Below, one piece after another: positions 1-64,000 of a stretch of 64,000 bases of DNA; within the stretch, counting starts at the first letter, position 1, and each line of letters starts with the position of its first letter. This stretch comes from Macrostomum hystrix (taxonomy: Eukaryota; Animalia; Platyhelminthes). The position numbers were made by a program, and so were the translations under genes. Where the stretch lies: assembly GCA_950097015.1 (NCBI GenBank), contig CATNEN010000002.1, positions 7,936,001 through 8,000,000 on the forward strand. Direction: 5' to 3'. The notes below the pieces were generated by a model. It was not told the origin of the DNA. It saw only the letters and a program-made list of their open reading frames with translations, and ran no database searches.

Positions 1-79
1 ATAAATAGCGCGTCAATGTTGGTTCAATAAATGATGCTGTCAGCATCAAAGTGAGTGCATGCTGCGAACCCGGTTCCAG

Positions 80-1105
80 ACTCGCTAGTGGTCACTGACG
101 GCATCAGCGAAGGCATCGTGCGGCTGACAGGCAAGACTGTCAGGGACTACAATGATGCGTACGGGCAGAGCAAGATCAACCTGCTAGCCATCCTGCCCTG
201 GCAGCGCGTGGAGCTGCAGCACAGACTGCTTAGTCCCGACTTCGCTGTGAGAAACTCAGCCTGGGCTGGACTCAACTCTCGCTACCATGGCAACCGGTTC
301 CATTGTACCCCACCTTCCACAGGGCACCATCTGCCACATGGATCAGCAGGACTCGGTATCCGCCGTGCTGGACAGCAACCACAACTTCTTCCTGATGGTG
401 GACACTGGGCCGACTGACTGCTCTGCTGAAGCCCCGGCCGCGGCAACATCGGCTGCCAGAGCCCTGGCTCTGTCCAGATTTCGGTCGCGAGTTGAGACGC
501 TGCTCTGCCGTTGGCCAGGGGACCTGCAGCAGCAGCAGCAGAAGCAGAAGCTTTACGAAGGGTATTGCGACTGTTTCGTGATGAAAAATCTGTCAATAGT
601 GCTGCGCTTAACACCTGCACGCACCCACAGTGCCATTGGGAGTTGGCTCCCATGGGATAAGACTATCTTAGCTACTATCTGGAGACTCTAAGCACGACAG
701 ACAAGAAACGGTCTAACGCGTTTGCCTCCAGCACCAAGGTCCCTGAGCTCGATTCCGCGGCGAGGCCACATTCATTTGGGACGCAGCCGCGGAGGGAAGG
801 CTTGGGGCTTGTCGTGCAATTTATGCTCTTGAGAGCCAACCTCCAAGACACAGTAAAGTGTACACTGCCTGACGATAAGAAAGTCAAGGCAAATGTACAC
901 ACCTGTGTGAGCGTAAGTCTGTGCACGGTATCTGTGTGTGTTTGTGCTCAGGAGTCAGCGAAATGGGCAGAATTGCCTCCTCGCTGGCTGTGGGTCTAGT
1001 GTCACCACACGAGCCCTCCTGCAAATGACGTTATTAAACTCGAGAAAGATTCGTAACATACTTAAACTCCGCAGCTATTCGTTTGGCCAGACACCAGCTA
1101 AAAAT

Positions 1106-1137
<32 letters not shown>

Positions 1138-4100
1138 CAGCGGCTCCCCTGTGCCCACCTGCGCCATTTTAGTGAACGGCTCCCGCGACGATCTGGCCAG
1201 CCTGCACAGCTGCGTGGTGACTCGCCGCTGCTCGGCTGTCATTGTGAAGTCCTCCGGCGGCCTCGCCGACCTCATCTGCCAACTGCTCGAGCTGCTGTTC
1301 GGCGAAGGCCGCGGCGCCGGCCAGAAACCCGGCGGCCACGAGGCCATCCTGCAGGCCAGCGTGGGGCCGCTGTTCCAGCACTACTTCGGCCCCACAGGCG
1401 GCGGTCAGCAGCCGCCGGGCGAGGACGAGGTTCAGACACTGCGCGAGCTGCTGGCCGCGCGCCAACTCATCGAGGTGTTTTCCGTAGAGGATGACATGGC
1501 CTCCGACTTCGACGGCAAGATCCTGGCCTCGCTGCTCGGCATGTCCTACAGCGACGCTGAGCAGGCGGAGAGCTCCGCCCTGAACCTGGACCAGCTGCGC
1601 ATCGCCGTGTCTCTGGACCGCAGCGACATCGCCAAGGAGCGAGTCTTCACCGACACCAAGCAGTGGAAGGTGACTCTAATAATTAAATATTTTATCATAA
1701 ACAGTGCTCAAATTTTGAGAACTCTGAAATCCTTGACTCGCCGCGCTCGCAGCAAAGCGACCTGGAGCCGCTGATGTTCCAAGTGCTGCTGGCCAATCAG
1801 ATCTCCTTCGCCGAGCTGCTCCTTGACCAGGGCTTCAGCCTGAACGCCTACGTCAATGAGCGAGTGTCACTGGAGCTATACCGCAGCTCGCTCGATGATT
1901 CCACTGTGAGTTGACCTGTTTGAGCACCCAGCAACATCTGTGCTCAATCAAACAGCATCGCGTCTTCAATTTCAGGGCCACAATGCGAGCATGTTTAAGA
2001 GGCTGGTGGGCAAAAAGATTGAGAAGGTCAGCGAAGACTTAAAACTTTGCAAAATTTTTTGCTTCTTTGCATTCACCTGTAATAGCATCCATCTATGACC
2101 ATTCACATCTGTGACCATTCACATCTGTGACCATTCACATCTGTGACTATTCACATCTGTGAACATTCACATCTGTGACCATTCACATCTGTGACCATTC
2201 ACATCTGTGACCATTCACATCTGTGACCATTCACATCTGTGACCATTCACATCTATGGCCATTCACATCTGTGACCATTCACATCTGTGACCATTCACAT
2301 CTGTGACCATTCACATCTGTGACCATTCACATCTCCACAGCCGAGTCAGCTGACAATGCACGATGTCTACGATGTGCTTCACTCGCTGGCTCCAAATTAT
2401 TTTGCGCATCAGCTGCAGCAGCAGCACCAACAGCAGCAGCAATGGAAGCGGAAGCTGCAAAGCGAGCAGCAGCAGCAGCAGCAGCAGTCAGTGGCAGCAA
2501 ACCCGCAGCTCCGCGGCTGTCTGCAGGCGGTTCTCTGGTGCCTGCTGACTGGGCGGTACATCATGGCCCTTCGCTTTTGTCGCCAGGACCAGGAGGTGAT
2601 GTCTACCGGCCTGCTCTGCGCCCTGCTGCTCAGGCGGTTGTCAAGGGCAACGGACAGCGTTCAGGAGAGAGAAGAGCTCTGCGTACACGCGGACAGGTCG
2701 GCCCTTATTAATTTTAAGAAATATATAATTCGCTCATTTGCACAGTCATTAAAATTCTCACACTCAGATTCGAAGACCTGGCTGTGGCTGTGCTCAGCGA
2801 GTGCTCAAAAGAGGACACGGGCAAGACCTGCCTGGTGTTGGTCCGTCCGGTGCCCCATCTGGACGGAGCTTCCGCTTTCGAAATCGGTGCCGAGGGCCAA
2901 TCGTTGAGCTTCATCGCCCACGGCAGCTGCCAGACGGTGCTGGACCTGATGTGGCGAGGTGGAATCACCAAGCGCCTGTCAGCGGCTCAGGTGCATACTT
3001 GGAATCGAAGCAGGAATCGCATGAGGCAGCTTTTGCATAGGTAGAATCGTATGAGCAGAGCAGCAGACCGGAAGAATTGAATGATAAAACGTATCGTGGA
3101 ATGTAGCTGGAATCCTAGCAGGAAACGTAGATGGAATCGAAGCAGGAACCGTAGCTGGAATCAAAGCAGGAACCGTAGCTGGAATCGAAGCAGGAAACGT
3201 AGCTGGAATCAAAGCAGGAAACGTAGATGGAATCGAAGCAGGAAATGTAGATAAAACCATAGCAGGAACCGTAGCTGCTATCGTGGCAGAATTTAGCATG
3301 TTTCTATCGAGCTTTTATACTAGTCGCTAACAGTAGCCTGCCAATGCCAATTCCGCCGGTTCCGCCGCGTCAAATTTCAGTTTTACTTCATTGCTCTGAT
3401 CGGCTTTTTTCTGCCCTTCTTTGTTACTCCGCTGCTGCGCCTCATGCTGCGCAGGGCACCGAACAACAAGACGACTAGAGATGTGAGTCTGCTCAAGCTC
3501 CGACCCAAACCTACTCAAACCTACCCAAACCTACTCAAACCTACTCAAACTACCTAAACCTACTCAAACCTACCCAGACCTACTCAAAACTACTCAAATC
3601 TACCTAAATCTACCCAAACCTAACCAAACCTACTCAAACCTACCCAAGCCTACTCAAACCTACTCAAATCTACCCAAATCTACCCAAACCTACCCAAACC
3701 TACTCAAACCTACCTAAACCTACTTAAACCTACTCAAACCTACCCAAACCCATCCAAACCTACTCAAACCTACCCAAACCTACTCAAACCTACTCAAACT
3801 ACCTAAACCTACTTAAACCTACTCAAACCTACCCAAACCCATCCAAACCTACTCAAACCTACAAAAACCTACTCAAACCTACTCAAACTACCTAAGCCTA
3901 CTCAAACCTACCCAAACCTACCCAAACCTACCCAAACCCATCCGAACCTACTCAAATCTACCCAAACCTACTCAAACCTACCCAAAACCTATCCAAAACT
4001 TACCCAAACCTACCCAAACCTACCCAAAACCTACCCAAACTTACCCAAACCTACTCAAATCTACCCAAACCTACTCAAACCTACTCAAACCTACCCAAAA

Positions 4101-7100
4101 CCTACTCAAAGCCACTCGAACCTACCAAACCTACCAAATCATCGCTGCTCAGTCGGACATCCCCGAGTCTGGTGAGTTCGCAGAGGACGCCCAGCCGGAG
4201 GATGATTCAACAACGTCCTCCGGTTTGTCAGCTGTGGCCACTTCTTCGTCAATATCAACGATGGCACCACCGGCGTCATCCATGGCGATGACGTCGCCTG
4301 CGACTGCCGCGCCCGACTCGGTGTCCGTGGCTCCTGACGGCGGATATGCAGGGCTGGAGCAGGGCGAGGCCGGCCGGCTGCTCTCCCGGCCGCTGCCAGC
4401 GAGGTCTAACAGCTGCCGGCGCTTCGTGTGCGACGCCTACGAGTTCTACTCCACCCCGGTGGTTCGGTTCATGTACACCTCAGTGGGTGTGACCGGCAGG
4501 CTGATCTGCTGCAGCGCTTGAGTTTTAAACCTGCCTACTGATACTCTACTGTGTCTACTCTGTCTACTTTGTCTACTTTGTCTACTTTGTCTACTCTGTC
4601 TACTTTGTCTACTCTGTCTACTCTGTCTACTCTGTCTACTCTGTCTACTCTGTCTACTCTGTCTACTCTGTCTACTCTGTCTACTCTGTCTACTCTGTCT
4701 ACTCTGTCTACTCTGTCTACTCTGTCTACTCTGTCTACTCTGTCTACTCTGTCTACTCTGTCTACTCTGTCTACTCTGTCTACTGTCTACTCTGTCTACT
4801 CTGTCTACTGTCTACTCTGTCTACTCTGTCTACTGTCTACTCTGTCTACTCTGTCTACTGTCTACTCTGTCTACTCTGTCTACTGTCTACTCGGTCTAAT
4901 CTGTCTACTTCGTCTGTCTATTTACCGTCCTTATTCTAATGACAATAAATTTTCCATATCATCAAGTTTTGTATCCTCAATCACAGTTTATTTCACTTTA
5001 TTCTCATGTGATCCAATGCCCAGGTGTCCTACGCAATCTTCCTGGCCCTGTTCACATTCGTGTTGCTATTCGCAATGGGCAACCAGCTGGAAAGCTGGGG
5101 CGCATTCCACGTCATCCTGGCGGTGTTCGTGCTCTCCTTCCTCATCGAGGAGGCCAAGCAGGTGCTGATCAGCGGCAGGTCGCTGGCTGACTACCTGAGC
5201 ACTGGCTGGAACCTCATGGACATTGTTGCCATAGCAACCTTCCTGCTGGCGGCACTGCTGTTCGGCCTGCGCCTGGTGCCGGGTCTGGTAGATCCGGTGG
5301 CGCTAGGCGCGGACTCCGGGCAAGTCAACATGCTGAGGATCTGCCGCATCCTGCTTGGCGTGTCTCTGTTCCTTAACTTCTGCCGCCTGCTCCAGAATTT
5401 CTCAGTGCACGTCAACCTGGGACCCAAGGTGGTCATGATTCAGACAATGGTGAGCTGGCGCGGCTCTTTGAGCTCAAGCTTTTCTTAGAACGCTCTATCT
5501 CATCTCTGTTTCCTAGAATATTCCCAAGAATTTCCAAGAATAAAAAGGCACTTCCTAGAATTACTGCGTCTTTTAGGAACTGTGTGGCAGAGCTGTCTAA
5601 CACGTTTGTCTCTCGCACCAAGGTCCCATAGCTCGATTCCGCGGCGAGGCCACATTCATTTGAGGCGCAGCCTCAATGTTTCTAAGAATTAGCATGCATT
5701 TCTTAGAAACACTAATAATTTCGTAATTCATTTTTGTAGTATTATTAGTAGTTACTAATTTACATTTAACTAATTTACATTTCCTAGAATCAAGAGTCTC
5801 CGTTAACGAATCAAGAGTCACGTCTCAATCGAGTCTCAAGAGTCAACGAATCAAACGTCGAACGTTTCCAAGAATGACTAAATAAACTGATAAAAATTCC
5901 CAGAGAAGAAGTAGTTTGAATTGCTGAGAACCGCTGCCTTTCCTTGAAAAACATTTAGCTTAACTAAAAAACAAACGGAATAAGTCCTTGCCTTTTTATC
6001 CCATTTTCTGCATCCCTCCATCCGAAATGTTTCCGCGTCGCCTCCGCCGCCAGATAATCCAAGACCTGGTGCCATTCATGGTCATCTTCCTGGTGTTTGT
6101 TCTCGGATACGGCATTTTCGCGTGGAGCGCGCTGTTTCCGCTGACTTACCCGAAGGTAGCCGAAGCATTTGACGCCATCAACAGCATGCTGAAGCTGGCC
6201 TACTTCCAGACCTTCGGAGAGCTGAAGACAGACTTCATCAGTGGGGAAGGTGAGATGCCAGGTGGGGAATTCCGGGATTGAATACCGTGACCTCAGTGAC
6301 AATAATTCTCTCTGCTCTGCATTTCAGCTGCAACCCTGAGTGAGTGGCGAGTCCAGGTGTAACACGGCTGACGACTGACGGCTGGGAATCTGACAGGATT
6401 TGGGGAGAAATCTGACGAGATTTTAGGAGTCTGACGAGATTTCGGGAATCTGACGAGATTTTGGGAATCCGACGAGATTTTGGGAATCTGACGAGATTTT
6501 GGGAATCTGTCGAGATTTTGGGAATCTGACGAGATTTTGGGAATCTGACGAGATTTGGGTAATCTGACGAGATTTTTGGAATCTGACGAGATTTTTGGAA
6601 TCTGACGAGATTTTTGGAGTCTGACGAGATTTAGGGAATCTGTCGAGTGTTAACAATCTGATTAAATAGAAAAACAGTCAGGATGAGTAACAAACAGTTT
6701 TTTAACTCGAATAGCGAAACATTTCCAGCTGACGAGTGCAAGCTGAATGCCACCAAGTGCCCGGACTCCTGGGGTCGCTACATCGCCCCGGTGCTGCTGG
6801 CCTTCTACACGGTGTTCACCAATGTCCTGCTGCTCAACCTGCTCATCGCCATGTTTGCGTGAGCAGCAGAAATGCAAAATGATAATTTTCTGAAAGCAAT
6901 TTTTTTTAATTGGGAAGTGGACACTGAAGGACTAAACTGACTTTCTCATTGTCAGACAGTACACTTTTACTGTACCTTACGGGTTAATAATGAAAATTGC
7001 TGCGGGCAATGGCACGTGATTAAGTGACACTAGACCCGCAGCCAGCAAGGAGGCAATTCTGCCCATTTCGCTGACTCCTGAGCACACACGCACACAGATG

Positions 7101-8655
7101 CTTTACGCAGGTAAACGCTCACAAAGGTGTGTACATCTGCCCTGACTTTCTCATCCTCAGGCAGTGTACACTCTCACTGTGTCTTGGAGGTTGGCCCTCA
7201 AGGGCGTAAATTGCACGACAAGCCCCCAAGCCTTCTCTCCGCGGCTGCGCCCCAAATGAATGTGGGCTCATCTTGGATTCGAACTCAGGGACCTCAGTGC
7301 TAGGGTTGGGCGTGTTTAACCGCTCTGCTAATTAACCTCCCAGAAAAAATAGGTTTAAATTCCCTTGTTTAAGATTAGGATCCCACCAATTAGCAATCAA
7401 ATGTAACAGTCTTTATTTTTTATATTAGCTATCTAAGGACAAAATCTCCCAATCTAAGTATCTTAAATCCCATCTAGTATCTTAAATCCCATATTAAGTA
7501 TCTTAAATCCCATCTAGTATCTTCAATCCCATCTAGTATCTTAAATCCCATCTAGTATCTTAAATCCCATCTAGTATCTTAAATCCCATCTAAAGTATCT
7601 TTAATCCCATATTAAGTATCTTAAATCCCATCTAGTATCTTAAATCCCATCTAGTATCTTAAATCCCATCTAAAGTATCTTTAATCCCATATTAAGTATC
7701 TTAAATCCCATCTAGTATCTTCAATCCCATCTAGTATCTTAAATCCCATCTAGTATCTTAAATCCCATCTAAGTATCTTCAATCCCATCTAGTATCTTAA
7801 ATCCCATCTAAAGTATCTTTAATCCCATATTAAGTATCTTAAATCCCATCTAGTATCTTAAATCCCATCTAGTATCTTCAATCCCATCTATGTATCTTAA
7901 ATCCCATCTAGTATCTTAAATCCCATCTAAGTATCTTAAATCCCATCAAAGTATCTAAAAACCCATCTAAGTTGTCTAAAATCCCAATTAAGTGTCTAAA
8001 AAGGCATTGAGGGTCGATAATCCCATCAATAAGACGTGACAGCAGATGCGCTAATCCCATCCCTTGTCAGCAACACCTACGAGCGCATCCAGAGCTCCTC
8101 CCTGCAGTACTGGACCCTGCAGCGCTACCTCATCACTCGCGACTTCACCGAGCGCAGCGTCGCCCCGCCTCCGCTGTCGATCTTCTGGAACCTCGCCATC
8201 CTGCTGTACACTGTCTGCAAGGGTCGGCGGATGGCTTTCGAGACTGATCCTGTCATGTCCAAGATCAGTGAGACTCGATTGAGCATTGGCAACTGTCGCA
8301 GCCTTTCACAAAATCCTAGCTAATAGTTCAAATTTCTCCCCTTGCCTTTCAATCCCGTTTCAGCCTTCCGAGGATTTTTGCGTAAGAGATTTTGCTCTAA
8401 TCTATTTTTTATAAATAATAACACTCGCGCATCAAAGTTGAGACTCATTTAGTTTTCCCTTATCTGCATGTCAATCATCCAACTGTCATTATTATACCTG
8501 TCACTTATCTACCTGTCACTCATCTACCTGTCACCTATGTACCTGTGATTCCAGGCGGAATATCCCGCGACGGCGCGCGAACTCACGCCTCAGACAGCCA
8601 GCTGGTGAAGTGGGAAAACCTCCGCGCGCAGGAGCTGCTCAGGCGTCAGGAGGAG

Positions 8656-8699
<44 letters not shown>

Positions 8700-10963
8700 A
8701 GGTGGCGGAGCAGGCACTGGCGCGCGATCGGCCGCTCGAGCCACACAGGGTGGAGGCGGCGGCAGCAGCGGCGGCGGCGGAGCCGTCCTGAGCATCGGCG
8801 ATGCTGGAGGAGGCGGCGGTGCCACGGGCATCGACTGGGACATGCTGCAGGTGTTTCATGCACGATTCAAATGACCTGTCCATGTCAAATCTGTGTGGGA
8901 TTTCTCACATCGATCGCTCTCAAAAAATCTTCCCTCATCGCAGGGCGTGGTCCGCGTGCGCATCAAGGAGGGCCTGAAGGAGACGGAGAAAAAGCTGCGC
9001 CAGCTGGACACCCTGACTGAGAAGTGCCAGGGCTTGGAGGCTCGGCTCGATGCCGTCGCCGGCGGTCTGCAGGCCCTCGGCGACCAGCTGGAGGGACGGC
9101 ACACGACCAGCTTGCAACTGCTGCAGGCCATTGCTGCGCGACTGCAGGGGTGCGTGACCTCTATTTGACCTTGAGTCCCTGTTTCATCGCTGGCCTACTC
9201 TGCGACTCCCAATGGCGTGCCAATCGACCATGAATCTAAAAATAGCACAGGAGAATCCCGCTTGACAAATTCTCGTGCTTGTATGTATTTTCGTCAACCC
9301 GCAGATCGCCCCAGCCGTTCATGGCTCCGCAGAAGCAGCCGCCGGCGGCGCCGCCGTCGCAGCCTCCGCTGGAGCACTGGCGCGCGTTCACCGTTGCTGA
9401 GCATCGACTGCTGCGTTCGGTGCCTTTCGACAGCATCGTCACGGCAATTTTCAGGGTGAGCGAGCTGCAGTCCAGCTCGGAGAAGTCCTGGTCCGACTGG
9501 CGCGAGCCCGGCTTTGGCCGCGGCTTCGTGTTCAACGCCTTCGATCCGCTGCACAAGGCCAACAAGAAGTCCATGATTGGCAGCTACCAGCTGGCCGATG
9601 GTAGACCCGTGCATCCGGTGTACGACCGGGGCGGCAGCGGTGCGAGCAGCGGCGGAGGCGGTGGCGGTGGTGGCGGCGGTGGAAGCAGCGTCAGTGGCGT
9701 CCCAGGGCGCGGCCGGCTGCCACTGTGGGGGCCGAACCACGCCCTGGTGCTGATGATCACCAGGTGGCGACGCGACGAGCGTGGCACCATCGTGCGTCGC
9801 GGCAATCGGAAGGTGCTTCAGTGCGCCGTGGTGGCGGTCAGGGACGGGCCAGAGTTCCTCCTGCCGTGGGTGAGTGGCCACTTCAGGTGATTTTTGCGAA
9901 GCTTTGTGAGCGTCAGGATATGATGCAGTGGTGACTCGCACCCACAGTACCTGGTGAAGCATCACGAGAAATGCAATCTGGTCAACTGCGGCGACGATCT
10001 CGCACTGAGCTGGCTGGCTGACTGTCTCGCCGCTGAGGTCAGGGCGAAGCCGGAGCTAAGGAAGAAAGCGGAACGAGCCGCGTCGGCAGTCAAGCTGGCC
10101 ACCGTGAAGACGGTGAGAGCACATCCTGGTCTGTGTGCTTGAAATGTTGGTTTTGGTTGGCTTGCGGTATTACAAATACGGTTATCAAAAGTTGGATACC
10201 GAACGTCGTGAACTGAATTTCGTTTATCAAAAGTCGGATAAACGAACGTCGTGTACTGAATTTCGGTTATCAAAAGTCGGATAAACGAACGTTGGGTACT
10301 GAATTCCGGTTATCAAGAGTCGGATACCGAACGTCGTGAACTGAATTTCGGTTATCAAAAGTCGGATAAACGAACGTTGGGTACTGAATTCCGGTTATCA
10401 AGAGTCGGATACCGAACGTCGTGAACTGAATTTCGGTTATCAAAAGTCGGATAAACGAACGTTGGGTACTGAATTTCGGTTATCAAGAGTCGGATACCGA
10501 ACGTCGTGCACGGAATGTTAGGTATGAAATTTCGGCGTCCGATTGTCGTTTACCGAACTTCATGTACCTGCGAATGTGTTGAGTCATTGTCGGGTAGGGA
10601 ATTGTTTTACCAAATGAGTGGAGGCCGAATACCAGGTGCTGACATTTACGGTACAAAAGCGGAAACAATGGACCATTTTCACCAAAACTCCCGAGAAAAC
10701 CGCTTTGAATCTCACAGATCTTCACGGGCGTGAACTCTGATGAAGCCGGCTCATTGCACGGCGAGAACGCCTGGCTTGAGACATCCTGCGTGAACGTGCA
10801 CGAGAACTACTCCTGCCCCATCGGCGACGAGCTACTGGCCGCGCTGACGGCAGCAGACAGCGAGCAGCTCAGCTGGGAGGACGTGGCAAATCGGCGAATG
10901 CAGAGTGCCGCTGAGCTGGCGCTGCTGAGGCTGGTGGCGGAGTTTCACGGCGCGCTGTTCTGA
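80..10963 (+). CDS. TRPM2: TRPM2-like cation channel with C-terminal NUDT9-homology domain (5' end lies upstream of the window)
   Basis: Phase-consistent GT-AG exon chain traced by hand: 80-246, 323-561, 1075-1669, 1753-1905, 1976-2026, 2341-2696, 2768-2990, 3381-3482, 4153-4482, 5024-5449, 6054-6249, 6729-6858, 8071-8267, 8555-8850, 8944-9149, 9305-9869, 9948-10112, 10718-10963. Motifs: MHR LDSNHNFFLMVD and ILVNGS..SSGGLAD; S2-S3 EEAKQ..WNLMD; pore YFQTFGEL; S6 NVLLLNLLIAMF; TRP helix YWTLQRY..PPPLS; coiled coil; NUDT9H GRGRLPLWGPNHA..TRWRRD and ENAWLET. The symbol reflects domain architecture, not proven orthology. Confidence 0.92.
700..1036 (+). mobile_element. tRNA-derived SINE, copy 1 (intronic)
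   Basis: Clearly similar to the copies at about 6985-7330, 23300-23560, 24583-24908 and 5583-5672. The head has degenerate Pol III boxes (GGTCCCTGAGCTCGATTCC). Confidence 0.75.
2090..2335. repeat. 16-bp minisatellite (GACCATTCACATCTGT)n, about 15 copies
   Basis: Visible period of 16, running up to the splice acceptor at 2340. Confidence 0.97.
3100..3275. repeat. 24-bp minisatellite (GGAATCGAAGCAGGAACCGTAGCT)n
   Basis: Period 24, about 7 degenerate copies; it produces spurious ORF 2979-3299. Confidence 0.92.
3505..4140. repeat. 10-bp minisatellite (ACCTACYCAA)n
   Basis: About 60 degenerate copies filling intron 3483-4152. Confidence 0.97.
4550..4900. repeat. 9-bp minisatellite (TCTACTCTG)n
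   Basis: Visible period of 9; source of the spurious STL-repeat ORF. Confidence 0.97.
5583..5672 (+). mobile_element. tRNA-derived SINE, 5' fragment
   Basis: TGGCAGAGCTGTCTAACACG...GGTCCCATAGCTCGATTCCGCGGCGAGGCCACATTCATTTG matches the head of the other copies. Confidence 0.7.
6328..6339 (+). other. Candidate 12-nt frame-preserving micro-exon of the TRPM gene
   Basis: A pyrimidine tract plus ATTTCAG precedes it and GTGAGT follows it; the phase is 1-1, matching the flanking exons. Confidence 0.55.
6375..6648. repeat. 19-bp minisatellite (GAATCTGACGAGATTTTGG)n
   Basis: Period 19, about 14 copies. Confidence 0.95.
6985..7330 (-). mobile_element. tRNA-derived SINE, near full length
   Basis: The minus strand reads TAGCAGAGCGGTTAAAC (A box) ... 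GAGTTCGAATCC (B box), followed by the shared body. Confidence 0.8.
7450..8000. repeat. 19-bp minisatellite (AAATCCCATCTAGTATCTT)n
   Basis: Period about 19, about 28 copies. Confidence 0.96.
9305..10963 (+). other. NUDT9-homology (ADP-ribose-binding) domain exons of the TRPM channel
   Basis: GRPVHPV, GRGRLPLWGPNHA, TRWRRDERG, VLQCAVVAVRDGPEFLLPW, GENAWLETSCVNVH and VAEFHGALF match the NUDT9/TRPM2 C-terminal pattern. Confidence 0.85.
10185..10508. repeat. 43-bp minisatellite (TTTCGGTTATCAAAAGTCGGATAAACGAACG...)n
   Basis: Period 43, about 7 copies in the last TRPM intron. Confidence 0.93.
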
Positions 10964-11405
10964 CTGGGCTGCGACTGGGCTGTGACTGGGCTGTGACTGG
11001 GCTGTGACTGGGCTGTGACTGGGCTGTGACTGGGCTGTGACTGGGCTGTGACTGGGCTGTGACTGGATTGTGACTGAGCTGTGACTGGATTGTGACTGGG
11101 CTGTGACTGGGCTGTGACTGGGCTGTGACTGGGCTGTGACTGGGCTGTGACTGGATTGTGACTGGGCTGTGACTGGGCTGTGACTGGGCTGTGACTGGGC
11201 TGTGACTGGGCTGTGACTGGGCTGTGACTGGGCTGTAACTGGGCTGTGACTGGATTGTGACTGGGCTGTGACTGGGCTGTGACTGGGCTGTGACTGGGCT
11301 GTGACTGGGCTGTGACTGGGCTGTGACTGGGCTGTGACTGGATTGTGACTGGGCTGTGACTGGGCTGTGACTGGGCTGTGACTGGGCTGTGACTGGGCTG
11401 TGACT
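10962..11405. repeat. 11-bp minisatellite (GACTGGGCTGT)n starting at the TRPM stop codon
   Basis: About 40 copies. Confidence 0.97.
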
Positions 11406-11987
11406 TGGTTATAGCTCGTAGATTTAAACCGCTAAAACCATAATATAAGAAAGCATGTTATTTTTCGTGAAGAATTTTAAGTATTCGAAAACAACTTATA
11501 AGCCAGAATATCACTTCTAAATATTTGGCAAACTAAAAACGCAGCATCTGCTTGTTTCATTCGTCACAAAATGTTTATTGAAGTCAATGTTGTCCAGTCA
11601 GTTTCTTGAGAATTACGAGTTATAGCTGTATTTCCTCGCTAGTTTTAGTGTTAACAAAATACTTGTTCTTTTTTTGCCTCTAACGATCCCTACTTATTGC
11701 ATGAGTGAACTGATGAAAAAAAAACATGCTAATTTATTTGATAAAATACTTTTCAATCTCCATTTAACATTCTCGGTGTCACTGACGTACCGCATCGGAA
11801 TATTATTGTGTCGAAAAATCCGAAATATATTCCAGAAGTTTTCATTTTCCGCATTTTTATACTCATAAGTAGTCGGTAGTGCATTTTTTGTCAATGCAAA
11901 AACGTAAGTTAAAACAATAAATAAAATAGCAGATGTTACGTACAAAAAAGATGCCGAAATTCTTAATACGAGACTTAGCGCAATCAA

Positions 11988-12554
11988 TTAAAAACTCGAG
12001 TCAGTCGGCGTTTCGGCCAAAACGATCGACTTTCGTGTGGTTGGGTCGTCCGCCGTTACTGTCTTCTCCACACCATCCTTCACCAAGTCGATATATAGAA
12101 CTCCATCGCATTCGTCAATCCTCACGTCGGCCTTCGTCAATCCCCTCAGCCACTCACGGCCCCTGAAGCCGAATCCATACACGATTTTAAACAGAACCTC
12201 AAATTGTAGACGCGTCGGTGTCGTACGGTCGAAATACACACGCAGCCGATGGAAGTCAGAGTCATCAATTGGACAGTACGTAGACGCATTGCCAATAGAC
12301 GTTTTCTCCCTCAGAGCCGTCATCAGGCATGCCTTGTACGTCCGTTCAAACGACAAAAATTCTGTGTTACCTATAATTCGCACGTTCCTTGTATCCAGCA
12401 CGTACCGATGAATAGACGCCCTGAAGCACACCAGACTTCGGACAGCGTATGGCTTGCCTTCCTGAGTCCTCAGTGACACAAACCACAGCCGCATATAGGC
12501 ACAAAGATAGCGGATCGGCATTGTTTCGATGCTGTCCGGCAGTTTCTGGTCCAC
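11988..12554 (-). pseudogene. Crypton-type (DUF3504-like) tyrosine recombinase, N-terminal part
   Basis: LRTQEGKPYAVRSLVCFRASIHRY, IIGNTEF, IDDSDFHRLRVYF..TPTRLQFEV and FGFRGRE match the Crypton/KCTD1/ZMYM/QRICH1 recombinase pattern. The ORF stops before the HxxR/Tyr region. Confidence 0.75.
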
Positions 12555-12566
12555 CAGATATTTTTT

Positions 12567-12835
12567 GGGGGTGTCACAATGGGTGTCAGAGTGTCACAAT
12601 GCGTGTCAGAGTGTCAAAATGGGTGTCAGAGTGTCACAATGGGTGTCAGAGTGTCACAATGGGTGTCAGAGTGTCACAATGCGTGTCAGAGTGTCAAAAT
12701 GGGTGTCAGAGTGTCAAAATGGGTGTCAGAGTGTCAAAATGGGTGTCAGAGTGTCAAAATGGGTGTCAGAGTGTCACAATGGGTGTCCGAGTGTCACAAT
12801 GGGTGTCAGAGTGTCACAATGGGTGTCAAAGTGTC
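12567..12835. repeat. 20-bp minisatellite (GGGTGTCAGAGTGTCAMAAT)n
   Basis: Period 20, about 13 copies, directly 5' of the recombinase fragment. Confidence 0.96.
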
Positions 12836-13544
12836 AAGAAGGCTTATTTTAAGAGTGTCAAAATAATGTCAAAGTGTCAAACAAGATATCGAAAAGGTGT
12901 CAAAGGGGCAATACCAGATAAGGCAAGATTGGCCGAAATATGTTATCAGTTGTGTCAAAGCTGGCAGTGTTTAGCGATGAGTAAGCGATGGCACACGCGA
13001 GTCCGTTTTGAGATCGTGCTGAGCAGTGAGTCGCCATTGACCCGAGTCAATCGATATCGAATTGTCAGCCAATTGAATGCAGAGAAACTGAGATTGACTT
13101 TCAAGACGGTTTGAAAGCAAAAGTGGAAAGTCTGAGCACATTGTCGCTGAAGTGAAGCGCAGCGAGATCACGGAGGGTCACGTGCTCGAGACTTCACTCG
13201 CCACGTGGCCAACCAGGTCTGCCGCCTTCGCCGCCGCAGCTTCCTCATCTTTGCCGAGGCCTGTCAAGCGAATCTTCTGGGCTGCAGCGGACTTAAATTG
13301 CGGCAATATGTCTATGAAATACTGATTATTGGCACCCCATCGCTTTGATTCTGAGATAATATGTCTTGACTTATTCGCGATAAGAAAGTCAATTAAAAAT
13401 TCTTATCTTTCATTCGTCTTCGACAAAAACTTTGCCAGCAAAATCTCGTTTGCAATATTTGCGTTCTGTGTCGTCAATTCGACGAAATTTAATCGAATTT
13501 CTAAAGATCGTCTTAAAATTTCCTTAGATCGTAGATTTTCTTTA

Positions 13545-13680
13545 GATTGTTAACTTTCTTCAGATCGCTAACTTTCTTCACATCGTTAACCTTCTTTAGA
13601 TCGCTAACTTTCTTCAGATCGTTAACTTTCTTTAAATCGCAAACTTTTTTGATCGCTGAATTTCTTTAAATCGTTACTTT
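13545..13680. repeat. Degenerate ~18-bp repeat (AGATCGYTAACTTTCTTY)n
   Basis: About 7 degenerate copies. Confidence 0.75.
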
Positions 13681-14638
13681 TTTATATTCTTAGACTTTTT
13701 GTTAGCTCTAATAGCTCTAATAGTTTCATCCCTAAATCAATTTATCGATTTGCCTATCTTGTCCGCCTGCTTTTCCAGCCGCTATGACTCATTAAATTCG
13801 CATTCTTTGGAAAAAGATTTTTCCCCATTCAGTGAAGGAGTCTTGGCTGCGCTTCTGTCACTGTATGCGATTCCCAGCTTACTGGGGTCAGAGCCTCACC
13901 CGCGGGCGGGTGAAACACCAAGTGTTTAATCTTACAATTGATGCGGCCATTGCTGGGATTCAAATCGAATCCTGAGCTCCACCCCCCCCCCCAGTTTAGC
14001 GGGCCGCTTTGGTCGAGGCCAGTCGAATCGCCATAAAAATTTACAACTCGGTAAACAAGACAAGATGGATGGCCCGCAAACCCGGCCTTGCCTGAGCCCC
14101 ACCAACTCGTAATTCAATTCAAATTGGCGATTATGCAAATCCTCATCAACTCTTTGAGCTGCTGCTGCTGCTGCTGCTAGTTCCAGCCGCTTTCTCCCTG
14201 CTGGTCAGTTTTTCCGATTCCCTGTCAGTTCAGGCGTTAAACTGCTTAATGAGACGAGTGCAGGCCAGGAATCTAATTGACACTGACAAACTTGCCAGCA
14301 TGACAATGCCAAGATCCCATACCCTGGCATTGCTGGCGTTCAGGTCCCGCCATAATTGACATTGACAGTCCAGTTCTGACACTCGCTCATGTCGCTTTGG
14401 ACAACTGTTTTGAGCAGTAGATTAGGCTGGTATAATTACCCCGCTGTAAGAATGTGCAACACCTGCTGCCTTATGTTGCTCTGAAGCAGTTCGCTAGCTG
14501 AGGGTGAAAGTATAACATCAGAAAGTATCTGATTTTCTGGTTAGACAATGGGACGCTCCAAACAAGAGACTTGCGCAGGCTGCTCAAGCTAGACTTAGAC
14601 TTCTGGGGAGATCTGGAGACCCAGCAGACCCAGTCTGC

Positions 14639-15583
14639 TGGTTCTCCAGACGCAGACTGGAGACCCAGCGGTGCCTGAGCGACTCTCTGGCGCTGAGAAC
14701 AGGATCGTCAAGATCAGCTCCCGACTGCGTGTTGGCGGCTGATCGAATTAGCGGTCTGTTAGTGGCCCAGTTCGACTCGGACACTCGCCAGTGCTCGCTG
14801 TTCAATTACGAGCTACATTGTCGTGTGCCACCTCATCGATGGACAAGCCAGCAATGGAATCAACGCACTGCACAGCTGTGCTGCATTCGCCAATGCCAGA
14901 GCCGTCAACTTCATGACGCTGAGCAGGAAGCTGATGAGCAGTGTGGGCTCGAAGCTGCGTGCAGCGTGGGTGATGAGTGACGATGAGGAAGCCAGCAAGA
15001 GCAACTTGGTGTGCGGCGAGACGCAGCAGTGGCAGTCGGAGTCAGTGGAGTTCACGAGCGACGGAGCCAAGTTCAATGGAGTGTCATCCAAGATGTGGCT
15101 GAAGGGAGTGGAGTTCTTCAACTTGCAGCAGGGCCTCACGTGGCTGACTAGGCTCAAGCGTGAAGCGAATGAGGCGCCAATTCTCGAGACCTACAACTGC
15201 GATTCGAGAGAACCGGGAAGCGGTTTCTGGAACGGCTGGCCTGCGAGCAGGGGAGTGAGCTATCTGAGGTTGGCTCCAATAGCCAATTCGTATAGAACCG
15301 ATGCATCAACCATCAGCTTTGACCCGAATTTGTGGAGGTTGGCATCACATCAGCTACTCCAGACAGTCGTACGTTTTTCTCTAACGGCCGATTCGTCTCT
15401 TCGTCTAAAGTTTATCACACGAGTACTTATTTTAAGAATGTGAATCAGTCGTTTTACTGCTTCTCTTTGGGATATCGAAACAATCGATCAAAAGTGTTAA
15501 ACGGGACAGTTAGCGCTGTCTCCGTGATGAATGAAACAATGACCGAGATTGAGGTCAAAGCCTTCTTTCAGCTGGTTTCCTGA
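14639..15583 (+). pseudogene. PAN/Apple-like + LamG-like family, copy A (frameshifted)
   Basis: ORFs 14729-14980, 14823-15443 and 15332-15583 join through two frameshifts into a homologue of copies C/D, ending LNGTVSAVSVMNETMTEIEVKAFFQLVS. Confidence 0.85.
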
Positions 15584-16869
15584 CTGTCCGGGCGCATCTG
15601 AATGTGCAGAAATAAACCGCAATGGCACGGCCCTACTCGACCCAAAGACTTTTCTTAGTTGTTTTAGCACACACATCTTATGTTTCAAACATACGAGCTA
15701 CAAACGCTTCACTTCTGTCTTTACTTCTGGCTTTACAATGCGATATGAGCCTAGATACAATAGTTTGTGGAACCTAGATACAATGCTCATATCGCATATC
15801 ACTTGACGACTTTGTTTTCAATTTATTAACCATACAAAAGCCTTGTTCACACCAAACCTTTCCAAAACGAACAACCCTCAACAAACCCAGTAACGCCAAA
15901 CCCACACAAAAATCTTCACTGCACGAAAATCCAAACTGTAACGGAGGTAAAAAGCTTAATTAACTGTGATTTTCGACACGCTATTCAGTTTTGATTATCT
16001 TTCTTTCCTACAAATTTTCTTGTCGTTTTTGAAACATAGAGAAGCGGGCACCTCTAAAGTGCACTGGGCCCTCAAAGTCCTCAATGTACTTTGCATCGCT
16101 CACCTTCTGTTCTGATTTCGAATATTTTCGAATTGTTTCCTCAATTTGGGCCCAAACTGAGAAGGCATACATATTCTAGACTTTATAGCCTCTGCTCACT
16201 CATGCCTCTGTGCCGACTGTAACAAAAAGCTACTCAGATAGTTCCATTGTTTGCCAGCATCGAATCGTGTCGAGACGCTTAACGCTAGACTGCTAGAAGG
16301 CAAGCAATTTTGAAGAGAATAAAACCTGTACTTGCTAATTACTGGTCTATATCGGCGTGCAGTAACTAAAAGGTGTGCAAGTGCCAAACACTGATGGTAA
16401 AATCTGAATTACCTGTCAGATTCAGATTAGGATTTTCGTAGTTAGAGGGGTCGAGTGGACACCTACACCGAAGTTTAAAACTAAATGGCTTGAAAGTTTA
16501 GAATTCGCAAGGAAAAGTTTCTTACGAATGTGTCGCTCAGATCAGTGAACTAAGGTGACGTACATTGTGTAAACGAATGTCCTCTATGAATGTAGTACTG
16601 ATTAATTAATAACAAATCTAATAAATTTACACCGAAAACAAGAGATTTGATGGCAGTTGACAACATTTCTGGTGAATGATTCCTCAAATTTGGTTCTTGT
16701 TTAAAAAATTCTTTACTTTGCCGAAATATTCGCGCATCTCAGCCTCATGAAGTCAGGGTCGGTTCATTGTGGGGAATTACAGCACTGAATCCTTAATCTA
16801 AGCTCATTAATAGACTCGTGCTTATGTTTATATATTCGATATACTCATCGAATTGTCAAGCCACATCTT

Positions 16870-18115
16870 TGAGAAGTTCCCATCGAAACCTGGCTCCATC
16901 GCTGCTGGCTCACTCATTCTCTCATGGAGTGAGTCCTTCCATGAGATCGGCGCTGCCTGAATCCAGATTCAACTGCTGTACCTCGCCGCACATGGATCTG
17001 CTCTGTCTGGCTTCCTCATCATCACTCGTCACTCGGGCATCGACGAATGCAGCGCAGCTGCTGGCACTGCTGGCTTGTCCCGTGATAAGATGGCACACTT
17101 CAGTGAACTTGAACAGCGAGCACTGGCGAGTGTCCGAGTCGAACTGGACCGTTAACAGACCGCTCATTGTGCTCGCAATGCCGATGCACACGAGCTTGCT
17201 CGACACTAGCCGGGGTGTCTGCAGAGCCATGTTGTCGGGCAGGCAAATTGGCGTCTGCAATCTGAACCACTCGGTCTCGCTGGCACAGCGGGCCAACCGG
17301 GCGAGGCTCAGCAGCAGCGCGAGGCCTGAAATTTGTTTGTTGAGTTGGTCCTAAACTCGGCTAGAGCCTTGCCAAGGCCGGTTTGACAAGATCGCTTTTT
17401 GGCCCCCTGCCTGCGGTCTTCACCCCTACCGCCGACGTCACCTCTCGGATTAACCAGTGGGTCGCATCGAAGCACAAGGACAGGTGGATCAACAACGCCG
17501 ATTGTCGGCAGTCTCGCGCTGCTGTTCCATGCCGTCCACTGCCCTCCGCAAAGCCCTGCTTGGACTCAACCGCAGCGACACCAGGGCAGTCACCATGGCC
17601 CTCTCTGGCCATGGTTGTTTCGCTTGGCATCGCTACCTCCAAACAAAATACTCAGGGGTGAGTGCCCTTTCTGCCCCTCCCATGTAGCGAATGCGGAGCA
17701 TTTCATTTGCGACTGCCCCACCTTTCATTCAGGACAGGCCCACCAACCTCCGACCAATCCCGGACCTCTCCAACATTTTCAGAGAATCACGCTCAAGTCA
17801 GGCCTGAGAATATCTCCAGCTCGTCCGTTAACTAAGGGCCACCGGGCGATCGACTCTCCACCTCCTGGATTCTCCGGAGGAGTACCGCGCCATGGAAGCC
17901 AGCACCACTGAACCCGCGCAGCTTTAGTTGCCCGTGGTCGCCAGGGGCTAGCGGGATGGTCGGCAACGCCTCCCTGCTTCGTCTGAAAGATGCCCTTGCA
18001 GCAAACTCAAGTCAAGTCAGTTGGTCCTAAACACGGGCTAGACGCTAGTTTTTCATGGGGTGCATTTATACAATTCAGAGACTGAGTCGTGTAACTCACC
18101 TGCTATAAATTGCAT
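16870..18115 (-). pseudogene. PAN/LamG family, copy B (internally deleted and truncated; LINE in its intron)
   Basis: Exon 1 is 18115-18100 (MQFIA, GTGAGT donor). Exon 2 starts at 17325 (LALLLSLARLARCASETEWFRLQTPIC...). A deletion removes the NFMTLSRK..AAWV segment, followed by an early stop. Confidence 0.8.
17357..18018 (+). mobile_element. 5'-truncated non-LTR retrotransposon with a 14-bp TSD
   Basis: TSD AGTTGGTCCTAAAC at 17343-17356 and 18019-18032; [13 protein letters not shown] and CPFC..AEHFICDCP C-terminal zinc motif; (CAAGT)n tail. Confidence 0.82.
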
Positions 18116-18424
18116 TAGTGAAAAAGCAGGTTTTGTTGTGAAGATTAAAAAATATTTTTTTCTTGTTGAAATGCTCAAAGTATTTTTTACACTCAAAATC
18201 GTCACTAACTTTCTGCGTTGCTATTGCCTCCACTATTAAAGAGTCGATATATAATGAGTGCTTGTATTTTATTCATAATGCAGCCTCACCTACCACCAAT
18301 AGGGTGTGCTCCGAGCAGACAAGCACACAAGAATTCCTCTATTTTAACTAAATTGGTCTGATTGCTGCTGAAGCCTCGATACAAGGAAATCCAACAAGAT
18401 TATAACGCCTGCTTTTTCCGAAGA

Positions 18425-18820
18425 AGCCATCCTCACCAACCCATCCTCACCAACCCATCCTCACTAACCCATCCTCACCGACCCATCCTCACCAACCCAT
18501 CCTCACCAACCCATCCTCACCAACCCATCCTTACCAACCCATCCTCACCAACCCATCCTCATCAACCCATCCTCATCAACCCATCCTCATCAACCCATCC
18601 TCACCAACCCATCCTCATCAACCCATCCTCATCAACCCATCCTCATCAACCCATCCTCATCAACCCATCCTCATCAACCCATCCTCACCAACCCATCCTC
18701 ATCAACCCATCCTCATCAACCCATCCTCATCAACCCATCCTCATCAACCCATCCTCATCAACCCATCCTCATCAACCCATCCTCACCAACGCATCCTCAC
18801 CAACCCCTCCTCACCAACCC
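18425..18820. repeat. 14-bp minisatellite (CCATCCTCAYCAAC)n
   Basis: Period 14, about 28 copies. Confidence 0.96.
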
Positions 18821-19207
18821 AACCCAGATGATATCCGTTTAAATCTTATTAGCACGATTGCCTGTCCGGGCTAGTCAATATTCAAGTTATAATCAATGTA
18901 GACCGTACAGACATCTAGGCCTATTTTAGAGGCAAAATAGGAGCCATGTCTGAGCTTAGCCAACCGTGATTTCGCTTTCTTGTTTAGTTTCGTCTTCATT
19001 GTTGTTTTCGCAATAGCTTTCGTGCTCATTCTGCCGAAGTGACTATGCGCTGCTTCTCATCGCCACCTTTTGTTCCCTGTCATATTTGACTGGTGTCAAA
19101 TTGTGTTTTCGCTATTCAATCGGGCGCCATTGTGTTCTGATTCAGCAAGATCAGAAGCCTAGTCAAGGTAACACGGAAGCCTAGGTGACTCGATCGAGAC
19201 AGTAGAG

Positions 19208-19491
19208 CAGGGGTCGGCAACATTATACACCTTGTGGGCCAAAAAGAGAATCATAAAGACGACAGCGGGCCACACGTTGATGTGGAAGGATGAAGACATG
19301 CGAGAGATAGAAGAAAGATGAGACAGGGGAGAGATGAGACAGGAGAGATGAGAGGAGAGATGAGACAGGGGAGAGATGACACAGGAGTGAGATAAGACAG
19401 GATATAGAGTTGGTGTTGAAAGGAGCTAAGAGCCGGATTTGGAGCGTCGAGGGCCGCATCTGGCCCGCGGGCCGGAGGTTGCCGACCCCTG
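19208..19491. mobile_element. hAT (Charlie-like) MITE
   Basis: TIRs CAGGGGTCGGCAAC / GTTGCCGACCCCTG; 8-bp TSD CAGTAGAG (central TA) at 19200-19207 and 19492-19499. Confidence 0.92.
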
Positions 19492-20324
19492 CAGTAGAGA
19501 GACCATCTCAAATGCCTACAATTTTATTTTTCTGCTTTGAGATGCCAGGCATAACTTTTCTGCGGACAAAATTTCATCATGGAACCATGTCGGCTCCACA
19601 AACTATGTCAATTAGTTAGTCGCAGGCACCTTTTTTTCTCAGCATCCAGGTGCTTTGGTTGAAGGGCCCGACGGTCGCCGCCGATTTTTCAGACGACGAA
19701 AAAGAGAATCCTGATTGCTGGGATACTGAGATCAAAGGTCCCTACGTCAGATGGACTCATATTATTTGACTAATATGAATTCGCTATACCTGTAGGTTTA
19801 TCTAGAGCTCTGTCAGCTGTCGTTGTCACCAGGGTCTTCGACAAGAATCGCTGAATATCTCGACGATGCTGACGTCGGACGGCATTGAAAGCAGGTGTGG
19901 TGGACTTTCACGAAAATCGGTCATTCGGTTTGGGAGCTATCGTGAAGTAGGCAGTGGGCATTTGAAACAGCCCTTGGACTTTCTATAGGGGAAAAGCGGG
20001 GTCTTTCTTTCTCGTACTTCCTTCTTCTTTCTTCATTCTTTTTTCTTTTTTCTGTCTTCATAGTGCAATCGAAGTTTGCGCCATTCAGACCTTCAAAATG
20101 CATCACAAACTTAAAACACTGAAACGCGGCTTTTGAAGATGGAAGCTCCTTAAGATCTGTTGTAAATTTACTACAAGACGAAAGTAGAAAAGACGAAAGT
20201 CGAAAGTAAGTACTACAAACTGATGCCTGACAGCATTAAACTGAGAATTTTGTTTAAGAAGAGACTTCAAAGCTTCACCAGACAGCAGGCTGTTCTTCAC
20301 CGACGGTGTCACCTATCGTGTCGC

Positions 20325-20452
20325 CTATCGTGTCACCTATCGTGTCACCTATCGTGTCACCTATCGTGTCACCTATCGTGTCACCTATCGTGTCACCTAT
20401 CGTGTCACCTATCGTGTCACCTATCGTGTCACCTATCGTGTCACCTATCGTG
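20325..20452. repeat. 12-bp minisatellite (CACCTATCGTGT)n
   Basis: About 10 copies. Confidence 0.96.
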
Positions 20453-20526
20453 CGTCTCTGAGACTGCTATGCAAAGTCAAAGCAGAAACTGCTGGATTCC
20501 TGAAGGACGAATGACGAGTGTCGAGC

Positions 20527-20607
20527 GGAACAGTGAGCGTTGTCTCCTATTTGCATGACACAATGGCCGAAACAGAGATCAAAGCCTTCTTTGAGCTGTT
20601 TCGCTGA
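20527..20607 (+). pseudogene. PAN/LamG family, 3'-end fragment (copy F)
   Basis: Reads GTVSVVSYLHDTMAETEIKAFFELFR*, homologous to the family C-terminus. Confidence 0.65.
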
Positions 20608-20958
20608 CAAGTTGCTCAAAAGCGTCAGAAAATGTGACAAATTCAAATTCCTAATGCAGGCAGAAATGAAAAGTTGAGCACTGCATAATGCTCGATATCT
20701 ATGCTCGTATAATGCTGGTGTAACTTCCTGGTTGATGCACCGAGCATGCCTCCATATGATCACTCAGCTGTGAGTGAGCAACACTTTATATTTTTCCTTT
20801 GTGCGGAGAACTTCTGATCTACTTGACAATCGTTCAATATGGCTCACATCATTGCTGCGTTTGAGCACAGCAGCCACATACAGTTCGATTTCAGAGCTGC
20901 AGTCAGATCGAGAACATTGTCGGCATTGTTGATTTAGATTAGGATAGTACTGATCCAT

Positions 20959-22116
20959 TCAGCGAACCGTGATAAAGAACTTGCTGATTTCTGCCTCAGT
21001 TAGGGTGTCGTTCGCAATGGCCACCGCCCGGATGGTGCCGTTGAATGTGAGATCTTCAGGAGTGTATGCTCCCAAGTATAAACAAGAGGGTGAATCCAGA
21101 ACTGGCTTTTCTAGAGGAAAATCAAATTCATCTTGCAGACCGTAATACTCTGAGTTGCAGTTGAACTGAACCAGACTCTTATTCATTGACGGTGAGATGA
21201 CTGCGAGATCAACGAAATCTTCTGAGTAAATGTCGCACAATTCCGCGGCAACAAAGAAAACCGTGTCTAAAATGCTGTTTCTTGAAAAACTAGTCTGTTC
21301 ATCAGAAGACAATTTCGGTTTGAAGAGGCAATACCACATTAGATCCGTGCCACATGTAATTTTCGTGAAAATCATTCCTGAACCAAATTGTTTTTTTCTG
21401 ATCAGCAGTGAGAGTCCCTGCTCAGTTTCACCGAAATCCGCATTGTCCATCGACATATTTGAGGATACTCCATTGAACTTGGCTCCCTCGCTCGTGAACT
21501 CGACTGACTCCGACTGCCACTGCTGCGTCTCGCCGCACACCAAGTTGCTCTTGCTGGCTTCCTCATCGTCACTCATCACCCACGCTGCACGCAGCTTCGA
21601 GCCCACACTGCTCATCAGCTTCCTGCTCAGCGTCATGAATCTGACGGCTCTGGCATTGGCGAATGCAGCACAGCTGTGCAGTGCGTTGATTCCATTGCTG
21701 GCTTGTCCATCGATGAGGTGGCACACGACAATGTACTTGAACAGCGAGCACTGGCGAGTGTCCGAGTCGAACTGGGCCACCAACAGACCGCTCATTGTGC
21801 TCGCAATGCCGATGCACATGATCTTGCTCGACACTCGCCTTGTCTGCAGAGCCAGAGCGTCGGGCAGACACCGTGACGTCTCCACCCTGAGCCACTCGGC
21901 CTCGTGGCCGCAGCGGGCCAGCTGGGCGATACTCAGGAGCGAAAAAACAATGAGACCTGAAAAAGTGTTATCCTCTTATTAATTAAACTCGATCGTTTAA
22001 TTTATTAGTTATTGGATATCGTGAAAAGTTATCAGCTGCATAAAAGCTGGTGGTAATGTTTTGCCATCCAATCTTGCAAAAGATTTCCCAGCCAACTTAC
22101 CTTCGAGGACACGCAT
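20959..22116 (-). CDS. Secreted PAN/Apple-like + LamG-like (ConA-fold) protein, copy C, intact
   Basis: Exon 1 is 22116-22101 (MRVLE, GTAAGT donor); exon 2 is 21956-20959. It has a signal peptide, LRAAWVM..AKFNGVSS (LamG entry strands) and FNGTIRAVAIANDTLTEAEISKFF (LamG terminal strand and helix). Confidence 0.82.
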
Positions 22117-23299
22117 AGTGGCAGGAGTTGTCGTTTTAGAATTGAAGCCTTCCTAATATCCGTCACTTATAGCAGCAGTCTTTATATTATTAGAAGGTAG
22201 TCTTTTTTGTTTAAATAAAGTGAGCGCACCTGAGTGTCAATTTTTATGCGAGTCGACATAACAAAGAGGCTCACCAATCAGAGCTGCTCGACTTTTAACA
22301 AATTCTTGGAATTGACTCGTTGAAATAAATCCGATTGAGACTATTGGATGGTGAGTCACCGTGGAAATTGTGTGCAGCCCAGCAAAGCACATGCATGTGA
22401 ACTAAGTGCTACTTGACCGTCCTCAGCGCACCTTTTTAGAGAGAGAGGGTTGTGGTCGAAGCTCCGGGCAAGGGCTCTTATTGAGTCTACGCACATGCCT
22501 ATCAGCTTGCTTCGTCTTACCTTTCACTTTTCACGAGTTCTGAGCCGCTCCGGAGTTCTGGAGTTTTTCCATGACGAGTCTTAACAGAATCAAGGTGAGC
22601 GCACCAATAATTAAGCGATGCATTCGTCGCTGACTAGGTGCGGTGACACTGGATATTGTAGAGCTCATTGTTCTGCCGTTCCTATGACCGACAGTATCTT
22701 CAAAGCAGCTAGCAATGTCATTAGTGCAATAAGGAAACATTAAGGAGTCGTCATCGGAAATCGACACCGGAGACACTGACCGACCACATTCCTACAAGAG
22801 ACTCCAGAGTTGATAGCGTTTGGAAATTCAGATTTGGAAATCAAGTGCTAATAATCAAGGTGTTTAGCTCCAAGTTCGTATTCGTTGCTGGAATAACGAA
22901 TTGTTGTTGGAGCACACGCACACAGATTGTTTTTTCAAGCGATGCTGCTTGCCTTCATCCAAGCGGAGCTGCTTTGAGTCGTTAGAGAGCTTTTGTTCTT
23001 TGTTTTCGAGGCTATTCAAGGAGGCCCTTTTTGTTCTGGCTCAGGAGGAACAAGCGAAATCTCACTCTTAGAGAGGGCCTCAACCATGGTCTCTGTACGG
23101 AAAAAGCAAAATAATATCTGAAAATGGCAATCGTCTCATTGCTTCTCGTTCGCTTGAATAGCGTCCTAATTACTGGATGTAATGACACTAAATGACAAAG
23201 GAGAGCTGCAGGCTCAACATTTAGGTTAGTAATAACAAAATTATGTTCGCGTGAGGGTTTCTGGGCACTGGCACAACTTTTGGTGACAGCAGACACGTA

Positions 23300-23560
23300 C
23301 CCAGCGAGGATTCTGCTCATTCCACTGACTCATGAGCACACACGCCACAGATACCGTGCGCAGGCACACTCTTACGCAGGCGTGTACATCTGCCCTAATT
23401 TTCTCATCGCCAGGTAGAGTACACCCTCAACGTGCCTTAGGGGTTGGCAGTCAAGGGCAAAAAATGATGAACTGCGCGTCAAGCCCCAAGCCTTCTCTCC
23501 GCGTCTGCGCTCCAAATGAATGTGGCCTCGCCGCGGAATCGAGCTCAGTGACCTCAGGCC
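23300..23560 (-). mobile_element. tRNA-derived SINE, degenerate copy
   Basis: Shares GGTTGGC..TCAAGGGC, CCCCAAGCCTTCTCTCCGCG and CCAAATGAATGTGGCCTCGCCGCGGAATCGAGCTC with the other copies. Confidence 0.7.
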
Positions 23561-24184
23561 TCGCCGCATTGGCAACAGTAGGAGCCTCGATGAGAGGATC
23601 CTCGATAGCGCAGGACGCCAAGCTCATTCCGATTTCTGCAGCGAAGGCCGCCAGCCGCCGCCAATGCCTAGATCAATGGCATGAGACCTACGGCGCGACT
23701 GCCACCGAAGCACCAGCCACGAGCTCTGCCAGGCGCTGCCATTCCCTCCCTATAAGAATACTTATAAGTAGGCTAATAAGACCGCTCGTTTAGCACTTTT
23801 GCAAATCTAACAAATTTGAGAACGGGTGCTCGTGGTATGTCAAGCACAAATTAAATTTTGGAACTGATAATTATTTGCATGCCCCACATACAGAAGTCAC
23901 ACTTGCAGTTAAAATACAAATGCGAAAATGCATAATCACTACTTGTAGCAGTGGCTCAAGGGAAATATAAGCTGCAAACAGTAGAAACGTTTTTTGGCCT
24001 GCAGCACACTAACAAAAAAACTAATCGAAAATTTTCATAGAAACAAAAAACCGGCAAAAAGACGCGAAACCTCCACCGACAGGAAAAGGGTAAGGCTCCC
24101 CCAAGTCGGGTCAAGCACTCCCTAAAATATCAGGGTTAATCGCCTGCGTGCTGGCTTTTTTGATAGTGACTCTGATGGGGTATT

Positions 24185-24468
24185 GGGACTCTTATAGGGT
24201 ACAGGGACTCTGATAGGGACTCTTACAGGGACTCTGATAGGGTATAGAGACTCTGATAGGGTAAAGAGACTCTGATAGGGTATAGAGACTCTGATAGGGT
24301 ATAGGGACTCTGATAGGGACTCTGATAGGGACTCTGATAGGAACTCTCATAGGGACTCTGACAGGGACTCTGACAGGGACTCTGATAGGGTATAGGGACT
24401 CTGATAGGGCTCTGATAGGGACTCTGACAGGCACTCTGACAGGGACTCTGAAGGGACTCTGACAGGGA
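24185..24468. repeat. 12-bp minisatellite (AGGGACTCTGAY)n
   Basis: Period 12 with variants. Confidence 0.93.
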
Positions 24469-24582
24469 CTTGGCTTATCAGCATATGGAAGCCACGTTAC
24501 AGCACTTCGTGTTCTCCCCTGGCCCGTGGCTGTGTGCACCACAAGCTCTGTATTTCGTAGTGCTGAGTGTGACAATAAGTCA

Positions 24583-24908
24583 ATAATAATAATAATAGTT
24601 ATAATAATTGCAGGAGGGCTGCAGGCAACGGCTCATCATTTGGTGACGCTAGACCCGCAGCCAGCGAGGAAGCAAATTCTGCCCACTCATGAGCACACAC
24701 GCACACGGATACCATTCGCTCTCACAGGTGTGACCATCTGCCCTGACTGTCTGATCTTCAGGCAGTGTAAACTTTCACTGTGCCTTGAAGGTTGGCCCTC
24801 AAGGGCGTAAATTGCACGACAAAACGACCAATGAATGTGGCCTTGCTGCGGAATCGGGCTCAGGGACCTTGGTGCGAGTGGCAAACGCGTTAACCGCTCT
24901 GCCACTCT
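24583..24908 (-). mobile_element. tRNA-derived SINE with (ATT)n tail
   Basis: The minus strand has A box TGGCAGAGCGG, the shared body, and a 3' ATTATTATT tail. Confidence 0.8.
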
Positions 24909-25604
24909 CCCCCTGACAATTCTGTCAAACAATTGTACGAGTAGCAGATTTGAAAACATTTTTTACTTTGCACAGCAGGGGCGAGCCTGAAAGCGCTCAG
25001 TTTTGTCAGCTCAGGTAGTTGACTCTCTTGCTGAAGTGACTGACGATGCAAGGCATTCGCTATTCTACATCATGTCGCTTTTACGTTCTGTGTGATTTTT
25101 CATAGATTTTTTATGCAACGTGCAGCGCAGGCATTTAGCAAAAGTTTTTGTATCGCGTGAAATTGTGTGCCACAGAAATGCTCTGGGTGAGCGAATTTTC
25201 ATAGCTATGCAGAGAGCATTTTGCTGAATTTGCATCACAAAGGATCCAAAAAATCCCAATGATTTTCGCGGAATTATGGCGACAGGCTATTACTCATTGT
25301 GTGAATTTTAGTCGATGATTTTTCTGAGCACAATCATGGGAAATGCTTCGATGAATCTTATGTTCCGATAGGCTGTGTGGAGGCCAACGAGCCATGCGCT
25401 AGAGTTAGCGAAGCCTTTCAACTGTATATTTTCCTTTTTGCAGTTCCAGCAATCAATCAGTAAAAAACTAATCTTTTTTGCAACAAATATCAAGGCAACT
25501 GCTGAACGCGTGCTACACTCAGGAATGGACGAACACATTTTTATTTATTACTCAAACTCTATTAGCCGTGACTATAGCGAGAATAATGAACCCATGACTA
25601 GATT

Positions 25605-26650
25605 GTGGATTCGAGCCCATGACTAGATTGTGGATTCGAGCCCATGACTAGATTGTGGATTCGAGCCCATGACTAGATTGTGGATTCGAGCCCATGACTA
25701 GATTGTGGATTCGAGCCCATGACTAGATTGTGGATTCGAGCCCATGACTAGAATGAATATTTGAGCCCAAGACTAGATTGAAGATTCGAGCCCATGACTA
25801 GATTATGGATTCGACCCTATGACTAGATTGTAAATTCGAACCCATGACTAGATTGTGGATTCGAACCCATGACTAGATTGTGGATTCGAGCCCATGACTA
25901 GATTATGGATTCGAGCCCATGACTAGATTGTGGATTCGAACCCATGACTAGATTATGGATTCGAGCCCATGACTAGATTGTGGATTCGAGCCCATGACTA
26001 GATTGTGGATTCGAGCCCATGACTAGATTGTGGATTCGAACCCATGACTAGATTATGGATTCGAGCCCATGACTAGATTGTGGATTCGAGCCCATGACTA
26101 GATTATGGATTCGAACCCATGACTAGATTGTGGATTCGAGCCCATGACTAGATTATGGATTCGAGCCCATGACTAGATTATGGATTCGAACCCATGACTA
26201 GATTGTGGATTCGAGCCCATGACTAGATTATGGATTCGAGCCCATGACTAGATTGTGGATTCGAACCCATGACTAGATTATGGATTCGAGCCCATGACTA
26301 GATTGTGGATTCGAACCCATGACTAGATTGTGGATTCGAGCCCATGACTAGATTATGGATTCGAACCCATGACTAGATTAAAGATTCGAGCCCATGACTA
26401 GATTGTGGATTTGAGCCCATGACTAGATTGTGGATTCGAGCCCATGACTAGATTATGGATTCGAACCCATGACTAGATTAAAGATTCGAGCCCATGACTA
26501 GATTGTGGATTTGAGCCCATGACTAGATTGTGGAAGCGAGCCCATGACTAGATTGTGGATTCGAGCCCATACTAGATTGTGGAAGCGAGCCCATGACTAG
26601 ATTGTGGATTCGAACCCATGACTAGATTGTGGATTTGAGCCCATGACTAG
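25605..26650. repeat. 25-bp minisatellite (CCCATGACTAGATTGTGGATTCGAG)n, about 42 copies
   Basis: Head-to-tail period of 25 with no spacers. Confidence 0.98.
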
Positions 26651-26855
26651 ATTGTAGATTTATTGTGGATTTGTGCAAAAAATCGAAGAAGATGCAAAAT
26701 AGAGGCAAAACGTTGTCGAGTCTGCAGCTCACTCTAACACACTCGCGCCCAACTATGCTGAAAGAAGGCATTTTTTTGTCTGGAGATGCAGTCAGGTCGG
26801 AAAAAGTTTCAGCGTAGGATTTCACATTTTGCGAGCTGTTCCAATTGCGATCCAG

Positions 26856-27950
26856 TCAGCGAACCAGGCCGAAAAATTCGTTGATCTCAGACTCAGTGAG
26901 GGTGTCGTTCGAGATGGCCACAGCCCGAATGGTGCCGTTCAACCAGGGGTCTCCAGGATAGGGTGTGCTTCCCAGAGTAAAGCATGCCGAAGCGCTCAGG
27001 CTGGGCTGCGATATATAAAAGTCCTCAGTAAACTTTGGACTGTAAGTGTTTGAGTAGCAGAAGAACTCAACCTGATTCCCATCCATTGACGGCGAATGGA
27101 CAGCGAACTCAACGAAACCTCCAGTGTCAAGGCGGCACGAGTCAAAGTAATCCATAAAGCCAATGTTCACATGGTCGTTTCTAATAAAGCTCACATGATT
27201 ATCAAACGAGTTGGCTAACTCGTACCAAAGTATCGTACGAACGCATTCAAATTTTCTGATGATTGTCCCTTCTCCACTCTGCCTGATCCTAAACAGCAAC
27301 GAGAGTACCTGCTCAGTTTCACCGAAATCCGCATTGTCCATCGACATCTTTGAGGATACTCCATTGAACTTGGCTCCCTCGCTCGTGAACTCGACTGACT
27401 CCGACTGCCACTGCTGCGTCTCGCCGCACACCAAGTTGCTCTTGCTGGCTTCCTCATCTTCACTCATCACCCACGCTGCACGCAGCTTCGAGCCCACACT
27501 GCTCATCAGCTTCCTGCTCAGCGTCATGAAGTTGACGGATCTGGTATTGGCGAATGCAGCGCAGCTGTGCAGTGCGTTGATCCCATCGCTGGCTTGTCCA
27601 TTGATGAGGTGGCACACGACAATGTACTTGAACAGCGAGCACTGGCGAGTGTCCGAGTCGAACTGGGCCACCAACAGACCGCTCATTGTGCTCGCAATGC
27701 CGATGCACATGATCTTGCTCGACACTCGCCTTGTCTGCAGAGCCAGAGCATCGGGCAGACACCGCGACGTCTCCACCCTGAGCCACTCGGCCTCGCTGCC
27801 GCAGCGGGCCAGCTGGGCGCGACTCAGGAGCGAAAGCAAAGCAACACCTGAATGCGATTTTAGTTTAATTAAATTCAGTTCATAGTACCATTCTTTATTT
27901 ATGAGACTATATCTCCACAGTACTTCTTACTCACATGCTATTAGATGCAT
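26856..27950 (-). CDS. Secreted PAN/Apple-like + LamG-like protein, copy D, intact (335 aa)
   Basis: Exon 1 is 27950-27935 (MHLIA, GTGAGT donor); exon 2 is 27847-26856. The reading frame is continuous and the architecture matches copy C. Confidence 0.85.
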
Positions 27951-28599
27951 CAGTAGTGGTGGCAGCTTCAGCTGCTGCTGAAGGTATTTTTTAGCAGTTC
28001 GTTCGAGATTTCAAGTCACTCCGACGGAACTGTAGATCAGTATTTATAGCTTAGCGATGGATTCGTCAGTTCTGTTACTCGTGCAGCCTGTTTTGAAGCT
28101 GCCTTTCTCCAATCGAAGTTAATTGGCTCCCATTGAACGCTTTTCTCTCTGCAGCACAGTTGCAATTCATTTTTACAATGCTCAATGTTGTTTGTGTCAT
28201 TTACTCGTATATTTATATTTATACTGATATTTACGTTTAAAAGCTATTATTCGAGAAGACAAAACCGCAACAGACAAGCATGTGAACATGTTTGAACACA
28301 GGCAGTTCAAACCGACTTGACTTGACTTCTCCGCTGGGCGGTCTGAAGACATGGGATGTTCTCGGATCTGCAAATTTCTTCCATTGATGGAATCGGTCCG
28401 AGGTGTTTTAGCCTCATCATTGAACGCTTTTCTCTCTGCAGCACAGTTGCAATTAATCATTAAAATACTTAAATGCTTTTGAGTCATGATATTTATGCTT
28501 AATAGCAATTAGTCCCGAAGAGCGATATCCGAAACAGCAACAGACGAGCATGTGACTTGACACGGGCAGTTCAACCGACACTTCAAACCATGTGTTCAG

Positions 28600-29030
28600 C
28601 TGACTAAATTGACTTTGCTGCAGGGGGCATCTTCCGGACGCAGTGGGAAGGCGTCGCCGCCAATTCCGCTTGCCCTGGGCGAACATGGGCAACTAAAGCT
28701 GCGGTGTCGCGCAGGGGGATCCGGTGATGCCGGCGTCTACGGAGGTGGAGACTCGCTCACTTGGTGGCCCTCAGGTAACGGACGAGCTGGCAGATATTCT
28801 CAGACCTGAAAATGTCGGAGAGGTCCGGGTTTGGCACGGATTTTGTGCAGATTTTTTTGCGGATTTGCGATGCCTAGCGAAACCGCCTGGCCAGAGAGGG
28901 CCATGGTGACTGCCCTGATGTCCCTGCGGATTATGTAGCACCGAAGGCTCTGCGGATTTGCACAAGCATCGCGAGAGCTTTGCGGGTTTTCAATTTGACG
29001 TGAGATGTCCAGCTCAACCTGTGGTCGAGG
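28600..29030 (-). mobile_element. Degenerate LINE, 3' part (same family as 17357-18018)
   Basis: VILDHRLSWTSHVKLKTRKALAML; CAGGGCAGTCACCATGGCCCTCTCTGGCCA and the 3' end are shared with the 17.4-kb copy. Confidence 0.75.
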
Positions 29031-29035
29031 ATAAC

Positions 29036-32000
29036 TGTCAAGCCGTGCTCAGGAGTATAAGGCAAGACTGCCCGTAGGCTTGGTTTTGGTTAGTAGCGAA
29101 TTTAGTTTATTAGTCACGATGTTTCACGATACACTTGCATATATATATAAGTAGACGAGTCAACAAGGCTTAAAAGTCAACAGGTGTAGAGTACATCAAT
29201 AATCAATATTCAGGCTGCGTACATTAGGTCAGAGTGCGGTTGGCGCGCAGGCCTGCAGATCTACCACAGTTCACTTGCTTAACACAGTTCACGGTTCATT
29301 CACGGCTCAAACCCCGGCACGTCATCTCCCCCCTTCGAACCGCTCGGGCGGCACGCCCTGATTCGCACGGAGGTTGTAGCTCGGTCTCTGGGGAGTCGCG
29401 GCCGGTGACGGTACTCTGCCACTGGCCGCTTGCGGCGGATCTGCGGTCTCCCCTGGCGCGCTTGCCTGGGTCAAGGACGCAGGCATGTTTTCATGTCGCG
29501 CTTCAGGCAAGTCGGCGGGTCTTGGAGCAACTTCGTGGCTGACTGCGGCTGTCGCAACGTCTCCATTGCCGCCGGCTTCGTGCCGACGCAGTTGGTCTAG
29601 GTGGGCGAGCGTGACCCGGTCACCCTGTCGCATGATCAGCGCCGTGTTGGACCCTTTCTGCGCCAGGAACTCCGCCTTCTCCGGTGTGGCACTCGGCGTT
29701 GGAGCGTACCAGACCTCAGAGCGGATCGCTGTCTTCATGGTGATGGGGTTTCGCAGCTGCCTTCCCATTAGTTGCGCCGGGCTGAACTCCCTTCCGGCGT
29801 GCGGTACACATCGGTAGTTCAGTAGGATCCGTGCCAGGAATGCGTCGTACGGCTCCTGCTGATCCCAGCCCGCCGAGGCCACCTTGATTGTCTGCACCAT
29901 TCGCTCGGCCAGGCCGTTGGACTGGGGATGATATGGTGGGGTTTTCACAGCGCGGCAGCCGATTCTGTGCAGCCAGCTCACCAACCCCTCATCATGGAAC
30001 TCTGCAGCATTGTCACTCACCAGGGTTCTCGGCACTCCGTTGCGGGCGAAGACCTCCTGGAGGACCCGCCTGACGGTGGCGGCGCTCTTGTCGGGCACTC
30101 GGATAGCCTCCGGCCAGGCAGACATGGCGTCGACCAGGATCAGCAGGAGCCCGACCTTCGGAACGTGAGCGTGGTCCATGTGCACGCGCCCCCAAGGCTC
30201 AGACTCGGCGGGCCATTGGTGGACACTGCTGTGACTACTTTGACGTTGCTTGGCGCAGGTCTGGCAGGCACGGACGAATCCTTCGACGTCACCGCAGTAG
30301 CCTGGCCACCAGACGGAGTTGCGGACCAGCGCTCGAGTGCTCGTGGCGCCCGGATGCGCCCCGCTGTGCACCAATTCCAGGACGCGACTGCGTAGTGAAG
30401 CAGGAATGACCGGGCGATCGCCGTAGCACACCACCGAGCCGTCTAGAGTGAGCGCATGTCGAATTGCTTTGAATTGCCGTTCCGCAGGCGAGCAACCCGA
30501 CCAACGGTTTCCAGCTATCCTTCGAGTGATGTCCGCTAGCAGTCTATCGCGCTTTGTCTCCTCTGCCAGCTCAGTCCAGCCGATGACGCTTTCACCGGCC
30601 CAATGCACCAGGTGTTGTTGGGGTGCCGCCTCATATGGATCGTCCGGGACGTCAGCGATGTCAAGACGAGACAACGCATCGGCGTGCGGGATGTCGACTC
30701 CGCGGGCGTACTCAATAGCGAAGTCAAATCCCATGAGGCGGATCGCCCAGCGCAGGATGCGGGCATTGGCGACTTTAGGGAGCTGCTGCCGTGCCCCGAA
30801 CAGAAACTCGAGAGGGCGGTGGTCGGTTCGCAGAGTGAAGCGCTTGCCCAGTAGGAACTGACGGGACCTCTCCATTGACCACACAATCGCCAGCGCCTCC
30901 CGTTCGATGTTGGAGTAGCGTGTCTCTGCCTCCGTCAACCGCCTGCTGAAGTAGATGACGGGATGACCTTCTTGCGTGAGCACGGCGGCCACCGCCTTCT
31001 CACTGGCGTCGGTCGTGAGCGTTGTTTCCTTTGTCCGGTCGTATGGCTGGATGATCGGGCTGGAGCTCAGGAGCTTCTTTAGCTGGTGGAAGGCCGCTTC
31101 CTGTGCAGTTGTCCAAGTGAACTCCACTCCCTTCTTGCGCAGCTGGTTCAGGGGCTCGACGATGTGCGCATAATTGTTGACGAACCTTCCGAAGAAATTG
31201 CAGAGGCCGAGGAAGGACTCCAACTGGCGACGGTCGCGTGGTGCAGTGATTTCTTTGATCTTGCTGACCAGACCAGGGTCCGGAGAGATTCCATCTGCAC
31301 CGATTCTGTAGCCGAGGAACTTGACGCTCTTGGCGCCCAAGTTGGACTTGGCGAGATTTATGTTCATTCCGGCTGCCTGGAGGATCTTAATTACTTCATC
31401 GACTTTGGCTTTGAGATCTTCGCTGGAGCGACCTCCGAGCAGAATATCGTCTTGATAGACGACCTTGCCGTTCACCTCCTCAAGGGTAGTCTCCATGGCC
31501 TTTTGAAAGATGGCGGATGCTGACTTGAGGCCCGGCACGAGTCGGGTGTAGCGAAACAGACCGAGTGGGGTCGCAATCGTAGTGACTTCCCTGCTCTTCT
31601 CCTCGAGTTCAATCTGTAGATACGCGTCAGATAGGTCGAGGGTCGCGAAGTCAGTCATTCCGGCGACATCCGAGAAGATGGTCTCGACGGTTGGCATTGG
31701 ATAGGTGTCTCCGCACACTTGATGATTGACCCCCGCCTTGTAATCGGCACAAATTCTGATGTTGCCGTTGGGTTTGAGGACGCAGACGATTGGTGACGCC
31801 CACTCGCTACCGCCTTCGGTCACTGGTTCAATTATTCCTTCAGCCTGGAGGCGCTTCAGCTCTTGGTTGACGCGGTCGCGCAGGTGCAGCGGCACCGCTC
31901 TGGCTGCGCAGTAGAATGGCTTGGCACCTTCGATCAGCTTGATTCTGGCTTGGAAACCCTTCAGGCAATTGAGGTGCTGTACTGCAGTGCCTTGGCCACC

Positions 32001-33464
32001 GACTGTCTGCCTCTCAGAGTTCCAATCCAGGTTGTCGAGGCCCAACAGCCCGTGTGACTTGTGTGCTGCAGTGACAACCAAGTCGACAGTGCGGAACTTG
32101 TCTTTATCATTCCACGTTGCTGTGAACTCGCCCAGGGTCTTGATTATTGATCCATCAAATTGCCTCAGGATTCGCTTGGACTTCCTTAGCGCTGGACGCC
32201 CGAGCATCTCCCAGTGGCCCCTGGGAATGAGGCTTACGTCGGCGCCTGTGTCCACTTGCATCTGCAGCTCTTTGCCGTTGATCTTGACGCGCCGGAAGAT
32301 GCCTTTTCGCTCCTTGTTCTCCGGTCTGATGACGAAGACGTTGGCGGCATCTGGCTTCGGGGCGGCATCATCGTCCTCCTCCCAGGTCTCCAAGTGCACA
32401 GTGCGGGACCTGAAAACGGCTGCGTAGTGGTTTTTCTTGTTGCAGGTGGTGCACCTTTTGCCGAAGGCGGGGCATGAGCCCTGCTGGTGCGAACCGCCAC
32501 AGTATTGGCACTTCGTCCTGGTTGTGTGCCTCGGCGATCTGGTGTCCGGAGGAAGCTGTGGAGGTGCGGCGCGCCGACCTGCATAGGCGATGCTTGACTC
32601 GGTGGTGACGGTGGGCCCGGTGCCGGCGTTGTAGTAGCGAATCTGCTCCAACTGCTCAAGCTCTTGCAGCACATCGGTCAGCAGCATGTCGATGCCCTGC
32701 ATCCTCTCCAGCAGTCTGCGCTTGTGGTCCACGGAGGCAAGACCGTCCACGAGCCTCATGGTGATGAGTTCGTCCTCACAGGTCTGTTTCGAGCCTAGCT
32801 TCTCAAAACTGCACGAGGCAGCAGCTGCTCGGAGCCGGCGGTAGTACGATGCGACGACTTCGCTCGGATCCTGCCTGAGGGAGAGGAATTTCACCCTCTC
32901 GGCAATGGTGAGGCGCCGCTTGGGCCGAATGGTTGCATCGATGATGTCGCGGATCTGTGCGAATGTTTTGGTCTCCAGGCTGTCTGGGGCAGCCATGAGG
33001 GTCAGGGTTCTCAGTGCCTTGAGGCCTGCCCTCGAGAGGAATAGATCAGTGATCTGGTGTTCCTCTTCCGAATCCTTCAGTTTCTTGGTCCGTGCAGCGG
33101 CCGCGAAACTGAGCAGCCAGGCTTCGGCTGTGTCTGGATCTTCCAGGTTTAGTTCAGATGCTTGCGATGCCATTGTCAAGCCGTGCTCAGGAGTATAAGG
33201 CAAGACTGCCCGTAGGCTTGGTTTGGGTTAGTAGCGAATTTAGTTTATTAGTCACGATGTTTCACGATACACTTACATATATATATATAAGTAGACGAGT
33301 CAACAAGGCTTAAAAGTCAACAGGTGTAGAGTACATCAATAATCAATATTCAGGCTGCGTACATTAGGTCAGAGTGCGGTTGGCGCGCAGGCCTGCAGAT
33401 CTACCACAGTTCACTTGCTTAACACAGTTCACGGTTCATTCACGGCTCAAACCCCGGCACGTCA
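29036..33464 (-). mobile_element. Full-length Ty3/Gypsy LTR retrotransposon
   Basis: TG...CA LTRs at 33174-33464 (5') and 29036-29324 (3'), differing by only about 2 substitutions plus one TA indel; 5-bp TSD ATAAC at 29031-29035 and 33465-33469; PPT GAAGGGGGGAGA; PBS-like TGGCATCG. Confidence 0.97.
29322..33173 (-). CDS. Single gag-pol polyprotein (Gag Zn knuckles, PR, RT, RNase H, IN)
   Basis: CQYCGGSH..CPAFGKRC; DTGA protease; YQDD RT; TDASE RNase H; HHCC plus D..SDNA..E integrase, in PR-RT-RH-IN order. The ATG is at 33173. Confidence 0.96.
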   Translation of the reverse strand: MASQASELNLEDPDTAEAWLLSFAAAARTKKLKDSEEEHQITDLFLSRAGLKALRTLTLMAAPDSLETKTFAQIRDIIDATIRPKRRLTIAERVKFLSLRQDPSEVVASYYRRLRAAAASCSFEKLGSKQTCEDELITMRLVDGLASVDHKRRLLERMQGIDMLLTDVLQELEQLEQIRYYNAGTGPTVTTESSIAYAGRRAAPPQLPPDTRSPRHTTRTKCQYCGGSHQQGSCPAFGKRCTTCNKKNHYAAVFRSRTVHLETWEEDDDAAPKPDAANVFVIRPENKERKGIFRRVKINGKELQMQVDTGADVSLIPRGHWEMLGRPALRKSKRILRQFDGSIIKTLGEFTATWNDKDKFRTVDLVVTAAHKSHGLLGLDNLDWNSERQTVGGQGTAVQHLNCLKGFQARIKLIEGAKPFYCAARAVPLHLRDRVNQELKRLQAEGIIEPVTEGGSEWASPIVCVLKPNGNIRICADYKAGVNHQVCGDTYPMPTVETIFSDVAGMTDFATLDLSDAYLQIELEEKSREVTTIATPLGLFRYTRLVPGLKSASAIFQKAMETTLEEVNGKVVYQDDILLGGRSSEDLKAKVDEVIKILQAAGMNINLAKSNLGAKSVKFLGYRIGADGISPDPGLVSKIKEITAPRDRRQLESFLGLCNFFGRFVNNYAHIVEPLNQLRKKGVEFTWTTAQEAAFHQLKKLLSSSPIIQPYDRTKETTLTTDASEKAVAAVLTQEGHPVIYFSRRLTEAETRYSNIEREALAIVWSMERSRQFLLGKRFTLRTDHRPLEFLFGARQQLPKVANARILRWAIRLMGFDFAIEYARGVDIPHADALSRLDIADVPDDPYEAAPQQHLVHWAGESVIGWTELAEETKRDRLLADITRRIAGNRWSGCSPAERQFKAIRHALTLDGSVVCYGDRPVIPASLRSRVLELVHSGAHPGATSTRALVRNSVWWPGYCGDVEGFVRACQTCAKQRQSSHSSVHQWPAESEPWGRVHMDHAHVPKVGLLLILVDAMSAWPEAIRVPDKSAATVRRVLQEVFARNGVPRTLVSDNAAEFHDEGLVSWLHRIGCRAVKTPPYHPQSNGLAERMVQTIKVASAGWDQQEPYDAFLARILLNYRCVPHAGREFSPAQLMGRQLRNPITMKTAIRSEVWYAPTPSATPEKAEFLAQKGSNTALIMRQGDRVTLAHLDQLRRHEAGGNGDVATAAVSHEVAPRPADLPEARHENMPASLTQASAPGETADPPQAASGRVPSPAATPQRPSYNLRANQGVPPERFEGGR

Positions 33465-33469
33465 ATAAC

Positions 33470-33890
33470 ATCTAAGCATCTAGTTTGCTTCTCCATGGCG
33501 ATGATTTTGTCATAGAGAAGAAGAGGCTAAATCCACCAATTAGTATGTTGGTGAACAAGGTGGCAGTGGTCTGAGAATCAGAGAGTTTGAGCCCGCATCT
33601 GTGCGCTGGAGGTGGATGTAAGCTTGCAAAATGTCTCTGAGGACCACCAGGCACCGTGGCGGTAACATCGTCAGCATAGCCGATTTTCTGGACCGGGTCC
33701 GGGCCAGGGCTGCAGGGCAGCTCGTCTATGGAGAGGTTCCAGAGGATCGGACTAAGAACCCACCCTCTGGGCCTCCCTTCTGGACTTCCACAGAGCGGGA
33801 GTGGCCAAGCAGGTGCGAGGTAGCAGGTGAGTGAGACACCATATACATGATCCAGCAGATAAGGTGCTCGTGCGTAGCCCGGCGCTTCAG
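33470..33890 (-). mobile_element. Degenerate LINE RT fragment, continuous with 28600-29030 across the Gypsy
   Basis: GVLSPILWNL and GYADD motifs; RCLDVI|LDHRLSW reads through once the Gypsy and one TSD are removed. Confidence 0.78.
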
Positions 33891-33909
33891 GACTCGCCTA
33901 AAGGCTTCA

Positions 33910-34110
33910 AAGAGCCACAGCTGATCCTCACATTTTTATATGGTAGAGTGAAGCCGCTGTTTCTACAAGAGCCACAGCTGATCCTCACATTTTTATATGG
34001 TAGAGTGAAGCCGCTGTTTCTACAAGAGCCACAGCTGATCCTCACATTTTTATATGGTAGACTGAAGCCGCTGTTTCTACAAGAGCCACAGCTGATCCTC
34101 ACATTTTTAT
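33910..34110. repeat. 57-bp tandem repeat, about 3.5 copies
   Basis: AAGAGCCACAGCTGATCCTCACATTTTTATATGG... recurs with period 57. Confidence 0.93.
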
Positions 34111-34342
34111 ATTAATTCAGCAGTTTGTTTTCGAATGGGCCTTCAAAAAGGCTGAATGTTGCAAAAAAGTGCCAACATTTTGTTGTACAAATTCTCAGGA
34201 TAAAAGCTGAAACAGCAACAGAAAATCATATATCATACATTACAACAACCACATTCGCACATAATAAAGTCTAAATGATGCTCATACTCATACATGCTCA
34301 TGCAGCGAGCGACTGAAAACTCTCGAAGTCGTTGAACTCAAA

Positions 34343-35345
34343 TCAGCGCACCAGACCGAAGAAGCTGCTGATCTCCGCTCCAGTCATTGTGTCGTTCATG
34401 ATTGCAACCGAGCGGATCGATCCATTCAACTTGGGCCAAGTGCCCAGAAGCCGTAGCCCGAGGGAGAGGCAGTAAAAATCCATCATTGAAGATTTCACAA
34501 AGGTTGCACCCTGCGTCACTTTGGCTGGTGCCACGAATCCTGAGTTGGAGAAGAAGTTTCTGCTCCGAGGGGATGATGAAGTGAGTCCAACTTCAATGAA
34601 AATGTTCGGGTCGTAACTGTTTGTCGAGGCGAGGCGTCTGTCAAGAACTCCACTGTGTTTAGGTCATATCTTGAGGCGTAGAGGCCGTTTGATGATGGAG
34701 CTCCATCCCAAAAGCAGCTCCCAATTTCCTTAGTGTCACACTTGTAGCTCTCCATGATCACGGCCCCGTAAGCCGCACGCTTGAGCCTGAACAGCCAACT
34801 AAGCCCAAGTCCCAAGTTAGCGAACTCCACGTTCTCAAGCAACATCTTGGATGACACTCCGTTGAACTTGGCTCCCTCGCTGCTGAACTTGACTGACTCC
34901 GACTGCCACTGCTGCGTCTCGCCGCACACCAAGTTGCTCTTGCTGGCTTCCTCATCGTCACTCATCACCCACGCTGCACGCAGCTTCGAGCCCACACTGC
35001 TCATCAGCTTCCTGCTCAGCGTCATGAAGTTGACGGCTCTGGCATTGGCGAATGCAGCACAGCTGTGCAGTGCGTTGATCCCATTGCTGGCTTGTCCATT
35101 GATGAGGTGGCACACGACAATGTACTTGAACAGCGAGCACTGGCCAGTGTCCGAGTCGAACTGGGCCACCAACAGACCGCTCATTGTGCTCGCAATGCCG
35201 ATGCACATGATCTTGCTCAACACTCGCCTTGTCTGCAGAGCCAGAGCGTCGGGCAGACACCGTGACGTCTCCACCCTGAGCCACTCGGCCTCGCTGCCGC
35301 AGCGGGCCAGCTGGGCGAGGAGAGCCAAGCAGAGTACGAATTTTA
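34343..35345 (-). pseudogene. PAN/LamG family, copy E (one frameshift near 34620)
   Basis: Exon 2 starts at 35345. The frame shifts to SYDPNIFIEVGLTSSSPRSRNFFSN...LNGSIRSVAIMNDTMTGAEISSFFGLVR*. Its variable region is the same subtype as copy A. Confidence 0.83.
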
Positions 35346-35649
35346 CTGAAAAGCGAAAAAAAATGAGAAGATTTTCCGATTTCTCTTCTAACTGCAGAGT
35401 TATTAACTACAGTCTTTACCGGTTTAGAATAATTGATTGAAATGGTGTAAGGATTAATGCTCAAAGTCTAAAAGTTACTGTCTAAAATCTAAAAGTTAAG
35501 TTATCAACTCGGACATAGAACAAGTTACTAAATTATTCCAAAAGGTGCTTTCTTGTGCTATTATTTGGAGGGAAAAATGTAAACGTTGGACTTACCAAAC
35601 TCAGCTTTCATTTCAAAGCGCAGTTGGTCGAAAATAATGACTGGCTTGC

Positions 35650-36559
35650 AGTAGTATGGGTTAACAGAACTCTGCCGCAAGGAATTCCGCGGAAATTCCG
35701 TGGGGCCCTAGTTTGCGAACATAGCGCCCATGTTTTACATAGCAAAACTCTGCCGCAAGGAAGTCCTCGGAAATTCCGTGGGGTCCTAGTGTGTGAACAA
35801 ACGCTGCTTCAGCTTCTCCCATTGGTGTACGTTCAAGTTGAATCCAGGGATTCCAGGCTTCAGCTCCCCGTCAGAAGAGTAGAAGCGTCGGATAGCGATG
35901 AATCTATTGCCTTCATACTCCTGCACTTGAACTTTGAAGCCGTCGCTAAGATCCATGGTAGCAGGTCAAACTTACGTGACGAAATGGCTATTAGTTTTAA
36001 AGAAATCCTCTCTTAACAATAAAAAAATCCCCACCCTTATATACCAGCGGAGTGGGGTGGGTTAATGTAATGGGGTGGGTGAGACTGTGGGCGCATATAA
36101 TACTAAGAAAACATATAATAACATTAGGCAGAGTTTATGTATCCATGCTACGCATCCACTGTCCGATTTCTACAGTGTTGGCCATACCCACTGCAAACAG
36201 ACGGTGGTTTCGCTGTTTTCCCCAGACCAACAGTTGTTTTGTTGTTGTCTTCATATGAAAAAAAATAACACAGACCAGAGCAAAAGTGAAATTCCCATTG
36301 GAGGAGTGGAACTGAATTAACAATCGGTTTATCAGACTACACTGACTGCCTCTCTCCCTCTCAGACAGCTTTACCTGCGACAGAGTCCACTATGCAAACA
36401 CATGGCGTTTGTTCACACACTAGGACCCCACGGAATTTCCGAGGACTTCCTTGCGGCAGAGTTTTGCTATGTAAAACATAGGCGCTATGTTCGCAAACTA
36501 GGGCCCCACGGAATTTCCGCGGAATTCCTTGCGGCAGAGTTCTGTTAACCCATACTACT
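35650..36559. mobile_element. Non-autonomous mini-Polinton/Maverick (910 bp)
   Basis: 155-bp TIRs (35650-35804 and 36405-36559) beginning AGTAGT, nearly identical; 6-bp TSD GCTTGC at 35644-35649 and 36560-36565. Confidence 0.88.
35786..35956 (-). CDS. PC4/Sub1-like ssDNA-binding domain ORF (56 aa; below the ORF-track cutoff)
   Basis: MDLSDGFKVQVQEYEGNRFIAIRRFYSSDGELKPGIPGFNLNVHQWEKLKQRLFTH* aligns by eye to the PC4 consensus V.V.DFKGK..IDIREY...GE.KPG.KGISL...QW..LK. A TATATAA lies 81 nt upstream (36043-36037, minus strand). Confidence 0.82.
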   Translation of the reverse strand: MDLSDGFKVQVQEYEGNRFIAIRRFYSSDGELKPGIPGFNLNVHQWEKLKQRLFTH

Positions 36560-36857
36560 GCTTGCAGTACGAGCTATGCTCCAGATTATTAATTTTAAGA
36601 AGAAGTGCTTTGTATTTGTATTGACTTACTTGGGTTTATCCTCAGAGCCTGTTGCTATGACAACAGTGGCCTGTTTCTACTCATCATCGCTTACCTTGGG
36701 TTGTCTGCCGAAGTATTTGTTCCCAATTCTACCTTAAGGCGTACTAAACGCAATTGTATGCGCTGCATTGCACAGGTGAGAGGAATTCCTACGTCTGTTC
36801 CTATGTCTGGTGTCCATGAGCCTGAGAACTTTCGTCAAGCTACAGCTCATAACTCCA

Positions 36858-37598
36858 TCATGGCACTGCTGCTGGCTGCTTCTCTCTCTTGGTTTGCTGA
36901 GTATCGTTTGACTTTGAGTTTGAGTTTGAGTTTGAGATGTTGTACAAAATATTCGTTCGCTTTCCCTTAAATACCCAATCAAGACTGAGATTACTTCTGA
37001 TTAGAATATTCAAACCCTTTACAATGTCTGCGATATTGGGTGCTAAGAACAGACCGCTTAGCAGGGTCCTCGAAACTACCTCCGGTGATGCAGTCTGTGC
37101 CTTATAAACTTTCTTCTCGAATCCCAATTCCCTATACCATGTGTCATCTTTAAATTCAACCTCAGCATCTTTGTGAACTTGCATGACCACTCTCATTACA
37201 GTGAGATCATAGGATAGTTTGATAGGGAACAGTTTAGTCTCTGGCTTGCTTGCATTAGGTGTCTCAAAATGGCCTCTTTTAGTAAAAACACTTTCTAGAA
37301 AGTAATTGTAGGTATCCACACTTTGCGTGCTCACAGGGAATACCACAGCTTCTGCTGCTGCACCTTTCCATTTGTAATGAAACTTATTATTTGCTGCTGT
37401 CACATTGGGAACGTTTGACCAACCAGTGAAGTCGTTAAGATATACATGGTAATTAGCACCTGGATCCAGGCGAATCGCCTGCTCTAATTTTTCAACAAAT
37501 ATACCGTTTGAGTAATTAATTCGCCCAGCTATTGTAATAGGAATGCTCTCCTTAGAGTGAGAAATAATATTATTTAGTCTTTCAGCAATCGCTTCCAT
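36858..37598 (-). CDS. Minor capsid protein (penton); 3' end probably truncated near 36935
   Basis: IRLDPGANYHVYLNDFTGWSNVPNVTAANNKFHY and NILIRSNL match the Polinton penton pattern; it lies directly downstream of the MCP. Confidence 0.75.
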   Translation of the reverse strand: MEAIAERLNNIISHSKESIPITIAGRINYSNGIFVEKLEQAIRLDPGANYHVYLNDFTGWSNVPNVTAANNKFHYKWKGAAAEAVVFPVSTQSVDTYNYFLESVFTKRGHFETPNASKPETKLFPIKLSYDLTVMRVVMQVHKDAEVEFKDDTWYRELGFEKKVYKAQTASPEVVSRTLLSGLFLAPNIADIVKGLNILIRSNLSLDWVFKGKRTNILYNISNSNSNSKSNDTQQTKREKQPAAVP

Positions 37599-37621
37599 TT
37601 TTCAGCCCCGAAAAAAAATAT

Positions 37622-38908
37622 TTAAACTTTACTGGATGAATTGTTGATCATGTTATGCTTCACCTTCCTCTCGAACGCATAGATAATGTACAGGTCAACA
37701 GCAGTTGCGGCAGTCCTCTCAATGTTAGTCACGATATTCACAGGGCTGTTATCAGTAGGCATTTGTCTGGCAGACACATCAGCGCCAAACATCGGATAAA
37801 GAGTTCCATATTGAAGAGCAGTGATAGCAATTCCATTGTTCTCTTTCACAGCCAAGTCGAACAACTCGCTGTAAAATTTGCTAATCTTGTTCTGAATAAA
37901 ATTTTCATTTTGTGGCAGTGCAGGGTAAAGATTATCACTGATTTCATGCTGAATGGACCGCACATCTCCATGCATGTAGCGTATAATGTTATTTTGGTTT
38001 CTCATGTTAATAATAATATACCTGGGATTGCTGCATGATCCCTCTTTAATGCAGATGTTTGTTCTGGTTTCGTTTCGCTCATCTCGACACATGTAGGCCG
38101 TGTAGGCGACATCAATGTCCTTCTCTATTGCCTTGAGATAATCTGCTTTTAGTGCGGTCTTTGGCTCAATGACTTCCAAATACAGCTCGATTCCGGTTAG
38201 CTTCACTTCCATCCTAGTGTGGTCCGCCCCAGTCCACAACACTCTACTGCGATCATCTCTAGTCATCTTAAAGGTGTAGCTGAAGTTACTAGTCAGTCGA
38301 TTAAATGTATTACAGAATCCACTCATAAATCTCAGTGGTACGAATACATCAACAGACCGATACAGCGGGTTCTTAGCAGCATCATCAGCACCTTGCAATG
38401 CATAGTTGTATCTCTTCTTCCTCTTTTTATAGCCACTGTCATTGATATCTCCTTCTTTTTAATCTGCAATGAAACCTGCACCACTCCCCAACTGAATAAA
38501 ATCTGGATTCTCGATCAAACAATGAGCGTCATAGACAATTCCAAAGTTGGCGATTCGCTCCAACTCTGTGCTACCATTCGATACACTAAACTCCTTGAGC
38601 ATGTACGCCCAAAAGTTACTGATCAGAGCCACATCTGCATCATGCTTGTCAACGTTAGCATGAGCTGCATCCGCACCTCCCTTTGTCTTGAATTGAAATG
38701 TCATATGGAAGCCGCTCTTAAGACTGTGCACACTAACCAGAGACGAACATCCATTGTAGGTGAATGTCAGTGTTTGACCAGGTCCAAGATTAGTTTCATT
38801 CTGATTTTCCTGACTGGGAACTCTTACTTGAGTCGCTTTGATTGTGCTATTATCGCTCAAAATAGGCTTGTTAATTTTGTAGAAAACTGGTGTCAGTGGG
38901 TCGTTCAT
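37622..38908 (-). pseudogene. Major capsid protein (double jelly roll) with one in-frame TAA at 38461-38459
   Basis: ORFs 38459-38908 and 37622-38398 are in the same frame, linked by KEGDINDSGYKKR. Motifs: VFVPLRFMSGFC, PRYIII, YPALP, LYPMFGADVS. Confidence 0.85.
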
Positions 38909-38970
38909 TTTTTTAAACTAAAAAAATAAAAAAATAAATGAAGAGAAGAAATGCGCACTAAATATCTGAA

Positions 38971-40930
38971 TTGGAGAAGCTAGCACAAGCAGAAAAGAGA
39001 GTTACCGGGCTAATCAATAAGGAGCAACAATCCTACAATGAGTTTGTCCAAGCAGCCACAGAGTTTCAAAAACCCGGGTATGGAGAAGCTAAGAAAAATA
39101 TTGATCAAGTCAAAGAAACTATTGATGACATACAGGAAACCCAGGTGCAAAAGGCTTTGGACAAAATTCCAGAAGCACCGCAGATACAACAATCTGCAGA
39201 ATCCCATCAATCACAATCACTAAAAGTGACAGATAACATTTTTGGACCAGTAGAACGTGTAGAACATGATGGAAAATATGTATTTGGAATAAGTATGTGG
39301 AGAAAAAGCATTTATAATGAACCAGTGGAATATTATTATTATTATTATTTAGACGCTGAAGAGTCAGAGACCCTTAGCGCTCACACGCTCGCGAAAAAGC
39401 TCAGAGGGGCAGGAAGTAGCCTCAAGCGGAGTGAGGTTGATGGCCTGTAGGTCATTAGTGAAGGTCTTTAAGAGAGTTTCAGTGCGCGCATGTCCGCGTC
39501 GAAAAGGATCGCTTGGCGGATTTAGCACAACGATCGCAAAGGGGTTGGTTTCTCCACGTCCGTAGCTGCGTAGCACGTGGCCGAGAAGCCGCTGTCTCCG
39601 CGCCCTGAGAATGGAGCTCACCGGCGGGACGCAGGAGCGAGCAGCGAGCGCACGGTTTGACAGCCTTTCGGGGTAGCGTACATCCAGAGCGAAACGCAGG
39701 AAGGCTCTGAAAGTGGCGTCGAGAGCCCGCTTGCGAGATTCCGTGATTGGGAGAGCCTCCAAGCCATAAAGGAATATCGGCTCTACGGCAGCACGAAAAA
39801 TCCGGATTTTGAGTTGGTCAGGCACGGGCGAGCAGAAGATGGGGCTCAGCTGTCGAGCAGCTGTCCAGGCTTGCGCACGACGATCGGCGACGATGTCCTC
39901 CGGAGAGACCACCAGCGAGCCGAGGTACCGAAAATCCGAGCAGACAGAGATTTCGTCACCGTTAGCAAGGGTAAGAGGAGCCGGGTCGCTGATGCCGACG
40001 TGGAGCACCTCGGTCTTGCGAGCGTTCACTTCGAGGCCGACTCTGGCACCTTCCTCGCAGATTCTGTTGAGCGCTAACTGAGTGGAATATTATATCGACA
40101 TAAACAAAAATTATATTTCTGTTGTCAAAGGCTCAGAAACTAAAAGCATAATTTTCACAGAAACATTACTGAATTTTATGACTAAAAACCAAGAGAAAAT
40201 TTCGGACAAGCAGCTAAAGAACTATAGAGATCTAGTGAGTTTTGCTCTTGCAAGAGATATAGAAATACTAAAGCTCCCACAAGTTCTGAAAATAGTGTAT
40301 GAAAACGGTGTCATCCTGACTAGATTCAAAAAGTACAAGCATTTTAAACAATGGTTTGGTTTGCCAGATCAAGAAGATGCCATAAAATATCTAGAACAGC
40401 AACCGCCACAGCAGCAACCGCCACAGCAGCAACCGCCACAGCAGCAACAAACATTCAAACCCGAAGACATACTCAGTGCCCTTGAAAATGCAGATCCGAC
40501 TCAAGTAGCTAATTATAAGAGTAAGTACCCGGATACCTGGCAACAACTAGAAAATTTCTCCCCAGATCAAATGAATAAAATCAAAGCAAGAGTGTTCACA
40601 CCACAACAAAGACCAGTAGTGAGTTCACCTTCAGACCAGTCCTCCACCGACCAGTCCTCCACTGACCAATCATTTCAGTCGCCTGAAAACCCCACTGGAA
40701 AAGGAATTTCTGACATCTATAAGCGAGTGGCTGTTCTTCTTGGAGCTGCAAAGACTGGCATGAAAGACGAAAATAGAAAAGAATTTGTCAACATCCTGGA
40801 CAAAATGATTGAAAAGAAGTATATCGACAAACGGGCAAGAGAGCTTCTGCTTTCACGTTTTAACAAAAATAATTTCTTCCCTAATAAAAATGCCGATTAT
40901 TTTCGAAAAAGATGTGGAAAAATACTATGA
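38971..40930 (+). pseudogene. Conserved Polinton accessory/structural protein split by a LINE
   Basis: Removing the insertion fuses ...SIYNEPVEYY to IDINKNY...; the C-terminus GKGISDIYKRVAVLLGAAKTG..EFVNILDKM resembles a recurrent Polinton ORF ending. Confidence 0.65.
39337..40080 (-). mobile_element. 5'-truncated RTE-like LINE inserted in a Polinton gene
   Basis: TSD AGTGGAATATTAT at 39324-39336 and 40081-40093; (AAT)n tail; RT C-terminus NARKTEVL..FRYLGS..FRAAVEPIFLYG. Confidence 0.9.
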
Positions 40931-41246
40931 CAAGGAGGAACTTAATCTAATTAAGCGTGGATCCGGACTTTTCCCGGCAGGTCACTATCCGAGGAAAGAA
41001 CGCTCCGGGAATGGTCTTGCTAACATGATTGCACAGGGTGCTCGGGTCTTTAAAGTCATTAGTGAGAACAAAGATAATATTAAGAACGTGGCTGAATCAG
41101 TGGGAAGCGTTGTCACTGCGGCTAAAAAGATAAAGGATACTGTAACACAAGATTCAGCCACCATTGGCACCATTGGCTCCGCTGGCTCCGCTGGCCCAGA
41201 ATCCAGACAGTGTGGACCCTGCAATCTACGAGAAGATGAGAGCTAG
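40890..41246 (+). CDS. Small Polinton ORF with GxG motifs and an amphipathic helix (possible virion core/cement protein)
   Basis: MPIIFEK...KRGSGLFP...RSGNGLANMIAQGARVFKVI; function inferred from position and composition only. Confidence 0.5.
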   Translation: MPIIFEKDVEKYYDKEELNLIKRGSGLFPAGHYPRKERSGNGLANMIAQGARVFKVISENKDNIKNVAESVGSVVTAAKKIKDTVTQDSATIGTIGSAGSAGPESRQCGPCNLREDES

Positions 41247-41334
41247 CGTTAAAAAGGAAGTGGTTTCAAATTCGACTAGCGTACAAGGGTACTAGGGTAT
41301 ACTTTTCGAGGGTACAAGACATGTAAGGGTACAA

Positions 41335-41482
41335 GACTAGTCCCAAAAAGACACATCTAAGTCCCAAAAAGACATATCTAAGTCCCAAAAAGACACATAT
41401 AAGTCCCAAAAAGACACATATAAGTCCCAAAAAGACACATATAAGTCCCAAAAAGACACATATAAGTCCCAAAAAGACACAT
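41335..41482. repeat. 21-bp tandem repeat (AAGTCCCAAAAAGACACATAT)n
   Basis: About 7 copies in the spacer upstream of the ATPase. Confidence 0.95.
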
Positions 41483-41527
41483 CTTCTAAATGATTAACTT
41501 TTAATATATATTTTTAATCATAGAAAA

Positions 41528-42328
41528 ATGGACTTTTCAAACGACTTCAATCCTCACTGGACGCGTAATCAGATTAAGTTTTCTCATCACGAGTCAATCC
41601 CGAGTCACTTCAGATGCATTGTTGTTGGGTCATCAGGTTCAGGCAAAACATTCAGAGTCTTTGACATGCTGCTTAGACCTGGCTTTATCGACTATGACAC
41701 TCTACACATCTACTCACCCACCCTGTATCAAGATGAGTATAAAATGTTGATCTCTGGACTGCAAAACAAACTGACCAAAGAGGACATTATTCAATGTTTT
41801 AATAACCAAAAGAGCCTTCCCAGTAACCCAGAAATTGTAGCTGCCGAATATGCAAAGCACCTCAAAGACAATGAAAAATGGCAGAACATTAAAGTGTTCA
41901 CCTATGGAGATCCGCAGGTTGATCCTAAGACCAAACTTCTACCCCAACCAGATGAGCTAGAAAAGGGCAGAAAACATTTGATTGTCTTTGATGATTGCAT
42001 GACAGGCCTACAGAAGCAGATAGAAAACTATTTTACAAGAGGACGGCATAACAATTGTAACGTAATTTACATTGCCCAGAATTGGTTCGAGCTCCCGAAC
42101 AAAACAATTCGTGGGAACTGCAATCTGATCCTCCTGTTTCTAACAATTCCACAGGACAGGCTAAAATAATTTTACAATGAGGTCATTGCGCCTGCCTATT
42201 TTATAAATCCAACAAAAAACTCCAACAGAAAGATTTCACAGGATGAATTCGTTAATCTTTGCTATGACAAGTGGAATCAACCTTACCAGTTTGTGATGAT
42301 CAACAAAGAAAAAAGAACTGTAATTTAA
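41528..42328 (+). pseudogene. A32/FtsK-like genome-packaging ATPase with an in-frame TAA at 42167-42169
   Basis: Walker A GSSGSGKT, Walker B IVFDD and RGRHNNCNVIYIAQ; the frame continues after the stop as FYNEV...CYDKWNQPYQFVMIN. Confidence 0.92.
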
Positions 42329-42353
42329 ATAAATTTAAAATTTCTATTTAAAA

Positions 42354-43091
42354 ATGTCTATTAATTTTGCAGGTGAATCGTTGGATCGCGGAAGCACACT
42401 CACTAGTGCTCAAGTTTCTTACCTTGACAGGCGTTATATAAATGTTGACGAAAAAATTCCAGAAATCAAACTCATTAAAGATCAATTGAAAGCCCTAGAG
42501 CGGGCAAAACACCAACAACAACTAAACATGGAAGACCTGCGGTTGAACGTAGCAAAGCGGAAGGAAGAGATTGACATACTATATTTACAGTTTGTTCGTG
42601 ATCGGGATGCACTTGATACTCTTGTTGCAGAGATAACCACTCTGAGATCGGCAATCGCCACTCTGAGATCAGACATCGCCACTCTGAGAACTGCCATTAA
42701 TAATCGAGCAAACTTGGTGGAAGAAAGAGTAGCAGAAAATTCAAATAAAGTTCGAAATTTAGAAGCCTTAATGCTAAGATCAAGCACTGTGCATGATAGA
42801 TTGAGTTCGCGACTCACAGCAGCAGAGTCAGATATAACAACTCTTCAGAGACTAGCAAATGAAACAAAGGAAACAATAAGACCCATGGGGCTAAACGTAA
42901 CAAGACACACTGAGTATTTGAATCGGATATACAACGACTGGGGGGAAACGAAAAGAAGACTCGGCCGACTAGAGAGACTGCACAATCTGCCAGACATTGA
43001 CATTGAAGAAGCAAGAGTATCTGATGGACCATCAGAAGAGGCATCAAGGGAGGCAGCAAGGCGTGCAACAGATTTGCGAGAAAGGTCATAA
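42354..43091 (+). CDS. Polinton coiled-coil protein of unknown function
   Basis: Intact 245-aa ORF with a long heptad pattern (IATLRSAIATLRSDIATLRTAI). Confidence 0.65.
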   Translation: MSINFAGESLDRGSTLTSAQVSYLDRRYINVDEKIPEIKLIKDQLKALERAKHQQQLNMEDLRLNVAKRKEEIDILYLQFVRDRDALDTLVAEITTLRSAIATLRSDIATLRTAINNRANLVEERVAENSNKVRNLEALMLRSSTVHDRLSSRLTAAESDITTLQRLANETKETIRPMGLNVTRHTEYLNRIYNDWGETKRRLGRLERLHNLPDIDIEEARVSDGPSEEASREAARRATDLRERS

Positions 43092-43120
43092 AAAATTAAA
43101 TTTTTTTTCTCGTTCAAAAA

Positions 43121-43768
43121 ATGTCAGAAAAAAAAAACTCGCTATATGATCAAGAGCAACCTAGTGCTCCTTACCAACCTAGTGCTCCTTCAAACTACCA
43201 ACCCATTTACCCAACCCCAGTTATATTCACTTGCAACTCGCAGCAATTCAGATTGGTGGAGATTCAAAAGATGCGAGATGATATTGAACGGCAAATTGAT
43301 CATAATACCAAGAAACTGAAGCGCTATAATAGCCAGTGCAAGGTCTTCGATTACCTTAATATGCTTCTTGGATCTGTATCTGTTCTATCGGGATCAGCAG
43401 CTGCTGTTTCAACAATTCCAGTAATCACTGCGCCAATCGCCATTCCACTCGGAGCTGTTGGTGCCACATGTGGTCTGATTTCAGCAGTTACAGGGGCACT
43501 ATCACGGAACAGACGACAAAAGCTAAAACATCTACATGCGAAGCAAACAAATGAGAAATCAGTACAGAACTCTATCATCGGGTACATCTCAAAGGCGATT
43601 GAGGACAAGTGCATTTCAGAGGATGAGTTTAAAAACATTCAAGCCCTCTATGAACAGCGAGTAAGGCTTAATCTAAATGCCATTGATGAAATGAGCCAGC
43701 TAAAAACTGATCTGGAGAATGTGTTCAAACAGCATGTGGCGAAAGTAGCGAAAATGAACAGGACCTAA
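43121..43768 (+). CDS. Polinton membrane-associated protein (hydrophobic hairpin)
   Basis: FRLVEI, a Gly/Ala-rich hydrophobic hairpin, and ISKAIEDKCISEDEF, a pattern I recognise as recurrent in Polinton ORFs. Confidence 0.7.
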   Translation: MSEKKNSLYDQEQPSAPYQPSAPSNYQPIYPTPVIFTCNSQQFRLVEIQKMRDDIERQIDHNTKKLKRYNSQCKVFDYLNMLLGSVSVLSGSAAAVSTIPVITAPIAIPLGAVGATCGLISAVTGALSRNRRQKLKHLHAKQTNEKSVQNSIIGYISKAIEDKCISEDEFKNIQALYEQRVRLNLNAIDEMSQLKTDLENVFKQHVAKVAKMNRT

Positions 43769-44160
43769 AATGATTTCTTTGTAACTTTTTCGGGTGTGGG
43801 TCATTGCATACAAAACGGTCATACACAGCTCGCCACAAACATCACTGTTAATACCCTGAAGCATGAAATCTGAGCGGTATATTTTATGTCTCATTTTATG
43901 TCTCATATGAGTCATATAATTTCTCAGTTGTTCAGGTACAGCAGTTCCATAGCTATCAAAGTAATAGTACTTGTGTTTACGGTTCGGATCAATTACCCAA
44001 CAAACCCAATGAGAACCTGGCTTTTCTGCAGGGTCAAAGTTCATGATTCCACATTTTTTTCTAGTGGGGATTCTGGCAGTGTATCCTTCATAAAGACTCC
44101 TCGGAAGTTTGGGATTTTTAATTGCTGAGCTAGCTCTTCTAAATAAATATTGGTTGTCAT
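43700..44160 (-). pseudogene. Adenain-like cysteine protease with a frameshift in an A-run near 44055
   Basis: MTTNIYLEELAQQLKIPNFRGVFMKDTLP, then the shifted frame CGIMNFD..GSHWV..YFDSYG..Q..SDVCGELC. Confidence 0.9.
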
Positions 44161-44178
44161 TTTTTTACAAATTTTTTG

Positions 44179-46519
44179 TTACAAATTATTTAATCTATAG
44201 TGTCCAAATGGTAGGCTGTTAATTTTGTCAGCAAAGATATATCGTTTGTTATCAGCACCTGAGAGGCCTATCTTTTTCTGTTGAATTGTGTGAATGTTGT
44301 GGTTCTTAGACTGCAGTTTCATAAATTCATGGGTGGTGAGTTTATTACTGATCAATGCGTCCTTGTATGAAGCTTCATGAAGATCGTTTTTAACAACATG
44401 TTTTGGGATTCCTTTTGATTTTTTAATGGTAGACTTACAACTTTCAACAAAATAGGACTTTGCCCTCAAACCGATAAACTCTGTAATGAGGGTGCCAGCC
44501 GTTTCATCCTTCATTTTTCCTACAACTTTTTGATTTGTTGTATCACGTACCTGATCGCCTTTCAAAGTCTTGAAGGACTCTTGATATTCGGATAGGTCAT
44601 ACAGATGTTTTTGCTTCAACATGTCCTGATAGACATCCTCAGTCTGTATGTTTAGAATTAGGGAGTCTGTGTCAGTATATAAAAGTTTCAGTTGTTCACC
44701 ATATTGTCGCTTCATGTCATAGAAGAATTTATACATCAGACGCTTCGACTCATCGAGTACAGTCACACCTGTAAATATGGGCTTGCATAGGGTAACTTTA
44801 GTCTTATAGAACAGTATGGCGCCCAAGTAATCATTAAAGATATGAAGCTCTTTGAAAGTGGGCTTTGATAAACTTGTCTGAATGACACCAGGCTCATGAC
44901 AGGTAACGAGTTTCAGGTTCGTGCGGTTGCGTTCGTTTTCTAGTGTCTTGCCATAGACAGAGTTGTTTGCAAGCTTGAACAGGTCCTTGTCAAAGCTGTT
45001 TGTTGCTTTAGTTCTAAACTGGGTGTTTTTTTTCTATGTATGGCTTCATCCACGCTTCTTCTGTGAATGCGAGAGCCCTAGCCTGTGAACTTTCGTGACC
45101 CTACAGCCTAGGGAGATAAAATACCGCAACAGTTTGTAGTAGATTTTATAGCGTGTCTTGTTCATGAGATTTTGAGTTAACTTTTTCACATGCTCTTTTT
45201 CTGTTGATAGCCACCAGCTTCCATTGTACTGGATTATCTCTGGACAGTTAATGTTCTCAGGGAAGGGGGCAAAGTCAGAGAAATAGTCGTGAAGTTCCCA
45301 TGGGATTTCAACATTAACTTCATAGATCGCAGGTATTGAAAAGTCTGTGTTGCATTCTGTTAGCCACCTAAAATCTCTAACAGGTAAATCTTGGCTCATA
45401 GCCCAACCATAGAGGTTGTTGGCATCCAGGTAAAGGATGTAGTTTGAAGGCTTTTCTTTTTCATAGTCTTCTAGATACGGATTGTTCGCCTTTGCATACC
45501 TATGGACACAAATTGAGATGCCACCTCTCTTAGATGAATCTATAAAGTTGTACATGTCTATGTCTGTAAGCAGCTCGATGTACCAGTTGGGATTGTGTCA
45601 AAATAGATATTATAATGAGAAGTTCTCTCTGGGTGGGCTCGATCTTTCTCATACCATATTGCAGACAGAACGGCCCATAGTGCACAGCATTGGTCATAAT
45701 TTTGCACATTGATGCAAGCCTTTTTTCCGCTAACTTTTTGGGAGCACAATATATGATGAGGCTTTGAGAGGGTCATATTTCATGATCATTACTGTAGCTT
45801 TTTGAATGCCATTGACAACCCAACCTGATCCTCTGGAAGTAAAGGCGTCAATCTTTTTACTGATCTCTTGAAGAAAGGGATCCTGTGTGTCAGTGGGAGT
45901 AAAGGGTAGAGCTTTAGTAGTCATGTAGTATTCAAGACGCTCAGTGGGTTTTGCAGGCATGTAAAATTCAATCTTGAATGATAACTGAAGCTTGAAGGTC
46001 TTACGTGACTTCAGTGTGTGATCAATTACTGATTGAATTCTGTCTTTGAAGTCGTAAATGTCGGATTGGGAATTTGTGGTGTCTTCCTGGATTGTGTACT
46101 CAATATAATACTCTGTGAATTTTCTCTGTGCAAATTTAAGGTCTTCAGTTTGTAGCTCTGCTTGTAGCTCTGCTTCAACCTGGTGGATTGTACGTTCTAG
46201 ATCTTCTTGCTCTTGCTTATTCTGTGGGTATTTCGACACATTTTCACCTGTGAGTGTCTCATACTTATTGACTAAGCTGCGGCTCCTTTGTTGATGCTCA
46301 GTCGCCGGCTTCTTCACTGGTGTGTACTGCTCTGAATGCTGAAGCTGATTAATAACTTCTTGCTGTATTGCATAGCTCCCGAGGTAGCCTTGATCTTGAT
46401 TGAATTTCTGCCTGCAAAGCTCTTGCAGAGGACTTGACTTTTTTGTTGAAACGATTGAGCTTGAGGACAATAATTTTGAAAGATTCGACAAATTTTTTTT
46501 CTGGAATTGCTTTAGGCAT
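44179..46519 (-). pseudogene. Protein-primed family B DNA polymerase, frameshifted and internally deleted
   Basis: RGSGW..YDPLKASSYIVLP; RGGIS; YLDANNLYGWAM; KLANNSVYGK; YTDTDS; KMKDE; KSKGI. The exonuclease region is missing at about 45590. Confidence 0.93.
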
Positions 46520-47034
46520 TTTTAATGAAAATTTTATAAAAAAATTGGGTGGTCACCCTTAGTGAAGTGTAAAGTATGGCAAACTACTACCAACAGTGCT
46601 AAATATAGTTATGAGAGCAGATTCTGTTCTGTTCTGTTTTCACATCCGGAGTATTGTAAATCCTGCTTTATGCAGTGTCATGATGGCTTTAACGATTTCT
46701 GATTTGCTGACTGATTCATCAGCTGATTCAGCATCAGATCCACAACTACCCATTCCGATTCCGACTCCTTTTTCTCTAGCGATTTTCTCCATCTCTTGTT
46801 GATGTGCTCTGTCATTGCCAGCCTTCACAGCTGATGCAACTCCGCCGGCTACACCTCCTGCAGTATTTAATGTATAATGAAATTATACAGATACAGATAC
46901 AGGATACAGATACAGATCGGCGAGACAATGAGCACGCTCCAACTATTTTTCGATTATGGTATCTCGTGATTATTGTTTCGAGAGACAATCACACCGCCAG
47001 ACGAATTTAGTGATTCCCGCTGCGGCTTGTCAGT

Positions 47035-47150
47035 CCCGCTTCGCTTCCCGCTTCGCTTCCCGCTTCGCTTCCCGCTTCGCTTCCCGCTTCGCTTCCCGCT
47101 TCGCTTCCCGCTTCGCTTCCCGCTTCGCTTCCCGCTTCGCTTCCCGCTTC
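47035..47150. repeat. 12-bp tandem repeat (CGCTTCGCTTCC)n
   Basis: About 10 perfect copies at the apparent right limit of the Polinton. Confidence 0.97.
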
Positions 47151-47431
47151 GTAAAGTAAAAGTATAGGGCAGTAAAGTAAAGCACTAAAATGAATAAGGT
47201 ACGTTTGTAAAATACAGTCAACGATTTGTAAGTAAGTCCGGGCAATTGATTTTTTTATTTATGAAATAGTATAATTATTTTGCACAGTATATACAAAAAA
47301 ATTAATTTATATATACAGAAAATATTATTTATATTTAGGACTAGGAGTAAAGAAAACGGCAAGTTCTGAAGGCTGACCAATTAATTGTTCAGCGCACAAT
47401 GAGATGGATTTTGGGGCAGTAAAGTAAAGCA

Positions 47432-49703
47432 CTACTCGGGGCGTTTCTTTCTTGGCCGGAGGTTTCGCTTTGGCTTCGAGTCGTCCGTGTGCCGCCGCTT
47501 CCGGGACGTCGTGGCCTCTGGCTGCGGGGTGGCGGCCTCCTGCGGCTCCGCGGCGGCCTCCGGGCGAGCTGGTGCGGGCGAGGCGGCTGGTGCGGGCGAG
47601 GCAGGATTCCTCCTGAATCGAGTCCTCATCGACACTGGCGGCGTCGATGGTCGCCGGCGTTTCGGCGCAGGCCGCGGAGTGCCCTGCCTCTCCGACCGCT
47701 GCGAGGCCGACAGAGTGCGTCCGCCAGTTGGAGCAGACTCTGGGGCAGCGTCGGAGTCCTCCGCTGCGTCGGAGTCGTTGGAGTCCTCCGCTGCATCAGT
47801 CTCGACCTCCAGCGAGGCCGCACCAGCCGCCGGCTGCTGCAACGCCGCGTCGACGATGCGAGGGGTCGCCGCTTGGTCGACAGCAGCGGTCGCCGCGTCG
47901 GCAACACCACCGTCCAGGGCAGGCAGCAGAGCCCGCTGCTTCGCGACCAGTGGCGGCTGTGAGGCCGCGTCGGCGATAGGACGGGTCGCGGTTTGGTCGA
48001 CAGCAGCGGTCGCCGCGTCGGCAACACCACCGTCCAGGTCAGGCAGCAGAGCCCGCTGCTCCGCGACCGGTGGCGGCTGTGAGGCCGCGTCGGTGATAGG
48101 ACGGGTCGCGGCTGCAAAAGAAAACATAGTGATTAATAATTATAGGACGTATGACAGTTAGTCATTGGCAATTGTAAAAGGGAACATTACTTTGTGGTTG
48201 ACTTTAGTGGGAGCTTCAAATGGGTAGCATTAATTTTTACGACTAATTCGACATTAGTTCTGGTTTTGAACTTTAACTTTAACTATAGCTGGCTTTGTAC
48301 AGCATGGCGCAGTTATCAGAAACAGCATGGTGGACAGATAGCATGGCGCATTTTTCAGAAACACCATGGCGGACTTATATCATGGCGCAGTAATTAGAAA
48401 CGGCCTAGCGGACTTTACTACGCTTGTATGCTACTATAGCTAACATGCTATTGCACATAGCATGGCACCTGGCTTTGTACAGCATGGCGCCGTTATCAGA
48501 AACAGCATGGCGGACTTATAGCATGGCGTCGATATCAGAAACAGTTCTAAAAGGCGTGGCGTGTGAACTTACGGATCTGGGCTCCCGCGGTTGGCGGTTG
48601 CTGCGGGGCGGAGGCACCAGTCTCCATGGCAGGCAGAGCCGCCCGCTGCTCCGCGGCCGGCGACTGCAGCGTCTGCGTCTCGGCCTCCGCTGTGAACTGC
48701 ACCTCGTTGCCCTCCTCGGAGAACTGAGTCGGAGCGTCCAGGCCTGCACTTCGGCAGAGAGTGTCCATTAGGTCTATGCCGCCTGCGAAAGAAAATAAGC
48801 AGGTTAAGAAGTGTAATAAGCACGGCACTAAAAAGACGCATGAAAAATCGTAGCATGGTGCTCGTATTTTAACAGTAAGGTCTTTTTACAGCGCTACTTT
48901 CTGTGCATGAAGTATTTAGTCACGTGTTGGAACAGCAGGTCGAATAGCCTCTGCCGACTGAGGGAGTGCACCGCGCGTTCCAGGTCACAATCCCGCCAGG
49001 AATGTAGTCCCTCCGATGACCGAATTTCGGTTTCTCCGCTTCGTCCGCCACTCGAGCCAATTGCGCTGGGCTGTTGCGATGAACTCCTCCATCGTCTGGA
49101 TTTCCAGGCCCTCCTTCCAGAGCTCGTGATTGAAGGCCTCCATCCGACGCACGTCCTCGGCCATAGTGTCCACGCCGACGTCTGTCAGCTGGACGTGACA
49201 TCGCGGGGCACTGGGAGCGGCGCTCGGCGCGGTGGCGCGCGGCGTGCTACTGGACGGCTCAGTGGCGCACGGCGCGCTAGTAGTCGGCGGGCTGCTACTG
49301 TTGACAGCGCTGACAGCAGAGTCGTTGGAGTTCTCGGACGATGAAGAGGACGAGGAGCTTAAGACTCTTGGGCGCTGCTGCGTTCTGTGCCTGTGGTCCT
49401 TCTGGCCATCGCGATTCCAACTGCGACTATGGCTGCGCCTTCCGACAGTGTACACTGGGCGAGAATATTTTCCACGTGAGCGGTACCCTGCGCACTCTGA
49501 ACTATCACTTTCGGCGGCGGTGGTGCATGTGAGCTCACCCTGCGCACTAGCGTGGTGGCAGGCACACACATGCCGTCGGCCCTGTACTTTGTTGGATCTT
49601 GCAGGGCAGTTGCGAGCCATGTTCGCCCAGCAATAGTTCGCACTTCAAACTCGTGCAGCCACAGGCCATATGGTTGATTGCACGGCCAGTACAGTCTCTG
49701 TGA
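47432..49703 (-). CDS. Unknown spliced gene (possibly decayed) encoding an Ala/Pro/Ser-rich protein with a basic NLS-like C-terminus
   Basis: Canonical phase-1 exons 48782-48573 and 48111-47432; an upstream exon ends at 48924 but contains a stop; the AEQRA(A/L)LP motif repeats across exons. A further possible exon lies near 50060-50210. Confidence 0.5.
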
Positions 49704-51688
49704 ATGGCAAAGTGAAATATTGAAATTGCTAAGAACTGGTTCCGGAATATAGAATAGTTAAGAATAAAATTAAATATTATTATCAATATTAATTAATTCA
49801 TTATTAATAATTAATAATCTGTTATAATTAACTAACTATTAATATACTATTTACTAACTAATAAAAAATAATAACAATAGTAGCAACAATAATGTAATAT
49901 CAAAAATAGTTACTTAATATAGGCCCCCCTAATAATAATATTAATATTATATTATACTATTAATTGCAACTTACGGATCTACCTGCGGCGTAGCTGTACA
50001 TATGCCGCTTTACTTGCAGCTTTTTGCGGATATTTGCTCGGAAGCACTCACAGTTTTCCTAGCACTTTCACTGGGCGCCTCTCGAGTGCCACCCATTCAG
50101 CCCACTCCCTTTCTGGGCAGCAGGGGAAGTTAGGTGCTCGTTCATTCAGAATGTGGACCAATGCTTGCCCTGGGCCTTGGTGCAGGAGCAATTCCAATGA
50201 ATCAGTCATTTCGCTGGAATGAATAAAGAGAAAGATTAAAACCTAGTAAACCTATATCATAGGATACATATACACATTAGAGTTATAAATCTATTTATGA
50301 CATAAAATGCAAATATATAATTATATATATATATAACATAGTGTAATATAGTGTAATATAGTATATGTAATATAAATAAACCACATACTGTTCCATGAAA
50401 TAATCATTTCATAAATTATTTGATGTCTACATGGCACAGGCCAATTTTCCTGTGGCCAGTACATATATTATATGTATATATAGAATGCCCCAACAGAATA
50501 GAATTTATCTTGGTGGAAAAAACAAGATTATAGGCCATTGAAATAGCATTGCCCACTATAAAAGCCCGTAGTTTTGTATTTGTCTAGGCAAACTAGAAAA
50601 AAGCCTGTTACAAGATCTAATGTTATTAATATTTCATATGGTGGAATCATACTATTCCTGAGTAGTTTTTATATAACTGACTATGTCATATATCCTGACT
50701 GACAAAAATAATAATTGTGTATAAAAAATTCCCTGGCAGAATGCCCTGGCAGAATGCCCTAGCAGAATGCCCTGGCAGAATAGCTTAGCTCATGAAGGAG
50801 TCATAAAAATAAGATTATAGGTCATAGAATAGCATTGGCTACTATAAAGGCCCTTTGTTTCGTATTCGTCTATTAAAGCGTCTCCAGGCCTCTCACAAAT
50901 ATCATATGTTATTACCATTTCACAGGGGGTGTATAAAACATGCCTGAAATGCTGAGTGTGTAAAAAACTTTAAGACAAAAAACATTGAAAACGTACAAGT
51001 TACATTTCGAAACAAATGTTTTAATTAAAAAATTTAAATGCCTAGTGTACAAAAAATGTATGAAAAATAACAGAAAACCATAATTTAATAGTTGTAAATT
51101 TTACATGCTATGGCGGCCTTATAGTTTCAGCTTTAGCTTTTGGCACGCTAAAACAATAAAAATACGCCAAAATCAAGTGTCAGCAAAAAATAGCGCAAGG
51201 TTACAAACTAGAATACGAAAATTTGTATTATAAGTGATTTTCTTACTGTTAGCGATATCAGAATAACCTTTAGTAGTTTTTCGAACTTATATACTTTGTT
51301 TTATTATTTTAAACCCAGAGAGCCCAGTGTGCCCAGACCCATAGATTAAATCACCCGACTGTCGTGCTTTTAATCGTGTAAAAGGGTACGCTTTTGTTCC
51401 GATTAGATCGGGTGCTTGGCATGTCGCCTGCCGTTACGACATGTCTTTCTAGTGATTAAAAGGGCTTCAATGTATAATCTATGGAAGGTATTTGGCGCGA
51501 AATTTAATCATGCCAAGAATTTAAGCCGACCCATCTGAAATGGAAAAGAAAGCTAGGAGCCCAGTTGTAAGCAAGCTCGAAAGAATAAATTAAATAAATG
51601 AACATCTAAATCAGGTCCTAGCTTTATAAGCTCTTTACCATACTGGCTTGAGAATCAATGACAATGGTAATTATAATGTAGCCCATAC

Positions 51689-54600
51689 ATGGATATACAT
51701 GGATATACATGGACATACAAGGATATACAGGGCACACCACCCTGCAGACGAGGACAACGCAGTGTGCGTCGGCGTATTGAACGACGCCGCGAGCGAAACT
51801 GCCGTGGCCGACACCGTGCCCGCGAGCGTCGCACTGCTGGCAGAACCTCTATGCGCAGTGGTTCGGTTCCTCCGGGTGGCGCCGGGGACCTAGAGGTCCA
51901 CAACCAACGGATCCAAGCTGAACCAAATTGCACGCTGCATAAACAGAAACAACAACTAAGAGTCGCGACTTGGAACTGCCGGACTCTGCGAGCAGGTTGG
52001 AGGCAACATCTACTGGCAAAATTAGCTACCGATCTGCAACTAGACATTGTAATGCTGCAGGAGCTATCTATTAAAACCGATCCTGGGCTCCATCAGGAGC
52101 ACCTCGGTGGCGGCTGGCTCCTTCAGTTCACTTCAGCAGACGCAAAAGGCCGAGGAGGAGTTGGTTTCCTTACCAGCCCACGGCTACAGAAATGTTTTCG
52201 ATGCGAAAGCTTATCGCCAAGACTACTACGAGTCGACCTTCGTCTCCGCACCCGTAATATTCACTTATTCTGTGCCTATGCACCCACAGCTGCGCACCCG
52301 ACGGAGCACCGTCAATTTCTGGAGTTCCTCTCGGCGCAACTGGAGGCGGTTGCTCAGCGTGACTCAGTGCTGGTGCTTGGAGACCTCAACGCTGTTATGC
52401 GAAAATCTGAACGAGCTCTCTTTGTCACCCCGCGCGAAAACAACAACACCGATGCACTAATGGATTTCGTGGACCGGCACGATCTGGTCTCAGCGAACAC
52501 TCTCTTTAGGAAACCAGCTGTGAGACTGGCAACGTTCACTGGATGCAAGCGCCCGACCCGGAACGCCAGTGGAAAGTTTGCCACAAAAAGACTCGCACAG
52601 CTGGACCACATTCTAATCCGCTGGCGGGAACGGCGCCGTGCAGTCAACTGCGACACGGTGGCACCTTTGGCAATTCGGTCTGACCATAGACTGCTTTACT
52701 GTGAACTGCGCCTTAGGCACCCACTATACCGACCACCGAAGCGGCAGCCAAAGCGCTTTTTCCGCGCTTTGCGCGACCCAAGCACAAGAGGCCGTTTCTG
52801 CCTGGCCTTTGCCGACGCGCTGGACAAACGACCGGAACCAGCAGCACCTGCCAAATACTCGGACGTCAGCAGCGCTGTCCAGGCTGCCGCTACTAAAACG
52901 CTGCCTCTGGTGAAACCAGTAGCAAGCGGTCAGCCTGTATGGCAAAACGACGAGGCGCTGCGACAGGCCTGGCAAACTGTGGAAAGACTGCGGAGGAGCG
53001 AACAGCCTGCGGAGGAAGCTGAGAAAGCCTTAGCAGAGGTTTTTAAGGCCCGGCAACGCGCCGCTGTTGAGGCCGCAATTCAAGAAATTACTGACGCCGG
53101 CCCCGACAAGAAGCCCCGTGCTGTTTGGTCTGTTGTAAACCAATTGACAGGCCGTAAACGGCGCAGTACGCTGAACCTGTCTGGTGACACGCCCGAAGAG
53201 AGGCGAAACGAACTAAAAGCCTTTTTCTCTGGCATCGTTAACGCGTCTCCGCCGCCGCCAAGAGACGACATGTCACTGCCCGCAGAGGTCGCACTGCCAG
53301 AAGAAAGCTCTTTCAACACCAGTCCTATCACCATTGACGAGGTGCTTCTGCTCGCTAAGAAGACACCGGGCGGCAAAGCCACCGGACCCGATGACGTGCC
53401 TGTCGAAGTGTTGCGCCTCCCGCTGGTGGCGCAAGAAGTCACGCAAGTGATGAACTGCGTGCTGGCGGGAGGTCCCGCCCCCGCTGAATGGCGGACGGCG
53501 CACATCGTCGGGATCCCGAAGAAGCCCGGAACTGTCAAGGTCGAAGAGCATCGCGGAATATCCCTAATGTCCTGCGCCGCGAAGCTGTACAACAGGGTGC
53601 TGCTGACGCGGCTGCAACCTGTGTTGGACCCGTTCCTCCGGCGAGAGCAAAACGGCTTCCGGCCAGGTAGGGGCACGGTGAATCAGATTCTCGCTTTGCG
53701 CCGCATTTTAGAAGAGACCCGTATCCACCAGTCGGCGGTCATCTGCATCTTCGTGGATTTTTTAAAGGCCTTCGACTCGGTGTCGAGACGGGTCATCCCG
53801 AAGATCCTGCGCGCGTACCATGTGCCTGAGCAGCTGGTAACGGCTGTGATGGCCCTGTACCAGGAGACCAGGGCGGCAGTTGTGACGCCGGACGGCCTAT
53901 CCGATTTCTTCGACACGACCTCCGGTGTGCTGCAGGGCGACACACTCGCCCCCTTTCTGTTCGTCCTGGTCCTGGACTGGGTGCTGCGCACTGGCCTCCC
54001 TGACGACGCCAACGGCTTTCTGCTCTGTCGCAGGACAAGCAGCCGACACCTCGAAAGACGACTCTCTGTCCTGGCGTACGCGGACGACCTGGCGCTGCTG
54101 TCCAGCTCAATCGAAGGTGCTCAGCATCTGCTGGACAAGCTGACTGCGGCGGCGGCAATGGTCGGGCTGTCCGTGAACACCAAGAAAACAATGGTGCTGA
54201 CCGTCCCAAATGACCTCAACGGCGAGATCTTCTGCCACAACGTAAATGGGCAAGCGGCATTGCTGCCGCGCTGGAGACCTTCATCTATCTCGGCGGTCAA
54301 GTGCCCGACATCCTGGACGACATGGCGCGACGCAGGGCGCTTGCCTGGGCAGCCTTTCGCACCCTGCGGACTGTCCTGCAGTGCCCCACGCTGCCGGATC
54401 GGCTGAGAGGGCGGTTGTTTCAAGCCGTCATAGAGACCGTCTTTCTCTACAACGCTCAAACGTGGACTCTGAACGGCACACAGGAGAAGCAACTCGATGC
54501 CGCCCACGCCGGACTCCTGCGAGCCGCCTTCGGCGTCCACTATTCGCCGACTGCAGTCACCAACACCAGCAACGATGAGCTCTATCGCCGGGCCCAGCTC

Positions 54601-54896
54601 TGCCGGCCAAGTCAGCTGCTGCGCATCCGGCGCCTGCAGCTGGCTGGCCACGTCATCCGTGCGGAGCAGCGCTGCCCCGAGCCACTGCAGGACGTGCTGC
54701 TGCTTTCCCTGCAGGGGCCCCGGCGGCGTGGTCAGGCGAGGGCGCTACGCTATCCTGAACTGCTATTGACTGACGCTGAGATCTCTGACCCTCGTGGACT
54801 GACAATTCTGCGCCACTCTGCTCTTGCGCGTGCCTTTTGACGGCAGCCCCTCTGGCTTCGGCCTTGGGTTGTCGTCCTTTGTTGTTGTTGTTGTTG
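51689..54896 (+). mobile_element. Near full-length RTE-like LINE (APE + RT) with one frameshift near 54260
   Basis: APE motifs TWNCRTL, QEL, GDLNA, LDHIL, SDH; RT motifs QGDTLAPFLF and YADDL; continues in ORF 54301-54840; (TTG)n tail; ATGGATATACAT occurs on both flanks (likely TSD). Confidence 0.93.
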
Positions 54897-55789
54897 TATG
54901 GATATACATGTAGTCAGGAGCGAGATGGGTCAATTATAGGCCTAGACACAGTTGTTGTAAATAGGATTATTTTTGCTTGTAGTAGATAATAATAAAAATA
55001 ATCAGATTCAAATGCTAACTCATTTTTGGTTATTTTACTTTCTAGCACTTAGCTTAGCTATTTTTATGAATTTGGTATTAATTTTCTACTAAATAAAACA
55101 GTCTTGTAGGCAAAGCAGTGTACTAGCTTATACCCTATTTTTATGAATATGAGCATTAACAAGGCCAACATTAGCTAGCCTATCTAGTTCAGTATATAGA
55201 TATATTTAAGTCACTATGTTGTAGTTTTTTTATTTTCTAGTTATTAGCTTATTAGTTACTTATTACTAGCTAAGCTGAGCTAACTACTATATTACCCAAT
55301 AACTTACTTACTTTGTTGCTAATACCAGTCATGCTTTACTATAGCTAAGTATATAGCTAACTTGAAATTTTACTTTAATAGGGGCATAGCTAGGCCTACA
55401 TTACCTACAGTTATTAAGCTATATATTTAACTAGGCTTGAGTAGCTATGGGGCCAGCCTTATAAACAATAATTTGAATAGGTATGATAGAATTAGCAAGG
55501 CCTTATTGGCCTAATTGTAGGCCAATATATCACTTATATATTGGCTTTCCTATAAACCCACTTTTTCTTTTGACTTTACCTATCCTTATTTATATTTTCT
55601 TACCATTATCTTATTTATCTTATGCTTTTCTGTCCTTAGCTGCAATATTCTGTCCTTTAATATCCTATACCTTTCTGCCCTCTCCCATACCTTTGTTCTT
55701 CCTTCCTTGCCTATCTGCCCTCTACCATACCTTTGTGCCTTTCTGCATTCTGCTATACCATTCCACCTCTTTGTTTCCTTTCTGCTCTC

Positions 55790-55990
55790 TACCACACCCT
55801 TCTAGCACCTTCCCTGCCTTTCTGCTCTCTACCACACCCTTCTAGCACCTTCCCTGCCTTTCTGCTCTCTACCACACCCTTCTAGCACCTTCCCTGCCTT
55901 TCTGCTCTCTACCACACCCTTCTAGCACCTTCCCTGCCTTTCTGCTCTCTACCACACCCTTCTAGCACATTCCCTTCCTTTCTGCTCACT
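55790..55990. repeat. 40-bp tandem repeat
   Basis: TCTAGCACCTTCCCTGCCTTTCTGCTCTCTACCACACCCT, about 4.5 copies. Confidence 0.93.
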
Positions 55991-56225
55991 ACCATACCCT
56001 TGCACCTCCTTCCCCACTGTAACTTTTATCTGCTTTTTTCTACATCTACCCAGCCTTCCCTGTCGCCTTTCATTCTCTTATTTATTTTCTGAGTGTCTGC
56101 GAGCTTTCATCATCTCCCAACCATTTGCCGCCATTTTCCACTCTTTTCCGCCCTCTCCATTACCCTCGCAATCTCTCCTACTCTCTGCGGTCGACACCTT
56201 AGTTTTCATTTCGGCATTTTTTCAG

Positions 56226-59200
56226 GGTCGCTCAAAAAAGCATCTAAAAGTGCGAGTAAACGGTCGCACTACATTGCTCAAAAGTTTACGGAAGTCCTCA
56301 TCTAAAAATTTGACACCGACACAGTTACTACAGGGCATTTCTGCGGCTGCGAGCAATTTTCATAATAATGAGAATGATGGCCCTTCCGTTTCTGATAACC
56401 CAGGAGATATGCCGATTGACTGGGAGAATGTCACTCCACAGAGTCGACCGGAACTTCTGGCGTCTTTTCTAAAGGCAGCAAAAGCTGGCTCGTGTGCGTA
56501 CTGTTCGGAACCATGCAGTATTTATTGTGCTCAGTGTGCGGCTTTTTTCTGCGAACAATTTGTGCTGAAATTCGCCATACAGGGCTCGTACATACTTTAT
56601 CACAGGCGAGTGTATTTTTTGCGTTTGATTATAAAAGTGCATCTATAGTTGTGTTTCAGCGTATAACTTAATCTCAAGAAGAGATAATTCAATTGCGATA
56701 TTGATTCAAATTTCAGAATGGAGTTGTCCTCCGTCGAGAACTCAGATTTTCTTGTGGCTGCACTCCTGGCTCAACGGTGAAAGTTAAACTTGTAGATGCC
56801 TATGGAGGTCAGTTTTTGTCCACACTTTACTCCTTTTGTTTCTGTAGTATTAATTAATAAACTTCCTCTTTGCTTCCTTCTAGGCTATCATGCGGCACTG
56901 ATTAGTGAGTGCGATGATCAACACTGTCGGGAGTTTCTTGTGGCTCAAAACTTTTTCCCTTTATCCGACAACTGCACTAACTATATCTGTTTTGAGCTTC
57001 TGAACACCTTAGACTCGATAATGATCAATGGAATTACGTCTCTGTCAAAGGCTTGTGCTGTCGTTCAGAATCGAAGATTGGCTTTTGGCTTTTTCCCTGA
57101 GGTAGGATCAAAATTTCACGCTAGTGTTGGAATCTTGAGATCTTTTGGTTCTGTTTGATTGAAGTGTGAATCTTCCGGTATTATCGGGAGACTTTGCAGT
57201 TACACAAAGAATTAAATATTGAAATTCTTGCAAAATACCATCCATTGCAGCGAGACCAATATGAAAGCATTCTGCGCAATAACACAATCGGCCTTTACCG
57301 GGAATTCGTAGCCGAAATCGCGAATTACCCGACCGCTTGCTCACTCTGCCAATCGCCTGATTTGGTAATACAAAATTTGTGTGATAAACAAAAGAAATTC
57401 TTCACCGCTTTAATGCATGATACTTTTTCGCACAGGGACCGATATTACACGGCGATGCATTGATGGGATGGCGACATAGAGCTGCAGTCTGTGAAAGTAT
57501 TGCGCAGGTGCCTGTGCAAGGGGAACTTCCTTTTCCCTTTGTGCGCGTTGATCCATCTGCCCAAATCGTTGCTCCTACACATGGCGCTTGTCCAAACTGG
57601 GCTGCAGGGGAGCTATCAAGAGCGTGTCGCTCAACCTCAAAGCTTGATATTACAGGCTTCTTCATTATCGCCTGTCGTCATGGGTTCATCTGGGCCTGCT
57701 CTCATGTGCGCACACCAGGAGAGCGGTGAGCTTGATTTATTTATAACAACTTAAGTTCCCCCACTTTCCTCGTGCAAACTGCTTTATTATTTCCTCTATT
57801 CAGTCTCATCTACCCAACGACATTGCTGCGAGCTGCAGTGGCACGCCTTGGTGTCCCCGAGGAACAAGCAACTTTCGTTTACGATGTCGCCTGCAAACTT
57901 GGGGGCAAGGTTAATGCCAAACTTGCCATACCTGTCTTTCACGCCTACGGCCATGAGTCAAAGTGCCGTGTAAGTTAAACAGGTTAAATCCTGCTTATGA
58001 GTAACGCATCAAAATTACGAGTAAATTAACTAATGATTGCGATCGTACTGTCTCGCATCTCTGGCGATTGTAATGGATACTCTTACCAGCAGTGAGAAAC
58101 AAAATAACTTTTCAGCTGAACAACTCCATCCGCGTGACGTCTGGAGCTGGTATTACAGATGGAGAGATCTGCGAGCGTATATTTTCGCTTTTGCGTCCGT
58201 TCGGGCGCATACTCAAAGAGATGCGATTGGACAGACGCACCAGGCTTATTGGCCATATTATTAGAATGTACCATCTGCGTCTAAATCCTGGTCAGTTTGA
58301 GACTAATGTGCTTTTTGCGAATATTTGATTAATTGATGATACTAAGCTCAATGCTTTTCTTTTCTGACTGAAGGCGAATGGTGCTTTGCTCCCCAGTAGC
58401 AGTCTTAAAGGCATTATAATAACATCATTCAGCTTTTGTATAAAATGCGCGAACGTATATTTGTAGATTCTTGGTTGGAGTCCAGAGAGAAACTTCTCGC
58501 CAAGAAGGATACATTGCTGACTCAACATGTTAATTCTGTCCGACAGCTCATGCCAGAGTCGGGTAATTTTTTGAATAACGCACTAAAAGCAAAAATCGTG
58601 TAAAGTTCTCTAAAAGAAGTTTTACAAACGAAAGCTTCAAATTCATGAGCAGTATTCTAATTTTCACTTACAAAATTAGGTCTCACTAGTCAGCAGTTAG
58701 TGCAACTTGGTGAGCAGTGGCTCCGCGAAGATGCTCATGCAGCTGTTCTGCGTACTGGCGACTGGCTCCAAAAGATGCGCCGGCTAGCTGTCGAGAAGCG
58801 GCGGACCTTGAACGAATTGAACCGCTGCATTGGTAGTCCATTGAAAATATTGCGCTTATTTGGCATCCATTTAATAATTTAACCCAAGACTTGCGTTTTC
58901 TTTTTTGGTCAAAATTTAAATAGCTAGTAGGAAAAATTACATTACCCGCACTGTACGGGCTAATTCATTGAAAAACTGTAAGGCGCAAAAGGATGGGGAA
59001 ATAAGTGGGTCTACTGTATTAAATTGGATTCAGCAGACTATATTTTGCTTTTGATATTTTGAGTGTATTATAACTTAAAAGCAGCTCTTCTTACTTCAAT
59101 TTACAACCAGGATCGCACCAATGTCGACTGCTCACACGCAAGGCTGATGTGATACGCCGGGAGATGAGACAGCTGCTCGAATCGAGTGGCTGCCAGTATA

Positions 59201-59469
59201 CGCTGAAAGATGTTGAAAATCCAGCGTCTCCTATATACTCCCGCCTCGACAATCACATAGCTAGGTCCTATCCGCTGGCTGTGCAGCTTGCGGCTATTGA
59301 CATCTTCCTCATTACTGTACGCACAGCAGAGGAATGTCAGCGAATCAGGACCGAGCGCGATTCTCTGGCTCGCTTTAGAGAAGTTAGGATGCTGATGTCG
59401 GACCTCAACAGCTGCTCGTCTGACAATTCATCATCGTCTGAAGATGACTCAGCTGAGTTTTTTCCGTAA
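56226..59469 (+). pseudogene. Intron-containing KDZ (Kyakuja-Dileera-Zisupton) transposase with Zn-finger/CxC N-terminus
   Basis: Exons encode CAYC..C..YCAQC, CGC...VKLVDAYG, NFFP..LLNTLD, CSLC, HGDA, CPNWAAG, GFFIIACRHG, PGE, FVYDVAC, IPVFHAYGH..C and GAGITDGEICERIFS..EM. At least one frameshift lies near 56560; one intron is GC-AG. Confidence 0.85.
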
Positions 59470-60254
59470 CTGTTGTGATCGCGATGTGTCCTGTGTTCGC
59501 TACGACAGTGGAGAGTATTCTGTTTTAAAGTCACTGTTAGTACAAGCTCATGACAGAACTCACTCAAAAAGTACTAAGAAAGGACCCGGAATGCAGATGT
59601 ACTTTCTCCCTCACTACTAGGAAACAACAAAGTAATGAGGCATCGCAAACTGCAAGAAAAGCAAGATGCAGGACGGAACATATCCCATTAATATAGAGTA
59701 TGACAGAAAAGCAATTTTTATAAAATGCACTTATAAAAAAGCGCACATTTTGCGAGTCCATTTTATCCACGCATGCGAAATGTACAATAATGTTATAAAT
59801 AAATTCTGCGCTGTGTCGTTGGATCCCATACTGTAAGATCTATCATCATTTCAAGAGAGACATGATAGCAGTACGAAATTTAAGCTAAGAAGAAGGCAAG
59901 TTATTTAGTGATACAGGAAAAATAGGGAAGCTGCTGAGAAGCTTGAACTGTACATCGCTGACTTGTTGGCAGTAACAAATAACCAAGCACGACTGCCCCG
60001 AGTTAACATACTCGTAGAGTTTTTGCACTACTACTTTCACGCGAGTATACTACGAGTACTAGTTTAATATGCGACTGTTGGATTGCTTAATTACTCCTTG
60101 TTACTGCATTGTGACTTGTAAAATATTAATTAAATTATTTGTTATCGTGGTTTATTTAAAAAAATGTGCTGTTTTTCACTGGCGCACGTTTTGCGAGTCC
60201 ACCTATGCCAAGTGTATTAATACTATTACAAATAAAATCATCTCACACGCCCTT

Positions 60255-60615
60255 CTGCCTCTCCCTCACCCTTTCGCCTCTCCCTCACCCTTTCGCCTCT
60301 CCCTCACCCTTTCGCCTCTCCCTCACCCTTTCGCCTCTCCCTCACCCTTTCGCCTCTCCCTCACCCTTTCGCCTCTCCCTCACCCTTTCGCCTCTCCCTC
60401 ACCCTTTCGCCTCTCCCTCACCCTTTCGCCTCTCCCTCACCCTTTCGCCTCTCCCTCACCCTTTCGCCTCTCCCTCACCCTTTCGCCTCTCCCTCACCCT
60501 TTCGCCTCTCCCTCACCCTTTCGCCTCTCCCTCACCCTTTCACCTCTCCCTCACCCTTTCGCCTCTCCCTCACCCTTTCGCCTGTCCCTCACCCTTTCGC
60601 CCCTCCCTCACCCTT
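60255..60615. repeat. 19-bp minisatellite (CCCTTTCGCCTCTCCCTCA)n
   Basis: About 18 copies. Confidence 0.97.
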
Positions 60616-60963
60616 CCATTCTCCTCACACCTTTCACTGTGATTAAGTAAAGTTGAAGTTAAACATGATTGACCTTTTCCATTTTCTTTATTTAATTTTG
60701 CTTTTCCAGCAGTTGCGAGAGGCGAAGTTTCTCACCTCTTAGACACTTCAAACCGCAAGTGACGCAACTGGCAATACTCATGCGCAGGAAAAAATTGAGG
60801 GATGAGGTGTGAATGGGAAACATGTCAAGGAGATGGACCTTTATCTGCTCAAAAATGGAATTCTGAATGCGTAGCACCTGATTAATTTATATGCACCACT
60901 ATTTTAATAGTGTTACATGTACGTACTTTCATGCAAGCGACATTTTGCATTTTCGGATAACGA

Positions 60964-61165
60964 TCAAAGGCACGGGCACGTACGCTCGTAATAATGAGTA
61001 GGACACTCCCGAGCGTACAGCAGGGCAGAGACTCTTCCCAGACTAATACATCGCAGAAAGTCGAGGGGAAGACGCCGCCATGATACAGTGATGTGCTCCC
61101 GCTGTATGTTTTGCTTCAGGAAGTCGCACACATTTTTGATTGAATTCATGTCTGGGTTCATGTAT
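60964..61165 (-). pseudogene. Tc1-like transposase C-terminal relic
   Basis: NPDMNSIKNVCDFLKQ resembles the SPDLNPIENVW motif, followed by W..LP. Confidence 0.6.
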
Positions 61166-61599
61166 TCATGTATAAGAGAGAAACTTACGCCCTCGCTAGA
61201 GTGTCATTTGCAGTATGTATGAAACGACTAAGGTGAGTTCGAGTTGCTGAGTATAAATATTCACAATAAGACACCGGATCATGTGCACCGTGAGAGGCCG
61301 GTTGTTCTCTTTAAATGTCATTAGCCCTTACAGTTACAATTGAGTACAATTGGTTGTTACATCAAGCGTGTTTGGTCTGCAAAAGTCTGCATATCAGAGG
61401 TGAGACAAATTGCACTAAACTGGATAGATTTCAGCCGAATACCTAAAAAAGCGGCTAGGGAGCCGGTAGTCCACCAAAGAGCTGACTTACTGTACATGAT
61501 TTATCTGCATCCAGGCGCGTCCCACCTCAGCACCGGTAGTGAGGAAAAGGTTTTTCCATCTTGTGTCACTAAGGAAACTGGGGCAAGCCACAGATGTTG

Positions 61600-61900
61600 G
61601 GCTGCAATTCCAAGTCCAAGATCTTGCGTGAGGATCCGATGTATGCTTGATGAGGGAATGCCGGACAGCTCAGCCCATTTCTTCACATGTGCAGCGGCCA
61701 TCAATGTCCAGCTGACCTTTGATCAATTCGACATTTGAGTCTGAGCGCGCTTTCTTTGGTCTTTCAGAGCGCGGACCGTCTTCAATGTCAGAGCGCCCGT
61801 TCTTGAACCCGATTATGCTAGTCATACACGGCCCGCTGACTTATTGCATTCGGTCCAGGCGCCTGCAGCAACTGACGATGCACTTGTGCTGCTGATCACT
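61600..61900 (-). pseudogene. mariner-like transposase N-terminal (HTH) relic
   Basis: The minus strand reads AISQRAVYD*HNRFKNGRSDIEDGPRSERP and SGIPSSSIHRILTQDLG. Confidence 0.75.
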
Positions 61901-64000
61901 CCGCGAAAACACTCAGTTTTAATGTAAGCGCGCTGTTCCAAATTCGACATGATCTCCATTTTGGCTTATCCCGGTCGATTTATGATTTAACAGCTCACAA
62001 AAATGCTGCAGGGACAAAATTTTTTTAAGGCAACAAGTTCAAGTTTTACTCTGGGATCCGTTATGTATCTATCTATCTTGTACTCAAAGAACAATAATGC
62101 TGCAAGGTGCTGCAATATGGCTCAAACTAACACAATTGCTGAAACTTTTGGGATGACCCTCGGTCAAACCAAACTTACAGGTGCTATTTCATAGCTTTTG
62201 CCCAGCTTAAGTCCCTTGAGTCCCATCGTACATGTCGCTCTTACATGTATTTCGTACTTATCCTTCGAATTACTCCCAACACTGCAGTCGTTTAGTCTGC
62301 TAGTCACTCGACAAACCGAAGATGCATACGTATCTCGGAGACTCGGACACATGAATATCGGAAGCCACGAAGTCATATCGGAAGCCATGCAGCGAATAGT
62401 GCTGAGTTGATTGTGATGCAACCCTGCGTAAGGCTTGTGAACTAAGCTACAACCCGAGGTGCTGCGTAGCAGGGGATCAGGCCTCACCCTCCCAGAGGCA
62501 CCCGCACTAGATGAAATATGGTAGCTTGGGGCTGTGGTCCGAGGGCAAGGACCCACTGTTCTTATCCCAACTATGTCAGGGAATTTTGAAGGTAGGGACT
62601 AGTTACAGTAGTTCTGCCACCACCCCTTGGGAGGATAGACTCCGAAACTAACCTCTAACGAGGCAGGGGCCCCGGTGGCTTTGACAATGTTTAGGCCGAA
62701 GGAGAAACAATGTCTGCTTTAAGGGACTCTATGCTGGGCATCTGAAGGGTGTCCTGGACAGTGCTGAGAATGAGGACTTTCTCATAGGGGGACTTTTGAT
62801 CTGCACAAGGTCTAGATCCCTAGTTCTAACAATCTAACTGGTGCATTGAGATTGAGTAAGAGTTTAGAAATTAATGATTCTATTCCCGACTGGCAAGTGC
62901 TAAGTTGCAATCGATGACGGTGATGGATTGGCTTTCAATAGATTCAGGCGCTGTGCACGGCTTTTATGATATATGAATTACATTATAAGTACTGTATTTG
63001 TATTAATCACAAATTAAATATTCACTTCTTCATGATTGGCCAACGGCTTCGGTCTCAGCTCCCTGCAGCCTGAGCTGTCTACTCCCTAGCCTGCATGCTA
63101 AAGAAATAGAAAGCTAAAGCAATTGACAAAGATTTGGCTAATGATTCTCAACTCAGCTGCGGATCCCTACTTGAGGCGCAAATGATAATTTATTGAGCAG
63201 ATTAACACATGCAAAACCCAATGCGGTCAGCAACAGAAAATTAAGTCTACCCTGAGAGTGATTCTCCAATAGCGGCGGCAAGGCTGATGAGGCTGGCAGA
63301 GGTCAAGGCGCGGCCTCAATGTTGCTCACGCTGGAGGTCTCGCTGACACAAGGGGAACCGGCTTCGGAATTTGGGATAACGTGAATCCGGCTAGCCGAAG
63401 GTCTGACTCCCTTCGGGGATAGGAGATAGGACGAACGGGGATCGAGGATGTTCCCCGACAAACGGTTCCGAGCCACCGGAAACGAGAGGTAGGGGATCCC
63501 CTTCGAGCATATCAAACAGTTCTTACAGGCGATTTATAAAGCCTAACCTAACCCTAACCCTTACCTGGCCCTGGCCACTCCAATGCCCCGATAGCGTCGG
63601 TGTGGATCAACCGCTGAATAAATGAATTTTAATATTTAACGCATAATCGAGGGTTACAAAATGCACAAGATTCGATTCGTAAGCTGGAAAATGCCAGGTG
63701 TCGATCTTTAATGTCATTATAATGCTATATAAAGTATATTTGCTGAAATTGCTAAAAACGCAAGCATGGCAACAAAAACTCTGCTCTTAAGTCTGAGGGG
63801 GTTGTTGTAGACTTTAGCTAAAAAGTTTGTGAGAGGTGTTTTACATTTTTGCAATGAAAACACTAGGAAATGCATAGTAGCTATATACGGTGCAGATCAG
63901 AACACTAGCTTTCAGTCAGTCTTTCTTTACATTCAGGCGATTGGTTCTTAAATGCGCTAGATCTAAAACAGCATTTCTTAGCATACATAATAGAAACCCG

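Follow-up and report, generated by a model that had tools for sequence, protein, structure and literature searches.

Regional gene conversion as the best explanation for a near-identical internal stretch in divergent, lectin-like genes of Macrostomum hystrix

Introduction

How can tandem gene copies be almost identical over a few hundred nucleotides inside one exon, silent sites included, and deeply diverged on either side? The question is raised by a 64,000-nt stretch of the Macrostomum hystrix genome, analysed as a whole and referred to here as the window. An earlier note on this DNA had described a family of lectin-like genes and proposed that segmental gene conversion, or module recombination, holds a constant N-terminal module fixed while the binding domain diversifies. 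We analysed the gene copies in the window, their shared stretch (the island) and the remaining 3' part of the genes (the body), and compared them with relatives in Macrostomum lignano and in environmental contigs.

Results

A tblastn search of the 64-kb window yielded five recognisable copies (A–E) and a relic of about 30 residues (F). Of the six paralogues initially counted, F is only a C-terminal remnant. The tblastn matches themselves cover 14588–15577 for A and 16958–17315 for B. Copies A–E are a tandem cluster, in mixed orientations, of a gene family restricted to macrostomid flatworms. Their features are as follows (positions in the window; methods in brackets).

About 14588–15583, plus strand: copy A, with an A/E-type body (tblastn, three-frame reading, upstream sequence)
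14745–15088, plus strand: island tract of copy A (base-by-base alignment, tract calling)
About 16958–17326, minus strand: copy B, reduced to a decayed piece of the N-terminal part (sliding identity, three-frame reading, alignment)
20515–20607, plus strand: copy F, the remains of an A-like copy's C-terminal strand, about 30 residues long (tblastn)
20959–21956, minus strand: copy C exon 2, open reading frame intact up to the stop codon
21430–21930, minus strand: copy C island (sliding identity, alignment, tract calling)
21957–22100, minus strand: copy C intron, GT...AG
22101–22116, minus strand: copy C exon 1, 16 nt, ATG plus 13 nt (read directly from the sequence)
26856–27847, minus strand: copy D exon 2, open reading frame intact
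27321–27837, minus strand: copy D island, with a 3' end that depends on the partner, at about 27321 for C and about 27364 for A or E (sliding identity, alignment, tract calling)
27848–27934, minus strand: copy D intron
27935–27950, minus strand: copy D exon 1, 16 nt
34343–35345, minus strand: copy E exon 2, with an A/E-type body (tblastn, three-frame reading)
34862–35325, minus strand: copy E island (tract calling)
35346–35595, minus strand: copy E intron
35596–35611, minus strand: copy E exon 1, 16 nt

Three-frame reading showed that three of the five copies in the window are broken, A and E by frame breaks and B by truncation to a fragment, which leaves C and D as the intact ones. In this reading the frame of copy A is interrupted at least twice, a 7-nt insertion breaks the frame within its island tract, and neither a signal peptide nor an exon 1 was recognisable in its upstream sequence; it is probably a pseudogene. 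Copy E has a single frame break, within 34612–34740. The island of B is just 75–93% like those of the other copies and contains internal deletions. The plan of a 16-nt exon 1 ahead of one large exon, ascribed in the earlier note to B, C and D, was seen in C and D and also in E, with a phase-1 intron, but not in B. A TATA-like box was found upstream of exon 1 of copy D.

The island spans 340–500 nt and is 96–97.5% identical among A, C, D and E, a figure that short-read polishing of a multi-copy stretch may have raised by a few percent. The near-identity proposed for C, D and E extends to synonymous sites as stated, at this level rather than as full identity. Pairwise tracts measured 458 nt for C–E (97.4% identity), 464 nt for D–E (96.8%), 337 nt for A–C (97.0%) and about 500 nt for C–D (D 27820 to about 27321), and A joins exactly at GLLVAQFD (A 14745), where it had been placed. 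Outside the island, sliding identity between copies drops to 30–60%, and introns, exon 1 and flanks are likewise unalignable between copies. Each copy has private island differences of 1–4% and its own flanks, all on one contig.

Synonymous divergence followed the same pattern. Between window copies, dS was 0.016–0.067 in the island core versus 0.96 to saturated in the bodies of the same gene pairs; dS was therefore not uniform along the gene, and the deep divergence reported for both flanks was borne out. Because the 5' part of A's own island is old (dS about 1.2), the step is present on both sides of the tract. Inside the island, dN was about equal to dS. The conserved C-terminal strand does differ at many third positions (third-position identity 0.37–0.67, dS 0.66–3.2). 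GC content at third codon positions (GC3) was 0.76–0.80 in the island versus 0.48–0.63 in the body in all four copies (p-values from 2e-3 to 4e-8) and 0.90 versus 0.67 in M. lignano P0011 (p = 6e-4); it was not raised in the environmental relative L001 (0.64 versus 0.63). In one DNA run, summed contig depth over 27366–27829 was about 8–60 times the depth of the unique flanks. Several contigs of this run left the island into other flanks, and together this fits many genomic copies with a common island.

The ends of the shared tract were assessed by alignment and tract calling. Both the 5' and the 3' ends differ from pair to pair, and the likeness of C and D extends about 65 nt beyond the point where A and E stop, in agreement with the staggered breakpoints and the second, A-plus-E body subtype recognised previously. 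Two sites within the island split the copies as {A,C}|{D,E} and the 3' edge splits them as {C,D}|{A,E}; these partitions are mutually incompatible. In a maximum-fragment permutation test, 0 of 10000 permutations reached the observed value for each of C–D, C–E and D–E. The 3' boundary lies within about 20 codons of a common place in the window species and the environmental relatives.

Separate trees of the two parts gave different groupings. On the island tree, window copies A–E form a single clade (97/94), sister to M. lignano P0015/P0011. On the body tree, A groups with P0011 (96/89), followed by E (89/82), and C and D share a separate long stem (100/99). The anticipated conflict between the trees was supported from one side: an AU test on the island data rejects the grouping of the body tree (p = 0.0018), while the body data give p = 0.19 for a single clade of the four window copies and p = 0.09 for A and E as sisters. 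Because of these two values, an age of the body subtypes greater than the split from M. lignano is favoured by the sequence data, not proven.

Identity of the island to the M. lignano orthologue (L007) is about 74% at the DNA level, compared with 96–97.5% within the window; dS between species is 0.27–1.08 and dN 0.15–0.42, this between-species clock consisting of one orthologue whose own 5' half is broken. At the amino-acid level the island is 50–77% identical between species. The A body shares 52% identity with P0011. Two samples provided an independent replicate in the form of four environmental relatives, which are 97–100% identical up to the corresponding region and 40–50% identical after it; their contigs break at the island. 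A comparable constant stretch was found in a second M. lignano subfamily (P0021/P0037). About 20 relatives of the family were detected among 1.84 billion representative proteins, all of them from M. lignano or environmental contigs.

The family would encode small, predicted secreted proteins. The signal peptide is interrupted by the phase-1 intron after nucleotide 16 and is followed by a PAN-like domain with five cysteines; a helical linker then leads to a divergent Laminin_G_3/ConA-like jelly roll. In the predicted model (pLDDT 89.6), the jelly roll occupies approximately residues 112–327, and the model was matched by Foldseek (E about 1e-7), by VIA to AbnA domain 4 (PDB 5ho0; Z 19.5, rmsd 2.5 over 178 residues) and to Atlas Laminin_G_3 clusters (TM 0.55–0.73). 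The jelly roll thus resembles Laminin_G_3/ConA-like carbohydrate-binding modules (AbnA domain 4, sialidase CBM40, pentraxins; Z 14–19.5), although it scores 16–20 bits in Pfam against a curated cut-off of 27.6. Specifically, PF13385 scored 17.3 bits for D, 16.2 for C and 20.5 for P0001, all below the gathering cut-off, with the P0001 match running end to end (profile 1–151). Distant matches of the family profile (E 1e-8 to 1e-4) carry Laminin_G_3 over the matched stretch (E 1e-20 to 1e-32). The proteins may bind glycans or other ligands. The model also matched the lectin-like subdomain of clostridial neurotoxins; such matches are generic to the fold and uninformative on toxicity.

The N-domain has five invariant cysteines and an F..Y motif, and its model follows a beta-beta-alpha-beta-beta-alpha-beta order (pLDDT above 90). 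Its language-model neighbours are PAN_1 clusters (at 0.83, lead level only). The PAN/Apple assignment made earlier lacked support in Pfam, where PF00024 and PF14295 gave no match at E up to 1, nor at 0.1 in a second search, and a profile of ten N-domains found nothing among PDB sequences at E up to 10. A PAN-like identity is a lead only. Nor does the constant part appear to be an N-terminal module of domain size, as had been suggested: in the model the island ends at about residues 150–180, inside the jelly roll, and includes its first four or five strands.

Pairwise body dN/dS was 0.54 for C–D and 0.25–0.26 for A and E versus P0011, estimates of low power given saturated dS. By these sequence measures the bodies appear old and under purifying selection, not hypervariable, and the anomaly would be the young island rather than a fast body. 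The idea of a diversifying binding domain found no support, with body dN/dS at 0.25–0.55 (below 1), dS saturated and the body of A grouping with its M. lignano orthologue. In public runs recorded as RNA, no match to the genes was found; the contig layout in runs X2/X3 is exon-limited but ambiguous.

Discussion

Repeated regional interlocus gene conversion of an internal stretch of 340–500 nt is, on these sequence comparisons, very probably the best explanation for the island. The proposal of segmental conversion gained support from the dS step, the contrast with M. lignano, the trees (incongruent on the island data), the mosaic sites, the GC3 difference and the presence of the island in dead copies. 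Under this explanation, the gene copies would be old, and one internal stretch, starting where the signal peptide ends, spanning the PAN-like domain and reaching into the first jelly-roll strands, would have been overwritten again and again by non-allelic conversion. A break in one copy may be repaired from the homologous stretch of another, and tracts may stop at a homology cliff, where usable homology runs out: 5' of the tract at exon 1, intron and signal peptide, all of them diverged, and 3' of it at the diverged jelly-roll core. With homology lost at both ends, the boundary would perpetuate itself. Several events with different ends would leave staggered breakpoints, and long-term conversion would raise GC3.

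Conversion would equally be the mechanism if selection maintained a true constant/variable architecture with an adaptive boundary. The front would then be a common-partner, anchor or oligomer interface, selection would bar conversion from the ligand-binding core, and the family would form a repertoire of diversified recognition proteins used in immunity, mating or adhesion. Such an architecture would agree with the shared position of the 3' boundary in the window species and environmental relatives, the similar constant stretch in P0021/P0037, the many island-bearing copies suggested by depth and the predicted carbohydrate-binding fold. We nevertheless consider it rather unlikely, as a self-perpetuating homology cliff yields the same stable boundary without selection, the boundary passes through the jelly roll and not between domains, pairwise body dN/dS is 0.25–0.55, and three of the five window copies are broken.

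In another account, whole genes were duplicated recently, and diversifying selection or targeted hypermutation then drove extremely fast divergence of their bodies; the true, young age of the copies would be the one seen in the island. The body data alone are compatible with one clade of window copies (AU p = 0.19), but this scenario is very unlikely given the saturated synonymous sites of the body against island dS of 0.02–0.07, the pairing of A with an M. lignano protein in the best body tree (96/89), introns, exon 1 and flanks that are unalignable too, body dN/dS below 1, and the old 5' island part of A (dS about 1.2), which puts a step on either side of the tract. Purifying selection on the protein, an RNA or an antisense reading frame might preserve the island without copying, and the island is indeed open in several frames on both strands; open frames are, however, expected from GC3-rich codons, the antisense frames match no Pfam family and the island has no Rfam match. 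Between species the island reaches dS of 0.27–1.08 with only 50–77% amino-acid identity, dN is about equal to dS within it, and frame-broken copies share it, so constraint cannot explain the identity within the genome, and we regard this account as highly improbable. Hardly any credence is left for an artefact of assembly or polishing, or for the idea that unrelated genes received a mobile cassette: the island is multi-copy, short-read assemblies break there and polishing can homogenise such stretches, but each copy has private differences of 1–4% and its own flanks on one contig, and the same step occurs in independent assemblies of other organisms. Against a cassette, the island is in frame and at the homologous position in every copy, with about 74% identity to the orthologue, and the copies are alike in the gene only, with no common repeat flanking the island.

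The cluster would be a clean instance of such conversion, though a well-precedented one. Regional gene conversion is described for the protocadherin variable exons of teleosts in the fugu Pcdh2 clusters (PMC1852091). There, as here, tandem paralogues are near-identical in nucleotides, synonymous sites included, along part of one large exon and divergent along the rest of it; sequences are homogenised in a lineage-specific manner, the homogenised part has a significantly higher GC3, and trees need the unconverted part (PMC1852091). Protocadherins differ in homogenising the 3' part of the exon while the N-terminal recognition domains vary, whereas the flatworm stretch is internal and 5'-proximal. 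They are also known for neuronal identity, while the flatworm family is small, predicted to be secreted and uncharacterised, with shorter tracts of about 0.35–0.5 kb. Concerted evolution confined to parts of genes is also seen in bird MHC class IIB, where interlocus conversion likewise homogenises one part and the ligand-binding part keeps old lineages; MHC genes have these parts in different exons, with documented balancing selection on the binding exon, whereas the flatworm parts lie in one exon. Conotoxin superfamilies join a constant signal/pro region to a hypervariable mature region, and their front, too, is conserved even at silent sites ahead of a very different mature part. Their parts, unlike those described here, are in separate exons and the mature part is positively selected, whereas the flatworm bodies appear old, under purifying selection and in the same exon as the island.

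The gene family itself is uncharacterised and lineage-restricted, and the copies define it as an unnamed family of predicted secreted proteins that combine a PAN-like and a LamG_3 part. Trees and orthology calls for it must leave out the island, and short-read assemblies will break there. It offers a very clean natural case of conversion tracts limited to part of a single exon, seen again in two or more other lineages of the family, so that the length of tracts, their GC bias and the effect of the homology cliff could be measured in a flatworm amenable to genetics. A more speculative reading, to which we give a small chance, is that macrostomids maintain across species dozens of secreted lectin-like proteins with a front, comprising the PAN-like domain and the first jelly-roll strands and homogenised across the genome, as a common handle, old and divergent jelly-roll cores as alternative binding specificities and a boundary held by selection and not by lost homology alone. 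If true, the family would represent a constant/variable recognition system of an invertebrate, acting in immunity, mating or adhesion.

Gene Copies and Gene Plan

Copies of the small secreted lectin-like gene family were located in the 64-kb window by tblastn, with the intact copies and their relatives as queries. Five copies (A–E) were detected in total. The earlier note had counted six paralogues; the sixth, F, proved to be a relic of about 30 residues and not a copy.

Members of the gene family in the window (A–E by tblastn)
14588-15577, + strand: copy A
16958-17315, - strand: copy B
20515-20607, + strand: F, ~30-residue relic of the C-terminal strand
20959-21956, - strand: copy C
26856-27847, - strand: copy D
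34343-35345, - strand: copy E

Only C and D were intact. At least two frame breaks were found in copy A, one of them a 7-nt insertion within the near-identical internal stretch (340–500 nt) that we call the island; copy E had one frame break, and copy B was a truncated fragment with internal deletions. In C, D, and E, a 16-nt exon 1 (ATG plus 13 nt) was followed by a GT...AG phase-1 intron (144, 87, and 250 nt, respectively) and then by one large exon, with a typical hydrophobic signal peptide encoded by exon 1 and the first codons of exon 2. This plan had been ascribed to B, C, and D; it was confirmed for C and D, and also for E, whereas a 16-nt exon 1 was sought for both B and A and found for neither. 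The window's own proteins were absent from the protein collections searched with them, and no Rfam family was detected anywhere in the window. Judged by its nearest relatives, the window probably derives from a macrostomid distinct from the one behind the annotated M. lignano assembly.

Extent of the Island

The five regions were aligned, and sliding identity, base-by-base differences, and tract limits were computed. The tract shared by C and E measured 458 nt (97.4% identity), that shared by D and E 464 nt (96.8%), and that shared by A and C 337 nt (97.0%). The A–C tract started exactly at the GLLVAQFD codons, where A had been claimed to join. The likeness of C and D extended over ~500 nt, going past the 3′ limit of A and E by roughly 65 nt, so that the breakpoints were indeed staggered between pairs. 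Beyond the tract limits, identity fell within a few tens of bases to 30–60%, in the 5′ direction (signal peptide, intron, and exon 1) as well as in the 3′ direction, in the divergent jelly-roll part (the body). In the codon alignment, dS was 0.016–0.067 in the island core. It ranged from 0.96 to saturation in the body, and the C-terminal strand, although conserved, still gave 0.66–3.2. The earlier description of an island between diverged flanks was correct in all essentials.

Across every island, frames of 108–250 codons were open on the opposite strand and in one further frame of the coding strand (27211-27885, +; 21230-21982, +; 34781-35440, +; 27460-27786, -). These antisense and alternative-frame ORFs matched no Pfam family and are most likely a by-product of GC3-rich codons rather than a second gene.

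Copying versus Constraint

An exhaustive profile search and cluster look-up yielded family relatives in Macrostomum lignano (proteins P0011 = PAA88331.1, P0015, P0021, P0022, P0027, and P0037) and on environmental contigs. A word-indexed protein search returned only five environmental relatives, and a metagenome scan for further loci found no contig beyond one already known.

Six lines of evidence agree that the identity of the island is due to copying, not constraint, as the earlier claim of segmental gene conversion held. Besides the step in dS, the island of the M. lignano locus L007 was ~74% identical to that of the window at the DNA level, and codon-wise comparison with M. lignano gave a dS of 0.27–1.08 and a dN of 0.15–0.42; silent and replacement sites of the island alike can therefore change between species. 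Within the window's island, dN was approximately equal to dS, and the island also occurs in A and E, whose frames are broken.

Separate trees of the two parts differed in their groupings. On the island tree, all window copies fell into a single clade (97/94*) with the M. lignano proteins as its sister group. On the body tree, A grouped with M. lignano P0011 (96/89*) with E adjoining (89/82), and C and D shared a long separate stem. The body grouping was rejected by the island data (AU test, p = 0.0018), whereas the reverse tests on the body data were not significant (p = 0.19 and 0.09); bodies older than the species split are thus favoured, not proven. Site patterns within the island were mutually incompatible ({A,C}|{D,E} versus {C,D}|{A,E}), which, together with tract ends that vary by pair, requires several events.

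GC3 in all four copies was higher in the island (0.76–0.80) than in the body (0.48–0.63; p from 2e-3 to 4e-8), as it was in M. lignano P0011 (0.90 versus 0.67); one environmental relative lacked the rise. Raised silent-site GC is what biased conversion typically leaves behind when it acts over a long time. An independent replicate came from two environmental samples: four relatives found in them were 97–100% identical as far as the same region and 40–50% identical beyond it. Three of the environmental contigs started right at the island end, which is what an assembly interrupted at a shared repeat would produce. A Sawyer-type permutation test gave p-values of 0.02–0.04 for pairs with A, for which it was underpowered, as the four copies hardly vary within the island; dS and the cross-species control were relied on instead.

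In the one M. lignano orthologue at L007 (NIVC01000195.1, positions 9678-10648), the 5′ half, which corresponds to the island, contained an in-frame stop as well as changes of frame, and the annotated P0011 begins at an internal Met; either this copy is decaying or the assembly is wrong here. Another M. lignano subfamily (P0021, P0037, and P0118; UniRef models) had the same pattern at the protein level. The gene model P0021 joins two N-halves, which match almost completely from the CSLFRY motif on and differ in a patch of the PAN-like domain. The UniRef names of these three proteins (UBC core, COIA1, MAM, SPATA6) stem from fused gene models.

Predicted Protein Fold

Copy D was modelled on a 60-row alignment that included Laminin_G_3 sub-ranges (pLDDT 89.6, pTM 0.85); a seven-sequence alignment gave a pLDDT of only 39. 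Residues ~112–327 were predicted to form a ConA-like jelly roll, with a Foldseek match at E ~1e-7. In VIA, the arabinanase AbnA matched through its domain 4 with Z 19.5 (178 residues, rmsd 2.5), and other lectin-like modules such as CBM40, pentraxins, and the clostridial neurotoxin lectin-like subdomain scored Z 14–17. Judged from the model, these matches reflect generic fold likeness and carry no implication of toxicity. Atlas neighbours of the model were Laminin_G_3 clusters. Pfam Laminin_G_3 scores were 16–20 bits, below the 27.6 cut-off; the relative P0001 nevertheless aligned with the Pfam model end to end, and the family profile retrieved true Laminin_G_3 domains.

The N-terminal domain (residues ~18–100) has five invariant cysteines and was modelled with confidence. 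Its assignment to PAN/Apple, implied in the earlier note, is no more than a lead: language-model neighbours were PAN_1 clusters at 0.83, and no PAN/Apple match was found in Pfam or, by sequence profile, in the PDB. Nor is the island a constant module set apart from a binding domain, since it ends at about residue 150–180, inside the jelly roll and past its first four or five strands, not at a domain border.

Assembly, Copy Number, and Transcripts

Contigs of one DNA run were aligned to copy D. Their summed depth, which is not equal to copy number, was 113–175 on the unique flanks versus 1,350–6,700 across 27366-27829; 93 contigs were 90–100% alike, and several left the island into other sequence. 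These data fit some tens of island-bearing genomic copies. Assembly collapse was ruled out: every island in the window combines differences of its own with flanks unique to it, all on one contig. A few percent of real island differences could nevertheless have been lost to polishing.

The gene of copy D was found in no run on record as RNA. Contigs of two public runs, X2 and X3, covered exon 2 and ~190 nt past the stop at ~97–98% identity and left the intron and promoter uncovered, a layout that is only suggestive of expression. The X2 and X3 tables were identical contig for contig and are probably one data set filed twice.

Neighbourhood of the Cluster

Copies had nothing in common beyond the gene itself, which rules out transposon cargo. 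Other features of the neighbourhood were as follows.

Repeats and other features around the gene copies
12571-12836: 20-nt array
18427-18821: 14-nt array
20306-20452: 12-nt array
24163-24470: short array
25591-26660: 25-nt satellite directly 3′ of copy D (42.8 copies, 92% identity)
28597-28929 and 17570-18023: short dispersed repeat in opposite orientation (74–91% identity)
29036-33440: Ty3/gypsy-type LTR retrotransposon between D and E
29036-29300 and 33174-33440: its LTRs (~265 nt, 98.5% alike)
29322-33203, - strand: its single open gag-protease-RT-RNaseH-integrase ORF (1293 residues)
33910-34112: 57-nt array (99%)
36858-37598, - strand: ORF of 246 residues just past the gene cluster

The short dispersed repeat lies upstream of both D and B and is unrelated to the gene family. 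The 246-residue ORF could not be assigned to a family, its DUF4360 match being at chance level only.

Mechanism and Comparison with Known Systems

Repeated non-allelic gene conversion between the copies is the best-supported reading. Conversion would recur in either orientation, because A lies on the opposite strand, and its tracts would stop, at either end, where usable homology runs out: repair could no longer proceed into flanks that had already diverged. Such a boundary would be self-perpetuating and could persist across speciation without selection. Alternatively, selection may bar conversion from the binding core, which predicts the same picture as homology loss; we consider this unlikely. 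The earlier note had the binding domain diversifying. Pairwise dN/dS of the bodies was 0.25–0.55, the behaviour of old genes subject to purifying selection rather than of a hypervariable region. What stands out is the young island, not the bodies.

Literature searches returned nothing relevant on gene conversion in Macrostomum, on Macrostomum laminin G/PAN proteins, or on the M. lignano gene identifier. The same set of signatures is known from the protocadherin clusters of fugu (PMC1852091). There, tandem paralogues are >99% identical, even at silent sites, over one portion of a single large exon and divergent over the rest of it; the homogenisation is lineage-specific and goes along with raised GC3 in the portion concerned. 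The present case is therefore a further instance of a known process, here in an uncharacterised flatworm family.
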